Virus record (IMG/VR): IMGVR_UViG_3300028920_001945
Span: 64,001 to 115,760 of that record
DNA from: a virus
Lineage: Duplodnaviria; Heunggongvirae; Uroviricota; Caudoviricetes
DNA length: 51,760 bases
Direction: 5' to 3' (one strand)
Under the pieces are notes generated by a model, which was given only the letters and a program-made list of their open reading frames with translations, did not search any database and had not been told where the DNA came from. Made by a program: the position numbers and the translations under genes. Numbering within the stretch: the stretch's first letter is position 1; each line of letters starts with the position of its first letter. Positions 1 through 51,760 of this stretch are shown here, piece by piece.

Positions 1-2
1 GT

Positions 3-326
3 AGTGTTCAAAGTAACCCATATTATAAAAACGTATATATAGGAGCTAATGTTCCTAAGAATATAGAAATAGCTGGATCTAAGGCTTGTTTATTTACTAA
101 GAAGTGGGGAGATTCAGATATAATGGGATTTAAGGATGGAGAAAATTGTGTTTTATTTGAAAATAATAATGAAATAGAAGATAAATTGAAATATTATTTA
201 GATAATAAAGATGTTTTAGAAAAAATAATAGATAAGGGGTATCAACTAGTTCACAATAAACATACTCCAGAAATACATATAAAACAATATATAAAAGATT
301 TAAAGGAGATATTAAAGAGGATATGA
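3..326 (+). CDS. Glycosyltransferase, CgeB/YkvP-like C-terminal part (5' partial)
   Basis: Frame is open from base 3: ...NVPKNIEIAGSKACLFT...GFKDGENCVLF..NEIEDKLKYYLDN...IIDKGYQLVHNKHT, typical GT-B C-terminal domain. Confidence 0.75.
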   Translation, partial: SVQSNPYYKNVYIGANVPKNIEIAGSKACLFTKKWGDSDIMGFKDGENCVLFENNNEIEDKLKYYLDNKDVLEKIIDKGYQLVHNKHTPEIHIKQYIKDLKEILKRI

Positions 327-1222
327 GTAAGATATTATTTACAATAAGAGGTAAACCAAGAACACTTGGAATGGGTGATATTGCAATGTTAGCATGTCCA
401 GTATATTTTAGAGGAAGATCATTAGGATATGATGAAGTATATTTGGAATGGCCAAATATAGTTACGGGTCCTAAATATAAAAAAGTTAGATGTCCAAAGA
501 AAACTATAATTCCAGTTAACTTTATAAAGAGAAGTGATATTAGGAAAAAGGATTTCGATGAGATATTAGACCTAAGAGATAAACATGTCTTATTTAATTT
601 TTACCCAGGTATTGATTTAGATACTGAAGGAAAAAAAACTAAAAGTCTATATGGAATATATAATTTTAATAATCTTTATTTATATTCAACTGGAATAAAA
701 CCAGTATTCAAGGTAGATAAGGATAAACTTGAAAAACCATACATAATAATACATCATAGAAATTATAAGACAGCCCAATTTAGAAATTCTAAAGAAGAAA
801 CAACAAAAATTGTTTTAGATCTATTAAGAGATACACTAGGAGATAAATATGAGATATGGAAAATGGGAGAACCCACTTCATTTGATGAAGAATTTGATAG
901 AGTAACAACCATTAATTATAATGATGTAAACGAATATTTCAAAACTATTAACAATTCTAGTATGGTATTAGGAAATGGTCAATCAGGAATTACTGCTACC
1001 GGTAATTATTTTGATATACCGGTTGTAAGATTGGATGTTAATTTTGAATCCAAGATATCAAGAAATTTATTATCAGTTTATCATTGGTCAGCATTATGTG
1101 GAGTAGGTTATACTTGTTATGATTGGGCTGGACCTGAAAAAAATAGAGTATACTATGTAAATAAATTTGGTGAATTAGAATTAGAAAATTTGGAGAAGTT
1201 TGTGATAAAATGGCTGCTATAG
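323..1222 (+). CDS. Putative GT9-like (GT-B) glycosyltransferase, paralog of 3096-4019
   Basis: GMGDI near N-terminus; PYIIIHHR..RN; SSMVLGNGQSG..A..FDIPVV pattern resembles heptosyltransferase-like proteins. Confidence 0.5.
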   Translation: MSKILFTIRGKPRTLGMGDIAMLACPVYFRGRSLGYDEVYLEWPNIVTGPKYKKVRCPKKTIIPVNFIKRSDIRKKDFDEILDLRDKHVLFNFYPGIDLDTEGKKTKSLYGIYNFNNLYLYSTGIKPVFKVDKDKLEKPYIIIHHRNYKTAQFRNSKEETTKIVLDLLRDTLGDKYEIWKMGEPTSFDEEFDRVTTINYNDVNEYFKTINNSSMVLGNGQSGITATGNYFDIPVVRLDVNFESKISRNLLSVYHWSALCGVGYTCYDWAGPEKNRVYYVNKFGELELENLEKFVIKWLL

Positions 1223-2283
1223 ATAAATATAAGATGACTGGAACTAAGTTACTTTGGCATATGGATAGAGTAAATGCTTGGAAAAATGGAGAAAGAGTAG
1301 CTCCAATCCATATATCATTAGGTATAGCTAATTATTGTAATTCTAAATGTAAATTTTGTTATGGAACATTCTTTGGTAAAGACAATAAAAATAAAAAATA
1401 TATGAGTCTAGATACAATTAAAAATCTATTAGATGATTGCCAAGAGATAGGAGTAAAGTCCATAGTTATTATGGGAGAAGGAGAAAATACAATAAGTCCT
1501 CATTTCTATGATATGCTAGAATATTCAAAAAATAATTCAGTAGATTTATCTCTAGCAACTAACTTAATAGATATAAAAGAAGATAAGATAGAACTGATGC
1601 TCCAAACACTACAATGGATAAGAATAAGTATATGTGGTAGTAATAGAGATATATACAAAACAATTCATCAAGTAGATAAATATGATCAAGTAATAGATAA
1701 CATAAAAAAACTAGTTAAAATTAAAAAGGAAAATGGATATAATACCACTATAGGACTTCAAGTGGTAGTTATAGAGGACAATTTTGATGACCTAGTTAAT
1801 ATTGCTAAATTAGGAAAAGAATTAGGTGTAGATTATTGTGTAATGAAACCTTGTTCAGATACTAACGATGGAAAGTTAAATATAAATGTTAGTAGATATA
1901 AAGACGTTCATGAAATCTTAAAAGATGCTGAATCAGAGAATAATGATAATTATGATGTAATAGTTAAATGGAATAAATTTAATTATAGGGAGACTACTTT
2001 TAAAAACTGTTATGGGACTGTATTCAGTATAGGAATAGATGCTTTAGGAAATGTAGGTCCATGTGGACATCTTCTAGGATATAAAAAAGAATATTTTAAT
2101 ATGGGAAATATGAATAATAATAGATTCAAGGATATAGTGAAGTCCAATAAATATTGGACAGTCCAGAATAGAGTACATAAATTAAATGTAAGGAAAGAAT
2201 GTGAAACTTACTGTCTTCATTGTTATATGAATCAATTTTTAGAGGAATACTTACATCCCCCGGAGCATATTAATTATGTCTAA
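1210..2283 (+). CDS. Radical SAM protein with SPASM/twitch-type C-terminal domain
   Basis: CNSKCKFC (CxxxCxxC), GEGE motif, C-terminal CYG..IDALGNVGPC..GNM..CETYCLHC. Confidence 0.9.
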   Translation: MAAIDKYKMTGTKLLWHMDRVNAWKNGERVAPIHISLGIANYCNSKCKFCYGTFFGKDNKNKKYMSLDTIKNLLDDCQEIGVKSIVIMGEGENTISPHFYDMLEYSKNNSVDLSLATNLIDIKEDKIELMLQTLQWIRISICGSNRDIYKTIHQVDKYDQVIDNIKKLVKIKKENGYNTTIGLQVVVIEDNFDDLVNIAKLGKELGVDYCVMKPCSDTNDGKLNINVSRYKDVHEILKDAESENNDNYDVIVKWNKFNYRETTFKNCYGTVFSIGIDALGNVGPCGHLLGYKKEYFNMGNMNNNRFKDIVKSNKYWTVQNRVHKLNVRKECETYCLHCYMNQFLEEYLHPPEHINYV

Positions 2284-3115
2284 AGTAGTAATATTGGGAG
2301 CTTATGGTATGGTAGGAGCTGCCTTTAAAAAAGAAAACCCAGATGCTATAGCATTGGATAAACACGACTGTGATATAACAATACCAGAATCCATTTCTAG
2401 AATGATAGAAATATATGAACCTGATATAATAATAAATTCAGCAGTAATATATAATTATGATGCTTGCAAAAAAAATCCAGAATTAGCCTATAGACCAAAT
2501 TCAATAGGTCCATTAAATTTAGCCATACAATGTAGAGATAATGACATAACATTGGTTCAATTAAGTACAGTCAATGTCTTTAAAGGAGATACTTCAACTC
2601 CATATACAGAGGATTCTATTCCAAATCCTATGAGTATATATGGAAAATCTAAATATATAGCAGAACTATATGTAGGGAGTATATGTGATAAATTTTATAT
2701 AATAAGAATGCCAACAATGTTTGGACATGTAGAAAATCATAAAAATATAGGATTCACTGAAAAAATGCTAATACGCATGAGAGATAATAAGGAATTAAGA
2801 GTAGCGGATGATAAAGTAGAATCTATTTCTCATACTAGAGATATAGCTAAGGAAGTATATAGAATCATTGAAGATAAATTACCATATGGAATATATCATA
2901 TATCTAATGAAGGTTGTATGAGTTATTATGAATTTATAGTTGAAATTGTAAAGCAGTTAGGAAAGTCTATAAATGTTGAGGGAGTTAGTAGAAAGGTTTT
3001 TCCAGATTGGGAAACAAAACCAGGGTATGCATCATTGAGCTCTATTAAAATAAAACCTCTTAGAAATTGGAAGAAAGCATTAAAGGATTATTTGAATGAG
3101 CAAAATATTATTTAG
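2276..3115 (+). CDS. rfbD: dTDP-4-dehydrorhamnose reductase-like SDR (RmlD family)
   Basis: ILGAYGMVG, CDIT, IIINSA, STVNVFKG, PNPMSIYGKSK (YxxxK), GIYHISNEG. Confidence 0.88.
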   Translation: MSKVVILGAYGMVGAAFKKENPDAIALDKHDCDITIPESISRMIEIYEPDIIINSAVIYNYDACKKNPELAYRPNSIGPLNLAIQCRDNDITLVQLSTVNVFKGDTSTPYTEDSIPNPMSIYGKSKYIAELYVGSICDKFYIIRMPTMFGHVENHKNIGFTEKMLIRMRDNKELRVADDKVESISHTRDIAKEVYRIIEDKLPYGIYHISNEGCMSYYEFIVEIVKQLGKSINVEGVSRKVFPDWETKPGYASLSSIKIKPLRNWKKALKDYLNEQNII

Positions 3116-4019
3116 AGGATTTGATCTCTTACCCAAGAGAGTGGTAGGCTATGGAGATATTTTTATATACTCATTAGCTTGCTATCTAAAAGGTAAAAAA
3201 AGAAATTACGATAATATAGATATAATATTTCCAAGATTTGGCTATGATAATAGATGGATTATACCTAAAAGAGACCAAGTATGGCAAAAGACGGAATTTC
3301 TTCCATGGACTTGGATTAGTAGAGAATCAAAAATAAATGAAAATGATTACGATTGTATAGTCTATACAAATAAAAAGAATTCATTTTATAAAGGATATCC
3401 AGGATTAAATAGCAGTGGAAGATTTTTTTATGCTTATCTAGACATATATTATAAACTAACTGGAAAGGAGCCAGTATTAGATATACCTAGAGAAAAACAA
3501 AATAAACCTTATATCTTATTACAATACAGAGAAGTAAATGGAAGAAAAAGTGAAATTAGAAATACAAATATAGAAAGACTCCTAAAATTATATGATGTTA
3601 TTAAGGAAAAATATGGGAATAGATTTTTATATTATAAAATAGGAGAACCATCTCCAATAGATGATAAATTTGATAAGAGTATACCATTAATGTATGGGAA
3701 TATAGATGGATTTTCTAAGTTAGTTAGAAATAGCTCATTAATGATAAGTGGGCACTCTGGTCCTCAGAATTTTTCTTTATGTTTTCCAGATATACCCACA
3801 ATTAGATTAGATATAAGAAATGAATGGAATCCAAGAGATCCATTCCATTGGAAAAATCAAGTTGGAAGTTTATCGAGTATTATACCATTTCATCCATTAT
3901 GGTGCAATGATAGAATATTTGATATAGACTTTAATGATGATATAAAAAAGGAAAGAATATTTAGTTTTTTAGATGAACAAAAATTATATGGAGGACAATA
4001 TGATAAGAACAAAGTGTGA
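3096..4019 (+). CDS. Putative GT9-like glycosyltransferase, paralog of 323-1222
   Basis: Same MSKILF start, GYGDI, KPYILLQYR..RN, KIGEP, RNSSLMISGHSGP..IPTIRLD. Confidence 0.5.
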   Translation: MSKILFRGFDLLPKRVVGYGDIFIYSLACYLKGKKRNYDNIDIIFPRFGYDNRWIIPKRDQVWQKTEFLPWTWISRESKINENDYDCIVYTNKKNSFYKGYPGLNSSGRFFYAYLDIYYKLTGKEPVLDIPREKQNKPYILLQYREVNGRKSEIRNTNIERLLKLYDVIKEKYGNRFLYYKIGEPSPIDDKFDKSIPLMYGNIDGFSKLVRNSSLMISGHSGPQNFSLCFPDIPTIRLDIRNEWNPRDPFHWKNQVGSLSSIIPFHPLWCNDRIFDIDFNDDIKKERIFSFLDEQKLYGGQYDKNKV

Positions 4020-5133
4020 AGTTTGTGGAAATAAAGTAGGTAAGTTAACAATACCTTTAGATGATTATCCCTTAACGGAGACATATCTAAAGAGAAAATC
4101 TAATACCAAGTTTGATCAGAGATTTGTTTTTTGTGAGAATTGTGGTCATGGACAACTAGAAAATATACTGCCTCAGGAAGATTTGTATAGTCATAAATAT
4201 AAATTTAGAACTTCAAAGAGTTCTGGAGCTGATAAGGGAAGTGGTTTTGTATATGATTACATAATAAAGAATAAATTATATGAAAAATATAAGACTGTTA
4301 TAGATATTGGATGTAATGATGGGTATCTATTATATAGATTAGAACCTTACTTTGATAATTTAATAGGAGTAGATCCAGTATTGGATGAAAATTGGAAGGA
4401 TAATAAAATAACCCTTTATGCAGATTTTATAGAACATGTTGATTTAAAATTAGAGGACTGTTTAGTTATAACCAGTCAAGTTCTAGAACATTTAGAATAT
4501 CCCAAGATGTTTATTAAGAAGTTATTAGAAAAATCTAATAATAATACTAGATTTATATTTGCATTCCCTTGTCTGGATATGTTAGTTAAAGATTATAGAT
4601 TTGATCAGATATTTCATCATCATCAAAATTATTTCTCTAAGGCATCCATTGGAGAACTATTAAATATATTAGGAGCAAAAATAACTAATACTAAGATTAA
4701 TCCCCATTATTGGGGTACCCTATTGGTAGATTTTCATAAGCATAATAAACCCAATAATAAATTTGAGAAAATAGGTAGAGAGACAGTTATTGATAGCTAT
4801 AATGAATTCATACATTTATGCAACAACGCAAGAGATTATCTTGATAATCATAAGGATATTAAGATATACGGTTATGGAGCTAATCTACAGTTACCTGTAC
4901 TTGGTTATTTTATAGATAATCTAGATGAGAGATTAGAATATGTATTAGATGATGATATAGAAAAAGATGGTTTGTATGTACCGACTATGAAAATAAAGAT
5001 AAAATACACTCCATCAGTTAATTTAAAGGGTAAACAAATAATAATAACGGCAAGTAATTTCTCTAAGGCCATCCTAAAAAATATATTAGAAAAGGATATA
5101 GAGAATGTTTATTGTATATTTAATAAGATATGA
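4000..5133 (+). CDS. NDP-hexose C-methyltransferase family protein
   Basis: N-terminal Zn site CEVCG...CENCGHGQL; VIDIGCNDGYLL; HHHQNYFS; C-terminal IYGYGA domain. Start moved to ATG 4000 behind GGAGG. Confidence 0.85.
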   Translation: MIRTKCEVCGNKVGKLTIPLDDYPLTETYLKRKSNTKFDQRFVFCENCGHGQLENILPQEDLYSHKYKFRTSKSSGADKGSGFVYDYIIKNKLYEKYKTVIDIGCNDGYLLYRLEPYFDNLIGVDPVLDENWKDNKITLYADFIEHVDLKLEDCLVITSQVLEHLEYPKMFIKKLLEKSNNNTRFIFAFPCLDMLVKDYRFDQIFHHHQNYFSKASIGELLNILGAKITNTKINPHYWGTLLVDFHKHNKPNNKFEKIGRETVIDSYNEFIHLCNNARDYLDNHKDIKIYGYGANLQLPVLGYFIDNLDERLEYVLDDDIEKDGLYVPTMKIKIKYTPSVNLKGKQIIITASNFSKAILKNILEKDIENVYCIFNKI

Positions 5134-5957
5134 ATTCAGATATATTCTACATAATAGCTCCCGGACCTACATTAAATGATTTAACAGAAGAGGAATGGAA
5201 ATTTTTAGAACATCAAAATACTATATCTATATCCTGTACACCCTTTACTGGTAAATACTTTAAATATTACATGACATATGAATCAACTAAAAGTACAAAT
5301 AGATTTTTAGAAATGATGGCAGAAGATAGATACTTTAATACTACTCTATTACTAGGTATAGATAAAAATATAAGATATGCATTGGAATTAGGATTTAAAA
5401 ACATATATGGTATATCAAAGGGAAGAGGTAGAAGCTTTAATGGTAAACTTTGGTTTGATGGGGAAGATAAACCTCCAGAGAAATTAAAAAATTGCATTGC
5501 ACAAAAATTAAGTGAACCTCTATTTAGATATAGGGGATCACTAGCAGCAACCATTAATGTAGCATTAATCTTGGGTGCTAAAGAGATTAGATTGATTGGA
5601 GTTGAGCTAAATAATATGAAACATTTCTATGAAGGAACAGAAGAAAGATGGACAAAAGACCCAAAGAGAATAGAAGAGATTAGAGATTATCATAAAGATT
5701 ATTTGGAGACAATTGAAGTTAAGAAGAGACGACAGGTTGAAAGAATGAAAGATTTTGATCCAAATATCATGCATACAACTGCCATGAAATATCCTAGTAA
5801 ACTATGGGGTAATAAAAATCTTATTGGTATGCCAAAAGTTGTAGAATGGATGGATAAAGAATTAAGAGAAATGGGACATAGAGGTATATATATAACAAAT
5901 AAAAAAAGTATCTTATATAAAGATAATTTAATAGAATATAAAAAGGTGATGGAATGA
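5130..5957 (+). CDS. Maf/DUF115- or Cst(GT42)-like putative nonulosonate transferase
   Basis: YIIAPGPTL, GSLAATINVALILGAKEIRLIGVEL..HFY motifs; lies directly upstream of neuB-neuA. Confidence 0.6.
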   Translation: MNSDIFYIIAPGPTLNDLTEEEWKFLEHQNTISISCTPFTGKYFKYYMTYESTKSTNRFLEMMAEDRYFNTTLLLGIDKNIRYALELGFKNIYGISKGRGRSFNGKLWFDGEDKPPEKLKNCIAQKLSEPLFRYRGSLAATINVALILGAKEIRLIGVELNNMKHFYEGTEERWTKDPKRIEEIRDYHKDYLETIEVKKRRQVERMKDFDPNIMHTTAMKYPSKLWGNKNLIGMPKVVEWMDKELREMGHRGIYITNKKSILYKDNLIEYKKVME

Positions 5958-6790
5958 GTAAAGAAATATATTTTACTGGAGAAATAGGCATTAATCATAA
6001 TGGAGACATAAAACTAGCAAAAGAACTTATTAAAATGGCTAAGGATTGTGGTTGTGATGCTGTAAAATTCCAGAAGAGAACTATAGATAAAGTATATAAT
6101 AAAGAATTTTTAGATAGCTATAGAGAATCTCCTTGGGGAAAAACCCAAAGAGCTCAGAAAATAGCCCTAGAATTTGGTAAAAGAGAATTTGATGAAATTG
6201 ATAATTATTGTAGAGAATTGGATATAGATTGGTATGCTTCAGCTTGGGATGAGGATAGTCAAGTGTTCTTAGAACAATATGACTTGAAATACAATAAAAT
6301 AGCATCTCCAATGTTAACTCACAAGGCACTATTAGAACATGTAGCAAATGAAGAAAAACCCACCTTTATATCCACAGGAATGTCTACATACAATGAAATA
6401 GATGATGCCATCAATATATTTAGGTCCTATAAATGTCCATACGTATTAATGCATTGTGTTAGTATATATCCATGTCCTCCAGAACACCTTAATCTAAATA
6501 TGATAAAAACTTTAAAGAATAGATATGATTGTGATATAGGATACTCTGGACACTCTCAAGGTATATTGGATACAACTATAGCAGTAGCATTTGGAGCTAG
6601 ATATCTAGAGAAGCATATAACATTAAATAGAGCAATGTATGGTTCTGATCAGTCAGCATCTCTAGAAAGAAAAGGTCTTCAATATTCTATCAGAAATGCT
6701 AGGGTAATTAATAAAATGTTAGGAGATGGAAAAAAGAAAGTTCTATCAAATGAAGAAAAAAATAAAATTAAATTGAGATATTGGGAATGA
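5954..6790 (+). CDS. neuB: N-acetylneuraminate/nonulosonate synthase (short form, no C-terminal SAF domain)
   Basis: EIGINHNGD, DAVKFQKR, KIASP, ISTGMS, MHCVSIYP, GYSGHS, EKHITLNR. Confidence 0.95.
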   Translation: MSKEIYFTGEIGINHNGDIKLAKELIKMAKDCGCDAVKFQKRTIDKVYNKEFLDSYRESPWGKTQRAQKIALEFGKREFDEIDNYCRELDIDWYASAWDEDSQVFLEQYDLKYNKIASPMLTHKALLEHVANEEKPTFISTGMSTYNEIDDAINIFRSYKCPYVLMHCVSIYPCPPEHLNLNMIKTLKNRYDCDIGYSGHSQGILDTTIAVAFGARYLEKHITLNRAMYGSDQSASLERKGLQYSIRNARVINKMLGDGKKKVLSNEEKNKIKLRYWE

Positions 6791-7449
6791 GAATTATTTG
6801 TATTATACCCGCTAGAGGAGGTTCTACTAGAATTAAGGATAAGAATATAGTGGACCTTGGAGGACACCCGTTAATAGCCTGGACTATAAGAGATGCACTA
6901 GAATCTACCTTAATAGATAGAGTTATTGTATCCACTGATAGTAAAAAAATAAAAGATATTTCTTTAAAATATGGAGCAGAAGTTATAGATAGGCCAATCC
7001 ATCTTTCTGAAGATAATTCAAAAATGGAAGATGCAATAATTTATACAATAGATAAGATAAATGAAAGTCCGGATATAATAGTTATATTACAATGTACAAC
7101 TCCCTTTAGAAATAAAGGAGACATAGATAAGGGTATAATCAAATTAGGTCAGGATAATGCTGACTCATTATTTTTTGCCACAGAATTTGATAAATTTATA
7201 TGGACTAAAGAACATTATAGTATTAATTATGATTTTAAAAGTAGACCTAGAACTCAAGATAAAAAATGGGAGATAGTGGAATTGGGTAATTATATAATAA
7301 AACCAGAAGTACTATATAAACTTAATAATAGACTAGGTGGTAAGATAACTCATTTATTAGTAGATAAAATATCAGAAATAGATATAGACAATCAATATGA
7401 TTTAGCTTTAGCTAGATTATTGGTAGAGAAGTGTGGAGTGATAAAATGA
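6787..7449 (+). CDS. neuA: CMP-nonulosonate synthetase (acylneuraminate cytidylyltransferase)
   Basis: IIPARGGSTRIKDKNI, VIVSTDS, LQCTTPFR, EIDID; ATG 6787 overlaps the neuB stop. Confidence 0.95.
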   Translation: MRIICIIPARGGSTRIKDKNIVDLGGHPLIAWTIRDALESTLIDRVIVSTDSKKIKDISLKYGAEVIDRPIHLSEDNSKMEDAIIYTIDKINESPDIIVILQCTTPFRNKGDIDKGIIKLGQDNADSLFFATEFDKFIWTKEHYSINYDFKSRPRTQDKKWEIVELGNYIIKPEVLYKLNNRLGGKITHLLVDKISEIDIDNQYDLALARLLVEKCGVIK

Positions 7450-7892
7450 AATTACATTTAGGATGCGGATTAGACGCTAAAGAAGGATATATTAATATAG
7501 ATAAAATAGGCTCTTATGGAGTTGATTTAGTTTTAGATGTTGGTAAAGAAGAATTCCCTTATGATGATAGTTCAATAGATGAAGTTGTGGCAACACACTT
7601 TATAGAACATCTAGATGGAGAGGAAGTAGTTCATCTAATGGATGAATTATATAGAATTTGTAAGAATGATGCAATAATATTATTTACTGCACCTTACTTC
7701 ACGTCACCTACTAGTTGCAGACCCTTTCATAAACAGATGATAAGTGAAACTTACTTTGCAGATTTTGAAGTTCTAGATCCAAATAAGTGTAAGAGTTTGG
7801 ACCACAGATTTTATTTCCATATAAATGCATTCAAGGAATTAGATGATGAAGAGAATCTAATAGTTATATTTAAATTAAGAGTAGTTAAATGA
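7446..7892 (+). CDS. Class I SAM-dependent methyltransferase (short)
   Basis: MKLHLGCG...GYINID...PYDDSSIDEVVATHFIEHL; GGAGTGA SD upstream of ATG 7446. Confidence 0.85.
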   Translation: MKLHLGCGLDAKEGYINIDKIGSYGVDLVLDVGKEEFPYDDSSIDEVVATHFIEHLDGEEVVHLMDELYRICKNDAIILFTAPYFTSPTSCRPFHKQMISETYFADFEVLDPNKCKSLDHRFYFHINAFKELDDEENLIVIFKLRVVK

Positions 7893-8527
7893 TAGTAGAA
7901 GAAGAATTAGAAGAAGAAATTGTATACCCACCAAAAAAAGATAGAGAGATTGCTATAAAGTTTGCATTTAGAAAAGCCTCAGAGATAAAACTAAAAGGAG
8001 ATTATCTAGAATTTGGTTTATTTAAGGGATCTTCTTTTATTAGAGCTTATGAATATGCTAAAGAACACAAATTTGATTATATGAACTTTTATGGTTTTGA
8101 TTCTTTTGAGGGGTTACCAAAAGAGGCTAGTTTAGAAAAGTTTAGACCTCATCAATATAAATGCAGTAGATTTGACTTTGATAATAATATTAAAAAAAGT
8201 GGAATGGATTTAAAAAGGGTAACTATAGTTGAGGGATGGTATGAAGATGTTTTGAAAAAAGAATTAAAGGATAAACTTCCAATAAAAGTAGCATCAATAA
8301 TTCATTTTGATTGTGATTTATATTCATCAACAATTCCAGTTCTAAAATTTATAAAGAGTTACTTAAGAGAAGGTTCAATATTAGTATTTGATGATTACTA
8401 CTGTCCAAATCACGGAGAAGAAAAAGCTCTAAAAGAATTATTTGGAAAAGATCCTAATATTAAATTATTAAAATATAAAAAGCCAAGTAGGACTTATGAG
8501 AGTATATTTAAGGTGATAAAAATATGA
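7889..8527 (+). CDS. TylF/MycF/NovP-family sugar O-methyltransferase
   Basis: GDYLEFGLFKGSS, FYGFDSFEGLP, VEGWYEDVL, IIHFDCDLYSST, LVFDDY. Confidence 0.92.
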   Translation: MIVEEELEEEIVYPPKKDREIAIKFAFRKASEIKLKGDYLEFGLFKGSSFIRAYEYAKEHKFDYMNFYGFDSFEGLPKEASLEKFRPHQYKCSRFDFDNNIKKSGMDLKRVTIVEGWYEDVLKKELKDKLPIKVASIIHFDCDLYSSTIPVLKFIKSYLREGSILVFDDYYCPNHGEEKALKELFGKDPNIKLLKYKKPSRTYESIFKVIKI

Positions 8528-9552
8528 AGATATCTGTTATATTGGCAACTAATAAATTAAATAAGACCCTTATACCTACATTAAAGAAATTTGAAGAGGG
8601 TCTAAAGATAGAAAAAGATAAAGTTATAAATGACGAGTTTTTAGAATTAGCTAGATGGAGAGTTGGAGGAAGTGGACACTTTCTACAACCTACTCTAGAA
8701 TGTTTAGCTCATCAAAAATTTAAGGATTTTGAATTGGTTATATCCCATAGATATCCAGATGATGTAAAGGAAATAGTTAAGGAATATAAGAAAGATTGTG
8801 ACTTTCCAATCAAATTAGTTAAGGAAAAACACTCTATATGGCACGATTTAGGACCACAATACCATACTGTAGCTAACAACAAGAATACTGGTTTTATCCA
8901 TTCAGAAGGAGAACTAATACTGCATATAGATGATTTATCCTTTTTTAATGATAATCTATTACAAGAAGCATGGGATAAATGGGAACAAGATCAATATATA
9001 ACAGGAAGAGCTATTAGATGTATCAGTTACGATCCAAGTATAAAGGATTATGTAAAACAGCTAGGACCTAATAAGATAGAGGTAGCTGAGAGTGGTTGGA
9101 AGGGACAAATAAAACCTCTGACTCAAATAGAAGAGAATCCAAATATCCCAATGAGTATGTTCTGGACATGCTGTGCTACAGTATCAGCTGAAGATTTATA
9201 TAAAATAAATGGATATGATGAGGTATGGGATGGCTCATTAGCTGGTATTGATATGGATGCTGGTAATAGATTAGAACATGTTAGTAATTATTCCAGAGTT
9301 GCATCAGACAATTATCTCTATGAGATAAATGATCCTAACCCAAAAAATATGGTTAGGGATGATGTAATGTTTAGAGTATTATTAAGAGATTTCCATATTA
9401 AGGCTAATTCTTGGAAACCAAAATCAGTACAAATGAGAAGATATAAAAATTGGCATTTGCATAATAAGAGAGAATTAGATCCAAATTGGGATAAATTATT
9501 AGATGTACCATTATATGATATAAAGAGAATTAAAGATGCAGAAACTGATTAA
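8524..9552 (+). CDS. GT2-family (GT-A) glycosyltransferase
   Basis: MKISVILAT, QKFKDFELVI, NNKNTGFIHSEGELILHIDD, INGYDE. Confidence 0.85.
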   Translation: MKISVILATNKLNKTLIPTLKKFEEGLKIEKDKVINDEFLELARWRVGGSGHFLQPTLECLAHQKFKDFELVISHRYPDDVKEIVKEYKKDCDFPIKLVKEKHSIWHDLGPQYHTVANNKNTGFIHSEGELILHIDDLSFFNDNLLQEAWDKWEQDQYITGRAIRCISYDPSIKDYVKQLGPNKIEVAESGWKGQIKPLTQIEENPNIPMSMFWTCCATVSAEDLYKINGYDEVWDGSLAGIDMDAGNRLEHVSNYSRVASDNYLYEINDPNPKNMVRDDVMFRVLLRDFHIKANSWKPKSVQMRRYKNWHLHNKRELDPNWDKLLDVPLYDIKRIKDAETD

Positions 9553-9637
9553 AGATTGGGGATATGAGGAGTGGATAGTTAATAACGAATTATATTGCTT
9601 CAAGAAGATATTTATTAAAAAGGGATATAGTGGATAA
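9536..9637 (+). pseudogene. 33-codon 5' fragment of a cupin (sugar isomerase-like) gene
   Basis: MQKLIKDWGYEEWIVNNELYCFKKIFIKKGYSG*; aligns without gaps (11/27 identical) to the cupin N-terminus inside ORF 9640-10752; not in the ORF track. Confidence 0.75.
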
Positions 9638-9639
9638 TA

Positions 9640-10752
9640 ATGAGAAAAGATACCTGGTCAAAAAAAGAGATAGAAATACTTACGTATAATTGGGATATAA
9701 TAGAACCACATAATTTAAAGATATGGTCAAGTCTACTTCCTAATAGAACCTATGATGCAATAAAGAAAAAAGCTAGATTGTTAAATTTAAAAAGAGACCT
9801 CTCTAAGTTCTCCAAGAAAAAAGAATTTAAGTGCATTGAATGTGGAACTATATTTAATGGATATGGTAATAAGATTTTGTGTTCTAGAGAATGCACTGCT
9901 AAATATATGTCAAAAAATAGAGTAGGAGAAAAAAATCCATATTTCCATAATGATAAAGAAATAACAACTAAGTGTAAATCATGTGGGAAAGAATTTATAT
10001 GGACTTATTCTGGTCAACATAAGGATAATGATAGAATATTTTGTTCTAGAGAATGTGCTTCCAAGTACTATTCACAAGAAAATCATCCTAATTGGAAGGG
10101 TGGGATTCAACATTATCCATATAGTAATGAATTTAATAATAAATTAAAAAATGAAATAAGAGAAAGAGATAATAATTCTTGTAGATTGTGTGGTGATTAT
10201 AATCAATTATGTATTCATCATATTGACTACAATAAAGAAAATTCAGATAAAGATAATTTGATAACATTGTGTAGGTCATGTCATAGCAAAACTAATTTTA
10301 ACAGAAATTTTTGGGAAAATACTTTGACATTTCTTACAACACTCCATCAAGTAGTAGTAAAAACATGGGGATTTGAATTCATACCAATTAATGATGATGA
10401 CTACTGTCTAAAGGCATTAGTATTTTGGAAAGGAAAATCATTTTCTAATCACTATCATAAGATTAAAAAAGAAAGTTGGTACGTGCTAGAGGGAAAGATG
10501 GTTGCAAAATTAACGTATCCAAATGGGGATATTGAAGAATTTATATTTAAAAAAGGAGATGTATTAGATATTGGACAAGGATTATGTCATATACTAACTG
10601 CAATAGATAATACAATATTAATAGAGATTTCAACACATCATGAAGATAGTGATAGTTATAGAGTAGTTACAGGTGGAAAAGTTGAAAGATTCTATGGAAA
10701 CAAAAGAATAAAAATGGGTAAATATATATGGAAGAAAAACGTAATTATATAG
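9640..10752 (+). CDS. HNH homing endonuclease fused to a complete C-terminal cupin domain
   Basis: CxxC zinc repeats, ENHPNWKGG, RERDNNSCRLCG..IHHIDY..NLITLCRSCH; from about nt 10351 KTWGFE..YC..NHYHKIKKESWYV..H..EIST cupin. Confidence 0.85.
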   Translation: MRKDTWSKKEIEILTYNWDIIEPHNLKIWSSLLPNRTYDAIKKKARLLNLKRDLSKFSKKKEFKCIECGTIFNGYGNKILCSRECTAKYMSKNRVGEKNPYFHNDKEITTKCKSCGKEFIWTYSGQHKDNDRIFCSRECASKYYSQENHPNWKGGIQHYPYSNEFNNKLKNEIRERDNNSCRLCGDYNQLCIHHIDYNKENSDKDNLITLCRSCHSKTNFNRNFWENTLTFLTTLHQVVVKTWGFEFIPINDDDYCLKALVFWKGKSFSNHYHKIKKESWYVLEGKMVAKLTYPNGDIEEFIFKKGDVLDIGQGLCHILTAIDNTILIEISTHHEDSDSYRVVTGGKVERFYGNKRIKMGKYIWKKNVII

Positions 10753-11327
10753 TAAAAAATCCAATAACAAATAAGAAAAGTGCAGATAAGATATTATCAG
10801 AAGTAGATGGTATATTTAAGGATATTGATTTAGAATATTTTTTATTATTTGGAACAGTTCTTGGTTTTTATAGAGATAATGGATATATAATTGGAGATGA
10901 TGATATAGATATAGGAATTAAAATATATAATTCAGAATATATAAAAAAAATAATATTCTCATTTATGCAACATGGTTTTCAATTAATACAAGCAAGAGGT
11001 TTTGATCCACTAAATTTATTTAAATATGGAATGGATAATACAAGATGGTTAACAATGCAAATGCATTTATTGATATCAGCTAGAGGAATGGTTTTTTTAT
11101 CATTCTTTAAGAAGGGTACAAAGATAGATCTATTTTTTTGTTATAAGGATGATAAAGTTAATAGATATATAGTAGGAGATAAAAGATCTACTCCAATAAA
11201 ATATCTAGAAAATTTTGAAGATTTAGAATATAATGGTATAAAATTTAAAGTACCAAGTCCAGTAGAAGACTATCTAAGATCCATGTATGGAGAAGATTGG
11301 AATATTCCTCTAAGGAAAAATAAATGA
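10728..11327 (+). CDS. licD: LicD/fukutin-family nucleotidyltransferase-fold phosphotransferase
   Basis: YFLLFGTVLGFYRDNGYI.GDDDIDIG and VPSPVEDYLRSMYGEDW. Confidence 0.88.
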   Translation: MEEKRNYIVKNPITNKKSADKILSEVDGIFKDIDLEYFLLFGTVLGFYRDNGYIIGDDDIDIGIKIYNSEYIKKIIFSFMQHGFQLIQARGFDPLNLFKYGMDNTRWLTMQMHLLISARGMVFLSFFKKGTKIDLFFCYKDDKVNRYIVGDKRSTPIKYLENFEDLEYNGIKFKVPSPVEDYLRSMYGEDWNIPLRKNK

Positions 11328-12214
11328 ATATAGGATATTGTTTACAAGGACAGCCTCTATCTCAAACTGCTATCCAATTAGAGATGAAGGAATTATCTAG
11401 TAGAGGACATCAAGTTGATGTTATAGATATAGAAAAGCCTTTAAATGGAAAAATTATAAAGAATTGTGATTTTATTATGTGTCACTTTGCCTATCAAGGT
11501 ATTTGGGCAAAGCGATGGGGAATACCATATGCAGTATATCCACATGCATATGACATATGGAAGGACAACGGATATGCATTACATAATGCTATATCTAGTA
11601 AAAACTGCAAGTGGGTGGCATGTGAATCTAAATTCCATAAACAGAAATTTGAGGAATGGGAAATAGAGAAGCCTCTACATCTTGTATATGGAGCTATAGA
11701 TGTAGATTTCTTTAAGAGAAAGAGTAAAAAGTTAGGAGATAAGGTAGTTGCAGGTGGAAGATTAAAACCAAAGAAAGGTCTAGAATATGCTGTTATGGGA
11801 TATCACAATATTCATATCTTCGGTAAAGGACAAGATATGTTAGATAAATTAAAATCCATAAATCCAAACCTCACTTACCATGGAGTAATTAGTAAGGAAG
11901 AGTACAGAGATTTATTAGAAGATGCTAGATTATTTGTAAGTCCAAATATTATAGCAAAGGATGGAGATATGGATGGAATACCCGCTACAATAATGGAAGC
12001 TTTACTCATGGAATTACAAGTATTAACAACACCAATATCTGGAATACCAGAACTTTCTCCTCATGTTATATTAGAAGAACCAGAAACAATAGCTAGTGGA
12101 CAGGTAACAATACCAAATAAAAGAAATATTAAGGGTAGAGATTACATAAGAAAAAATAATAGTCCAAAAGTTGTTGTTGATAGAATAATGGATGGTATAG
12201 AGAGATACGTATGA
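11324..12214 (+). CDS. GT4-family glycosyltransferase
   Basis: HAYDIW, GRLKPKKG, DGDMDGIPATIMEAL, TTPISGIPEL. Confidence 0.9.
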   Translation: MNIGYCLQGQPLSQTAIQLEMKELSSRGHQVDVIDIEKPLNGKIIKNCDFIMCHFAYQGIWAKRWGIPYAVYPHAYDIWKDNGYALHNAISSKNCKWVACESKFHKQKFEEWEIEKPLHLVYGAIDVDFFKRKSKKLGDKVVAGGRLKPKKGLEYAVMGYHNIHIFGKGQDMLDKLKSINPNLTYHGVISKEEYRDLLEDARLFVSPNIIAKDGDMDGIPATIMEALLMELQVLTTPISGIPELSPHVILEEPETIASGQVTIPNKRNIKGRDYIRKNNSPKVVVDRIMDGIERYV

Positions 12215-13038
12215 TAGTTATAACCATAGATGGAGTGAACTATGAAACTGCTACAAATCTATTGTCAGATTTATTTAAAGTTCAATCCATGACAAAAATT
12301 AGATGTGATGTAAGACCTTGGTCAGATAGTCCAGATAAAGGACAACCTACTATGTTGGGTTTATGTTGCATGTGGACTGGAGAAAGAATAAGAAATTTTG
12401 ATAGAAACATGCATGCTAGAGTTAATCCTAAATATAATGAGAATTGGGAATTAAATTTTATAAATAAAAAGGGTGAACCATTAGATTTGATATTTGATCA
12501 TTTTGATAATACTAAACTATTTATTACCCAACAAGGTGCAAATCCTTATTATAATAATGAGCAGTATTTTAAACATTTTGTTAATATAAGAAATACTACT
12601 TTATTACCATCCGAAGAACTTAGTATATTTCCAGAATTCTATAATAAAGATTATGATTTATTGTGGATACATTCTGGTATAGTTAAGATGGGAGTATTTC
12701 AACATGGTCCCTATGAGCAGGGTAGGATGCCAGCTTGCATACCCTTTGATGAAATTAGAAAGAATAGAGAACTAAAGAGAAAGGTACATTATTTTGCAGT
12801 TAATAGATATAAATTTGTCATCCAGTATTGTTTTGAACCATATACTGATGATATAATAGTTATAAGTTCTGATCACGGTTCAGGATTAAATGATTTCTTC
12901 GATCCCAAGGAAGTAGATGAAATATTTGTTATAGTCAATAGAGATGTTGATCTATCAGATATTAAATATCAATGGGATATGAAGAAACTTCTATTAAGAT
13001 TAAAGGAAATGGAAGATAAAGAGAAATGCAAACAATAA
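12211..13038 (+). CDS. Alkaline phosphatase superfamily protein (NPP/phosphodiesterase-like)
   Basis: ITIDG at N-terminus, T-x8-TG nucleophile spacing (TMLGLCCMWTG), ISSDHG. Confidence 0.7.
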   Translation: MIVITIDGVNYETATNLLSDLFKVQSMTKIRCDVRPWSDSPDKGQPTMLGLCCMWTGERIRNFDRNMHARVNPKYNENWELNFINKKGEPLDLIFDHFDNTKLFITQQGANPYYNNEQYFKHFVNIRNTTLLPSEELSIFPEFYNKDYDLLWIHSGIVKMGVFQHGPYEQGRMPACIPFDEIRKNRELKRKVHYFAVNRYKFVIQYCFEPYTDDIIVISSDHGSGLNDFFDPKEVDEIFVIVNRDVDLSDIKYQWDMKKLLLRLKEMEDKEKCKQ

Positions 13039-13769
13039 TACTAGCAGGTGGCTGGGGAACACGTCTAGGAAAGAATTTTGAAGATATCCCTAAACCAATG
13101 GTAAAAATAGGAGATAAACCAATTCTATGGCACATTATGAAAACATATTCTTATTATGGTTATAATGATTTCATAATCTGTCTAGGGGTTAAGGGAGATT
13201 TTATAAAGGACTATTTTTTTCATTACAATCTATATAATTCAGATGATGTTACAATCTATACACACTATGATCACTCAATTCCAGAACAAATAGAAAATTG
13301 GAAGGTTAAATTATGCAATACTGGTATTGATACTCCAAAGGGTGGAAGAATAAAAAAAATAGAAAAATATTTAGATGATATAAATATGATAACTTATGGA
13401 GATTCTCTTTGTGATGTAGATATAAATAAATTAATTGAATTCCATAAAGCTAATGGTAAAATGGTTACTCTTACAGCTGTTCATCCTCCAGCAAGATTTG
13501 GAGAAATAGTTGATAATAAATTCTCAGAAAAACCTCAGACATCTTCAGGATATATAAATGGAGGATATATGGTATTTAACAAAGAACTATTAAACTTTTT
13601 AGATGAAAATTCTGAATTTGAAAGTGATATATTAGAGAAGTTATCTAAGAGAGATGAACTAATGATATATCAACATGAAGGGAAGTGGGAATGCATGGAT
13701 CATGAAAGAGATGTAACCCATTTAAATAAATTATGGAATGAAGATAAAGCATTCTGGAAGTCATGGTGA
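13026..13769 (+). CDS. rfbF: Glucose-1-phosphate cytidylyltransferase
   Basis: IILAGGWGTRL, PKPMVKIGDKPILWHIMK, TGIDTPKGGRIK, HEGKWECMD. Confidence 0.95.
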   Translation: MQTIILAGGWGTRLGKNFEDIPKPMVKIGDKPILWHIMKTYSYYGYNDFIICLGVKGDFIKDYFFHYNLYNSDDVTIYTHYDHSIPEQIENWKVKLCNTGIDTPKGGRIKKIEKYLDDINMITYGDSLCDVDINKLIEFHKANGKMVTLTAVHPPARFGEIVDNKFSEKPQTSSGYINGGYMVFNKELLNFLDENSEFESDILEKLSKRDELMIYQHEGKWECMDHERDVTHLNKLWNEDKAFWKSW

Positions 13770-14809
13770 TGGACAATATATTTAAAGATAAACTAGTATT
13801 AGTTACAGGACACACTGGATTTAAGGGTTCATGGTTATCCATATGGTTAAATGAACTTGGTGCCAATGTGATAGGATATGGCCTAGAACCATATACTGAT
13901 AGAGATAATTTCGTTGTAACTGATTTAGATAGTAGAATAACTAGTGTAATAGGAGATATTCGAGATTATGATAAATTAAGGGATACCTTTGAAGCATATA
14001 AGCCTGAAATAGTATTCCATTTAGCGGCACAATCATTAGTATTACCTTCCTATGAAAAGCCAAAGGAGACATTTGATGTTAATATAGGAGGGACAGTAAA
14101 TGTCTTCGAGGCTATTCGTGAGATAGGTGGTGTTAAGGCTATAGTTAATATAACTAGTGATAAGTGCTATGAGAATAAGGAATGGATATGGGGATATAGA
14201 GAGAATGACCGTATGGGAGGATTAGACCCATATAGTTGTAGTAAGGGATGCTCTGAATTAATAACTAATTCCTATAGAAATTCTTTTTTTAATGATATAC
14301 CTCTCTCTTCTGTAAGAGCAGGAAATGTTATAGGGGGAGGAGATTGGAATCAGAATAGGATAATACCTGATTGTATACGTTTTTTAGAGAATAATAAGGA
14401 TATAGAGGTTAGAAATCCACAAGCCACAAGACCTTGGCAATTTGTTTTAGAACCCTTGTATGGTTATTTACTTCTAGCATCTAAGATGTATAAGAATAAA
14501 AATAGATATACAGGTGCATGGAACTTTGGCCCAGATCCAAATAACTCTTTATCAGTAGAAGATCTAGTTAATAAGGTAATACATTATTGGGGCTCAGGAA
14601 ACTGGAAACAACCCTTCTATGAAGATAAGCTCCATGAAGCCATGAATTTGAATCTTGATATAAATAAGGCAATTAATTATTTAGGATGGAAACCAGTGAT
14701 GAATATAGAAGATACCATAAGAGAAACAGTGGCATGGTATAAAAATCCAGATGTAGATTATCAATTTGATGTTGATCAGATAAAATATTATGATAGACTT
14801 AAAAAATAA
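13763..14809 (+). CDS. rfbG: CDP-glucose 4,6-dehydratase
   Basis: VTGHTGFKGSWL, FHLAAQSLV, TSDKCYEN, DPYSCSK, RAGNVIGGGDW, TRPWQFVLEPL. Confidence 0.96.
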   Translation: MVMDNIFKDKLVLVTGHTGFKGSWLSIWLNELGANVIGYGLEPYTDRDNFVVTDLDSRITSVIGDIRDYDKLRDTFEAYKPEIVFHLAAQSLVLPSYEKPKETFDVNIGGTVNVFEAIREIGGVKAIVNITSDKCYENKEWIWGYRENDRMGGLDPYSCSKGCSELITNSYRNSFFNDIPLSSVRAGNVIGGGDWNQNRIIPDCIRFLENNKDIEVRNPQATRPWQFVLEPLYGYLLLASKMYKNKNRYTGAWNFGPDPNNSLSVEDLVNKVIHYWGSGNWKQPFYEDKLHEAMNLNLDINKAINYLGWKPVMNIEDTIRETVAWYKNPDVDYQFDVDQIKYYDRLKK

Positions 14810-15734
14810 AACCATCTTAATTACGGGAGGTACAGGATTTATAGGTTCTCATCTAGTAAATAAGTTAGTTTCAATGGGTTGTGATATTACTCTAATAGAA
14901 AGAAATATTAAAAATCTATGGAGGCTAGATGATAAAAATTCAGTTATGATATATAACATTAATCCAATGGACTACGAAGAAGTAAGAAATGTAATCAATA
15001 AAATAAGACCAGATATAATATTCCATCTATTAGCTAATGTTAATCTAGATAGAGATATAAACAATATAGAAGATCAATTTTATAATTTCATGATTACTAA
15101 AAACATACTCACTGCCTTAGATAATATAGATTATGAATTATTCATAAATACTGGAACTTGTGAGGAATATGGAGATATTCAAGCTCCATTCCATGAGTAT
15201 GATAGAGAAAGTCCAGTCTCTCCTTATTCACTTTCAAAGGTATCCATTACTTATATGTGTGATATGATGAGAAGAATATATAATAAGCCCATAATTACTG
15301 TAAGACCATTCTTAACATATGGACCAAAGCATGTTAATGATATGCTGATACCTAGTTTAATAAGAGCTGGAGTAACTGAAGATTCCAATATAAAATTAAC
15401 TCCAGGAGAACAGACAAGAGATTTAATCTATGTTGAGGATGTAGTGGATGCTTATATACAGTTAGCTGAGAATGCAGAGAAGATTAAAGATAAGGGAATA
15501 TTTAACATCGGTAGTGGAAAAGAAATTAGAATAGATGAAATAGTTGAAATAATAGAATCAAAATTAAATACAAAATTTAATGTCAATAAAAAATATTATA
15601 GAAAGGGAGAAAATAAACACTTTTACTGTTCTATAGAAAAAATAAAAAAAGAGATTAATTGGAATCCTAAATGGAATCTAAGTAATGGATTAGATGAAAC
15701 AATAAGATGGTGGAGAGAATATGAAGAGAGATGA
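14790..15734 (+). CDS. NAD-dependent epimerase/reductase (candidate CDP-3,6-dideoxyhexose synthase, RfbJ/RfbS-like)
   Basis: ITGGTGFIGSHL, SPYSLSK (YxxxK), RPFLTYGP, QTRDLIYVED; lies between rfbG and rfbH. Confidence 0.8.
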   Translation: MIDLKNKTILITGGTGFIGSHLVNKLVSMGCDITLIERNIKNLWRLDDKNSVMIYNINPMDYEEVRNVINKIRPDIIFHLLANVNLDRDINNIEDQFYNFMITKNILTALDNIDYELFINTGTCEEYGDIQAPFHEYDRESPVSPYSLSKVSITYMCDMMRRIYNKPIITVRPFLTYGPKHVNDMLIPSLIRAGVTEDSNIKLTPGEQTRDLIYVEDVVDAYIQLAENAEKIKDKGIFNIGSGKEIRIDEIVEIIESKLNTKFNVNKKYYRKGENKHFYCSIEKIKKEINWNPKWNLSNGLDETIRWWREYEER

Positions 15735-16941
15735 CCTAATACATTATTCAGGTAAGATCTATGATGACCACGAGATTTCTAATCTTATGGATGCCTGCAA
15801 GGAATTCTGGTTAACTGAGGGTAAATATACAAAACAATTTGAGAAAGGACTAGCTGATTATCTAGGAGCCTATAAATGTATTGTAACTAATTCTGGTTCA
15901 TCAGCCAATCTATTAGCCGTATCAGCTTTAAGCTCCCATAAATTAGGAGATAGAAGATTAATTCCAGGTGATGAAATTATAACGGTAGCAGCAGGATTTC
16001 CAACTACGGTGGCTCCAATAGTACAAAATAGTTATATACCAGTCTTTGTTGATGTAGAACTTGATACTTATAATATAGATTGCTCTAAGATAGAGGATGC
16101 TATATCTAATAGAACTAAAGCAATCATTATAGCCCATACAATGGGTAACCCATTTAATCTAGAGAAGGTTAAGGAGATATGCAATAAATATAATCTCTGG
16201 TTAATAGAGGATAATTGTGATGCACTAGGCTCTAAGTATAATGATAAATTTACTGGAACATTTGGAGATCTAGGAACATGCTCATTCTTCCCAGCTCATC
16301 ACATAACAACTGGAGAAGGTGGAGCAGTTATAGTTAACAACAAAGAATTATATAGTATAGTTAAATCCTTTAAGAACTGGGGAAGAGATTGCATATGTGA
16401 ACCTGGAAAGGATAATACTTGTGGAAAAAGATTCTCCAAGCAAATGGGAACTCTTCCATATGGATATGACCATAAATATATATATTCTCATCTAGGATAT
16501 AATCTTAAGATGACTGACATGCAAGCTGCAATAGGATGTGCTCAGTTAGAAAAGTTAAAGAAATTTAATGAGATACGTAGAAGAAATTACAAATTATTAT
16601 ATGAAGGACTAAAACCATTAGAGGATAAGCTAATATTACCTAAACCTCAAGATAATTCAGATCCTAGTTGGTTTGCTTTTGTAATAACGGTAAGAGATGG
16701 AATTAATAGAAATGAATTAGCTAAGTATCTAGAAGACTCCAATATACAGACTAGATTTTTATTTGCTGGCAATATAACTAGGCATCCAGCATTAGATAAT
16801 GTGAAATATCGAATATCAGGAGATTTAGTTAATTCTGATAGAGTTATGAATGATACATTCCTTATAGGAGTATACCCAGGAATAACAGAAGATATGGTAT
16901 GTTATATGATAGAAAAAATTAAGGAATATTTTTATGAATAA
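15721..16941 (+). CDS. rfbH: CDP-4-keto-6-deoxyglucose 3-dehydratase (E1)
   Basis: NSGSSANLLA, EDNCDALGS, SFFPAHHITTGEGG (His in place of the Lys of aminotransferases), WGRDC.C..G.DNTCG, YDHKYIYSHLGYNLK. Confidence 0.95.
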   Translation: MKRDDLIHYSGKIYDDHEISNLMDACKEFWLTEGKYTKQFEKGLADYLGAYKCIVTNSGSSANLLAVSALSSHKLGDRRLIPGDEIITVAAGFPTTVAPIVQNSYIPVFVDVELDTYNIDCSKIEDAISNRTKAIIIAHTMGNPFNLEKVKEICNKYNLWLIEDNCDALGSKYNDKFTGTFGDLGTCSFFPAHHITTGEGGAVIVNNKELYSIVKSFKNWGRDCICEPGKDNTCGKRFSKQMGTLPYGYDHKYIYSHLGYNLKMTDMQAAIGCAQLEKLKKFNEIRRRNYKLLYEGLKPLEDKLILPKPQDNSDPSWFAFVITVRDGINRNELAKYLEDSNIQTRFLFAGNITRHPALDNVKYRISGDLVNSDRVMNDTFLIGVYPGITEDMVCYMIEKIKEYFYE

Positions 16942-18847
16942 ACCCACAATAGGAATAATAGGATTTGGAATGGTTGGAAGAGCTATTCAATATGGATTTG
17001 CTCAAACAGCTGATTTTAGAATATATGATATAGATCCAACTATATCAGAAAATACATTCAAAGAAACCATAGAAGAGAGTGATTTTATATTTATATGTGT
17101 ACCTACACCAGCTGATTATAAGACAGGTGAATGTGATACTAGTATATTAGAGGAAACTATAGAGAAGTCAAGAGAATATATGACTCCTAAAAAAATAATA
17201 ATAATTAAATCCACTATTCCCCCTGGAACAACAAAAAATATAAAAGAACGAATACCTCATTTAAGGATAGTATTTAATCCAGAATTCTTAACTGCTAGAA
17301 CTTCTAGACTAGATTTCATAAACACATCTAGAATAGTCTTAGGTGGGGAAGCTGAAGATCTTTGTGAGATTGAAGGACTATATAGATTAAAATTTAAAAA
17401 TACTCCAATATACTGGACAGATTCAACTACTGCTGAAATGGTTAAGTATGCAGCAAATTGTTTCTTTGCTAGTAAGGTTTCACTATTTAACGAATATTTC
17501 GGGATATGCCGAAAGTTAGACATAGACTTTGATGAAATGATGAAGATGTTAATGGCTGATGGTAGAATAGGTAATTCTCATATTGATGTACCAGGACATG
17601 ATGGAGAGTTTGGATTTGGTGGGTTATGTTTAGTTAAAGGAACTAACATACTAACCATTAATGGTTTAAAGAAAATACAGGATATTAAAGTTGGAGATAT
17701 TCTTTATGATAATATAGATAAAACAGAAGTAACAAATGTATCCTCAAGAGTTGTAAATAAAACTATAAAGTTAAATGGAAGGGGAAGAACACTAGAAGGT
17801 AGTGAAGATCACATCCATTTTATATATAAAGATGGAAAACTAGAAGAGAAATTATTAAAAAATACAGATATTGGAGATTATATCTTCATACCAAAGTTAG
17901 ACTATCCTTCAAGTCAAACTGATATTGTTATAGTTGGAGATGCTCCAAATAAATATATGAAATATTGGCATAGATTGATAAAGAATAATAAGAAAATTGC
18001 AAGAATGATAGGACTATATCTTTCAGAAGGATGTTGTTTTGAAGAAAAGAAAGGAGTATTTACTACCACTTGGTATATAGGACAGAAAGATTCTTATCTC
18101 GCTGATGAATTAATTGACACATTAAAATCAATTGGTTTAAATCCATATAAATCCGAGCATAATTACGAAGGAACATTTGGAATGTCAAATACATATAAGA
18201 TAAGAGTTCGTTCTAGATGGTTATATGAATTTCTTAAAATTATAAAAGCTGGACATAATTGTTATGATAAAAATATCTCTGTAGAATTTATCCCAGAATC
18301 AGCTAAATATATAATTGGTGGTTGGTTAGATGGAGATGGGAATATATATAAAGGAACAATTGAAGGTTATTCTGAAAGTAAAGATTTAATATCATCAATA
18401 GATACAATGTTACTTAATTTGGGAATTAACTCCAGTATAGCAAAGGATGGACATTGTATAAGAATATCTATGAAAGAAGATGTTAAAGAAGTTTGTTCAT
18501 GGACTGCTAGATTAAAATTCAATGAAGAAAATTATAAAAGAAAAATATCATACAAATCACCAAATATGAGAAAAGTAAGTGGTGGATGGATTATACCAAT
18601 AAAAGAAATAGAAGTTATAGAAGATAAACAAAAGGTATATACTATAGAAACATCTTCTCATAGATATATAGCCAATACTATGTTAACTCATAATTGCTTT
18701 CCAAAGGATTTAAGAGGTATGATACATAGAGCTAAAGAACTTGGAGTTGACCCTAAAGTGTTGGAAGCTGTTTGGAAAAAGAATTTAGAAGTGAGAAAAA
18801 AAAGAGATTGGGAAAGTATCGATGGTGCAGTCTCAAATAAAGCCTAA
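16934..18847 (+). CDS. ugd: UDP-glucose/GDP-mannose 6-dehydrogenase family protein with intein (281 aa after splicing)
   Basis: GFGMVG, ICVPTP, KSTIPPG, FNPEFL, EMVKYAANCFFASK, DGRIG, GFGGL[intein]CFPKD. Confidence 0.93.
   Translation: MNKPTIGIIGFGMVGRAIQYGFAQTADFRIYDIDPTISENTFKETIEESDFIFICVPTPADYKTGECDTSILEETIEKSREYMTPKKIIIIKSTIPPGTTKNIKERIPHLRIVFNPEFLTARTSRLDFINTSRIVLGGEAEDLCEIEGLYRLKFKNTPIYWTDSTTAEMVKYAANCFFASKVSLFNEYFGICRKLDIDFDEMMKMLMADGRIGNSHIDVPGHDGEFGFGGLCLVKGTNILTINGLKKIQDIKVGDILYDNIDKTEVTNVSSRVVNKTIKLNGRGRTLEGSEDHIHFIYKDGKLEEKLLKNTDIGDYIFIPKLDYPSSQTDIVIVGDAPNKYMKYWHRLIKNNKKIARMIGLYLSEGCCFEEKKGVFTTTWYIGQKDSYLADELIDTLKSIGLNPYKSEHNYEGTFGMSNTYKIRVRSRWLYEFLKIIKAGHNCYDKNISVEFIPESAKYIIGGWLDGDGNIYKGTIEGYSESKDLISSIDTMLLNLGINSSIAKDGHCIRISMKEDVKEVCSWTARLKFNEENYKRKISYKSPNMRKVSGGWIIPIKEIEVIEDKQKVYTIETSSHRYIANTMLTHNCFPKDLRGMIHRAKELGVDPKVLEAVWKKNLEVRKKRDWESIDGAVSNKA
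17627..18694 (+). mobile_element. Intein (356 aa) with LAGLIDADG homing endonuclease
   Basis: Starts CLVKGT, ends MLTHN followed by Cys; block B GSEDH; endonuclease motifs IGLYLSEG and IGGWLDGDG. Confidence 0.95.
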
Positions 18848-18944
18848 AAATCAATTTAAAGGCTATTTAGAGCCACGTAGAGCCACTTTAATCTATCATT
18901 AGTACCAATTACTATAAAATTCTGTTTTTGGTTATATAAGGCTG

Positions 18945-19304
18945 TTATGAGCCTTTAAACCATTTTTCTCTTTTGCCTCCATCATAAGGTCTAGCATAAC
19001 CTAGTCTTATAAGTTCATTATTAATATTTATATCATCATAGAATACATTAGCAAGATATCTACCATACTTTCCAGTTTTTTCAGTTTCAATTATCACTTC
19101 CTTACCTTCTATTAATTTTCTTATATAATCTCTTGCTTCATATGCTAATGCTTTTTCTTTTTTATTACTTGTCCTTATTTCTGGACTATCTATTCCTAAT
19201 AATCTAATTTTTTCTTTTAAATTTATATTAAATCCCAAATCTATTAATACTGTGTATGTATCAGAATCATAACAGCTTAAAATAGTTGCTTTATATTTAT
19301 ACAA
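18945..19304 (-). CDS. Thermonuclease (SNase-like) family protein
   Basis: YKATILSCYDSDT..IDLGF..IRLLGIDSPEIRT..GKYGRYLA; probable TTG start at 19304, 7 nt after GAGGTG. Confidence 0.9.
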   Translation of the reverse strand: MYKYKATILSCYDSDTYTVLIDLGFNINLKEKIRLLGIDSPEIRTSNKKEKALAYEARDYIRKLIEGKEVIIETEKTGKYGRYLANVFYDDININNELIRLGYARPYDGGKREKWFKGS

Positions 19305-19827
19305 GATTATGCACCTCTCTATGACAATTCTCACATAAAGTTATACCATTATCTATATCAAATATTAATAATGGATATTTTGAGAATTCTTTGATGTGAT
19401 GAGCATTTAAATTTATCCTTTTTCCGTTACCACATCTAGCTCCACAATTCTGACATGTATAATTATCTCTTTTATATACAGAATCTCTCCATTTTGTATA
19501 TTGTTTTGAATTTCTTATTAATTTATTTATTTTAGTTGTACCTCCATTCCAATTTGGATTAGATTCTCCATAACAGTTCCACATTGGATTATTTTCACCC
19601 GATAATTCACCACGTTTCATTCTACATGCCATACATAAACATCCATCTTTATGAAAATCCTTAGATTTATTTTTTAATGATTCTGACCTATTCCTTCTTC
19701 TTAAATTGTGATGAATCATTGATTTTAATACCCATCTCCCACTATAACCCAATTTTTTAGCTATTTCATTACTAGAAAGATTTTTATTATAGTAGTAATC
19801 TATTAGGATATTTTTATCTATGTACAT
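19297..19827 (-). CDS. HNH homing endonuclease
   Basis: N-terminal HTH-like segment, NPNWNGG, KRDNYTCQNCG..AHHIK..NGITLCENCH. Confidence 0.9.
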   Translation of the reverse strand: MYIDKNILIDYYYNKNLSSNEIAKKLGYSGRWVLKSMIHHNLRRRNRSESLKNKSKDFHKDGCLCMACRMKRGELSGENNPMWNCYGESNPNWNGGTTKINKLIRNSKQYTKWRDSVYKRDNYTCQNCGARCGNGKRINLNAHHIKEFSKYPLLIFDIDNGITLCENCHREVHNLV

Positions 19828-20300
19828 TAATATATGCCTCCAAAGGGATTAAACATATTTCCTCCCCTACCCATTTTAACTCTAGACCAGAAGTATGATG
19901 CTACAACCAGACCGAATACCCCAGCAAGTATCTTCCACATATCGAATACTATTGTAAGAGGCATATCAAACATGTATAGCATAAGCATAGTCATAAGGAA
20001 GAATCCCTCAACTACAATTAAAGTAAGGATACCCCTAACTGTACCACGTGGCCATCCAAAAGGTTCTTCTCTATTCTCAGGATCCTGTGCTAATTCCATG
20101 ACAGGGCCATCTGAATTGATTCCTAAAAATGGACATCCTATATTAATATCTCTATTACCAACTTTTTCTATAGCAGTTTTGGTTATGTTTTCTCTACTCT
20201 TTATTTTCTGTTTTCTAATCTCATTTTCCTCTTCTATAGTTTTTTCTAGTAATTCTCTTCTTTTTATTCTATTTTTTCTAATATTATCTAATATTTTCAT
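19827..20300 (-). CDS. Small two-TM membrane protein (possible holin-like)
   Basis: PFGWPRGTVRGILTL followed by two hydrophobic helices; sits at the end of the late block. Confidence 0.5.
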   Translation of the reverse strand: MKILDNIRKNRIKRRELLEKTIEEENEIRKQKIKSRENITKTAIEKVGNRDINIGCPFLGINSDGPVMELAQDPENREEPFGWPRGTVRGILTLIVVEGFFLMTMLMLYMFDMPLTIVFDMWKILAGVFGLVVASYFWSRVKMGRGGNMFNPFGGIY

Positions 20301-20305
20301 TTTAT

Positions 20306-20794
20306 CTATAAATTTTGGTTACCTGAAATATAAGCTTCTATCTTAACGTTAAACCATCCAGAAGATCCCTTTATTGGATTACTGGTTATATTTTTTGGAT
20401 ATACTACTTTTACATCTCTCATTCCATATAAGGAACTACGAGTCATGGTGGTAGGTTTTTCTATTGGAGATAACAATAATGTATTATTGGAAGTCCAAGT
20501 CTTATCATAATACAATGGTTCTCCTAAAATTGTATATAATTCAGATACTGCTCCCGGTATTGTATTACTAAGCAGAGTATCTAAATCACCCTTTTTTAGC
20601 CAGGTCTCTATTATAATCTGGTAGTTATCTACATCCCACCTTGAGCATCTACAATCAATAAAATCATTCACATCACTACTAAAAAATATTGCTAGATCGT
20701 AAGCATGTGTTCTCCAATTAAACCCATCTACATCTGAAAAATAATATGGAAAATGAAAATGAGATGCATTTGGATATTCTACTTCTCTAGTCAT
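20306..20794 (-). CDS. Tail-tip protein, paralog family A copy 4 (Dit-like?)
   Basis: IDCRCSRWD..IIIETWLKK..PGAVSELYTILGEP.YYDKTWT shared with 23511, 24977 and 25347. Confidence 0.6.
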   Translation of the reverse strand: MTREVEYPNASHFHFPYYFSDVDGFNWRTHAYDLAIFFSSDVNDFIDCRCSRWDVDNYQIIIETWLKKGDLDTLLSNTIPGAVSELYTILGEPLYYDKTWTSNNTLLLSPIEKPTTMTRSSLYGMRDVKVVYPKNITSNPIKGSSGWFNVKIEAYISGNQNL

Positions 20795-21825
20795 GGTCTA
20801 CCTCCTCCCATATATGAGCCAGAAACCCATATCCATCTAGTTGGATTACCACTAGGATACCAATGAGTCGATGAGCTAGATATTACATACCATTTCCAAG
20901 ATGTGCCTGACCCAGTAAAAGAGCACATACCAGATGCATAATTAAAATTTCCAGAATTCCATGTCCATCCTAAAGCTACATGACTTGAACCTGAATGTTG
21001 GCATGTCTTAAAGTAAGTATGTGAAGATATAGCAATATCAGAAACAGTATGGTATGTATAATAATCCTCATGCCAATCATCACCACCACCATCTGGTGAA
21101 GTATTGTTTTTATCTGGATTATCACAAGTAAAGTTTGCAATCAGTATTCCAGAACCATTAATCGTAGCTTCAGCACCCCAATTGCCACCTCCATATGGAG
21201 ATGGGTCAAGACACGAAGCTGCAAGTGGATGGTCAGCATTGGAATCACCCAATTGTGGATTACCAGAACCGTATCGAAGTTGTGCTGTTCTTGTACCTGA
21301 ACGAACCTTTACTCCATTTATCCATAAACCCATATCCCCCTGTGCACCGCCTTCTGAGCAATATTGAAAACTAACAACAAACCAACCAGGTAAATCTTCA
21401 TCTGGTATTTCGTGAATAACATTGTCTTGAGGTGTACCACTAGCATTATGAGTACAGCATATCTCTACACCAGTTTCTGTAGCTCTTAAAAACCCTGCTT
21501 GTGCATGTGTTCCACCACCATTATGAAATAACCCATATACCTGACTGTGTGTCAATTCAGCTGGAATATATAATAACATCGCTGCATCAGTGATGATGTA
21601 TATATCCATCCATCCACTAGCAGGTGGATTGTTGTTACTATTCATTCCCTCATAACTTTCTTGAGTGGATATATCACCAGAGCCTACATTGGTATTATCA
21701 TCATTACCTGAATCATCTCTACCGAAATTGGTACCAAGATTGGTACTGTTTAATTCCCAGTAAGTATGAGGATTTTGAGCTGTAATGAAATCTTCTCGTC
21801 CATTCTTAGGTGTTATTGAAGTCAT
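20791..21825 (-). CDS. LamG/concanavalin-like jelly-roll domain protein (putative receptor binding)
   Basis: PHTYWELN..GRDDSGN, WFVVSFQY, GLWINGVKV. Confidence 0.6.
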   Translation of the reverse strand: MTSITPKNGREDFITAQNPHTYWELNSTNLGTNFGRDDSGNDDNTNVGSGDISTQESYEGMNSNNNPPASGWMDIYIITDAAMLLYIPAELTHSQVYGLFHNGGGTHAQAGFLRATETGVEICCTHNASGTPQDNVIHEIPDEDLPGWFVVSFQYCSEGGAQGDMGLWINGVKVRSGTRTAQLRYGSGNPQLGDSNADHPLAASCLDPSPYGGGNWGAEATINGSGILIANFTCDNPDKNNTSPDGGGDDWHEDYYTYHTVSDIAISSHTYFKTCQHSGSSHVALGWTWNSGNFNYASGMCSFTGSGTSWKWYVISSSSTHWYPSGNPTRWIWVSGSYMGGGRP

Positions 21826-21837
21826 TTAATTACCTCA

Positions 21838-23511
21838 TCAGGTACTCATGCCCATTTGGATCCATTCATAAGCATCTGCATCATTCTTGACACACATATA
21901 GATGTATGTCTTCTCACCAGCTGCACCAGATGTTCTAATCAATTGACCAGCCAAGGATTCTGCAGCAGCAGGTCTCGTATGGTATAAAGGAGTTATCCAA
22001 GAGCCCGATATAGGTCCTTGTGAAGATACACTCCCAAATACACCATTTACCCCATCATAATGAGCAACTTGTGCACTAGCATAAGCTCTACTATACTCAT
22101 CTCCAGAGGCAACAAAATTACTTATTTTATTACTAGATTCTTCATACCATGACCATAAGGTGTTCCCTGAGTCTATATAAAAGAAATTGCTACTTATAGT
22201 TGCACCCTCAATAAAATCTAGTGCATCAATCCTATCCGATAAACTTCCAGATATAGTGGATAACTTAGAACTTGATTCCGTATACCAATTATAAGCAGAA
22301 GTATATTCTTGACCCGATTCTCCTATTCTAGATAAATCTGTAGATATCTTAGAAGAAGAGTCTGAGTACCAATCCCATAGAATATTACCAGATCCAATTA
22401 AAAAGAAGTTGCTACTAACAGTAGCTCCTGTTAAACTATCTATTGCATTTATTCTATCTGAAAGTGAACCAGAAATAATTGATAATTTCTCTCCTGATTC
22501 TATAAACCAATCATAGACTATCTTATGTTGACTTGATACCCCAGCTCCTAAACTGGATGGATAAAAAGCTCCACTAGCATTATAGGAATCCGATAATAAA
22601 AATTTACTTTGAATAGAACTACTACCAGCAAACTTACTAATAGCATTTGTACTATTAACATAGTTAGCTATTATATTAGCGGATGTCATATATAGGTCAT
22701 CATTAAATGATCCAGCTATATTACTATTATTAGCCGATACAAAGTTAGCATATAAACCACCCTGCGATGATATGTAGTTTGTTATTCTTGCAATACTACC
22801 TGAATAAGCTTGGGCTGAGACTGTACCTACAACTTGGAGTTTATAAGCTGGAGTGACTTGTCCTATTCCAACAAAACCAGTTTCTCCATCGGAATGAATG
22901 ACTTCATTATCTTCAGAATCATAGGTTATAAAATCAGTATCATTACTATCCCCAGCAATTTGTACTGTACCAGGTCCAACTGATAATCCTAAACCACCAC
23001 CAGCTACAATACCTACTAAATCCTCTTCCATTGTAATAGCATCAACACCAGAATTTATAGTAAATTTAGCTTCTGGTGTTTCTCCCCCTCTAAGAGATAA
23101 ATATGATACTTCTCCTGATGCAATAATAGAGGTTGTCCAATCAGAACCATCAGTCTGAAATTGAATATATTGAGTTGGTGAACCAATATGTCGAATATAT
23201 TCATTAGTAGCTAGACTATTAGCTGAAATAGATTTAGCATTGTAGATAGTTTTTGAATTCCAATCCTTGTCAGCATCTATAGTCAAGTCTGATAGATTAG
23301 ATACTCCTACTCCAGAACCTGACTTATAGGGTCTCCACTTTTGTCCAGCATTATCCCAAATGATAGAAGAGTTATGCCAATCTGAGGAGTTCCAGGTTTG
23401 AAGATCAGCCATACCTGTTATGTTCCAGTGTTTCTTGATATCAGTAACCATAGTATTCCATTCAGATGCTGTTATAGCACTTCCAGATTCTTGAGTATCA
23501 TCCCATGCCAT
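21838..23511 (-). CDS. Tail fibre-like protein with internal repeats
   Basis: N-terminal WDD..SG.AITASEWN.MV; GFVGIGQVTPAYKLQVVG fibre motif; tandem duplication ISGSLSDRI..GAT.SSNFF..SGN.LW.WY. Confidence 0.7.
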   Translation of the reverse strand: MAWDDTQESGSAITASEWNTMVTDIKKHWNITGMADLQTWNSSDWHNSSIIWDNAGQKWRPYKSGSGVGVSNLSDLTIDADKDWNSKTIYNAKSISANSLATNEYIRHIGSPTQYIQFQTDGSDWTTSIIASGEVSYLSLRGGETPEAKFTINSGVDAITMEEDLVGIVAGGGLGLSVGPGTVQIAGDSNDTDFITYDSEDNEVIHSDGETGFVGIGQVTPAYKLQVVGTVSAQAYSGSIARITNYISSQGGLYANFVSANNSNIAGSFNDDLYMTSANIIANYVNSTNAISKFAGSSSIQSKFLLSDSYNASGAFYPSSLGAGVSSQHKIVYDWFIESGEKLSIISGSLSDRINAIDSLTGATVSSNFFLIGSGNILWDWYSDSSSKISTDLSRIGESGQEYTSAYNWYTESSSKLSTISGSLSDRIDALDFIEGATISSNFFYIDSGNTLWSWYEESSNKISNFVASGDEYSRAYASAQVAHYDGVNGVFGSVSSQGPISGSWITPLYHTRPAAAESLAGQLIRTSGAAGEKTYIYMCVKNDADAYEWIQMGMST

Positions 23512-23978
23512 TATATACTACCTCCACTAACATATCCCTCTATTTTACAATTAATCCATAAAGAATTTCCCTTAATGGGAGTTGAAGTTATATTTTTAAC
23601 AAATATTAATTTTTCATTTCTCATTTCTTTTAAACTACTATTACTAGATGGGTTTGGTCTTAATCTAACAGTATTACTAGCCGTCCAGGTTTTGTCATAA
23701 TAAAATGGCTTTCCCAATACATTATATAATTCATCAACAGCACCCGGAACTATATTATCCCTTAAGTCCTTTAAGGCATCTTTCTTTAACCAAGTTTCTA
23801 CCTTTATAGAATAATTATCATAATCCCATCTAGAGCACCAACAATCTATCCAGTTATAATCCGTTATAGGAGGATAATATATAAGTAAATCTCCATTAGC
23901 ATCACCAGGAGGATGCCCACCAAAATATATTACAATATCATCAGAAATTCCATAGGGGAAATCATAAAAGTTTGCCAT
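23511..23978 (-). CDS. Tail-tip protein, paralog family A copy 3 (Dit-like?)
   Basis: IDCWCSRWD..VETWLKK..PGAVDELYNVLGKPFYYDKTWT..KNITSTPIKG. Confidence 0.6.
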   Translation of the reverse strand: MANFYDFPYGISDDIVIYFGGHPPGDANGDLLIYYPPITDYNWIDCWCSRWDYDNYSIKVETWLKKDALKDLRDNIVPGAVDELYNVLGKPFYYDKTWTASNTVRLRPNPSSNSSLKEMRNEKLIFVKNITSTPIKGNSLWINCKIEGYVSGGSI

Positions 23979-23984
23979 ATTTAT

Positions 23985-24962
23985 CTAAATCAATGTTAAA
24001 TCTAGTTTAAGCCATCTACCAGAGTTAGAGGTACACATATATGGTTGAGTGTAAGTAGTACTACCAGACATCCATATAGTTCCAGCAGTCTTGATAGGTT
24101 CAGTGTTAGTTGGAGTGATAGTTGTTGTGTTGACAGTATTGATTGAGTTTGCAGATACAAAGTTAGTATATAAACCTTGATTTGATGATATGGAGCCACT
24201 AACATGTAAATGAGTTTGAGGATCCATTGTATTTATACCAAAGTATCCACTGTTAGATGAATACCAAATATATGTAAACCCACCCCCTAATGCAATTCCA
24301 CTTTTAGTGATATATAAAATGTTACCTTCATATAATGCTGCACATGCACCAAATTCATCATTAATAGCAAATCCACCTGTTGATGTGTACATCCCAAGTG
24401 TATTAGGTTCTACACTTATATATGAATCATCAACTTCAAGTGTGAATTCATCATTTTGAAACTCCATCTGACTATGATAATTTCCCGATATTACTATATC
24501 AAGACCATCATCCTGTAGTTCAAGATAAGTTTCCCCATTACTAATTTCAACTAAAAAAAGATTTTCAAAAAGGTTATCAACTAATGCAATATAAGAATTA
24601 TAATCTTTTAGAAAAACCTCAAAAGTACTTTCTCCATTAGATGCTTCTTCAATATATATTCCTGTTTCTCCATCATTTAATACAACATCAAATCCATGAT
24701 CATTCCCACCTAAAATATAACAATAATCAACACCTCCAGATGCATTCATATAGGTTATATAAGCTTCATCTATTTCAAATCCAAAGGATTGAATTGGATG
24801 TCCAATGTGGTATATACTACTACCACATGATATAGTATTTGCTGAGATTGCATTATAGGTAGCTCCACTTTGTAGAGAATTCTGTATATAGTCAACCATA
24901 TTATTCCAATTAGTTGTAGTGATGGCTTGACCATCTTCTGCAGTAGAATACCAATCATCCAT
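23985..24962 (-). CDS. Tail fibre-like protein
   Basis: N-terminal G.AITTTNWNNMV; GYFGINTMDPQTHLHVSG fibre motif; short C-terminal AGTIWMSG..YMCT..W module. Confidence 0.7.
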   Translation of the reverse strand: MDDWYSTAEDGQAITTTNWNNMVDYIQNSLQSGATYNAISANTISCGSSIYHIGHPIQSFGFEIDEAYITYMNASGGVDYCYILGGNDHGFDVVLNDGETGIYIEEASNGESTFEVFLKDYNSYIALVDNLFENLFLVEISNGETYLELQDDGLDIVISGNYHSQMEFQNDEFTLEVDDSYISVEPNTLGMYTSTGGFAINDEFGACAALYEGNILYITKSGIALGGGFTYIWYSSNSGYFGINTMDPQTHLHVSGSISSNQGLYTNFVSANSINTVNTTTITPTNTEPIKTAGTIWMSGSTTYTQPYMCTSNSGRWLKLDLTLI

Positions 24963-24976
24963 ACTTTATCATTCTC

Positions 24977-25354
24977 CTATAAAATTTGATTACCACTTAA
25001 ATAACCCTCTATCTTACAATTTAACCAAAGAGAGTCCCCCCTAATAGGGGTTGAGGTTATATTCTTAACGTATATAATTTTATCAGTCTTCATATTATAT
25101 AAATTACTAAAATTATCAGAATCTGGTATTAATCTAATGGTATTTTCAGCAGTCCAAGTTTTATCGTAATAAAAAGGTTTTCCTAATACTGTGTATAGTT
25201 CATCTACTGCACCTGGAGTTATATTGTCTCTAAGATTCTTTAAGTCTGACTTCTTTAACCAAGCCTCCATTATTACTTGATAACTATCAGAGTCCCATCT
25301 ACTACAATTACAATCTATGGAAAAATTATTACCTGATATAGTTAAATCATTCAT
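24977..25354 (-). CDS. Tail-tip protein, paralog family A copy 2 (Dit-like?)
   Basis: IDCNCSRWD..MEAWLKK..PGAVDELYTVLGKPFYYDKTWT. Confidence 0.6.
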   Translation of the reverse strand: MNDLTISGNNFSIDCNCSRWDSDSYQVIMEAWLKKSDLKNLRDNITPGAVDELYTVLGKPFYYDKTWTAENTIRLIPDSDNFSNLYNMKTDKIIYVKNITSTPIRGDSLWLNCKIEGYLSGNQIL

Positions 25355-25733
25355 TTATACGATAACCCTCGATCTTTATATTAAAATAATTTGGATTTAT
25401 AAAGGAGTCGCTTATATTCTTAACTCCTATCATTCTTTTTTCTCTTAAACTAGATATTCCAAATCCATGTTGAGGCTCAAATATAAGGGTATTAGCAGAC
25501 GCATAGGTGGTATCTATAAAGTATGGATCTCCTAATATACTATATAATTCCTTTACTGCTCCAGGAGTTACATAAGTAAATAGCTCATTTCTTGCTCCAG
25601 ACCTCATAAATGTTTCTATAATTACAGACCAATTATCTTCATCCCATCTATTACAGAAACATTCTATATAATTATTGGGATAACTATTACAACTATAATA
25701 GATCCTTAATCCATCTCCCTCTTTAAATGACAT
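25347..25733 (-). CDS. Tail-tip protein, paralog family A copy 1 (Dit-like?)
   Basis: IECFCNRWD..IETFM..PGAVKELYSILGDPYFID.TY. Confidence 0.6.
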   Translation of the reverse strand: MSFKEGDGLRIYYSCNSYPNNYIECFCNRWDEDNWSVIIETFMRSGARNELFTYVTPGAVKELYSILGDPYFIDTTYASANTLIFEPQHGFGISSLREKRMIGVKNISDSFINPNYFNIKIEGYRINE

Positions 25734-25734
25734 A

Positions 25735-27207
25735 TTAATCTAATGTTATCCTCCTCCAGCTAGAACCGGTACAGGTATATAATCCTCCACAATTAGTTCC
25801 ATTACTGGACATCCATATTTCTCCCACTACAGGAGCTGGATTATTTCTCTTAACTGGTTTTAATTTTAATAAATCAGTTAACATAGCTCCTCCTGATATT
25901 GCCTGTGAAGATACACCAACTGATTCAACTTCATCTATTATTAATTTTCCAGCAGTTAATTCACCATCCCAGGCACTACCATCTCCTAATTTAACACAGT
26001 GATTATCAAATTCTCCATAAATTAGAGGATAAGAAGTATCTGAATTAGATATGTATAATTTATTTGATCCAGTTTCATTTTCACCAGCCTGATTTCCCAA
26101 AGCTACATTATAATCTCCAGTTACATTATCAAGAAGAGCTTTAGCACCAATAGCTGTATTATATTCTCCTCCATTTACCTTATTTTGTGCAGCATAACCT
26201 ATAGCAGTATTATAATCATCTGATACACTTTCATCCATAGTAAAAGATCCAACTGCTACATTCCAGCTGCCACCATTTCTAACTTTTAAAGCCGATTGTC
26301 CAAGTGCTACACATTCCTGCCCGCCTGTTCCTCCAGCATCATTCCCAATCAGTACATTCATAGAACCTTGTTCTATATCTATTCTTCCATCAATCCCAAG
26401 AATATCATCATCATCATCCCAAGATAATTTAGCATCTGCACCATATGCACCATCATTATTATAAATTATATGTCCATCACTACCCGGTGCACCTTCATTT
26501 ATAGTCTCAGCCGTCATATCAATATTTGTCTTCATGGCACCGAGTTCAGAGGATAAATCAAATTCTGCTTCACCAAAGTCTATTGTGGTGTAGAAACCAT
26601 CTTTATCTAGAGTATGGGTATATCCTAATATATTATGGGTTCCACTAATATTAATGTAATCAACATCAAATGTCACTCCCTTTTGTAGAGTTAGTGTTTC
26701 ATCTCCTTGGATTGTTACTCTTCCAGTTAACTTTGGAATTCCAAATCTTCTTATATAGGAATCAGCCATCTTCTGAGCATCATCATCATCCTGTACTTGA
26801 GTATCAGTTATAACTTTTCTATAAGTACCATAAGTAGCAATGGATGTAGCATCAGTTTGTGTAGCCTCTATTTCATTTGGTCCCTTAATTACAATTGAGT
26901 TACATAAGTCATAATCAGACCATGTAAAGGGTTCATATTCAACTATATCATCCTCCGTTACGGTTATAGAGACCACATTACTGGGTTTAAAGTAATGGAG
27001 TTCAAAGTCCTTATCAACATAAAAAGAATATCCATCATATCTAGATACTCTTTTTATTACCTCTCCTAGAGGTACATTGTCAAATGTATATGGACCCGTA
27101 AGATAACTACCCGTAGTGGGTTGTACCAAATTACTATTTACATAATTTGAATAGGTATCTATAATATCTATTATATAATTAGTAGTCCAATCAGTATCTA
27201 GTGTCAT
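25735..27207 (-). CDS. Baseplate hub/Tal-like protein (lacking first domain) with C-terminal beta-roll fibre/spike
   Basis: TFDNVPLGEVIKRVSRYDGYSFYVDKDFELHYF, ATSIATYG, DAQKMADSYI hub motifs; NTAIG/NVALG repeats. Confidence 0.7.
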   Translation of the reverse strand: MTLDTDWTTNYIIDIIDTYSNYVNSNLVQPTTGSYLTGPYTFDNVPLGEVIKRVSRYDGYSFYVDKDFELHYFKPSNVVSITVTEDDIVEYEPFTWSDYDLCNSIVIKGPNEIEATQTDATSIATYGTYRKVITDTQVQDDDDAQKMADSYIRRFGIPKLTGRVTIQGDETLTLQKGVTFDVDYINISGTHNILGYTHTLDKDGFYTTIDFGEAEFDLSSELGAMKTNIDMTAETINEGAPGSDGHIIYNNDGAYGADAKLSWDDDDDILGIDGRIDIEQGSMNVLIGNDAGGTGGQECVALGQSALKVRNGGSWNVAVGSFTMDESVSDDYNTAIGYAAQNKVNGGEYNTAIGAKALLDNVTGDYNVALGNQAGENETGSNKLYISNSDTSYPLIYGEFDNHCVKLGDGSAWDGELTAGKLIIDEVESVGVSSQAISGGAMLTDLLKLKPVKRNNPAPVVGEIWMSSNGTNCGGLYTCTGSSWRRITLD

Positions 27208-27209
27208 AA

Positions 27210-28538
27210 TTAATCAGGTTCTCCCTCTCCTCCTCCCTCTTCTCCTTCAGTATCAATATCTCTCCATAAAAGATAATTTAATCCTATAAGATCAAGGGTT
27301 GTTTTCTTAACACCTTCTGATGTTGTACGAACATCAGATATATATCCATTAAAAATATCAACATCATTTACCGTAATTGTAATATATAATCCAATTTTTA
27401 CAGTTGATGGTGCATTTATCATTTCAACCTTACCAGTTCCATACATACTTTCTTTATCTTGACTAACTTCTATTGATAGTATATTTTTAGAATTTGTATC
27501 AAATTCCTCAATAATTTTAGCATCCACATTTTTATAGCATATAAGTTCTGGATCACCTTCAAATCCTTCAAATGGATTAAATGTTTCATACCATCCTATT
27601 GTATGAATATAATTTCCCATTTTTTCAATAGCCTTTAGAAAAGCAGCTGCTGAATCAGGTCTATGAGTTGATGCTTTTACAACTATATCTCCATCTACAA
27701 TGGATATTTTTTTAATAAAAAAGTTAGTATATTCAACACTAATACATGGAAATGCATATGTCCCATCTCCAGTTATAACAATAGAAGGATCTGATAATGA
27801 ATCTACATAAGTAAAGGTTGATCCATCAAAAGTATATACAAGTAATGCATCATTTGATGCTATATATACATAATTATTATCTGCATATATATCATATAAG
27901 ATATCTTCATGACCATCAAGGTCGGTTAATGAAGCTTTAAATACAAGTCCATCCACTTCATCCATAGTATAGGCACAAATTCCCCAACTTTCAGATAATG
28001 TAAATATATAAGTATCATTATAATCTATCACATCATATTCCTCACCATCAGGATGATCTATGTCGTCCTTGAAAGTAAAATTAGAACCATCAAATGTATA
28101 ACAACGAAGATTATCACCTCCACCAATAAATATATAATCATCATTAGCTTCTATGCTATCTATTACCCTATTACCAGTATATGCCATATCTAATGTCTTC
28201 CTTTTTGTAAGGCTACTTCCATCAAATGAATAAGCAATAACGTAATCTCCAGTATTTTCTACTGCCATATATATATAATTTCCATCAGAGCATATACCTT
28301 TAGCATTATCATAAGTAGTCTCATTAATAGTATCTTCTAGGGTATAAGTTGAACCATTAAATGAAAATGCCTTTATTATGGGATAATCTGAGTCTCCACT
28401 CTCATCATAGCCAACATATATATAGGTACCATCAACTGCTAAGTAAGGATCACCTCCCATATATGATGTTAAAGAATGTCTATTAATATAAAATAGATCA
28501 TCTCTATCCCTGAGCTCCATGTCATAAGTTAATCCCAT
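27210..28538 (-). CDS. Hub N-terminal-like domain with inserted ~7-blade LVIVD-like beta-propeller
   Basis: Blades DGTYIYV, DGNYIYM, NDDYIFI, NDTYIFT, DNNYVYI, DGTYAFP, MGNYIHT; C-terminal ~85 aa paralogous to 28546-28875. Confidence 0.7.
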   Translation of the reverse strand: MGLTYDMELRDRDDLFYINRHSLTSYMGGDPYLAVDGTYIYVGYDESGDSDYPIIKAFSFNGSTYTLEDTINETTYDNAKGICSDGNYIYMAVENTGDYVIAYSFDGSSLTKRKTLDMAYTGNRVIDSIEANDDYIFIGGGDNLRCYTFDGSNFTFKDDIDHPDGEEYDVIDYNDTYIFTLSESWGICAYTMDEVDGLVFKASLTDLDGHEDILYDIYADNNYVYIASNDALLVYTFDGSTFTYVDSLSDPSIVITGDGTYAFPCISVEYTNFFIKKISIVDGDIVVKASTHRPDSAAAFLKAIEKMGNYIHTIGWYETFNPFEGFEGDPELICYKNVDAKIIEEFDTNSKNILSIEVSQDKESMYGTGKVEMINAPSTVKIGLYITITVNDVDIFNGYISDVRTTSEGVKKTTLDLIGLNYLLWRDIDTEGEEGGGEGEPD

Positions 28539-28545
28539 AATTAAA

Positions 28546-28875
28546 TCACTCTATTATTCCCTCATCCACAACATCCTTCCATAGTAGAGATGTTACACCC
28601 GTTAGATTTAGAGTGGTTTCTCTTTTACCTATAGAAGTTATAGCTATATCAGATATAAATCCCACAAATAAATCAGTTCCATTTACGCTTATTTCAATTT
28701 TCATTCCTATTGTTATTGCGGTAGGTAAATTAATCATACTGAGTCTACCCTTTGAATAGTTATCCGTCTTAGTATTAGATATTTCTAAAAAACTTATTTC
28801 CTCGTCTTCCTGGTCATATTCCCAAGTAGTACCTTCATCCACTGAAGTTATAGTTATATCAAATGTTACAGCCAT
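28546..28875 (-). CDS. Hub N-terminal-like domain protein
   Basis: IEISVNGTDLFVGFISD..TTLNLTG..LLWKD pattern typical of the first domain of hub proteins; immediately follows the tape measure. Confidence 0.55.
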   Translation of the reverse strand: MAVTFDITITSVDEGTTWEYDQEDEEISFLEISNTKTDNYSKGRLSMINLPTAITIGMKIEISVNGTDLFVGFISDIAITSIGKRETTLNLTGVTSLLWKDVVDEGIIE

Positions 28876-28885
28876 ATATTACACC

Positions 28886-31800
28886 TCACATAGTTGTTCT
28901 TCTCTTTTTCTTAAGTATTTCCATAAGTTTTCTCTCAAAGTCAACTGGACTTTGTACTCCATTAATATTTAGAGCTCCCATTATATTAAATTCTTCTCTT
29001 GAAGATTCTCCTTGATTAATTGTAGTATTATTACCATAATTAGCAGTTAATCTTTCCCTTAATGGTATCATCTGGCTAGGAGAAGTTCCATATCCTCCAA
29101 CACCCTCCGGTATCCTAAATCCTGGAGCTCCAATACTTGGGAATGGTAACATTCCTACTCCTGGAGCTCTACCCTTAGTTCTTGGAGGAATTAATTTTTT
29201 AAATATTTTCCTTGTATCTATATCAGTTAGAGCTTTAGTCATCTCATTCTTCTTACTAAGGAAATCCATCTGGCTTATTAATTCTGGATACCTAGATAAT
29301 ATTTTCTGTAATATATCAGCCGCATATTTTTTATTAACACCTTCTAGTGGAATAATAGCTTCCATTCCTGCTTCTCCAATTATTGATGGTGTTGCTCCCT
29401 TAACAAATCCTCCAGTCTGCCAGAATTTAAAACCTCCAAGGAATGAACCCACTGCATCCACTGCTCCTCCTATAAGATTAGCTGCTCCATCTATAACAGA
29501 GCCAATTGTACCTATAGGGTCTGTGATGGCCTTTACTACTGTTCCGATCGGATCAGTAACTGCCTTTACAGCAGTATCTACTATACTAGGAGCCCTAGAA
29601 GGTGTAGTGGGAGTTGGTGTAGTGGGGGTAGATGTTTTAGATTGAGTTGAACTTGTCTTTGGTGTAGTGGTAGAAGTTTTTTTTGCAGCAGTTTCAGCAG
29701 CAGCCTTAGTTGTTGTGGCAGCAGAATTTACTTTACTGACAAAACCACTAGCAGCATTTAATATTCTATCCATAAAAGTATTTCCAGTTGATATTACTCC
29801 AGATTTAAATATACTTGAAGATGTTATAGTGTTATTTCCAGCTGTATTTGCAGCATTTATAGTTGTAGAGGATGCTAAACCAGAATCTCTAATCCATTGA
29901 TTTCCAACTTGAGCTCCATCTCTATTTAATTCATCTCCTGCATCTATTATGACATCTCCAGCATAATCAACTTTACTTCCAAGTGCTTCTAATGACTTAT
30001 CAGCAGCAGGCATAGTAGAAACTGTAGCAGTAGAAGTTTTACCTCCACCACCTCCAAATAAACCTCCTATAATGGGTATATTTTTTAAGACGTTACCTCC
30101 AACTTTCTTAAAGGTATCAAATGCTCCACCAGCAATATCCATTACCTTTCCTGCAATTCCTCCTATAGAATCTTTTACAAAGTTAAATGCTCCTCCTATA
30201 GCTCCAAATAAATCAAAACCTCCTCCACCACCACCAGTCTTTCCACCAGCAGCTGTTCCAGATGCAGCAGCTATAGCTTTTTCTGGGAAGTTTGGATCCG
30301 TTAATGCATAATCTATAAATATTGTAGCATGATTTGTATCAAAATAATCTTTCAATAGAGATAAATTACTCTGATTATTAGATAAAAATGTAGCCCAATC
30401 TACATTATCCCAAGTTTCAATTACTTCTATAGGAGTATCTGACATTTCAGATACTTTTTGTAAAAATGCATCCTTTCTACTACCTAAAGTTGATAAGAAT
30501 CCATCAAAGTCTTGTCCTTCCCATAGTGTTGATAATTCTGCTATAGCAGTATATCTATCCATAGCAGCTCTAAAACTATTTTGTTGTTCTCCTGTAAGAA
30601 CTTTATAGAAAGTACTCCAAGATGTACCATCCCATAATGTTTCAACATCTACCGGTATTCCAGGAACTGCCTGAGATATTTCACTCACTAAGCCAGGAGT
30701 ATCATTAAGTTGATCAGCCCATGTTTGCCAATCCTCTGTATCCCAAACATCAAATGTAAAGTCTGGTAACTTTATGTCATATTGACCTAATTCTTCTATT
30801 ACAGAGCCCAAATCTCCATATTCTTCTATTAGATTATGAAAATCTGTTTGCATTGATATAGCAAGAGGATGCATTCCAGTTGCACTCTGAACAAATAAAT
30901 TGAATATTCTAGTTAATTCACCTGTAGCATCAGTAAATGCTACTATAGCTTCAGTTAATTGAGTCTGAACTTCATAAAATGATTCTTCAGCATTTATAGC
31001 TACTGTTGCAGAATTTACTACTGCATCCAAACTCCCTTGTCCTAATTCAGTAGCCAATGATGCTCCATCCATTCCATCCTGCCACATCCCAGCGGCTTGA
31101 GCTAGATCTATCATAGTTAATGCAGCCACTAATTGTCCGTCAGTAAATTCAGAAAGAGATTTATTTGAAGTTCCATAGAAAGCATTTAATACTTTAAGTT
31201 GTTCAGCATCACTTCCCATTATACTTCCTGTTAATTCTAAAGCAGCAGCAATCTCATCAAATGTATCTACAATTTCCTCTCCTTCTAAGTCCATAAAGGA
31301 CATTGCCAATCTAGTGGTACTACCAACCATAGAATCCATTTCATCACTTATTTTAGATAATTGTAATATCATATCCACATTCTGTTTAGAAGCTTCAGCT
31401 TCATTATCAGCTATATCTAGCCATGCTTTAGCAGCATCAGGAGCAACTGCTCCTATATCCATTAAATCATATACAAGAGGTCCTAATTGTTCTTCTAGAC
31501 CCGATATAGCATCATTTAACTTGATTGTAGCATCTCTATATTCAGTAATTACATTCATTTGACTTTCAGTTATCTGGGTAGTATCATCAGATGTTCTATA
31601 GTATTCTGCTAATGCCTTATTTAATTCTCCTAATGTTATCTCCTCATTTATATATTGACCCACCAATTCTCTTTCTTTATCCGATAAATCTCCATAGACA
31701 TCTGATAAAGGTTTATTTAATTTTAATTGATCTCCCTTAGCTTGTTCCATTTGTTTATATAATTCTATGGTTTCTTCACTAAGCATCCCCTCTTCAGCTA

Positions 31801-34800
31801 ATTTCTCAAATAACTTCTCAAATTGTTCTAATTCTCCTTCTTCTAGTTTATATAATTTCTCCTTAATATCATAAATCTTAATAAGAACTTCTAAATAATT
31901 CTTCATTCTCTCAGTAGTATACTTGGTATAGTTTTCCTGTAATGCAGAGAAGGCCAATAATTTAGCTTCTAGAGCAGCCTGCTTTGCATCTGCATCCGCT
32001 AGAGTCTCTCTAGCTTCAGCTAGATCTTCTGTTACCTTCATTAACTCTAATTCTCCTAAAGTTAGAGGCATAGTTACCGTTAAGGCTTCTTGTTCAGTAT
32101 CTTCCCAAGTATAATCTTCACTCCAGAGTTTAGATGGATCCCACCATTCTTTCTCCTTTTTCTTTTTACCTTCAAAAGCCCATACTTGCTCTTGATTATA
32201 GTTCATATCTTGAAGCATTTTATTTATTTCTTTTATAGTATATCCTAATGACTTAAGTTCATCCTTAGTTTTTTCTGCTACTACACCATGATTCTTAGTG
32301 TATTCTATTTGAGCTTCTGCATTTTTCAGTGCCCGTTCCTGTTCACCAGCTTGTTGTTCTAAATCTATCCTATCTTGTATCGCATCTTGTAGAGCCCTTT
32401 CAGCATTCATAGCTTCATTAGAACCCGCTCCATGTAAGGCTAAGGCTTCTGCTAAATCTAATGTAGCAGCTTCTTCATCTTGGATAGATCTAGTTAGATT
32501 CTCCTTTGTATCTTTCCAATCTCTTTCAGCTTCAGCTAACTCTTCAATATAACCAACAGCAGTGTCCATTAATTCTCCCATTGTTCTAATTTCAGTTATT
32601 ATACCCTTTATGGCTGACATCAGATTAGTTTTTGAGTCTGCTAATTTGTTAGTTAATATTAATTCCTTCTTTTCTAAATCTAATATTTTTTCAATGTTGT
32701 TTGATTCATTCTCTTTAGCATCATCCAATTCAGCCGTTACAATAGCTAATTCATCATATGTAGCCTTAAGGTCGTCTAAATTACTATTATAGAAAGCCAA
32801 TTCAGTTGATGCTTTATTGACTAGCATTTCCCAAGTAGCCATTGCTTCTACTTCTTCCAGTGTCTTTCCTATTAATATTTTTGTTACTTCATTTAATAAG
32901 GAGGTTTGATCAACAATATCTTTTATTGGAACATCTAGCATTTGTGAAAAATAGGCTCTTGCTTCTTTATATTGATATATGGAATTTAAGGCATCAAATG
33001 CATCAAATAAATTATTAATCTCTCTACCTGCTATTCCAGCACCTCCAGCAAGTAATTCCCAGCCAAATGCATCAGGATTAAGATTATCAGCTGCTTTTTG
33101 CCAATTTGTACCCATAGCCTTAAAAGCTTTATTTGTTTCCCCAACAAGATTTGTCTTCAATACCTTAGTAATTTCTTTTGAATAAACTTCAAACTGTTTT
33201 TTGGTTAGAACTTTTTTCTGAGAAGCTGCTAAGGCAAGAGCTGCTCTCTTTCCCATTTCTTCATATGTATTTTCTAATTTATCTCCAGTTTGTTTTTTTA
33301 TTGCCTCATTTATTAATTCTCCCCAACTTGTAGCTCCAGCTAAATCTACATCCATCCTATCTGCAGCTTTATTTATTTCATTAAGAGATGCAACAAAACC
33401 TCTATTGGAATGATCCGCTTCCCATACAGCCAATTTCCAGGCATCTATGGTTTGTATCATACCTCTAAAAGCATCCCCAGAAACTGATTGTAGAGTTGTT
33501 CCTAAATCTTTTACGGATGTAGTTAAATCTATTGCAGCATCAGTTAAAGTAAAGAATCCAGAAGCTGCTAGTGCCGCCATACCTACAGCGACTGCTATAC
33601 CAACGGTTGCAATAGACATAGCAACTGCCATTGCCTTCAATAGAGCTGCATTTGCAGCTAATGCTGGTATTCTGGCAAGTAATGCATGTATAGAACCATA
33701 TAATGCAGCTATCCAAGAATTTTCTAATATTACTTGTTTTCCCTTTATGATTAAAAATATAGTTTCAAGAGCTACTAGAGCCTTAGTTATATTAGTTATT
33801 AAGATCATTACTACTTTATATACTAAGAACCATTTTACTATCTTAATTAATACTGGAAGGAACTTTATAAATTGTTTAACGAACTTAGCAATTTTTGGTG
33901 CTATAACAATCATACTCTGGGCAAATCCCTCTAGAATAGGAGCTAATGTAGATCCTAATTCTAAAGATACTTCCTGGAAAGCATTACTTAATGATTGGAG
34001 AGCTCCCCATAAGGTATTCTCTTGAGCATCTGCAACACTTTCCGTAATTCCTTTAGATAATAGTAGTTCTTGATTATATCTTTCTATGTCGTAGACTCCT
34101 TGTACTAAAACAGCAGCTGATGCAGCTGTTCTTGCTCTGAACATTGAAGCAGCTTCTGCAGCTCCAAATCCAGCAGCATTTAATTTATTTAATATTTCAG
34201 TTAAAGAATACAATTCTGGATTAAGATCTTCAGTCGTTAATCCAATAGAGGCTAGCATTTCTTCAGCCTTAGAAGATGGTTCTAGTAACTTAGACAAAAT
34301 CATATTAAGACGTTGTCCAGCTTGACTACCCTTAAGACCCATATTTACTAAAAGCATACCTGCTGCTACTGTCTCTTCTAATTGTAATCCTAATGCACCC
34401 GCTATTGGTGCAGCATATTTCATGAATTCTGACATCTTCTCCATATTGAAGAAAGAGTTTGTAATTGCTGATGTGAAAGTGTCCACTATTCTTGTAGTAT
34501 CATCTAACTCTAGACCAAATGCCTTCATGGTAGTTAAGACATCTTCAGTAGCATTTTCTAAATCTGATTGTGTGGCGGCAGCATAATTTAATATAGGAAG
34601 CATTTGTTGTCTGGTTATCTTAGCTACATCTAGACCAGCACTAGCCAATTGATAAAATGATTTCTGTATTTCTAAAGCACTATATACTGTTTCTCTAGAT
34701 AGAACCTTACTCATTTCCATCATACGATTCTTTACTTGTTCAAATGAACCTCCTAAATAACCACTAACCGTAGCTGCATTTGCTGCAGCTCTCTCAAATT

Positions 34801-35242
34801 CTTTAAAGTTTTCTATGACAGCTTGGAATCCTCTTTGTATACCCATTACCATCTGTACACCAATACTGAAGGTAACATAGTGGACAATCTTTCCTACAAA
34901 GTCTTTAAATTTAAGCATAGAAAAGATAGATTTCTGAGAGCCAACCGTTATCTTTTTACTTGTATCTAAAACTTGATCACCAAGCATTTTTTGTGATGTT
35001 ACAACCTGAGCTGAGGAGCCTCTATAGACTCCCTGTTTTTTTGTTACAACCGTATAGGCATCCGCAGATTCTTGTAAGGGTTTCGTTATACTACTAGAAT
35101 CTATAGATGCTCCTAACTGCTTAGTAGTCATATTAAGTTCTCTAGCAGTCTGTTGGATCATCTTTCTGGCTTCCTCTAAGCCAGCATTCATGCCTTTAGT
35201 ATCTATCTTTAGATTTACGTATAACGTTCCAAGTGAAGCTAT
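28886..35242 (-). CDS. Tail tape measure protein (TP901-like core), ~2118 aa
   Basis: FERAAANAATV..FYQLASAG..ILNYAAAT..MKYAAPIA..GLKGSQAG; C-terminal TGGFV..IIGEAGMEAIIPL. Probable ATA start at 35242 (IASLGTLYVNLKID) after GGAAGGTGAT; first ATG is at 35191. Confidence 0.95.
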   Translation of the reverse strand: MASLGTLYVNLKIDTKGMNAGLEEARKMIQQTARELNMTTKQLGASIDSSSITKPLQESADAYTVVTKKQGVYRGSSAQVVTSQKMLGDQVLDTSKKITVGSQKSIFSMLKFKDFVGKIVHYVTFSIGVQMVMGIQRGFQAVIENFKEFERAAANAATVSGYLGGSFEQVKNRMMEMSKVLSRETVYSALEIQKSFYQLASAGLDVAKITRQQMLPILNYAAATQSDLENATEDVLTTMKAFGLELDDTTRIVDTFTSAITNSFFNMEKMSEFMKYAAPIAGALGLQLEETVAAGMLLVNMGLKGSQAGQRLNMILSKLLEPSSKAEEMLASIGLTTEDLNPELYSLTEILNKLNAAGFGAAEAASMFRARTAASAAVLVQGVYDIERYNQELLLSKGITESVADAQENTLWGALQSLSNAFQEVSLELGSTLAPILEGFAQSMIVIAPKIAKFVKQFIKFLPVLIKIVKWFLVYKVVMILITNITKALVALETIFLIIKGKQVILENSWIAALYGSIHALLARIPALAANAALLKAMAVAMSIATVGIAVAVGMAALAASGFFTLTDAAIDLTTSVKDLGTTLQSVSGDAFRGMIQTIDAWKLAVWEADHSNRGFVASLNEINKAADRMDVDLAGATSWGELINEAIKKQTGDKLENTYEEMGKRAALALAASQKKVLTKKQFEVYSKEITKVLKTNLVGETNKAFKAMGTNWQKAADNLNPDAFGWELLAGGAGIAGREINNLFDAFDALNSIYQYKEARAYFSQMLDVPIKDIVDQTSLLNEVTKILIGKTLEEVEAMATWEMLVNKASTELAFYNSNLDDLKATYDELAIVTAELDDAKENESNNIEKILDLEKKELILTNKLADSKTNLMSAIKGIITEIRTMGELMDTAVGYIEELAEAERDWKDTKENLTRSIQDEEAATLDLAEALALHGAGSNEAMNAERALQDAIQDRIDLEQQAGEQERALKNAEAQIEYTKNHGVVAEKTKDELKSLGYTIKEINKMLQDMNYNQEQVWAFEGKKKKEKEWWDPSKLWSEDYTWEDTEQEALTVTMPLTLGELELMKVTEDLAEARETLADADAKQAALEAKLLAFSALQENYTKYTTERMKNYLEVLIKIYDIKEKLYKLEEGELEQFEKLFEKLAEEGMLSEETIELYKQMEQAKGDQLKLNKPLSDVYGDLSDKERELVGQYINEEITLGELNKALAEYYRTSDDTTQITESQMNVITEYRDATIKLNDAISGLEEQLGPLVYDLMDIGAVAPDAAKAWLDIADNEAEASKQNVDMILQLSKISDEMDSMVGSTTRLAMSFMDLEGEEIVDTFDEIAAALELTGSIMGSDAEQLKVLNAFYGTSNKSLSEFTDGQLVAALTMIDLAQAAGMWQDGMDGASLATELGQGSLDAVVNSATVAINAEESFYEVQTQLTEAIVAFTDATGELTRIFNLFVQSATGMHPLAISMQTDFHNLIEEYGDLGSVIEELGQYDIKLPDFTFDVWDTEDWQTWADQLNDTPGLVSEISQAVPGIPVDVETLWDGTSWSTFYKVLTGEQQNSFRAAMDRYTAIAELSTLWEGQDFDGFLSTLGSRKDAFLQKVSEMSDTPIEVIETWDNVDWATFLSNNQSNLSLLKDYFDTNHATIFIDYALTDPNFPEKAIAAASGTAAGGKTGGGGGGFDLFGAIGGAFNFVKDSIGGIAGKVMDIAGGAFDTFKKVGGNVLKNIPIIGGLFGGGGGKTSTATVSTMPAADKSLEALGSKVDYAGDVIIDAGDELNRDGAQVGNQWIRDSGLASSTTINAANTAGNNTITSSSIFKSGVISTGNTFMDRILNAASGFVSKVNSAATTTKAAAETAAKKTSTTTPKTSSTQSKTSTPTTPTPTTPSRAPSIVDTAVKAVTDPIGTVVKAITDPIGTIGSVIDGAANLIGGAVDAVGSFLGGFKFWQTGGFVKGATPSIIGEAGMEAIIPLEGVNKKYAADILQKILSRYPELISQMDFLSKKNEMTKALTDIDTRKIFKKLIPPRTKGRAPGVGMLPFPSIGAPGFRIPEGVGGYGTSPSQMIPLRERLTANYGNNTTINQGESSREEFNIMGALNINGVQSPVDFERKLMEILKKKRRTTM

Positions 35243-35348
35243 AATATCACCTTCCTCTTACTACTCAGAAATAGAGTTTTGGCCTCTAAGGCCATTCTAG
35301 GGCCCTTTAAATCAAAAATATAAGGGTATTCTAGATATATATTCATAT

Positions 35349-35663
35349 TTATCTCTTTACGTATACTAATTGTATTGGGTTCCTATCATACTTTGGAGAC
35401 CAATGAAAGGGGTGTTGATAATCAAATAGACCTTTCCACTCCGTGACGTAAATTCCTAAGTCATCCGTAGATTGAGTGGATATATAATAATGATATATTC
35501 CAGTAGCTTCATGACATCCAGATTCTGGACCCATTAGTACTGTACCATCAGGTCTATAGACTGTAAGATAAGCTATATTTCCAGAACAATCTACATTTGT
35601 AGAGCCAGATGTAAATGTTACTGTAGCCTTCCAGGTTGTGCCACGTTCAAATTTTGTAAGCAT
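35349..35663 (-). CDS. Ig-like/BppU-N-like small structural protein
   Basis: RGTT..ATVTF..AYLTVYRPDG..TGIYHYY..LGIYVTEW beta-sandwich pattern. Confidence 0.5.
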   Translation of the reverse strand: MLTKFERGTTWKATVTFTSGSTNVDCSGNIAYLTVYRPDGTVLMGPESGCHEATGIYHYYISTQSTDDLGIYVTEWKGLFDYQHPFHWSPKYDRNPIQLVYVKR

Positions 35664-35696
35664 TTTAATTCCTAATATTAAATAACATAAATTACA

Positions 35697-36407
35697 CTAT
35701 TGTTGATTTAATGGATTTAATGAATGGACCCATCTATGACAATCATAACATAATGTAATTCCATTGTTAATGTCAAATCTATAATCTGGATATTTAGAGA
35801 AAGATTTGATATGATGAGGATGTATTATAACTTTATTATTTTTTTCACTTTTATTTTTACAAATTTGACAGGTATAATTATCTCTTTCAAATATGTTCTC
35901 TCTCCAATTCTTAAATTTTATACTATTTCTTAATTTTCTATTTTCCGGAGTTATACCTCCTTTCCAATTCCAATGATTCTTACCAGATCTATAAGAATTA
36001 TAACAATCCATAGAACAAAAATTAGCATTAGATTGTTTAGTTTTAAATTCTTTATTACAATTCTTACATATTTTTATATACCTCTTTTTATTCAAGTTAA
36101 TTATTCCCTTTAAAGAATCTTGATATTTTTTATCATATTTAGTTCTTCTAATTTTTAATTCATATTCATGTTTTTTCCTATAAGTTTTATTATATTTAGA
36201 TATTTTATCTGGATTACTTTTTTTCCAATTTTCTTTTGTAATTCTAACTTTTTCTGGATGCCTTTCTCTATATCTTTTATATTTCTTATTATATTCTTTT
36301 TTTCTGCAATTATCACAATATTTAGTAGAGTTATGAACATTATATAACTCTTTATCACATATAATGCATTTACAATCTTTTGTAGGCATAATTCCTTTTT
36401 TACTCAT
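35697..36407 (-). CDS. HNH homing endonuclease with zinc-ribbon repeats
   Basis: [48 protein letters not shown]. Confidence 0.9.
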
Positions 36408-36437
36408 ATTTCTTTAATCTATATAAACATAAAAACA

Positions 36438-36707
36438 TTATTCGGATACCGTAGTGGTAGCCTTTTTTTGTTCAGTTGTATTACTACTAGAGCTTCTAGT
36501 TTCTGTCTTGGTAGAAGAAGTTCTTCTTAAATCAGTTTTTGTGCTACTAGCCTTGTTTCTTTCTGTTTTAGTTGAGGAAATTCCTCTAGTTTCAGATACT
36601 CTTGAGGATATACCAGTCGGTATATTTGTTTCCCCAACACAATCAAAAATTCCATCTGGTAGAGTATCAAATCTACTAGTGTCAAATATTCCACATATTT
36701 GGGTCAT
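36438..36707 (-). CDS. Small Ser/Thr-rich protein with ~10-aa repeats
   Basis: ISSRVSETRG ISSTKTERNK ASSTKTDLRR TSSTKTETRS SSSNTTEQKK; fits tightly between neighbouring genes on the - strand. Confidence 0.6.
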   Translation of the reverse strand: MTQICGIFDTSRFDTLPDGIFDCVGETNIPTGISSRVSETRGISSTKTERNKASSTKTDLRRTSSTKTETRSSSSNTTEQKKATTTVSE

Positions 36708-36709
36708 AA

Positions 36710-37099
36710 TTAATTGCCGTAGTCACTAGTCTTGGAATGACCCTTTCTATTCCAAGAATTAAATATATAGAGATTATTGTCATAATTTCTATGAGTGTTA
36801 ATATAAATATCTCCAGAATCATTAGCTTCTTGTAATGTTAAATCTAGATTTTTCATTCTATCTGATATAATTACTTTAAATGATGTATTAGCATCTTCTC
36901 CATATCCTTTAGCATTTACATTCATAGTGCATGCTGAATATGCATAGTCATCTATATTACCAACATATTTACCACCAGAATTAGTCACAACAGTAAGTGT
37001 AGTTGAGCCACTTGTTAGACTAACTGAACCTGATGTTACTAAATCACCATTGGAGTCGTATATATATCCATATACTGGATAAGGCATTCCTATTGACAT
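36710..37099 (-). CDS. Carboxypeptidase-regulatory/transthyretin-like beta-sandwich protein
   Basis: PYPVYGYIYDSNG..VSL..TNSGGKY pattern. Confidence 0.55.
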   Translation of the reverse strand: MSIGMPYPVYGYIYDSNGDLVTSGSVSLTSGSTTLTVVTNSGGKYVGNIDDYAYSACTMNVNAKGYGEDANTSFKVIISDRMKNLDLTLQEANDSGDIYINTHRNYDNNLYIFNSWNRKGHSKTSDYGN

Positions 37100-39426
37100 T
37101 ATGAAGCCTTCCCACCGATATTAAATGTTTCTGAATCCGCAACACTTATGAATAATACATCATCCTCAGTGATTGTTATAGATGGCTCTAGAAATCCAAC
37201 TATATAATAATCCCATTCATAATTAGTTTCATCCCAATAATAGATAAATTCCCCTGCATCTAAAGTTGTGGATATGTGAGTATTAGCCACCTCACTTGCT
37301 GTCGTTGCTGCATCATCTGTCCAGCCAACATAATTACCACCATTATTAATATCATTTGTGAGAGTTACTTCTCTAGCAGAGGTATAATCAGTTCCAGAAT
37401 CTGCATCCATACTTATCTCTTGAGTACCTGAATCTGTTAGATATACCTTTATTATATCAAATACATCAACATCAAAATCTGTACCTGATTCATCTCCATA
37501 ATAATATATCCATAGTCCATCATCTATATCCCAAGTTGTTCCTACCCATGCCGCTATATATTCTGCTGATTCATCAAAATCAGCTATATCTTCTGCCACT
37601 GTTGATGCAGTTCCATCATCATCCCCAAGCCATACAAAGTAATCTATTCCATCGTTCCTTATAGTTGCTGTATATGTGTCTCCACCAGCACTCGTTGTAA
37701 AACTAAAACTACTGTTAGCCCAACCGCCATTGCCATCATTAACACTAACATTCCACCAATAAGTCGTGCTATAGCTGTCAACCCAAGATACATTTGTGCA
37801 GTAATAAGTCCCATTAGATACACTTGTATTTGTACCCATAACAGTCCAGCTACCAGATTCATTTGTAGACCATGTAATATTCATATCCTGTGTTGCATCA
37901 TCCAAATCAGATACACTAATATTGAAATGAGAATAGTTACCAATAAGGCTTAATCCAACATTTGTACTTTGGTTCAATGGGTTTTCACTACTAGCAGTTA
38001 TGCTAGGGTTATTGTTTTCAGGTTCACCACCACCCTCAGTATAAGAACAATAAATATATAACTGTCGTTTAGTAATAATATCCCAACCAGCATCCATAGG
38101 AGAATCCCATGTTACACCACCTGAGACAAGCTCTTTTAATAATTTCCATGTAGTTTCACCAGAATCATATAAAACAACAACCGAATTATGACCATCACTA
38201 CCTAAGTTACTTACCGTACCAACAGCCATATAATAATCAGTACCCTCTGTAACTGATGGTTTAGGTTCACTAAAATCAAAGTCATATGCAGTATCTGCTG
38301 ATAAGCCGCTACGAGATTCAGTAGTAGCAATAAGATTACCCATTGTTTCATCATCAACATACTCATATAAAGCACATTGAATAGTTATATCAACATCCCA
38401 ACCTGAATCTGTATAAATAGTTATGTTATCTGCTGTACCACTACTACTAGGTGCATAACTGTCCATGTACCAATATTCATCACCTTTATAATATATATAT
38501 AAACCATGACTCCCACTAGAATATCCAAATGTCGGGTCAATCAACATCTTCTCACCCTTAGCCATCCTGACACTTGTGTAAACACGCCAGTTAAACGTTT
38601 GCTTATTACTAACAGATGTTACATCTTTAACCATAACAGTCTTACCCGCTTCAGGACTATTTTTATAATCACTCCAATCATAATAGATATTGTAATCCTC
38701 AGATTCAGTGATACTAAAATTTAGTAATATTTTATCTTCAATATCTTTAGCACTTATGCTTTTATCCTGATAACTTTTTACATTATCAGTCCTCAACAAT
38801 AGTTGATAGTATGCGTTTTCATCACTAACCCAAGATAGTGTATGCTTCTCAGAAAGATTGATAGCATTCCAATCCTTCTTAACAACAAGCAACTTAGTAC
38901 AATCCACCCAGTGAACATTATCAACACTCTTTTGTAAACTCCAAACCACAGTAGTATTAAGCCAACTACGATAAAAACTGATATTTACATCCTTAAAAAT
39001 TGTCTCACCCATACCAAAACTATCCTTTGGCGGTATAAAGTCTGTATAAATAAAAGGCTCAGGAATATCTAAATCTGGTATTTCTGGACCACTATCAAAA
39101 TATATAACTCCTCCTGTTGCAGTTCCAAGTGCAGCCATGATTATTATAAATTTCTTATAATTTTTCTTAATCCACTTTATAGTTTCCACTCTAGTTATAA
39201 TGAAGGCAATAAGAGCAATAAGTATATCAGATATCATTAATACTGTTGGAGGACCAGGAGCCTCTCCAAGAACATACCATAATAATGATAGCAAGAATAT
39301 TATAATTATTCCTGGTATAATATATTTTTTATAATCTATTAAGAATATTCTAATATTATTAATTCCTTTGTAAAAGTATTCTAGAATTGTAGTGAACAGT
39401 AAAGATATATTTTCAATTAATTTCAT
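37099..39426 (-). CDS. Membrane-anchored, N-sequon-rich surface protein with Ig/FnIII-like domain
   Basis: Three N-terminal hydrophobic segments; NNPSI..P.N.STNV..TTYWWNVSVNDG; about 16 N-X-S/T sequons counted by eye. Confidence 0.65.
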   Translation of the reverse strand: MKLIENISLLFTTILEYFYKGINNIRIFLIDYKKYIIPGIIIIFLLSLLWYVLGEAPGPPTVLMISDILIALIAFIITRVETIKWIKKNYKKFIIIMAALGTATGGVIYFDSGPEIPDLDIPEPFIYTDFIPPKDSFGMGETIFKDVNISFYRSWLNTTVVWSLQKSVDNVHWVDCTKLLVVKKDWNAINLSEKHTLSWVSDENAYYQLLLRTDNVKSYQDKSISAKDIEDKILLNFSITESEDYNIYYDWSDYKNSPEAGKTVMVKDVTSVSNKQTFNWRVYTSVRMAKGEKMLIDPTFGYSSGSHGLYIYYKGDEYWYMDSYAPSSSGTADNITIYTDSGWDVDITIQCALYEYVDDETMGNLIATTESRSGLSADTAYDFDFSEPKPSVTEGTDYYMAVGTVSNLGSDGHNSVVVLYDSGETTWKLLKELVSGGVTWDSPMDAGWDIITKRQLYIYCSYTEGGGEPENNNPSITASSENPLNQSTNVGLSLIGNYSHFNISVSDLDDATQDMNITWSTNESGSWTVMGTNTSVSNGTYYCTNVSWVDSYSTTYWWNVSVNDGNGGWANSSFSFTTSAGGDTYTATIRNDGIDYFVWLGDDDGTASTVAEDIADFDESAEYIAAWVGTTWDIDDGLWIYYYGDESGTDFDVDVFDIIKVYLTDSGTQEISMDADSGTDYTSAREVTLTNDINNGGNYVGWTDDAATTASEVANTHISTTLDAGEFIYYWDETNYEWDYYIVGFLEPSITITEDDVLFISVADSETFNIGGKAS

Positions 39427-39428
39427 AT

Positions 39429-41108
39429 TTAATATACTCCAATCATCATCATACCATTACCATATTTAATACCCGTAAGAGTACTTTGAGTACCTGAATA
39501 CATTAATCTCACCTTAACAAATTCACCAGCGGATGAACGTCCTAAAGGATTTCCTTGCTGGAGTATCTGAGAAGATGTTTTATAAACATTATCAGCACCC
39601 GTTAAATCAAAACTAGAACCAGCTAACATCTGCATATATAAACCTGATATTCCATATTGGGTACCAGATGCACAAGCATGAGCTTGATATACATATGCTG
39701 ATTTTGTAGCAGGACATTGGAATTTAGTTATCTCTAAACTTTGATTGGCTGATAATCTGATATTGGCTATATTATAGGTCATTGGAGATATTCCCTTAAA
39801 TTCTCCACCTGATATCTTACTGCCAGATAATCCTCCAGTTGTTGTGAAGCCTCCACCTGTTGATGTTATCTTGCCAGTTGTTGTATCATCTCCATTATTA
39901 ATCAGATAGTCACTATGAGCTTGAGAGTTATCTAACCTATGAGTGGTATTTAAGGTCACTGCACCTGATACTCCCTTTCCAAGGGCTGAAGGATAAAAGT
40001 TAGCAATTGCTACTGAACTAGCTATATAATCATCAACCGAAATAGTTTCTGATCGTGTACCTGATATTGCTACTGCTCCTACAAATGCAGTTATTCCTGT
40101 TCCGGTATCCAAATCATACCAACCTGAAATTCCTCCACCTGCATTATCATCTACGTATTTCTTAATAGACTGTTGTGTAGCAAGGGATGTGTCAGAATCA
40201 GATGACATATCATCTTCATCTAGGATTCCTGTAACCTTAGTAGACTGTCCTAATTTTAATGATGCACCTGAATAGGCTTGTGCTGAGATTGCTCCATTAA
40301 CTTGCAATTGATATTGGAGAGTTTCTACATCAATATCTCCTATACCCACATAACCTTTATTATCAGCACATATAGCTCCACTATCGGCAGTTATAACATT
40401 AAAATACCCGTCTGAGCCAAATGTTAATTCCCAATCTCCATCATCCGTAAAAACAGAAAATGAATCATTTTCTAAATTTATAGAACCTGATCCATTATCA
40501 ATCAGAAGTTCTAGATCATATTGACCTAAAATAATATAACTATTACCATCATTTATACTAACTTCAAATTCTCTACTAAAATTTTCTTCTCCCCCTCTAA
40601 TCTTAATAAAATCTGATTCCCCGGATGCTGCAATAGTAGTAGTCCATTCTCCATCAGCTTCATCATTATATTCAAACATAATGTATTGATGAGGATGTCC
40701 GATATGATAAATATATTCACCACATGCTAGAGTATTAGCAGATACTGCATTTAAAGTGAGTCCACTATGAAGGAAATTAGTATCAACATAATGCTTATTA
40801 GCAACTCCACTCGCATAAGTCGGATCAGCTATACCAGATATACCAGTTCCTCTAAAGGTTACAGAACCACTAAAGTATGAATCTCCAGATACCTGAAATC
40901 TGTATGCACCATAATCGGTTCCTGATGGTGCAACTACAACTTTACCTGCATCATAATATATAGAGCCAGCATCTAAATTAGTCTGAGAGCTCCAATAAGT
41001 AGTTCCATCTCCACCTGAATTATCATCTACGTATTTCTTATTAGCAGCTCCACTATTATAAGTAGGAGTTGCAAGTCCAGATATTTCAGTTGTTTCTAAT
41101 ATAGTCAT
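39429..41108 (-). CDS. Fibre-like structural protein
   Basis: Three KxYVD motifs (AANKKYVD, VANKHYVD, SIKKYVD); SANTL.CGEYIYHIGHP module shared with 21838 and 23985. Confidence 0.7.
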   Translation of the reverse strand: MTILETTEISGLATPTYNSGAANKKYVDDNSGGDGTTYWSSQTNLDAGSIYYDAGKVVVAPSGTDYGAYRFQVSGDSYFSGSVTFRGTGISGIADPTYASGVANKHYVDTNFLHSGLTLNAVSANTLACGEYIYHIGHPHQYIMFEYNDEADGEWTTTIAASGESDFIKIRGGEENFSREFEVSINDGNSYIILGQYDLELLIDNGSGSINLENDSFSVFTDDGDWELTFGSDGYFNVITADSGAICADNKGYVGIGDIDVETLQYQLQVNGAISAQAYSGASLKLGQSTKVTGILDEDDMSSDSDTSLATQQSIKKYVDDNAGGGISGWYDLDTGTGITAFVGAVAISGTRSETISVDDYIASSVAIANFYPSALGKGVSGAVTLNTTHRLDNSQAHSDYLINNGDDTTTGKITSTGGGFTTTGGLSGSKISGGEFKGISPMTYNIANIRLSANQSLEITKFQCPATKSAYVYQAHACASGTQYGISGLYMQMLAGSSFDLTGADNVYKTSSQILQQGNPLGRSSAGEFVKVRLMYSGTQSTLTGIKYGNGMMMIGVY

Positions 41109-41118
41109 ATTTTATTCC

Positions 41119-41730
41119 TCATATAATTCCAATAGTTAAATTCTCTAATTTAAATCTATAATATTGTGGGTCTACCACCTTAACACATTTTTCTACATCT
41201 ATAGGCCATCCACTATCTTTAAGTATCTGAAAGTGCATAGAAGGATTCTCAATGACTCCTCTATACCAGAATACATCTAAGGATAGTACATCCTTCCTAT
41301 TCTTAATTCTTTCTATGATATCTTCCATATTTCTCTCCAGATGCTCTATATTCTGTAATTGTTGACCAAAGAACCCATCATAAGATTGTCGTATCTCTTC
41401 TGGATGTCTTCTCATAAAGATAACTCTTATTCCATCTGGCATTACAGCCATCTTTGGTACTCCATGATTGAGTGCCTTAATTAATTTACCCTTATATTTA
41501 CTTGGAAATCCAAATTCCTGATAGTCCTTACGTTCAAGTTCATAGAGACCACCTATATTTGGGTCATAGTGTTCATCTGCAAATCTATTCTTCATTACAT
41601 CTCTAGATTGTCTATAGGAAGCATCCATACCTCCTGCTTCTAGAGCTTTCATCATCATTGATGTTCCAGTTCTCATAAAACCTGAAACTACATATACTGT
41701 ATTATTTTTATTCATAGTGTTCTGGGACAA
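41119..41730 (-). CDS. Sulfotransferase-family P-loop protein
   Basis: YVVSGFMRTGTSMMM (PAPS-binding loop), IFMRRHPEEI..S. Confidence 0.75.
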   Translation of the reverse strand: MSQNTMNKNNTVYVVSGFMRTGTSMMMKALEAGGMDASYRQSRDVMKNRFADEHYDPNIGGLYELERKDYQEFGFPSKYKGKLIKALNHGVPKMAVMPDGIRVIFMRRHPEEIRQSYDGFFGQQLQNIEHLERNMEDIIERIKNRKDVLSLDVFWYRGVIENPSMHFQILKDSGWPIDVEKCVKVVDPQYYRFKLENLTIGII

Positions 41731-43114
41731 TTGTTATGAACCTCCCTGTTCCTATTGATAACATTTTTCCTGTTGTTCCTGTTGTTTTAATGTCTCTTGC
41801 TGGTAATAATACTGGTGGTGCTGTATAATCTATTTCCAATATAGCTGCTTTATTTGGGTCTCCTCCATAATCATAAAATGAAATAAAATTACTGGATTCT
41901 GTAGCATCATTTAAAAGAGCAAATCTAACATCATTATTACTTGCCCATCCATCTCTACTTATTATTTCCTGTACAATACTTGTTATAGATATAGATTTTG
42001 TACCGGCTGTCGTAATATTTAATAATTTATATGCAGTTGTTTTTGGATTGATATTCTTAGGTAAATCTCCATTTGCCCAAGGATTTGCATCATCAACATC
42101 ATGAGCATAAAGTTTACCTTGATTTGAACCAAATACCATAAGTTTAGTAACCATAATAAGTTTAGCATCATCAATAGTGGAACCTTGTGGTATCGGTATA
42201 GTTGGAAAGAACAATCCTCCATTAATTGTATACGGTACCGGTGGGTACCCGACAGCAACAGCATCAATGTTATACATCCATAAAGTACCAAAATAACCAG
42301 TCATATCAAGCCCATCATATTCATCACTTTCTATCTGCTCCTCTACATCAGCATCTATAATAGTTGGATAATCTACCTTATCAGTCCATTCCTTAATTCT
42401 AGTTATATTATTTGTAACGGTGCTAACTCTTCCAGTCCACTCTTCTGTAAACTCTAAAGTTCTGTATTCCTTTCCAGTTATTCCAGATATACTAGTGCCC
42501 TTGTCGGATATGCTATTGTTAATTTCCATAGCATGTTTTGTGTTATCCATACCACCTGTCTTTCTTCTAAATCTAGTCAGTGCATCTGTATCCTCAAAGA
42601 TGTTCCATGTAAACTTCTTGGGTGCTGTATCCTTCTTGATAACCTTATATAATGATAACTTTGCAGGTCTGGCATCTATGAAGAAATCTATATCATCAAC
42701 TGCATTCTTCCAGATTATCCTATTTTCCTTATCCTGAATGAACTCAGGTTTGATATTTAATGTCAAGTCCTTTATATCCACATCATTGATAGATTTTAAT
42801 TCAACATCTACTCTTCCCTTCTGTTTACTTTCATAAGAGTACTTTATCTTATCCTTGAATATCTTTAAATCGTAAGGAGCCTTATCAATAACAAAGTAAT
42901 CCCCTTCATCACGAATAGTTAAGTCTATTTCTTGCCATGGGTTCTTAGATTCTATACCACCTTCCTTATAATGGACTGGTCCTATAGTCTTTCTAAATCG
43001 ATGTTTCTTATTTCCTAGATTATAGGTCTTAGAACTGATGGTTCTTTTGTTTAGTTCTTCCTCTAAGCCATCGCATTTGACTCTTTCTGCTGGAAATATA
43101 CTTGGATTTGTCAT
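41708..43114 (-). CDS. Protein with RHS-associated-type N-terminus and DNRLRE/CBM96-like C-terminal domain
   Basis: RTISSKTY..GPVHYK..WQEIDLT; GLFFPTIPIPQGSTIDDAKL..ITSIVQEII..W..AILEIDY. Confidence 0.55.
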   Translation of the reverse strand: MTNPSIFPAERVKCDGLEEELNKRTISSKTYNLGNKKHRFRKTIGPVHYKEGGIESKNPWQEIDLTIRDEGDYFVIDKAPYDLKIFKDKIKYSYESKQKGRVDVELKSINDVDIKDLTLNIKPEFIQDKENRIIWKNAVDDIDFFIDARPAKLSLYKVIKKDTAPKKFTWNIFEDTDALTRFRRKTGGMDNTKHAMEINNSISDKGTSISGITGKEYRTLEFTEEWTGRVSTVTNNITRIKEWTDKVDYPTIIDADVEEQIESDEYDGLDMTGYFGTLWMYNIDAVAVGYPPVPYTINGGLFFPTIPIPQGSTIDDAKLIMVTKLMVFGSNQGKLYAHDVDDANPWANGDLPKNINPKTTAYKLLNITTAGTKSISITSIVQEIISRDGWASNNDVRFALLNDATESSNFISFYDYGGDPNKAAILEIDYTAPPVLLPARDIKTTGTTGKMLSIGTGRFITIVPEHYE

Positions 43115-43168
43115 AATTATTAATTAAATCTAATATTTTGTTGAGTAAATACTCTAAACATAGTCAGC

Positions 43169-43250
43169 ATATAGATACTATGGATGGCAGCAAAGCTACT
43201 TTATATTAACATGTTAGTATACGGACTGCTATCCAATCTATATACTAACA
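43169..43250. other. Intergenic structured element with two mutually exclusive hairpins
   Basis: TGTTAGTATA(43212-21)/TATACTAACA(43241-50); ATATAGAT+TGGATGGCAG(43169-90)/CTGCTATCCA+ATCTATAT(43226-43). Confidence 0.55.
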
Positions 43251-43252
43251 CA

Positions 43253-44182
43253 TTATGCTTCAACTCTCCACCCTATCATTCGACTGCCAGCAGCTGTTAG
43301 ATGTATCTTGAACTGTGTGGTTGTTAAAGTATCTACTGCCCAACCGAACGTTACTGCTCCACTTGGAGTTATATCAACATGGGTTGGTAGTACTCCTAAA
43401 CCATGAGTTACATCATCTCCATCCGCTACACTTGACCATCCAGTTTTAACTTCTATGAATGCACCTTCTCTCAAAGCATTTGCAGATGCAACTGCCTTTG
43501 AGTATTCTGTTCCTGATGCTACTGCTTCTGATATCAATTGTGCAGAGGCAGCAAACCAATCATAGGCTTGTGTATATTCACTTCCAGATGCAATTTGTTC
43601 AGATAACTTCTGAGCTGATGCTGTAAACCAATCGTAGGCTGCAGTATATTCTGCTCCAGAACCTGCTATATCCAATAATATTTCAGATATAGATTGTGCT
43701 GATGCTGAATACCAGTCGTATGCCTCAGTATATTCCGCTCCAGAGCCTAATGCTTCTGAAATCTTTTGTGCTGATGCAGAGTACCAATCATAAGCTGCAC
43801 TATACTCATTACCACTTGCATTAACAATTGATAATTTCTGAGCAGATGCAACGAACCAATTGTAGGCATTAGTATATTCAGTACCTGATGCAAGAATCTC
43901 AGTGTGTGCATACTTTGCATTACTGGATATTGTATCGTAGCCTTTTATGTCTAAACTAACTCCCGTTTGACCACTAACTTGTATTGTACCTTCAAATGCC
44001 TCAAAACCTGTTCCGGCAGTTAAGTTGGCCCAAGTTATTTCATCTGCTCCTGCTAGAGCATCTATTCTAGTATCTAAATTACTAGATATTGTATCTATAT
44101 AGGATAAAGGTACAGCACTTGATGGATCTTCCTGATGTAGAGTAACTCCTGATACGTGAGCTGCTATAAAGGGTATCGTCAT
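43253..44182 (-). CDS. Fibre-like protein with ~24-aa tandem repeats and C-terminal gp53/H-lectin-like domain
   Basis: Repeat array; C-terminal VTHGLGVLPTHVDITP..TTTQFKI..IGWRVEA. Confidence 0.7.
   Translation of the reverse strand: MTIPFIAAHVSGVTLHQEDPSSAVPLSYIDTISSNLDTRIDALAGADEITWANLTAGTGFEAFEGTIQVSGQTGVSLDIKGYDTISSNAKYAHTEILASGTEYTNAYNWFVASAQKLSIVNASGNEYSAAYDWYSASAQKISEALGSGAEYTEAYDWYSASAQSISEILLDIAGSGAEYTAAYDWFTASAQKLSEQIASGSEYTQAYDWFAASAQLISEAVASGTEYSKAVASANALREGAFIEVKTGWSSVADGDDVTHGLGVLPTHVDITPSGAVTFGWAVDTLTTTQFKIHLTAAGSRMIGWRVEA
43478..43891 (-). repeat. Six coding tandem repeats, consensus (A/G)SG.EY(T/S).AY.W(F/Y).ASAQ.(L/I)S
   Basis: Read directly from the translation; the sixth copy is partial. 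Confidence 0.9.
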
Positions 44183-44218
44183 ATTTTCCTATCTCTTTTA
44201 TATTACATATTAACTACA

Positions 44219-46795
44219 TCAGATTGATGCAGTCCAAAATACTTTTCTGGTACCACCAGCTGTCATATACACCGTTATATTTGTTTCATCAACAGCACAT
44301 GTTGTACCAAAATTAACAGAATAGCCACTAGGACTTGCATTAACATATTTTGGAATATCAGGTAGTCCATGAGCTATTGTACCTCCATTTGCTACTTCTG
44401 CATAACCAGATTTAACTAAATCTGAATTAGATGAAAATTCAAAAGCAGCTTTAGCATTTGAAGAAACATTATCTAAATAAGTCTTATTAACTAAACTACT
44501 TGCTGGAAATTTTGTGTTTGATTCAGTTTCTGTATAATATCTTCCATCATGATGATGTAATGTAGATGCATCTCCAGTGCCAGTCAGGGTATTAAAGTTA
44601 GTATCATCAGTAGCAGTCAAGTGATAATATTGACCAGCAATTCCACCCTGTATATTACTTAAATCATTATGTCTGGTAACACTACCAGCAGTAAATGTGG
44701 TAGACCAAGGAGTATATATTTCAGCGGAAGTTAAATCAGTAGAACCTTGCTCAACTATTATCTTGGCTACTAAGGAATATATTGATGTTATTGACTCTGG
44801 TAAAGGAGTTGGAATAGATGCAAGTTGTGCATCAGCTAAACTTCTACTATCCCTTCCATAAACAATACACGGTAAACCAGTTGGATCTACGTATAACCAG
44901 TGAGTTCCAAACTTTGAATTACCTATTTCTCCTAAGGTTCCAGTACCATCATCATAATGGTTCACATCTAAATGGATTTGTCCTGATAATTTATACCATT
45001 GATTTGGATCTGAACCTGCATTGGCTCCAGTTCTATAATAAGAATAATAACATTCATCATGTATATGACCATCAACCGTAGTATCCGGTATATCCTTATA
45101 AGTATAAACTCTCCAATAACCACTACTTGGAACAGTTACTGAACTAACCTTATAAATTCCATCATTACCAGTTGAATCATCGACATAGATATGTCTACCT
45201 CTATTTAGATGAGCATCCACTCCACCTGTAGCACAGAAATAATTTAATGTTGTATTTACACAGGTTATATCATGAGAATGCCCAGTATCAATTTCAGATG
45301 TGGCGAATCTGTTAATACCCTTCCAGAATATACCAGCAGTTACATTCAAAGCCAAATCTTCTATGGATGATTCCGAAGTAACCAAACCCTCAGACCTAAT
45401 TTGTCCATCCGTTTCTCCGAATCTTCTTTGTACCTTTTGGGCTATATTATCAAACCTATAACCACCATTAATTACCTGTATATCATCAGTTCTTGATTTC
45501 CATATTTGACCTATTGGAAATTGTGTATTACGATTAAATCCAGATGTTGTCTTAAATTTGGTTACAGGACTACCATTATTATAATCAATATAAATATAAT
45601 TAAGACCATATGATAATGCCATATTAGAAGATGGCTCTACATCGAATATCTTCACATCACCAGCATTTTGGTTTTCGATACGGGCAATTGCTACTCCTTT
45701 TGATACATCTCCTGTACCTAAATTAGAGCCACTTGTTAATATACAACCTGATAATACACAAGCTGCATAATTAAGGTCGAGAAGTTTGGATAATTTATAA
45801 TGACTACCACCAGCATTATCTGCTATTACATCAAATGAAGTTACACCAGAAATAGTTTGAGTTGATATATATGGAAAATTTCCTAATGCAGATGGATGGA
45901 ATCTATCTATAGCATTAGCGGATGTAATATATTGTTCATGGTCAAAAGTATCTGCTTCTAAAGAATCTATCCTATTGTCTATATTTCCTGAAAAAGTATC
46001 TATCCAGGTTTGATTATAAACACTAGAACTGTCAGCAAAACGCTCGATAGCGTTAGCACTAATTATATAATTATCAGAATTAAAAGAAGACTCAGATAAC
46101 TTTGAGGATGACTCTACAAACCAGTTGTAGGCATCACTATATTCATTACCTGAATTTGCTAGGTTGGATAACTTAGATGCTGATGCATCATACCATAAAG
46201 TTAGTGTATTTACTGCACCACTAACTCCCTTACCTAGACTTGAGGGATAAAAAGCTCCTGATGCAGCAGTACTATCTAACTTTGTATCTATTTTAGTATC
46301 TAAAGCTCCGGATATAGTATTTATGTAAGTTCTTATTTGAGAGCTTCCTGCATAATCATCATCTATGCTGGATTTAGTAAAGTGTATAGTAGAATCTTGT
46401 CTGTGAGTGCTATAAGAGCCTGATAGAGCCGATCCAAGTGATGAAGCATAGAAATCATCTAGAAAAGAAGAAGTCACGCCAGAGGGCTGGAAATTGGCCT
46501 CTACGTGGGAAATAATGGCCCCTGATATAGCATCAACTTCACTCTCGGTATAATATCTACTATCAAGCTGTCCAGCATTTAATTCAGTTTCAGTATAGTA
46601 TCTAGAATCATGAATATGAAGTGAAGTGTCTCCACTATCAGTTAAATCAGTCTTTTGAATGGATGTTAAGTGAATTGAAGTATTAGAACTATGACCATAG
46701 CTATTGCTAGAGATAAGCTCAGCAAAATCTACAAAATCGTCCCAATCTTGAGATTTAATTAAATCTCCAGCAGACTTATTATCATTAAATGCCAT
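44219..46795 (-). CDS. Long fibre-like structural protein
   Basis: N-terminal K..GDLIKSQDWD.FV; HDSRYYTE motifs; HNDLSNIQGG..QYYHLT; C-terminal IAHGLPDIP domain like 43253. Confidence 0.7.
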   Translation of the reverse strand: MAFNDNKSAGDLIKSQDWDDFVDFAELISSNSYGHSSNTSIHLTSIQKTDLTDSGDTSLHIHDSRYYTETELNAGQLDSRYYTESEVDAISGAIISHVEANFQPSGVTSSFLDDFYASSLGSALSGSYSTHRQDSTIHFTKSSIDDDYAGSSQIRTYINTISGALDTKIDTKLDSTAASGAFYPSSLGKGVSGAVNTLTLWYDASASKLSNLANSGNEYSDAYNWFVESSSKLSESSFNSDNYIISANAIERFADSSSVYNQTWIDTFSGNIDNRIDSLEADTFDHEQYITSANAIDRFHPSALGNFPYISTQTISGVTSFDVIADNAGGSHYKLSKLLDLNYAACVLSGCILTSGSNLGTGDVSKGVAIARIENQNAGDVKIFDVEPSSNMALSYGLNYIYIDYNNGSPVTKFKTTSGFNRNTQFPIGQIWKSRTDDIQVINGGYRFDNIAQKVQRRFGETDGQIRSEGLVTSESSIEDLALNVTAGIFWKGINRFATSEIDTGHSHDITCVNTTLNYFCATGGVDAHLNRGRHIYVDDSTGNDGIYKVSSVTVPSSGYWRVYTYKDIPDTTVDGHIHDECYYSYYRTGANAGSDPNQWYKLSGQIHLDVNHYDDGTGTLGEIGNSKFGTHWLYVDPTGLPCIVYGRDSRSLADAQLASIPTPLPESITSIYSLVAKIIVEQGSTDLTSAEIYTPWSTTFTAGSVTRHNDLSNIQGGIAGQYYHLTATDDTNFNTLTGTGDASTLHHHDGRYYTETESNTKFPASSLVNKTYLDNVSSNAKAAFEFSSNSDLVKSGYAEVANGGTIAHGLPDIPKYVNASPSGYSVNFGTTCAVDETNITVYMTAGGTRKVFWTASI

Positions 46796-46857
46796 ATAAT
46801 TTTAAACCTAATATAATTTAATTCTTTTTAAATTTAACAAAAAATAACATAAAGTCT

Positions 46858-46913
46858 AAAAAAAGATAGAGTTCCAAGCGTCAATGAAAAAAGATTAAAG
46901 TGCATTGGAACTC
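46858..46913 (-). terminator. Candidate terminator hairpin followed by a T7 run (- strand)
   Basis: GAGTTCCAA (46869-77) / TTGGAACTC (46905-13) inverted repeat, then A7 at 46858-64; downstream of the chaperone T frame. Confidence 0.5.
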
Positions 46914-46960
46914 CCTTTATAAGACTCATAATATAAATTAAATACATAATAACATACTTA

Positions 46961-47158
46961 TTAGTGTCGTCTAGATTTCGCCTTTCTTTCTGCATCTTTG
47001 TAAGCTTTATATTCCTCTTCAGCTTTCCAGATTATATGTTGTTCAATAAATGCGACACCATCAGGATCTTTTTGTCTTCTATTTCCTAGTTCCTTTGGAG
47101 TGCAAGAAAGAAATTCACATACCCTTGCTTCAAGCTGACCTACTCCGGATTTAACGAA
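46961..47158 (-). CDS. Tail assembly chaperone T segment (reached by frameshift)
   Basis: 65-codon frame FVKSGVGQLEARVCEFLSCTPKELG...RRH* with no start codon, closed upstream by TGA; not in the ORF track. Confidence 0.8.
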   Translation of the reverse strand, partial: FVKSGVGQLEARVCEFLSCTPKELGNRRQKDPDGVAFIEQHIIWKAEEEYKAYKDAERKAKSRRH

Positions 47159-47642
47159 AGGATTTCATATCTTCAGCTTCTACACCGGTTCCTTTCTGAG
47201 TTTCCTTTATAACCTCAGTAATGAAGTTTTGGAGTGTAGCAAATGATACCCCATCTGTCCAAAAGTCTTTATCTAACTTTTTATCGACACAGATGTCTGA
47301 AGCTAATTCAGGTAGTTTGTCATATATATCTACCATTTTTGATAGAGAATCTGGATCCATCCTACCCTCATATATTGCAGCTTCAGCTGAAAGTCTCATG
47401 ATGGTCATCATTTGCTTTTGAGTTGGTCTTTTAGCTTTTATCATTCTTCGGGTTTCAGGGGAAGAATAAAACGTAACACTCAAGAGATCTTCCTTGTAAT
47501 CTCTTTCAAGTTTATCTCTTGTTGCTATTTGCTTTATTACTTCGTTAGCATCTCCCTTTTTCTTTTTATCGATTTTATTTTTAAGTTCCTCAAAATCTTT
47601 TGGGGGAGTGTCTTCTTTTTTGTTCTTTTGATCATCGGACAT
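47151..47642 (-). CDS. Tail assembly chaperone (G)
   Basis: Follows the tail tube genes; charged and helical; overlaps a start-less downstream frame. Confidence 0.75.
   Translation of the reverse strand: MSDDQKNKKEDTPPKDFEELKNKIDKKKKGDANEVIKQIATRDKLERDYKEDLLSVTFYSSPETRRMIKAKRPTQKQMMTIMRLSAEAAIYEGRMDPDSLSKMVDIYDKLPELASDICVDKKLDKDFWTDGVSFATLQNFITEVIKETQKGTGVEAEDMKSFR
47154..47162 (-). other. Putative +1 programmed ribosomal frameshift site TCC TTT CGT (TAA)
   Basis: Last codons of the G ORF; a TTT to TTC slip enters the T frame. Confidence 0.7.
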
Positions 47643-47675
47643 AATTTTATTTTGCCTCCACGAAAAACATTAAAT

Positions 47676-48149
47676 TTACATCATACCTGGTTCGTCAACT
47701 ATGTATCTGTAAGGTGATCGTCTTTGCATTGATATTGAATAAGGATATAGCACTGTAAAGTCTACAGTTCCTTCTGTTATATCATCTGCAGTTCCTATAC
47801 TAAAATCGAACCCAGTAACTTGGCAACTTCTTAAATAGAAGTGTAATGATTCTGCACCACAGTTACCTGATACGCTCATAGGAACTCCTTCTATCATCAG
47901 ATTAGCTAATTTACCTAAAGCTCCCGCATGTAACTTACAAGCAGTTAGTGAACCTTCTGCTGATAAAGAGCCTGCTAGGAAAAAGTTACCTTTTTCTCCC
48001 ACTAATTCCTGTTCTGCTGTACCTTTACTTAAAGTAAGAGAAAAATCAGAAATTGCAAGAGTTCCGTGAGATAGCTTATTTGCTGCACCACCACTACCAA
48101 GATAGATAGTAGCATCTTCTCCTCTATATATTGTTGGTGTTCCGGTCAT
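47676..48149 (-). CDS. Tail tube protein paralog 2
   Basis: FSLTLSKGTAEQELVGEKGN..GSLSAEGSLT..CQVTGFDFSIG..TEGTVDF. Confidence 0.75.
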   Translation of the reverse strand: MTGTPTIYRGEDATIYLGSGGAANKLSHGTLAISDFSLTLSKGTAEQELVGEKGNFFLAGSLSAEGSLTACKLHAGALGKLANLMIEGVPMSVSGNCGAESLHFYLRSCQVTGFDFSIGTADDITEGTVDFTVLYPYSISMQRRSPYRYIVDEPGMM

Positions 48150-48153
48150 AAGA

Positions 48154-48630
48154 TCACGAATCCATTATACAATGCCCTTTATAGGTTAAAGCTTGTGGCA
48201 GAAGATGTGTAAAGTCAATACTTGCTTCAGTGATTGTATCTGCATCTCCAATTGATATATCGTATCCAGTTACTTGGCATGATCTAAGATACCAACTTAA
48301 ATATGTTGCATCTGAATCTGTTGATACTACACCAGATATTGCTAAATATTTATAAGTACCAGAATCAGTATCCATTAAGTTATCTAGGATATCCGATAGA
48401 CCACTAGTTGCAAATTTTGCAGCTGTTAGAGAACCCTCTAAAGAGAGTGAACCTTGATCGAAGAAGTTTCCTCTTTCTCCAATAAGATTTTGTTCAACTG
48501 TTCCTCTATCTAGAGTAAGTGAGAAATCACCAATACCCCAAGTAGCATGACTCTTATTTGTAAATGTTGGACTACCAGAATGAGCTGCTATGTAAACTTG
48601 TGCATTCTTACCTGTTACAGTTCCAGCCAT
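48154..48630 (-). CDS. Tail tube (major tail) protein paralog 1
   Basis: MAGTVTGKNAQVYI..FSLTLDRGTVEQ..GSLSLEGSLT..CQVTGYDISIG..TEASIDF. Confidence 0.8.
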   Translation of the reverse strand: MAGTVTGKNAQVYIAAHSGSPTFTNKSHATWGIGDFSLTLDRGTVEQNLIGERGNFFDQGSLSLEGSLTAAKFATSGLSDILDNLMDTDSGTYKYLAISGVVSTDSDATYLSWYLRSCQVTGYDISIGDADTITEASIDFTHLLPQALTYKGHCIMDS

Positions 48631-48683
48631 ATTATTTACCTATATTATTGCACATTAAACATACTAAATTGCCTAATTAAACA

Positions 48684-49082
48684 TTAATCATCATGGAATT
48701 GAGTGTGAGTATATGTTTGAGTTTTTCTATAAATTCCAAGTTCATCATCATAAGATTCTACATCAGATTCTTTTCTACAAGTTCCTGATATTAATACCTT
48801 AACTACTTCATCTCCAATCTGTAGTGTCTCTAATCTACTATTTTTTGAGTATATATCTATTTGAATTGTAGCTTCTTCTCTTCTAATTTTTGATCCAGCT
48901 GTTGATGTTCCATATCCCAAGTACCCATAGTCAGAACCACTTACTTGATTTATCGTTATGCAGGGGAAATTATCTTTTGTTTTTACCCATGCAACCTTTA
49001 TATCACTAATTGGTACATAAGAAACAACTGATGAGGAACTAGTGAGAAAACCTCTTAATTTTCTAGTTATATCTAGGGACAT
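48684..49082 (-). CDS. Tail terminator protein (DUF3168-like)
   Basis: FPCITINQV..IQIDIYS; located just before the tail tube. Confidence 0.75.
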   Translation of the reverse strand: MSLDITRKLRGFLTSSSSVVSYVPISDIKVAWVKTKDNFPCITINQVSGSDYGYLGYGTSTAGSKIRREEATIQIDIYSKNSRLETLQIGDEVVKVLISGTCRKESDVESYDDELGIYRKTQTYTHTQFHDD

Positions 49083-49579
49083 TAGAAACCTCTTAATGAT
49101 CGTTTAAGATTGTAGCTTATTACATTATTTAATTGACTTTTTATAGTGGGAGATTGTATTGCTCCTCTATAAAATGATTTTGGAGTCTGTAGAGTAAATG
49201 AAGATTTCCAATTATCTCCAGCTCCTTGTTGTCTTCCAATCGGAAAACCCTTCTTTTTTTTACTTCTAGCTAACACTTTACCCACCCCACCAAATTCAAC
49301 TATATTTGCATGATCAGATGTACAGTCAACTGTATAGTGATAAGACTTTTGTCTCTCTATTTTCCAATTGTCTTTATCAGCTATAGATTGTCCATCTATA
49401 GACAGATAAGGATTTTGAGATGAATTAACTAAATTTTCTATTGCCTTATCTCTAAGATGTTCACCTGCTTCTTGTAAACCCTTGTTTGAGTTTAAAGTTA
49501 GTCTATATTGTAATCTCTTAAGATTTCTGTAGACTTCCTTTCTTCCACTGACTCCCTTAACCTTTAGGAGATAATTCAT
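49082..49579 (-). CDS. HK97 gp10-like neck/tail completion protein
   Basis: HANIVEFG motif, ..FYRGAI, position. Confidence 0.7.
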   Translation of the reverse strand: MNYLLKVKGVSGRKEVYRNLKRLQYRLTLNSNKGLQEAGEHLRDKAIENLVNSSQNPYLSIDGQSIADKDNWKIERQKSYHYTVDCTSDHANIVEFGGVGKVLARSKKKKGFPIGRQQGAGDNWKSSFTLQTPKSFYRGAIQSPTIKSQLNNVISYNLKRSLRGF

Positions 49580-49900
49580 TTATGTTACCTCTCTTAATAG
49601 AGCCTTTTTATGATGGAATGAACTATCCATTTCCATCTCCTTTACTCTATATACTGTGTTACTATAGACTACTTGACTATCTCTTGTTATTGAAGCTGAA
49701 GATAAACAATAGCAAGTGTACGTTACATCATCGAACAGCCCTGGATTTTCTATTCTATCCGCTACTTTAATGGGAACCATTCTACATTTAGTTGGGCTAG
49801 TTGATGTAGTGTAGCTGTATGTCCATTCACCTAAGGCATTCTGAGATGATGATCTCGTTCTTAGATAAATGTTAGTATTTAATAATTCTTCATATGTCAT
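49580..49900 (-). CDS. Head closure (stopper) protein
   Basis: QNALGEW, DSQVVYSNTVYRVK, position. Confidence 0.7.
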   Translation of the reverse strand: MTYEELLNTNIYLRTRSSSQNALGEWTYSYTTSTSPTKCRMVPIKVADRIENPGLFDDVTYTCYCLSSASITRDSQVVYSNTVYRVKEMEMDSSFHHKKALLREVT

Positions 49901-50127
49901 ATTTTTATCCTCTTAGTGTGGATATCATAATGACAAGAGCTACAAACCACCAATAGATTTTCCTCATTATGTCCACCACCCATCCCTACTGGAATTTTAT
50001 GATGGAGATGAAGATTACCTTTTGAGTATCTACCACATACTTGGCATCTATAACCATACTTCTTGAAGAGTTTCCACCTAAGTTTGTTCCAATATATTGG
50101 ATATCTTGGACCTGGTCTATAGGGCAT
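49897..50127 (-). CDS. Minimal HNH endonuclease
   Basis: YRCQVCG..LHLHHKIP..GGGHNEENLLVVCSSCH. Confidence 0.9.
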   Translation of the reverse strand: MPYRPGPRYPIYWNKLRWKLFKKYGYRCQVCGRYSKGNLHLHHKIPVGMGGGHNEENLLVVCSSCHYDIHTKRIKI

Positions 50128-50549
50128 TAATCATTAGCCTTATATAAAGACCATTTCTTAAGAGTACTTCTTTTATTTAACATCTGTAAAGCCATCTTTT
50201 CCCACGTTACAGATATAACGTATGGTGATGATTGTATATCAGTTCCTCTTGATATAGGCTGAGCCAATTCATATTCATAATCACCCAATAATTCTCTATT
50301 TAGAGTGTAATATTTCTTTGCTAATGAGGGTGTTAATATAATTTTTGATGCTATAAGTAAAAGACATGGTAATCTAGCTTTTTCAGCACTAGTAGCACTA
50401 TCATTAAAATATACTGAATTAACGTAATCTTCAACCGACTCTATCTTAATTAGAATTTCTGCTTTTGTGACATCATCATAATCTAGGGGAGGTGAAAAGA
50501 AATTTCTAACGTCCATCTCTCTTACATATTGTGGGGAATAATCAGCCAT
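50127..50549 (-). CDS. Head-tail adaptor protein
   Basis: Helical N-terminus, RELLGDYEYE, position after capsid genes. Confidence 0.6.
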   Translation of the reverse strand: MADYSPQYVREMDVRNFFSPPLDYDDVTKAEILIKIESVEDYVNSVYFNDSATSAEKARLPCLLLIASKIILTPSLAKKYYTLNRELLGDYEYELAQPISRGTDIQSSPYVISVTWEKMALQMLNKRSTLKKWSLYKAND

Positions 50550-50551
50550 AA

Positions 50552-50833
50552 TTAATCACTCATTTCTCCTAATTCAGGTCTTACCCTTCTAACATCTATG
50601 GTCTGTTTCTTTCTAATAGTTGTATCCACTGGAAATGGAAACTGTTTTATCTCAAAGTATTTCTCATTAGTCATTCCTCCACCTTCAGCACCAGATATCT
50701 CGTAATAAGCAAGTTCTGAGGAGGCATACCTCTCGGCATCCCTCAGACCCTTTTTTCTATTATCTTCATACTTCTTTGTTAGGAATAACTGACTATTCTT
50801 AGTGTAATTTCCGGTTCCCTTTCCATGTAACAT
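50552..50833 (-). CDS. Hypothetical protein
   Basis: Open frame in operon; GGTGA SD favours ATG 50833 over GTG 50842. Confidence 0.6.
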   Translation of the reverse strand: MLHGKGTGNYTKNSQLFLTKKYEDNRKKGLRDAERYASSELAYYEISGAEGGGMTNEKYFEIKQFPFPVDTTIRKKQTIDVRRVRPELGEMSD

Positions 50834-50849
50834 TATATTCACCTATCTA

Positions 50850-51125
50850 TTATAGACCTTTTCCTGGGATTAAGTTACCACTAAATACTGGTATGAATCC
50901 CATTCCACCTGCACCTGCTGTTCCTGATATCCAAGTGATTTTCAGCCAACCCATAGTACTTGCGGCTGGTAAAGATACATTATCTTGACGATTACCAGAA
51001 CTCCAGGTTCCTATATTAAATGCATAACCATCAGCATGTGCATAGATTCCTCTACCTTCTTCTTTTAACCATAGTTTTTCTATTTCTAATACTGGAATTT
51101 TTGCTCCGGGCATATTTCCTTCCAA
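50850..51125 (-). CDS. Hypothetical protein (possible capsid-associated)
   Basis: Directly downstream of the major capsid gene; C-terminal GWLKIT..GFIPVF. Confidence 0.55.
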   Translation of the reverse strand: MEGNMPGAKIPVLEIEKLWLKEEGRGIYAHADGYAFNIGTWSSGNRQDNVSLPAASTMGWLKITWISGTAGAGGMGFIPVFSGNLIPGKGL

Positions 51126-51192
51126 CTTATAAAATTAACATAAAACATAAATTAATAACTGTTTAATTTTGCTATCCAGATTCTTAACCGAA

Positions 51193-51759
51193 CTACTTGT
51201 GATAAATTACACAACCAGCTGCTTCATTGAGTACATCCGTACCGAATCTCATCGTTAGGGATATACCAATTAGGTCGTGAATTGGATCATCATATTGTTC
51301 AATGGTTAAGTCTCGTCTCATGCAGAGTGCTGCTAAGTCTTTCTTGGAGAATACTATACCAGTTATATCTGAAGCTGCAGTTGTATCGTCCCATGTTGGG
51401 GATGCTGCATCAGTTGCTGTACAGGTATAAGGCTTTAGTCCCATAATTGTAGTTCCGACATTACCTTGTCTAAGAGCTCCAGGTCCACCTGCATATGATA
51501 CATATGCTAAGTTGGAGTCTTGTAATAGGTATGCTTCTGCAGTTGGATGTAATACGAGAGTATCCGGTAGATAGTCTTGTTTTTTAACTTTACCGACTGC
51601 TTGTGCTATATCAGAAATAGCTATATGAGGTCCAGCTGGGCTTAGAGTACTTGTTGAGATTGCATTTGTTCCTGCAATGATTTGATAGAGAATTTGTCTG
51701 TTGAGAGCATTTTCCATTCTTGCACCAGCTTTTTTGAGTTCTAATTCGACTACATCGAA
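51193..51759 (-). CDS. Major capsid protein, HK97 fold (5' partial, runs off the window)
   Basis: Frame open to the window end (FDVVELELKKAGARMENA..); PDTLVLHP, RRDLTIEQYDDP.HDL.G..TMRFG..VL. Confidence 0.9.
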   Translation of the reverse strand, partial: FDVVELELKKAGARMENALNRQILYQIIAGTNAISTSTLSPAGPHIAISDIAQAVGKVKKQDYLPDTLVLHPTAEAYLLQDSNLAYVSYAGGPGALRQGNVGTTIMGLKPYTCTATDAASPTWDDTTAASDITGIVFSKKDLAALCMRRDLTIEQYDDPIHDLIGISLTMRFGTDVLNEAAGCVIYHK

Positions 51760-51760
51760 T

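What the first reader, a model, noticed from the sequence alone, without database searches (positions are those of the whole stretch)
1..18847. Viral genome segment carrying an ~19 kb glycan biosynthesis and transfer cluster
About 22 translationally coupled genes sit head-to-head with the virion module and continue past the window edge. They encode precursor synthesis (RfbF/G/H plus a reductase, Ugd, NeuB/NeuA, RmlD-like), at least five glycosyltransferases and several tailoring enzymes. The enzyme families are established. That they decorate the virion or remodel the host surface is inference. A cluster this complete is more typical of cellular O-antigen/S-layer loci or giant viruses than of a tailed virus.
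Basis: partly seen in the sequence, partly recalled or inferred. Interest (0 to 1): 0.78.

Follow-up and report, generated by a model that had tools for sequence, protein, structure and literature searches.

The report
Giant sugar-building island in archaeal-type virus
An uncultivated tailed virus with archaeal-type replication genes spends about a third of its known genome on soluble enzymes that make and join several rare sugars; such islands are known in large marine phages, and what the sugar chain is attached to is still untested.

Summary
The 21 plus-strand genes in window 1-18847 are the right half of one 36.5-kb block. That block has 43 co-directional, mostly overlapping genes (contig 46,376-82,847), 31% of a 115.8-kb virus contig.

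It encodes a CDP-dideoxyhexose route (RfbF/G/H), a NeuB/CMP-transferase/DUF115 triad and a heptose route. It also has a short intein-split Ugd-like dehydrogenase, four radical-SAM enzymes, methyl- and sulfo-transferases and at least eight glycosyltransferases. None of these proteins is predicted to be a membrane protein.

The block is truly viral:
- Replication genes lie on its left and tail genes on its right.
- Codon usage is uniform across all modules.
- The 18.9-kb junction recurs in two other assemblies.
- The closest cellular RfbH is only 61% identical.

Two corrections. The junction is convergent, not head-to-head. The "Ugd" lacks the usual C-terminal domain.

The kind is known from cyanophage P-SSM2 and pelagimyophage islands, and this scan has noted at least 30 such islands on other DNA, two of them in archaeal viruses. 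This one is the largest I met.

Virion decoration is my preferred reading, at about 45%. It remains inference.

The parts
1..326 (+). 3' end of a GT1-like glycosyltransferase gene that starts at contig 63,379 (315 aa)
   Evidence: PF13524 Glyco_trans_1_2, E 4e-12 for the fragment and 1e-12 for the whole gene
323..1222 (+). Putative GT9-like transferase, a paralogue of 3096-4019
   Evidence: 30% identity over 273 aa to 3096-4019; no Pfam or NCBIfam hit
1210..2283 (+). Radical SAM / SPASM enzyme, probably for sugar tailoring
   Evidence: PF04055 E 1e-18 and PF13186 E 1e-7; 29% paralogue at contig 58,134-59,177
2276..3115 (+). RmlD-like NDP-4-keto-6-deoxyhexose reductase
   Evidence: PF04321 E 6e-57; TIGR01214 187 bits, below the cut-off of 224
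3096..4019 (+). GT9-like (heptosyltransferase-fold) protein
   Evidence: Atlas structure match to GT9 clusters, TM 0.62; the nearest feature clusters are mostly viral
3973..5133 (+). NDP-hexose C-methyltransferase-like enzyme
   Evidence: PF08421, PF13489 and PF08484
5130..5957 (+). DUF115/MptE-like protein, a candidate CMP-ulosonate transferase
   Evidence: Atlas TM 0.75 to DUF115 clusters and 0.61-0.67 to MptE-like/WaaZ_KDO_III; overlaps the NeuB gene by 4 nt
5954..6790 (+). NeuB-family ulosonic-acid synthase, short form without the SAF domain
   Evidence: PF03102 E 7e-70; TIGR03569 242 bits (cut-off 400); best PDB match is a 290-aa NeuB, 6ncs, E 5e-41
6781..7449 (+). CMP-ulosonate cytidylyltransferase (NeuA/PseF-like)
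   Evidence: PF02348 E 9e-29; TIGR03584 117 bits, below the cut-off
7431..8527 (+). Two SAM methyltransferases: 7431-7892, and a TylF-like one at 7889-8527
   Evidence: PF08241 and PF05711
8524..9552 (+). GT2 glycosyltransferase with no predicted membrane segment
   Evidence: PF00535 E 2e-6; membrane-segment scan
9554..10752 (+). A 27-codon remnant of a cupin 5' end (9554-9637), then an HNH endonuclease fused in frame to a small PMI-like cupin (9640-10752)
   Evidence: PF01844, a cupin hit, and TIGR01479 C-terminal cupin. The HNH part is 37% identical to the free-standing HNH at 35697-36407. The remnant aligns to cupin residues 242-267
10728..11327 (+). LicD-family phospho-alcohol transferase
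   Evidence: PF04991 E 1e-10
11324..12214 (+). GT4 glycosyltransferase
   Evidence: PF13692 and PF13439; 40.5% paralogue at contig 50,280-51,179
12211..13038 (+). Soluble alkaline-phosphatase-superfamily enzyme, probably a phosphotransferase or phosphodiesterase
   Evidence: AF2 model pLDDT 77.5; VIA Z 10.4 to LtaS, LtaP, sulfatases and EptC; all 50 rows listed (Z 8.2 or more) are from that superfamily. Asp7 and Thr47 are invariant
13026..16941 (+). CDP-dideoxyhexose block: RfbF (13026-13769), RfbG (13763-14809), SDR reductase/epimerase (14790-15734), RfbH (15721-16941)
   Evidence: NCBIfam equivalog models at 276, 460 and 681 bits; Pfam
16934..18847 (+). Short NDP-sugar dehydrogenase (Ugd-like, 281-aa extein) carrying a 356-aa LAGLIDADG intein (nt 17627-18694) at the catalytic Cys
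   Evidence: PF03721, PF00984, PF14528 and PF14890. Splice junctions read GGL|CLVKGT...THN|CFPKD. No PF03720 domain. A family of homologues exists
18848..18944 (.). Convergent intergenic junction between the glycan block and the virion-side block
   Evidence: Identical in L095 and continuous there with an SNase homologue. No hairpin terminator was found
18945..19827 (-). SNase-like nuclease (18945-19334) and a mobile HNH endonuclease (19297-19827)
   Evidence: PF00565 and PF01844; PHROG 452 and 8446. The HNH gene is absent from variant L095
20306..35191 (-). Tail and fibre module that faces the cluster. It includes a lectin-fold fibre protein (20791-21825) and a 2101-aa tape-measure protein (28886-35191)
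   Evidence: PF10145 E 7e-34; PHROG tape-measure families to E 3e-51; tail-protein PHROGs. AF2 model with Foldseek matches to ConA-like jelly-roll domains

Best explanation
The window holds the right half of a virus-encoded, entirely soluble glycan factory. It spans contig 46,376-82,847 (43 genes, 36.5 kb) in a tailed virus of at least 116 kb with archaeal-type replication genes. During infection the enzymes would draw on host sugar phosphates and make several activated sugars in the cytoplasm. These are a CDP-3,6-dideoxyhexose (RfbF/G/H plus an SDR), a CMP-nonulosonic or similar ulosonic acid (NeuB plus a cytidylyltransferase), an NDP-heptose (encoded upstream), and the product of a short Ugd-like dehydrogenase that becomes active only after its intein splices out. 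The dideoxyhexose is possibly C-methylated or carbon-branched, by a C-methyltransferase and a transketolase-like ThDP pair. The sugars are tailored by radical-SAM enzymes, O-methyltransferases, a sulfotransferase, LicD and an alkaline-phosphatase-fold phosphotransferase. At least eight soluble transferases (GT1-, GT2-, GT4-, GT9-like and DUF115) then assemble them. The genes, their viral residence and the lack of membrane parts are shown. The sugar identities are inferred from family membership. The acceptor is also inferred. I favour the virus's own Ser/Thr-rich tail, fibre or head proteins, glycosylated in the cytoplasm before assembly.
For: Gene content. Viral residence: PolB, a primase-like protein, a RadA-like protein and RNR lie on the left, and the tape-measure and tail proteins on the right. 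The tool itself calls the source a virus record. GC3 is 0.18-0.21 and RSCU r is 0.98-0.99 between modules, against 0.95 or less for every control locus. An HNH paralogue sits in both the glycan and the virion modules. The junction recurs in L095 and in a 45-kb ENA contig. Soluble machinery: a hydrophobicity scan found only two isolated single-window hits in otherwise soluble enzymes among the 43 proteins. I found no Wzx, Wzy, ABC-transporter, initiating phosphoglycosyltransferase or oligosaccharyltransferase candidate anywhere on the contig. The nearest Atlas clusters of the DUF115-like, GT9-like and alkaline-phosphatase-like ORFs are 77-100% viral. Virion target: the block abuts the fibre genes. 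Virion proteins have 17% Ser+Thr against 9.8% elsewhere, and about twice as many N-x-S/T sites. In an unrelated contig (L094), glycan genes that include the same intein-bearing Ugd directly follow tail genes on the same strand. Virion glycosylation by virus-encoded soluble transferases is established for Megavirinae and chloroviruses (PMC10117803, PMC9614988). It is also reported for mycobacteriophages (Freeman 2023, cited in PMC12801897; I did not read that paper).
Against: The block runs in the same direction as the replication and early-type genes and opposite to the virion genes, so late co-expression with virion proteins is not implied. Peripheral soluble GT4 and GT9 enzymes act on lipid-linked acceptors in cells, so the absence of membrane segments does not exclude a host lipid carrier. 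Ser/Thr richness is common in fibres and in AT-rich genomes. Only one mucin-like stretch was found, in the tape-measure protein. The E3 reductase for the RfbH step and the precursor enzymes for NeuB were not found, so two of the routes depend on the host or are incomplete. No head genes were recognised, so the contig is probably incomplete.
Confidence: 0.45

Rival explanations
1. Host-surface remodelling. The viral enzymes feed new sugars and peripheral transferases into the host's own lipid-linked glycan pathway. The host flippase and oligosaccharyltransferase then display an altered glycan on the S-layer or other envelope proteins. This masks receptors and blocks superinfection by competing viruses.
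For: This is the explanation usually given for the cyanophage P-SSM2 cluster, for the clusters of other large phages, and for pelagimyophage GT-rich regions (PMC1079782, PMC7824862, PMC7029224). The GT4 and GT9 families act on lipid-linked acceptors in cells (established knowledge). The block shares its strand with the early and replication genes. Missing initiating and export steps would be supplied by the host.
Against: Proven phage seroconversion modules are built around membrane proteins (GtrA/B/type-specific Gtr, O-acetyltransferases; established knowledge), and none is present here. Forty-three genes is a heavy cost for exclusion by what looks like a lytic virus: the Pfam scans run here gave no integrase hit, but most small ORFs were not scanned. 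The hypothesis is also untested for the cyanophage clusters.
Confidence: 0.3
2. The block makes a glycosylated small molecule (a secondary metabolite or signalling compound) or modifies viral DNA, rather than decorating a protein or envelope glycan.
For: The tailoring set resembles deoxysugar pathways of natural products. It includes TylF-like O-methyltransferases, a TylC3-like C-methyltransferase, a B12-binding radical SAM enzyme and two SPASM types, a sulfotransferase and a GNAT. A secondary-metabolite role has been proposed for a second cyanophage cluster (PMC7824862).
Against: At least eight transferases from five families point to an oligosaccharide, not one or two sugar attachments. No aglycone-building genes (PKS, NRPS, terpene synthase) were seen. 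No base-hypermodification genes lie next to the block. DNA sugar modification in known phages needs one to a few genes (established knowledge).
Confidence: 0.1
3. The block is cellular DNA joined to viral DNA by misassembly, or it is host DNA beside a provirus end.
For: The block's GC is about 5 points below that of the virion module. RfbF/G/H resemble bacterial O-antigen genes at 47-61% identity. In L095 sequence identity changes sharply exactly at 18,945.
Against: The GC gap lies in codon positions 1 and 2 only. GC3 and RSCU are uniform across modules. Viral genes flank the block on both sides. The same Ugd-to-SNase junction occurs in two other assemblies, one of them a different variant. 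In a distant phage contig (L092) the Ugd homologue is 46% and the SNase 39% identical, and the two genes are again adjacent. No near-identical or syntenic cellular locus was found. The sharp change in identity is centred on a mobile HNH gene, as expected from homing with co-conversion of flanking DNA.
Confidence: 0.03
4. The block is passenger DNA that is decaying and no longer contributes to infection.
For: The E3 reductase is missing. The Ugd-like gene lacks a C-terminal domain. A cupin gene has been invaded by an HNH endonuclease. The second transketolase-like subunit is half the cellular length.
Against: All 43 reading frames are open and tightly overlapping. Codon usage is fully adapted to the virus. 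The short Ugd form is a widespread family, not a truncation. The intein keeps its splice residues and both LAGLIDADG motifs. The HNH insertion leaves an intact in-frame cupin.
Confidence: 0.05

Closest known systems
'LPS' / cell-wall synthesis clusters of T4-like cyanomyoviruses (Prochlorococcus phage P-SSM2: 24 genes in two clusters, a major 15-gene cluster; also S-SCSM1 and others)
   Same: These are blocks of soluble sugar epimerases, PfkB kinases, nucleotidyltransferases and several glycosyltransferase families inside a tailed-virus genome, and their function is untested (PMC1079782, PMC7824862). Cultured cyanophages also carry RfbH-like genes, 36% identical to this one.
   Different: This block has 43 genes in one stretch, 31% of the contig. 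It adds CMP-ulosonate, heptose and dideoxyhexose routes, four radical-SAM enzymes and a sulfotransferase. The virus has an archaeal/eukaryotic-type PolB rather than T4 gp43. No protein of the block other than RfbH was tied to those phages.
Hypervariable regions of pelagimyophages and cyanomyophages (34-45 kb) that combine tail-fibre genes with glycosyltransferases, rfaE and Ugd
   Same: Glycan genes sit beside the tail-fibre module in a large variable region. Heptose (rfaE-type) and Ugd genes are among them (PMC7029224).
   Different: Those regions mix fibre genes with scattered GT genes, mainly GT8. Here a single uninterrupted operon-like block faces the fibre genes from the opposite strand. 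Variability between relatives could not be assessed because no close relatives were found.
Virion-glycosylation gene clusters of giant viruses (Megavirinae fibril glycans, chlorovirus capsid glycans)
   Same: These viruses make rare bacterial-type sugars independently of the host and use soluble virus-encoded transferases (PMC10117803, PMC9614988). This is the best working analogy for the preferred mechanism.
   Different: They belong to a different virus realm, infect eukaryotic hosts, and have chemically determined glycans. The resemblance is in how the system works, not in family membership.
Mycobacteriophage virion glycosylation cassettes (Freeman et al. 2023, PMC10527164; seen only as a citation in PMC12801897)
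   Same: Tailed phages use their own soluble transferases to glycosylate capsid and tail proteins.
   Different: Those cassettes have two to a few genes and use host nucleotide sugars. I did not read the paper, so this comparison rests on its title and on my own knowledge.
Cellular CDP-3,6-dideoxyhexose O-antigen loci (rfbF, rfbG, rfbH, rfbI plus a 4-reductase; Salmonella, Yersinia)
   Same: RfbF, RfbG and RfbH match the equivalog models and lie in one run with an SDR. In five bacterial loci from different phyla, a split transketolase-like pair lies 1-4 kb from rfbH, as in this virus's block.
   Different: No RfbI/AscD reductase, Wzx, Wzy or initiating transferase is present. Identity to any cellular RfbH is 61% or less. 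The second transketolase-like subunit is 159 aa, against about 300-320 aa in cells.
Glycosyltransferases reported in archaeal viruses (Poseidoniales viruses, STIV A197, haloviruses)
   Same: GT genes lie near tail or capsid genes, and the authors propose virion glycosylation (PMC11706807, PMC13465236).
   Different: Those reports concern single or a few GT genes. The papers I could search describe no multi-pathway block of this size for an archaeal virus.

Membership tests
Virus-encoded soluble glycan-biosynthesis islands of large tailed phages (P-SSM2 type) | Lies inside a viral genome, flanked by viral modules | tested here: met
   Replication genes on the left, tail genes on the right, uniform codon usage, and a junction that recurs in other assemblies
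Virus-encoded soluble glycan-biosynthesis islands of large tailed phages (P-SSM2 type) | Nucleotide-sugar synthesis genes together with several glycosyltransferase families, and no export machinery | tested here: met
Virus-encoded soluble glycan-biosynthesis islands of large tailed phages (P-SSM2 type) | Gene content varies between related viruses | not testable with these tools
   Only near-identical contigs of the same virus were found. Searches with virion proteins returned no close relatives
CDP-3,6-dideoxyhexose pathway | Glucose-1-phosphate cytidylyltransferase (RfbF) | tested here: inconclusive
   TIGR02623 scores 276 bits, full length, just under the curated cut-off of 300
CDP-3,6-dideoxyhexose pathway | CDP-glucose 4,6-dehydratase (RfbG) and CDP-4-keto-6-deoxyglucose 3-dehydrase (RfbH/E1) | tested here: met
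   TIGR02622 scores 460 bits (cut-off 278); NF011936 scores 681 bits (cut-off 423)
CDP-3,6-dideoxyhexose pathway | E3 reductase (RfbI/AscD, a ferredoxin-NADP-reductase-like flavoprotein) | tested here: not met
   None of the ORFs scanned, in the block or among the larger ORFs elsewhere on the contig, hit FAD_binding_6, NAD_binding_1 or Fer2. Small ORFs were not all scanned
Nonulosonic-acid (sialic, pseudaminic, legionaminic) pathway | NeuB-family condensing enzyme and a CMP-activating cytidylyltransferase | tested here: met
   PF03102 E 7e-70 and PF02348 E 9e-29. No NeuB, PseI or PseF equivalog cut-off is reached, so the exact sugar is unknown
Nonulosonic-acid (sialic, pseudaminic, legionaminic) pathway | Precursor enzymes (NeuC, or PseB/C/H/G, or LegB/C/H/G) | tested here: not met
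   No such set appears in the 43 genes. A related contig, L090, does carry an Epimerase_2 gene
Maf / DUF115 (MptE-like) ulosonate transferases | DUF115/MptE-like fold, next to ulosonate synthesis genes | tested here: met
   Atlas structure TM 0.75 to DUF115 and 0.61-0.67 to MptE-like/WaaZ_KDO_III. The gene overlaps NeuB by 4 nt. Pfam itself gave no hit at E 0.001
Maf / DUF115 (MptE-like) ulosonate transferases | Protein (Ser/Thr) acceptor, as for flagellin Maf | not testable with these tools
   The fold does not reveal the acceptor
UDP-glucose 6-dehydrogenase (Ugd) | N-terminal NAD domain, central domain and the catalytic GGxCxPKD cysteine | tested here: met
   PF03721 and PF00984. A GxGxxG motif lies at residues 10-15. 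The motif reads GGL-C-FPKD once the intein is removed
UDP-glucose 6-dehydrogenase (Ugd) | C-terminal UDP-sugar-binding domain (PF03720) | tested here: not met
   Only 50 residues follow the catalytic Cys. The extein is 281 aa, against about 390-440 aa for Ugd. Many homologues also lack PF03720. I therefore file it as a Ugd-like short dehydrogenase, not as Ugd
Class 1 intein with LAGLIDADG homing endonuclease | Cys at intein position 1, a His-Asn end followed by Cys at +1, and two LAGLIDADG motifs | tested here: met
   The sequence reads CLVKGT...THN|C, with LIGLYLSEG and GWLDGDG motifs; PF14890 and PF14528 hit. Splicing activity was not tested
Temperate-phage seroconversion modules (GtrABC, Oac and similar) | Membrane-embedded flippase, bactoprenol transferase or acetyltransferase | tested here: not met
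   No multi-span protein occurs in the block
Archaeal tailed viruses | Archaeal/eukaryotic-type replication proteins | tested here: met
   The best solved relatives of the PolB are archaeal PolB, then eukaryotic Pol alpha, with no phage polymerase among them. There is a weak PF01896 primase hit and a RadA/Rad51-like ATPase
Archaeal tailed viruses | Demonstrated archaeal host (CRISPR spacer, provirus or culture) | not tested
Earlier notes on this genome report an archaeal-type tRNA intron and an eS17 gene. My Rfam scan did not detect the intron-bearing tRNA

The most novel reading that the evidence does not exclude
A tailed virus of an archaeon runs a host-independent cytoplasmic glycosylation system on the scale of the giant-virus systems. 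It uses about a third of its genome to coat its own particle with a multi-sugar glycan (heptose, branched dideoxyhexose, nonulosonate, with methyl, sulfate and phospho groups). The coat might mimic or mask host surface glycans. One of its enzymes is switched on only by intein splicing at the catalytic cysteine.
Probability: 0.35. Interest if true: 0.8.

Novelty: new member of a known kind. Interest (0 to 1): 0.55.

Why it matters
Glycan islands in tailed viruses have been known from sequence for twenty years, yet in the marine-phage papers I read their acceptor had not been tested. This example stands out for its size, for the number of independent sugar routes, and for sitting in a virus with archaeal-type replication genes, where LPS cannot be the target. 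If the glycan ends up on the particle, autonomous virion glycosylation would extend from giant viruses and a few actinophages to archaeal tailed viruses. The block is also a compact source of enzymes for rare sugars: a possible branched dideoxyhexose route, a short NeuB, a short Ugd-like dehydrogenase, and virus-specific GT9-like and DUF115-like transferases.

Tried and rejected
- Near-identity search of the block against 50,697 phage records found no match.
- Pattern scans of IMG/VR gave little. RfbH found two unrelated viral contigs (54% and 44% identical) that share nothing else with this virus. The 775-aa virion protein found nothing.
- An exact-protein look-up of the SNase found nothing, probably because the called start codon differs.
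- Homologues of the 442-aa tail protein share only a distant repeat domain.
- Homologues of the 344-aa fibre protein are 54-71% identical, but their contigs share no other gene with this virus. They are not relatives of it.
- PolB has no close cultured relative. The best match is Halorubrum tailed virus 25, at 25% identity over 35% of the protein.
- The DUF115-like and GT9-like ORFs have no tblastn match in cultured phages.
- The sigma-70 promoter and hairpin-terminator scan at the junction found no more than chance: 15 promoter-like sites against 16.5 expected, and no terminators.
- I saw no shared promoter motif by eye in 36 upstream regions.
- Rfam found tRNA-Gln but not the intron-bearing tRNA reported in earlier notes.
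- I rejected 'head-to-head' (the blocks converge). I rejected 'truncated, broken Ugd', because the short form is a family.

Full report
**What is there.**
The window is the last 51,760 bases of a single 115,760-bp contig that the tools treat as a virus record. From contig base 1 to 82,847 (window 18847) almost every gene is on the plus strand. From 82,945 to the contig end, genes are on the minus strand. The two blocks therefore converge at window 18848-18944. They do not sit head-to-head.

Window 1-18847 holds 21 consecutive plus-strand ORFs. Nineteen of the 20 gene junctions overlap by 4-47 nt, and one has an 87-nt gap.

**Gene content in the window.**
- RfbF scores 276 bits, just under the cut-off of 300.
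- RfbG (460 bits) and RfbH (681 bits) are both well above their curated cut-offs.
- An SDR lies between RfbG and RfbH.
- There is a NeuB-family synthase, a CMP-ulosonate cytidylyltransferase and an RmlD-like reductase.
- There is a GT2, a GT4, the end of a GT1-like gene, and LicD.
- Tailoring enzymes include a radical SAM/SPASM enzyme, a C-methyltransferase-like protein and two more methyltransferases.

Four ORFs had no family hit, and I could place all four:
- ORF 5130-5957 has a DUF115/MptE-like fold (Atlas TM 0.75). Its nearest clusters are mostly viral.
- ORF 3096-4019 has a GT9-like fold.
- ORF 323-1222 is the 30% paralogue of 3096-4019.
- ORF 12211-13038 folds as a soluble alkaline-phosphatase-superfamily enzyme. 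VIA Z is 10.4 to LtaS/LtaP phosphoglycerol transferases, sulfatases and EptC, and all 50 rows listed (Z 8.2 or more) belong to that superfamily. Asp7 and Thr47 are invariant among its few homologues, which fits a phosphotransferase or phosphodiesterase better than a sulfatase. One homologue sits beside a CTP_transf_like cytidylyltransferase.

**The block is twice as long as reported.**
Upstream of the window the same operon-like array continues to contig 46,376. In order, it encodes:
- an SDR, an unknown ORF and a TylF-like methyltransferase;
- a permuted GTPase-SIS protein and a GNAT;
- a GT4, 40.5% identical to the window's GT4;
- a sugar-phosphate nucleotidyltransferase, a B12-binding radical SAM enzyme and a second SDR;
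- a GHMP kinase, a GmhA-like SIS protein and a transaldolase/FSA;
- an unknown ORF, then a weak HAD phosphatase and a PfkB kinase;
- a second SPASM radical SAM enzyme;
- a split transketolase-like pair;
- a sulfotransferase and a methyltransferase;
- a fourth radical SAM enzyme and another methyltransferase;
- the GT1-like gene that crosses the window edge.

In all there are 43 genes in 36,472 bp, which is 31% of the contig.

**No membrane machinery.**
A hydrophobicity scan found no multi-span protein among the 43. The only hits were two isolated single windows in otherwise soluble enzymes. I found no candidate flippase, polymerase, ABC transporter, initiating phosphoglycosyltransferase or oligosaccharyltransferase anywhere on the contig.

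**Is it viral?**
Five lines of evidence say yes.
- *Viral flanks.* To the left lie a family-B polymerase, a primase-like protein, a RadA-like ATPase and ribonucleotide reductase. To the right lie an SNase, HNH endonucleases, fibre-like proteins, tail proteins and a 2101-aa tape-measure protein.
- *Uniform codon usage.* GC3 is 0.18-0.21 in all four segments, and their RSCU profiles correlate at 0.98-0.99. That is higher than with any control locus, including an equally AT-rich bacterial one at 0.94-0.95. The 5-point GC difference of the virion module lies only in codon positions 1 and 2.
- *Cross-module paralogues.* Homing-endonuclease paralogues occur in both the glycan and the virion modules.
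- *The junction recurs.* A 45-kb ENA contig has the same gene order from the cytidylyltransferase through RfbH, Ugd, SNase, HNH and two further genes. A 3.7-kb JGI contig (L095) also crosses the junction.
- *No cellular twin.* Among one genome for each of 185,579 prokaryotic species, the best RfbH is 61% identical. The top hits are spread over Chloroflexota, Cyanobacteria, Bacteroidota and other phyla. Among the 80 cellular loci retrieved by similarity to RfbH, none shares more than 10 of the 43 genes, at 22-57% identity.

**Detail on L095.**
L095 differs from the window by one base in 3,100 from RfbH through the intergenic spacer. It then becomes 27% divergent in the SNase gene, lacks the HNH gene altogether (window 19302-19836), and is 6.6% divergent in the next gene. 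Divergence centred on a mobile endonuclease is what homing with co-conversion of flanking DNA produces. It also shows that two variants share the Ugd-to-SNase adjacency. In a distant phage contig (L092) the Ugd homologue (46% identical) is again followed by an SNase (39% identical).

**What kind of virus.**
The best solved relatives of the PolB are archaeal PolB enzymes, then eukaryotic Pol alpha. No phage polymerase is among them. Its best cultured-virus match is a Halorubrum tailed virus, at 25% identity. Earlier notes on this genome report an archaeal-type tRNA intron, an eS17 gene and methanogen-like 2-oxoacid elongation genes. I did not verify these, and my Rfam scan did not find the intron-bearing tRNA. 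An archaeal host is likely but not shown. No capsid, portal or terminase gene was recognised and there is no terminal repeat, so the genome is probably longer than the contig.

**Pathway reading (inference from family membership).**
- *Dideoxyhexose route.* RfbF, RfbG and RfbH with the SDR would give a CDP-3,6-dideoxyhexose. The E3 partner of RfbH is missing.
- *Transketolase-like pair.* Five bacterial rfbFGH loci from different phyla carry homologues of both subunits (34-42% identical) within 1-4 kb of rfbH. I therefore think this pair more likely branches or modifies the CDP-keto-sugar than supplies sedoheptulose-7-phosphate. The viral second subunit is only 159 aa, against about 300-320 aa in cells.
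- *Ulosonate triad.* NeuB is a short form without the SAF domain; its best solved match is a 290-aa NeuB. With the cytidylyltransferase and the DUF115-like protein it forms a make-activate-transfer triad. The precursor enzymes are absent, so the sugar is unknown.
- *Other modules.* The upstream genes fit an NDP-heptose route, and two GT9-like proteins could transfer heptose. LicD and the alkaline-phosphatase-fold enzyme suggest phospho-alcohol substituents.

**The 'Ugd'.**
This gene encodes a 281-aa extein with the NAD and central domains and no PF03720 domain. A 356-aa LAGLIDADG intein (nt 17627-18694) interrupts it. The intein's first residue follows GGL, and its His-Asn end precedes the catalytic Cys of the CFPKD motif.

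Intein-bearing homologues 36-53% identical occur on other large virus-like contigs, where they are embedded in other glycan clusters:
- beside a PolA replication module (L087, L092);
- beside tail genes (L094);
- beside a GT1-tubulin fusion (L090).

Many intein-free homologues also lack PF03720. The short form is therefore a family, not a broken gene.

**Mechanism.**
The following are shown: a complete set of open, overlapping, codon-adapted genes for making, tailoring and transferring several sugars, all soluble, inside a virus. The acceptor is inferred.

I favour the virus's own particle proteins, at about 45%, for five reasons:
- The machinery needs no membrane step.
- DUF115 relatives include the Maf enzymes that glycosylate flagellin Ser/Thr in the cytoplasm (established knowledge).
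- The block faces the fibre genes.
- Virion proteins are rich in Ser/Thr.
- Autonomous virion glycosylation is proven in giant viruses (PMC10117803, PMC9614988).

The main rival, at about 30%, is remodelling of the host envelope through the host's lipid carrier. This is the usual, equally untested, explanation for cyanophage and pelagiphage clusters (PMC1079782, PMC7824862, PMC7029224). The block's co-orientation with the early genes fits that rival.

**Novelty.**
The kind is known. P-SSM2 carries 24 such genes, jumbo cyanophages carry 15-gene clusters, and pelagimyophages have GT-rich regions beside their tail fibres. This scan has at least 30 notes of viral glycan islands on other DNA, two of them in archaeal viruses.

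The papers on archaeal viruses that I could search mention only single transferases (PMC11706807, PMC13465236). This block is the largest and most self-sufficient I met, but it is a new member of the kind rather than a new kind.

**Limits.**
No close relative of the virus was found, so variability of the island could not be assessed.

Noticed in passing
window 17627-18694: A 356-aa LAGLIDADG intein is inserted exactly at the catalytic cysteine of a short Ugd-like dehydrogenase. Intein-bearing homologues (36-53% identical) sit in glycan clusters of at least five other large virus-like contigs, so both the intein and its host gene circulate among unrelated viruses.
   Followed up: partly
window 9554-10752: An HNH endonuclease is fused in frame to a small PMI-like cupin. 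A 27-codon copy of the cupin's 5' end lies just upstream, right after the GT2 stop codon. It looks like a homing-endonuclease invasion that duplicated part of its target gene.
   Followed up: partly
window 18945-20047 versus L095: The HNH gene at 19297-19827 is absent from a variant contig. Sequence identity drops from one mismatch in 3.1 kb (left of 18,945) to 73% in the SNase gene and 93% in the next gene. This pattern suggests endonuclease-driven co-conversion of flanking DNA.
   Followed up: partly
window 20791-21825 (minus strand): The first 264 residues of this fibre-side protein fold as a ConA-like lectin jelly roll (pLDDT above 90). They are 54-71% identical to proteins on viral contigs with 40% and 55% GC that share no other gene with this virus. 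The domain is unusually conserved and mobile.
   Followed up: partly
window 20306-20794, 23511-23978, 24977-25354, 25347-25733 (minus strand): Four paralogous proteins of 125-162 aa (38-69% identical) are interleaved with Ser/Thr-rich fibre genes. They may be fibre chaperones or adaptors.
   Followed up: no
window 29564-29728 (minus strand; tape-measure protein residues 1822-1876): This is the only strongly mucin-like Ser/Thr/Pro stretch in the virion proteins, and a candidate O-glycosylation site.
   Followed up: no
contig 59,135-60,366 (4.9-3.6 kb before the window start): A split transketolase-like pair has homologues beside rfbFGH in five bacterial loci from different phyla. The viral second subunit keeps only the pyrimidine-binding domain (159 aa). 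The pair may belong to the dideoxyhexose route rather than to heptose supply.
   Followed up: partly
L090:19790-21923 and L091, same range: A marine virus-like contig encodes an 801-aa protein that combines GT1 glycosyltransferase and tubulin domains, at the edge of another large glycan cluster.
   Followed up: no
contig 26,674-27,966 (about 36 kb before the window start): A separate 430-aa GT1 glycosyltransferase lies two genes after the PolB gene, far from the main block.
   Followed up: no
window 35349-51759: No capsid, portal or terminase gene was recognised by Pfam, PHROGs or PDB sequence search. The last ORF also runs off the contig end. The head module is probably missing from the contig.
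   Followed up: partly
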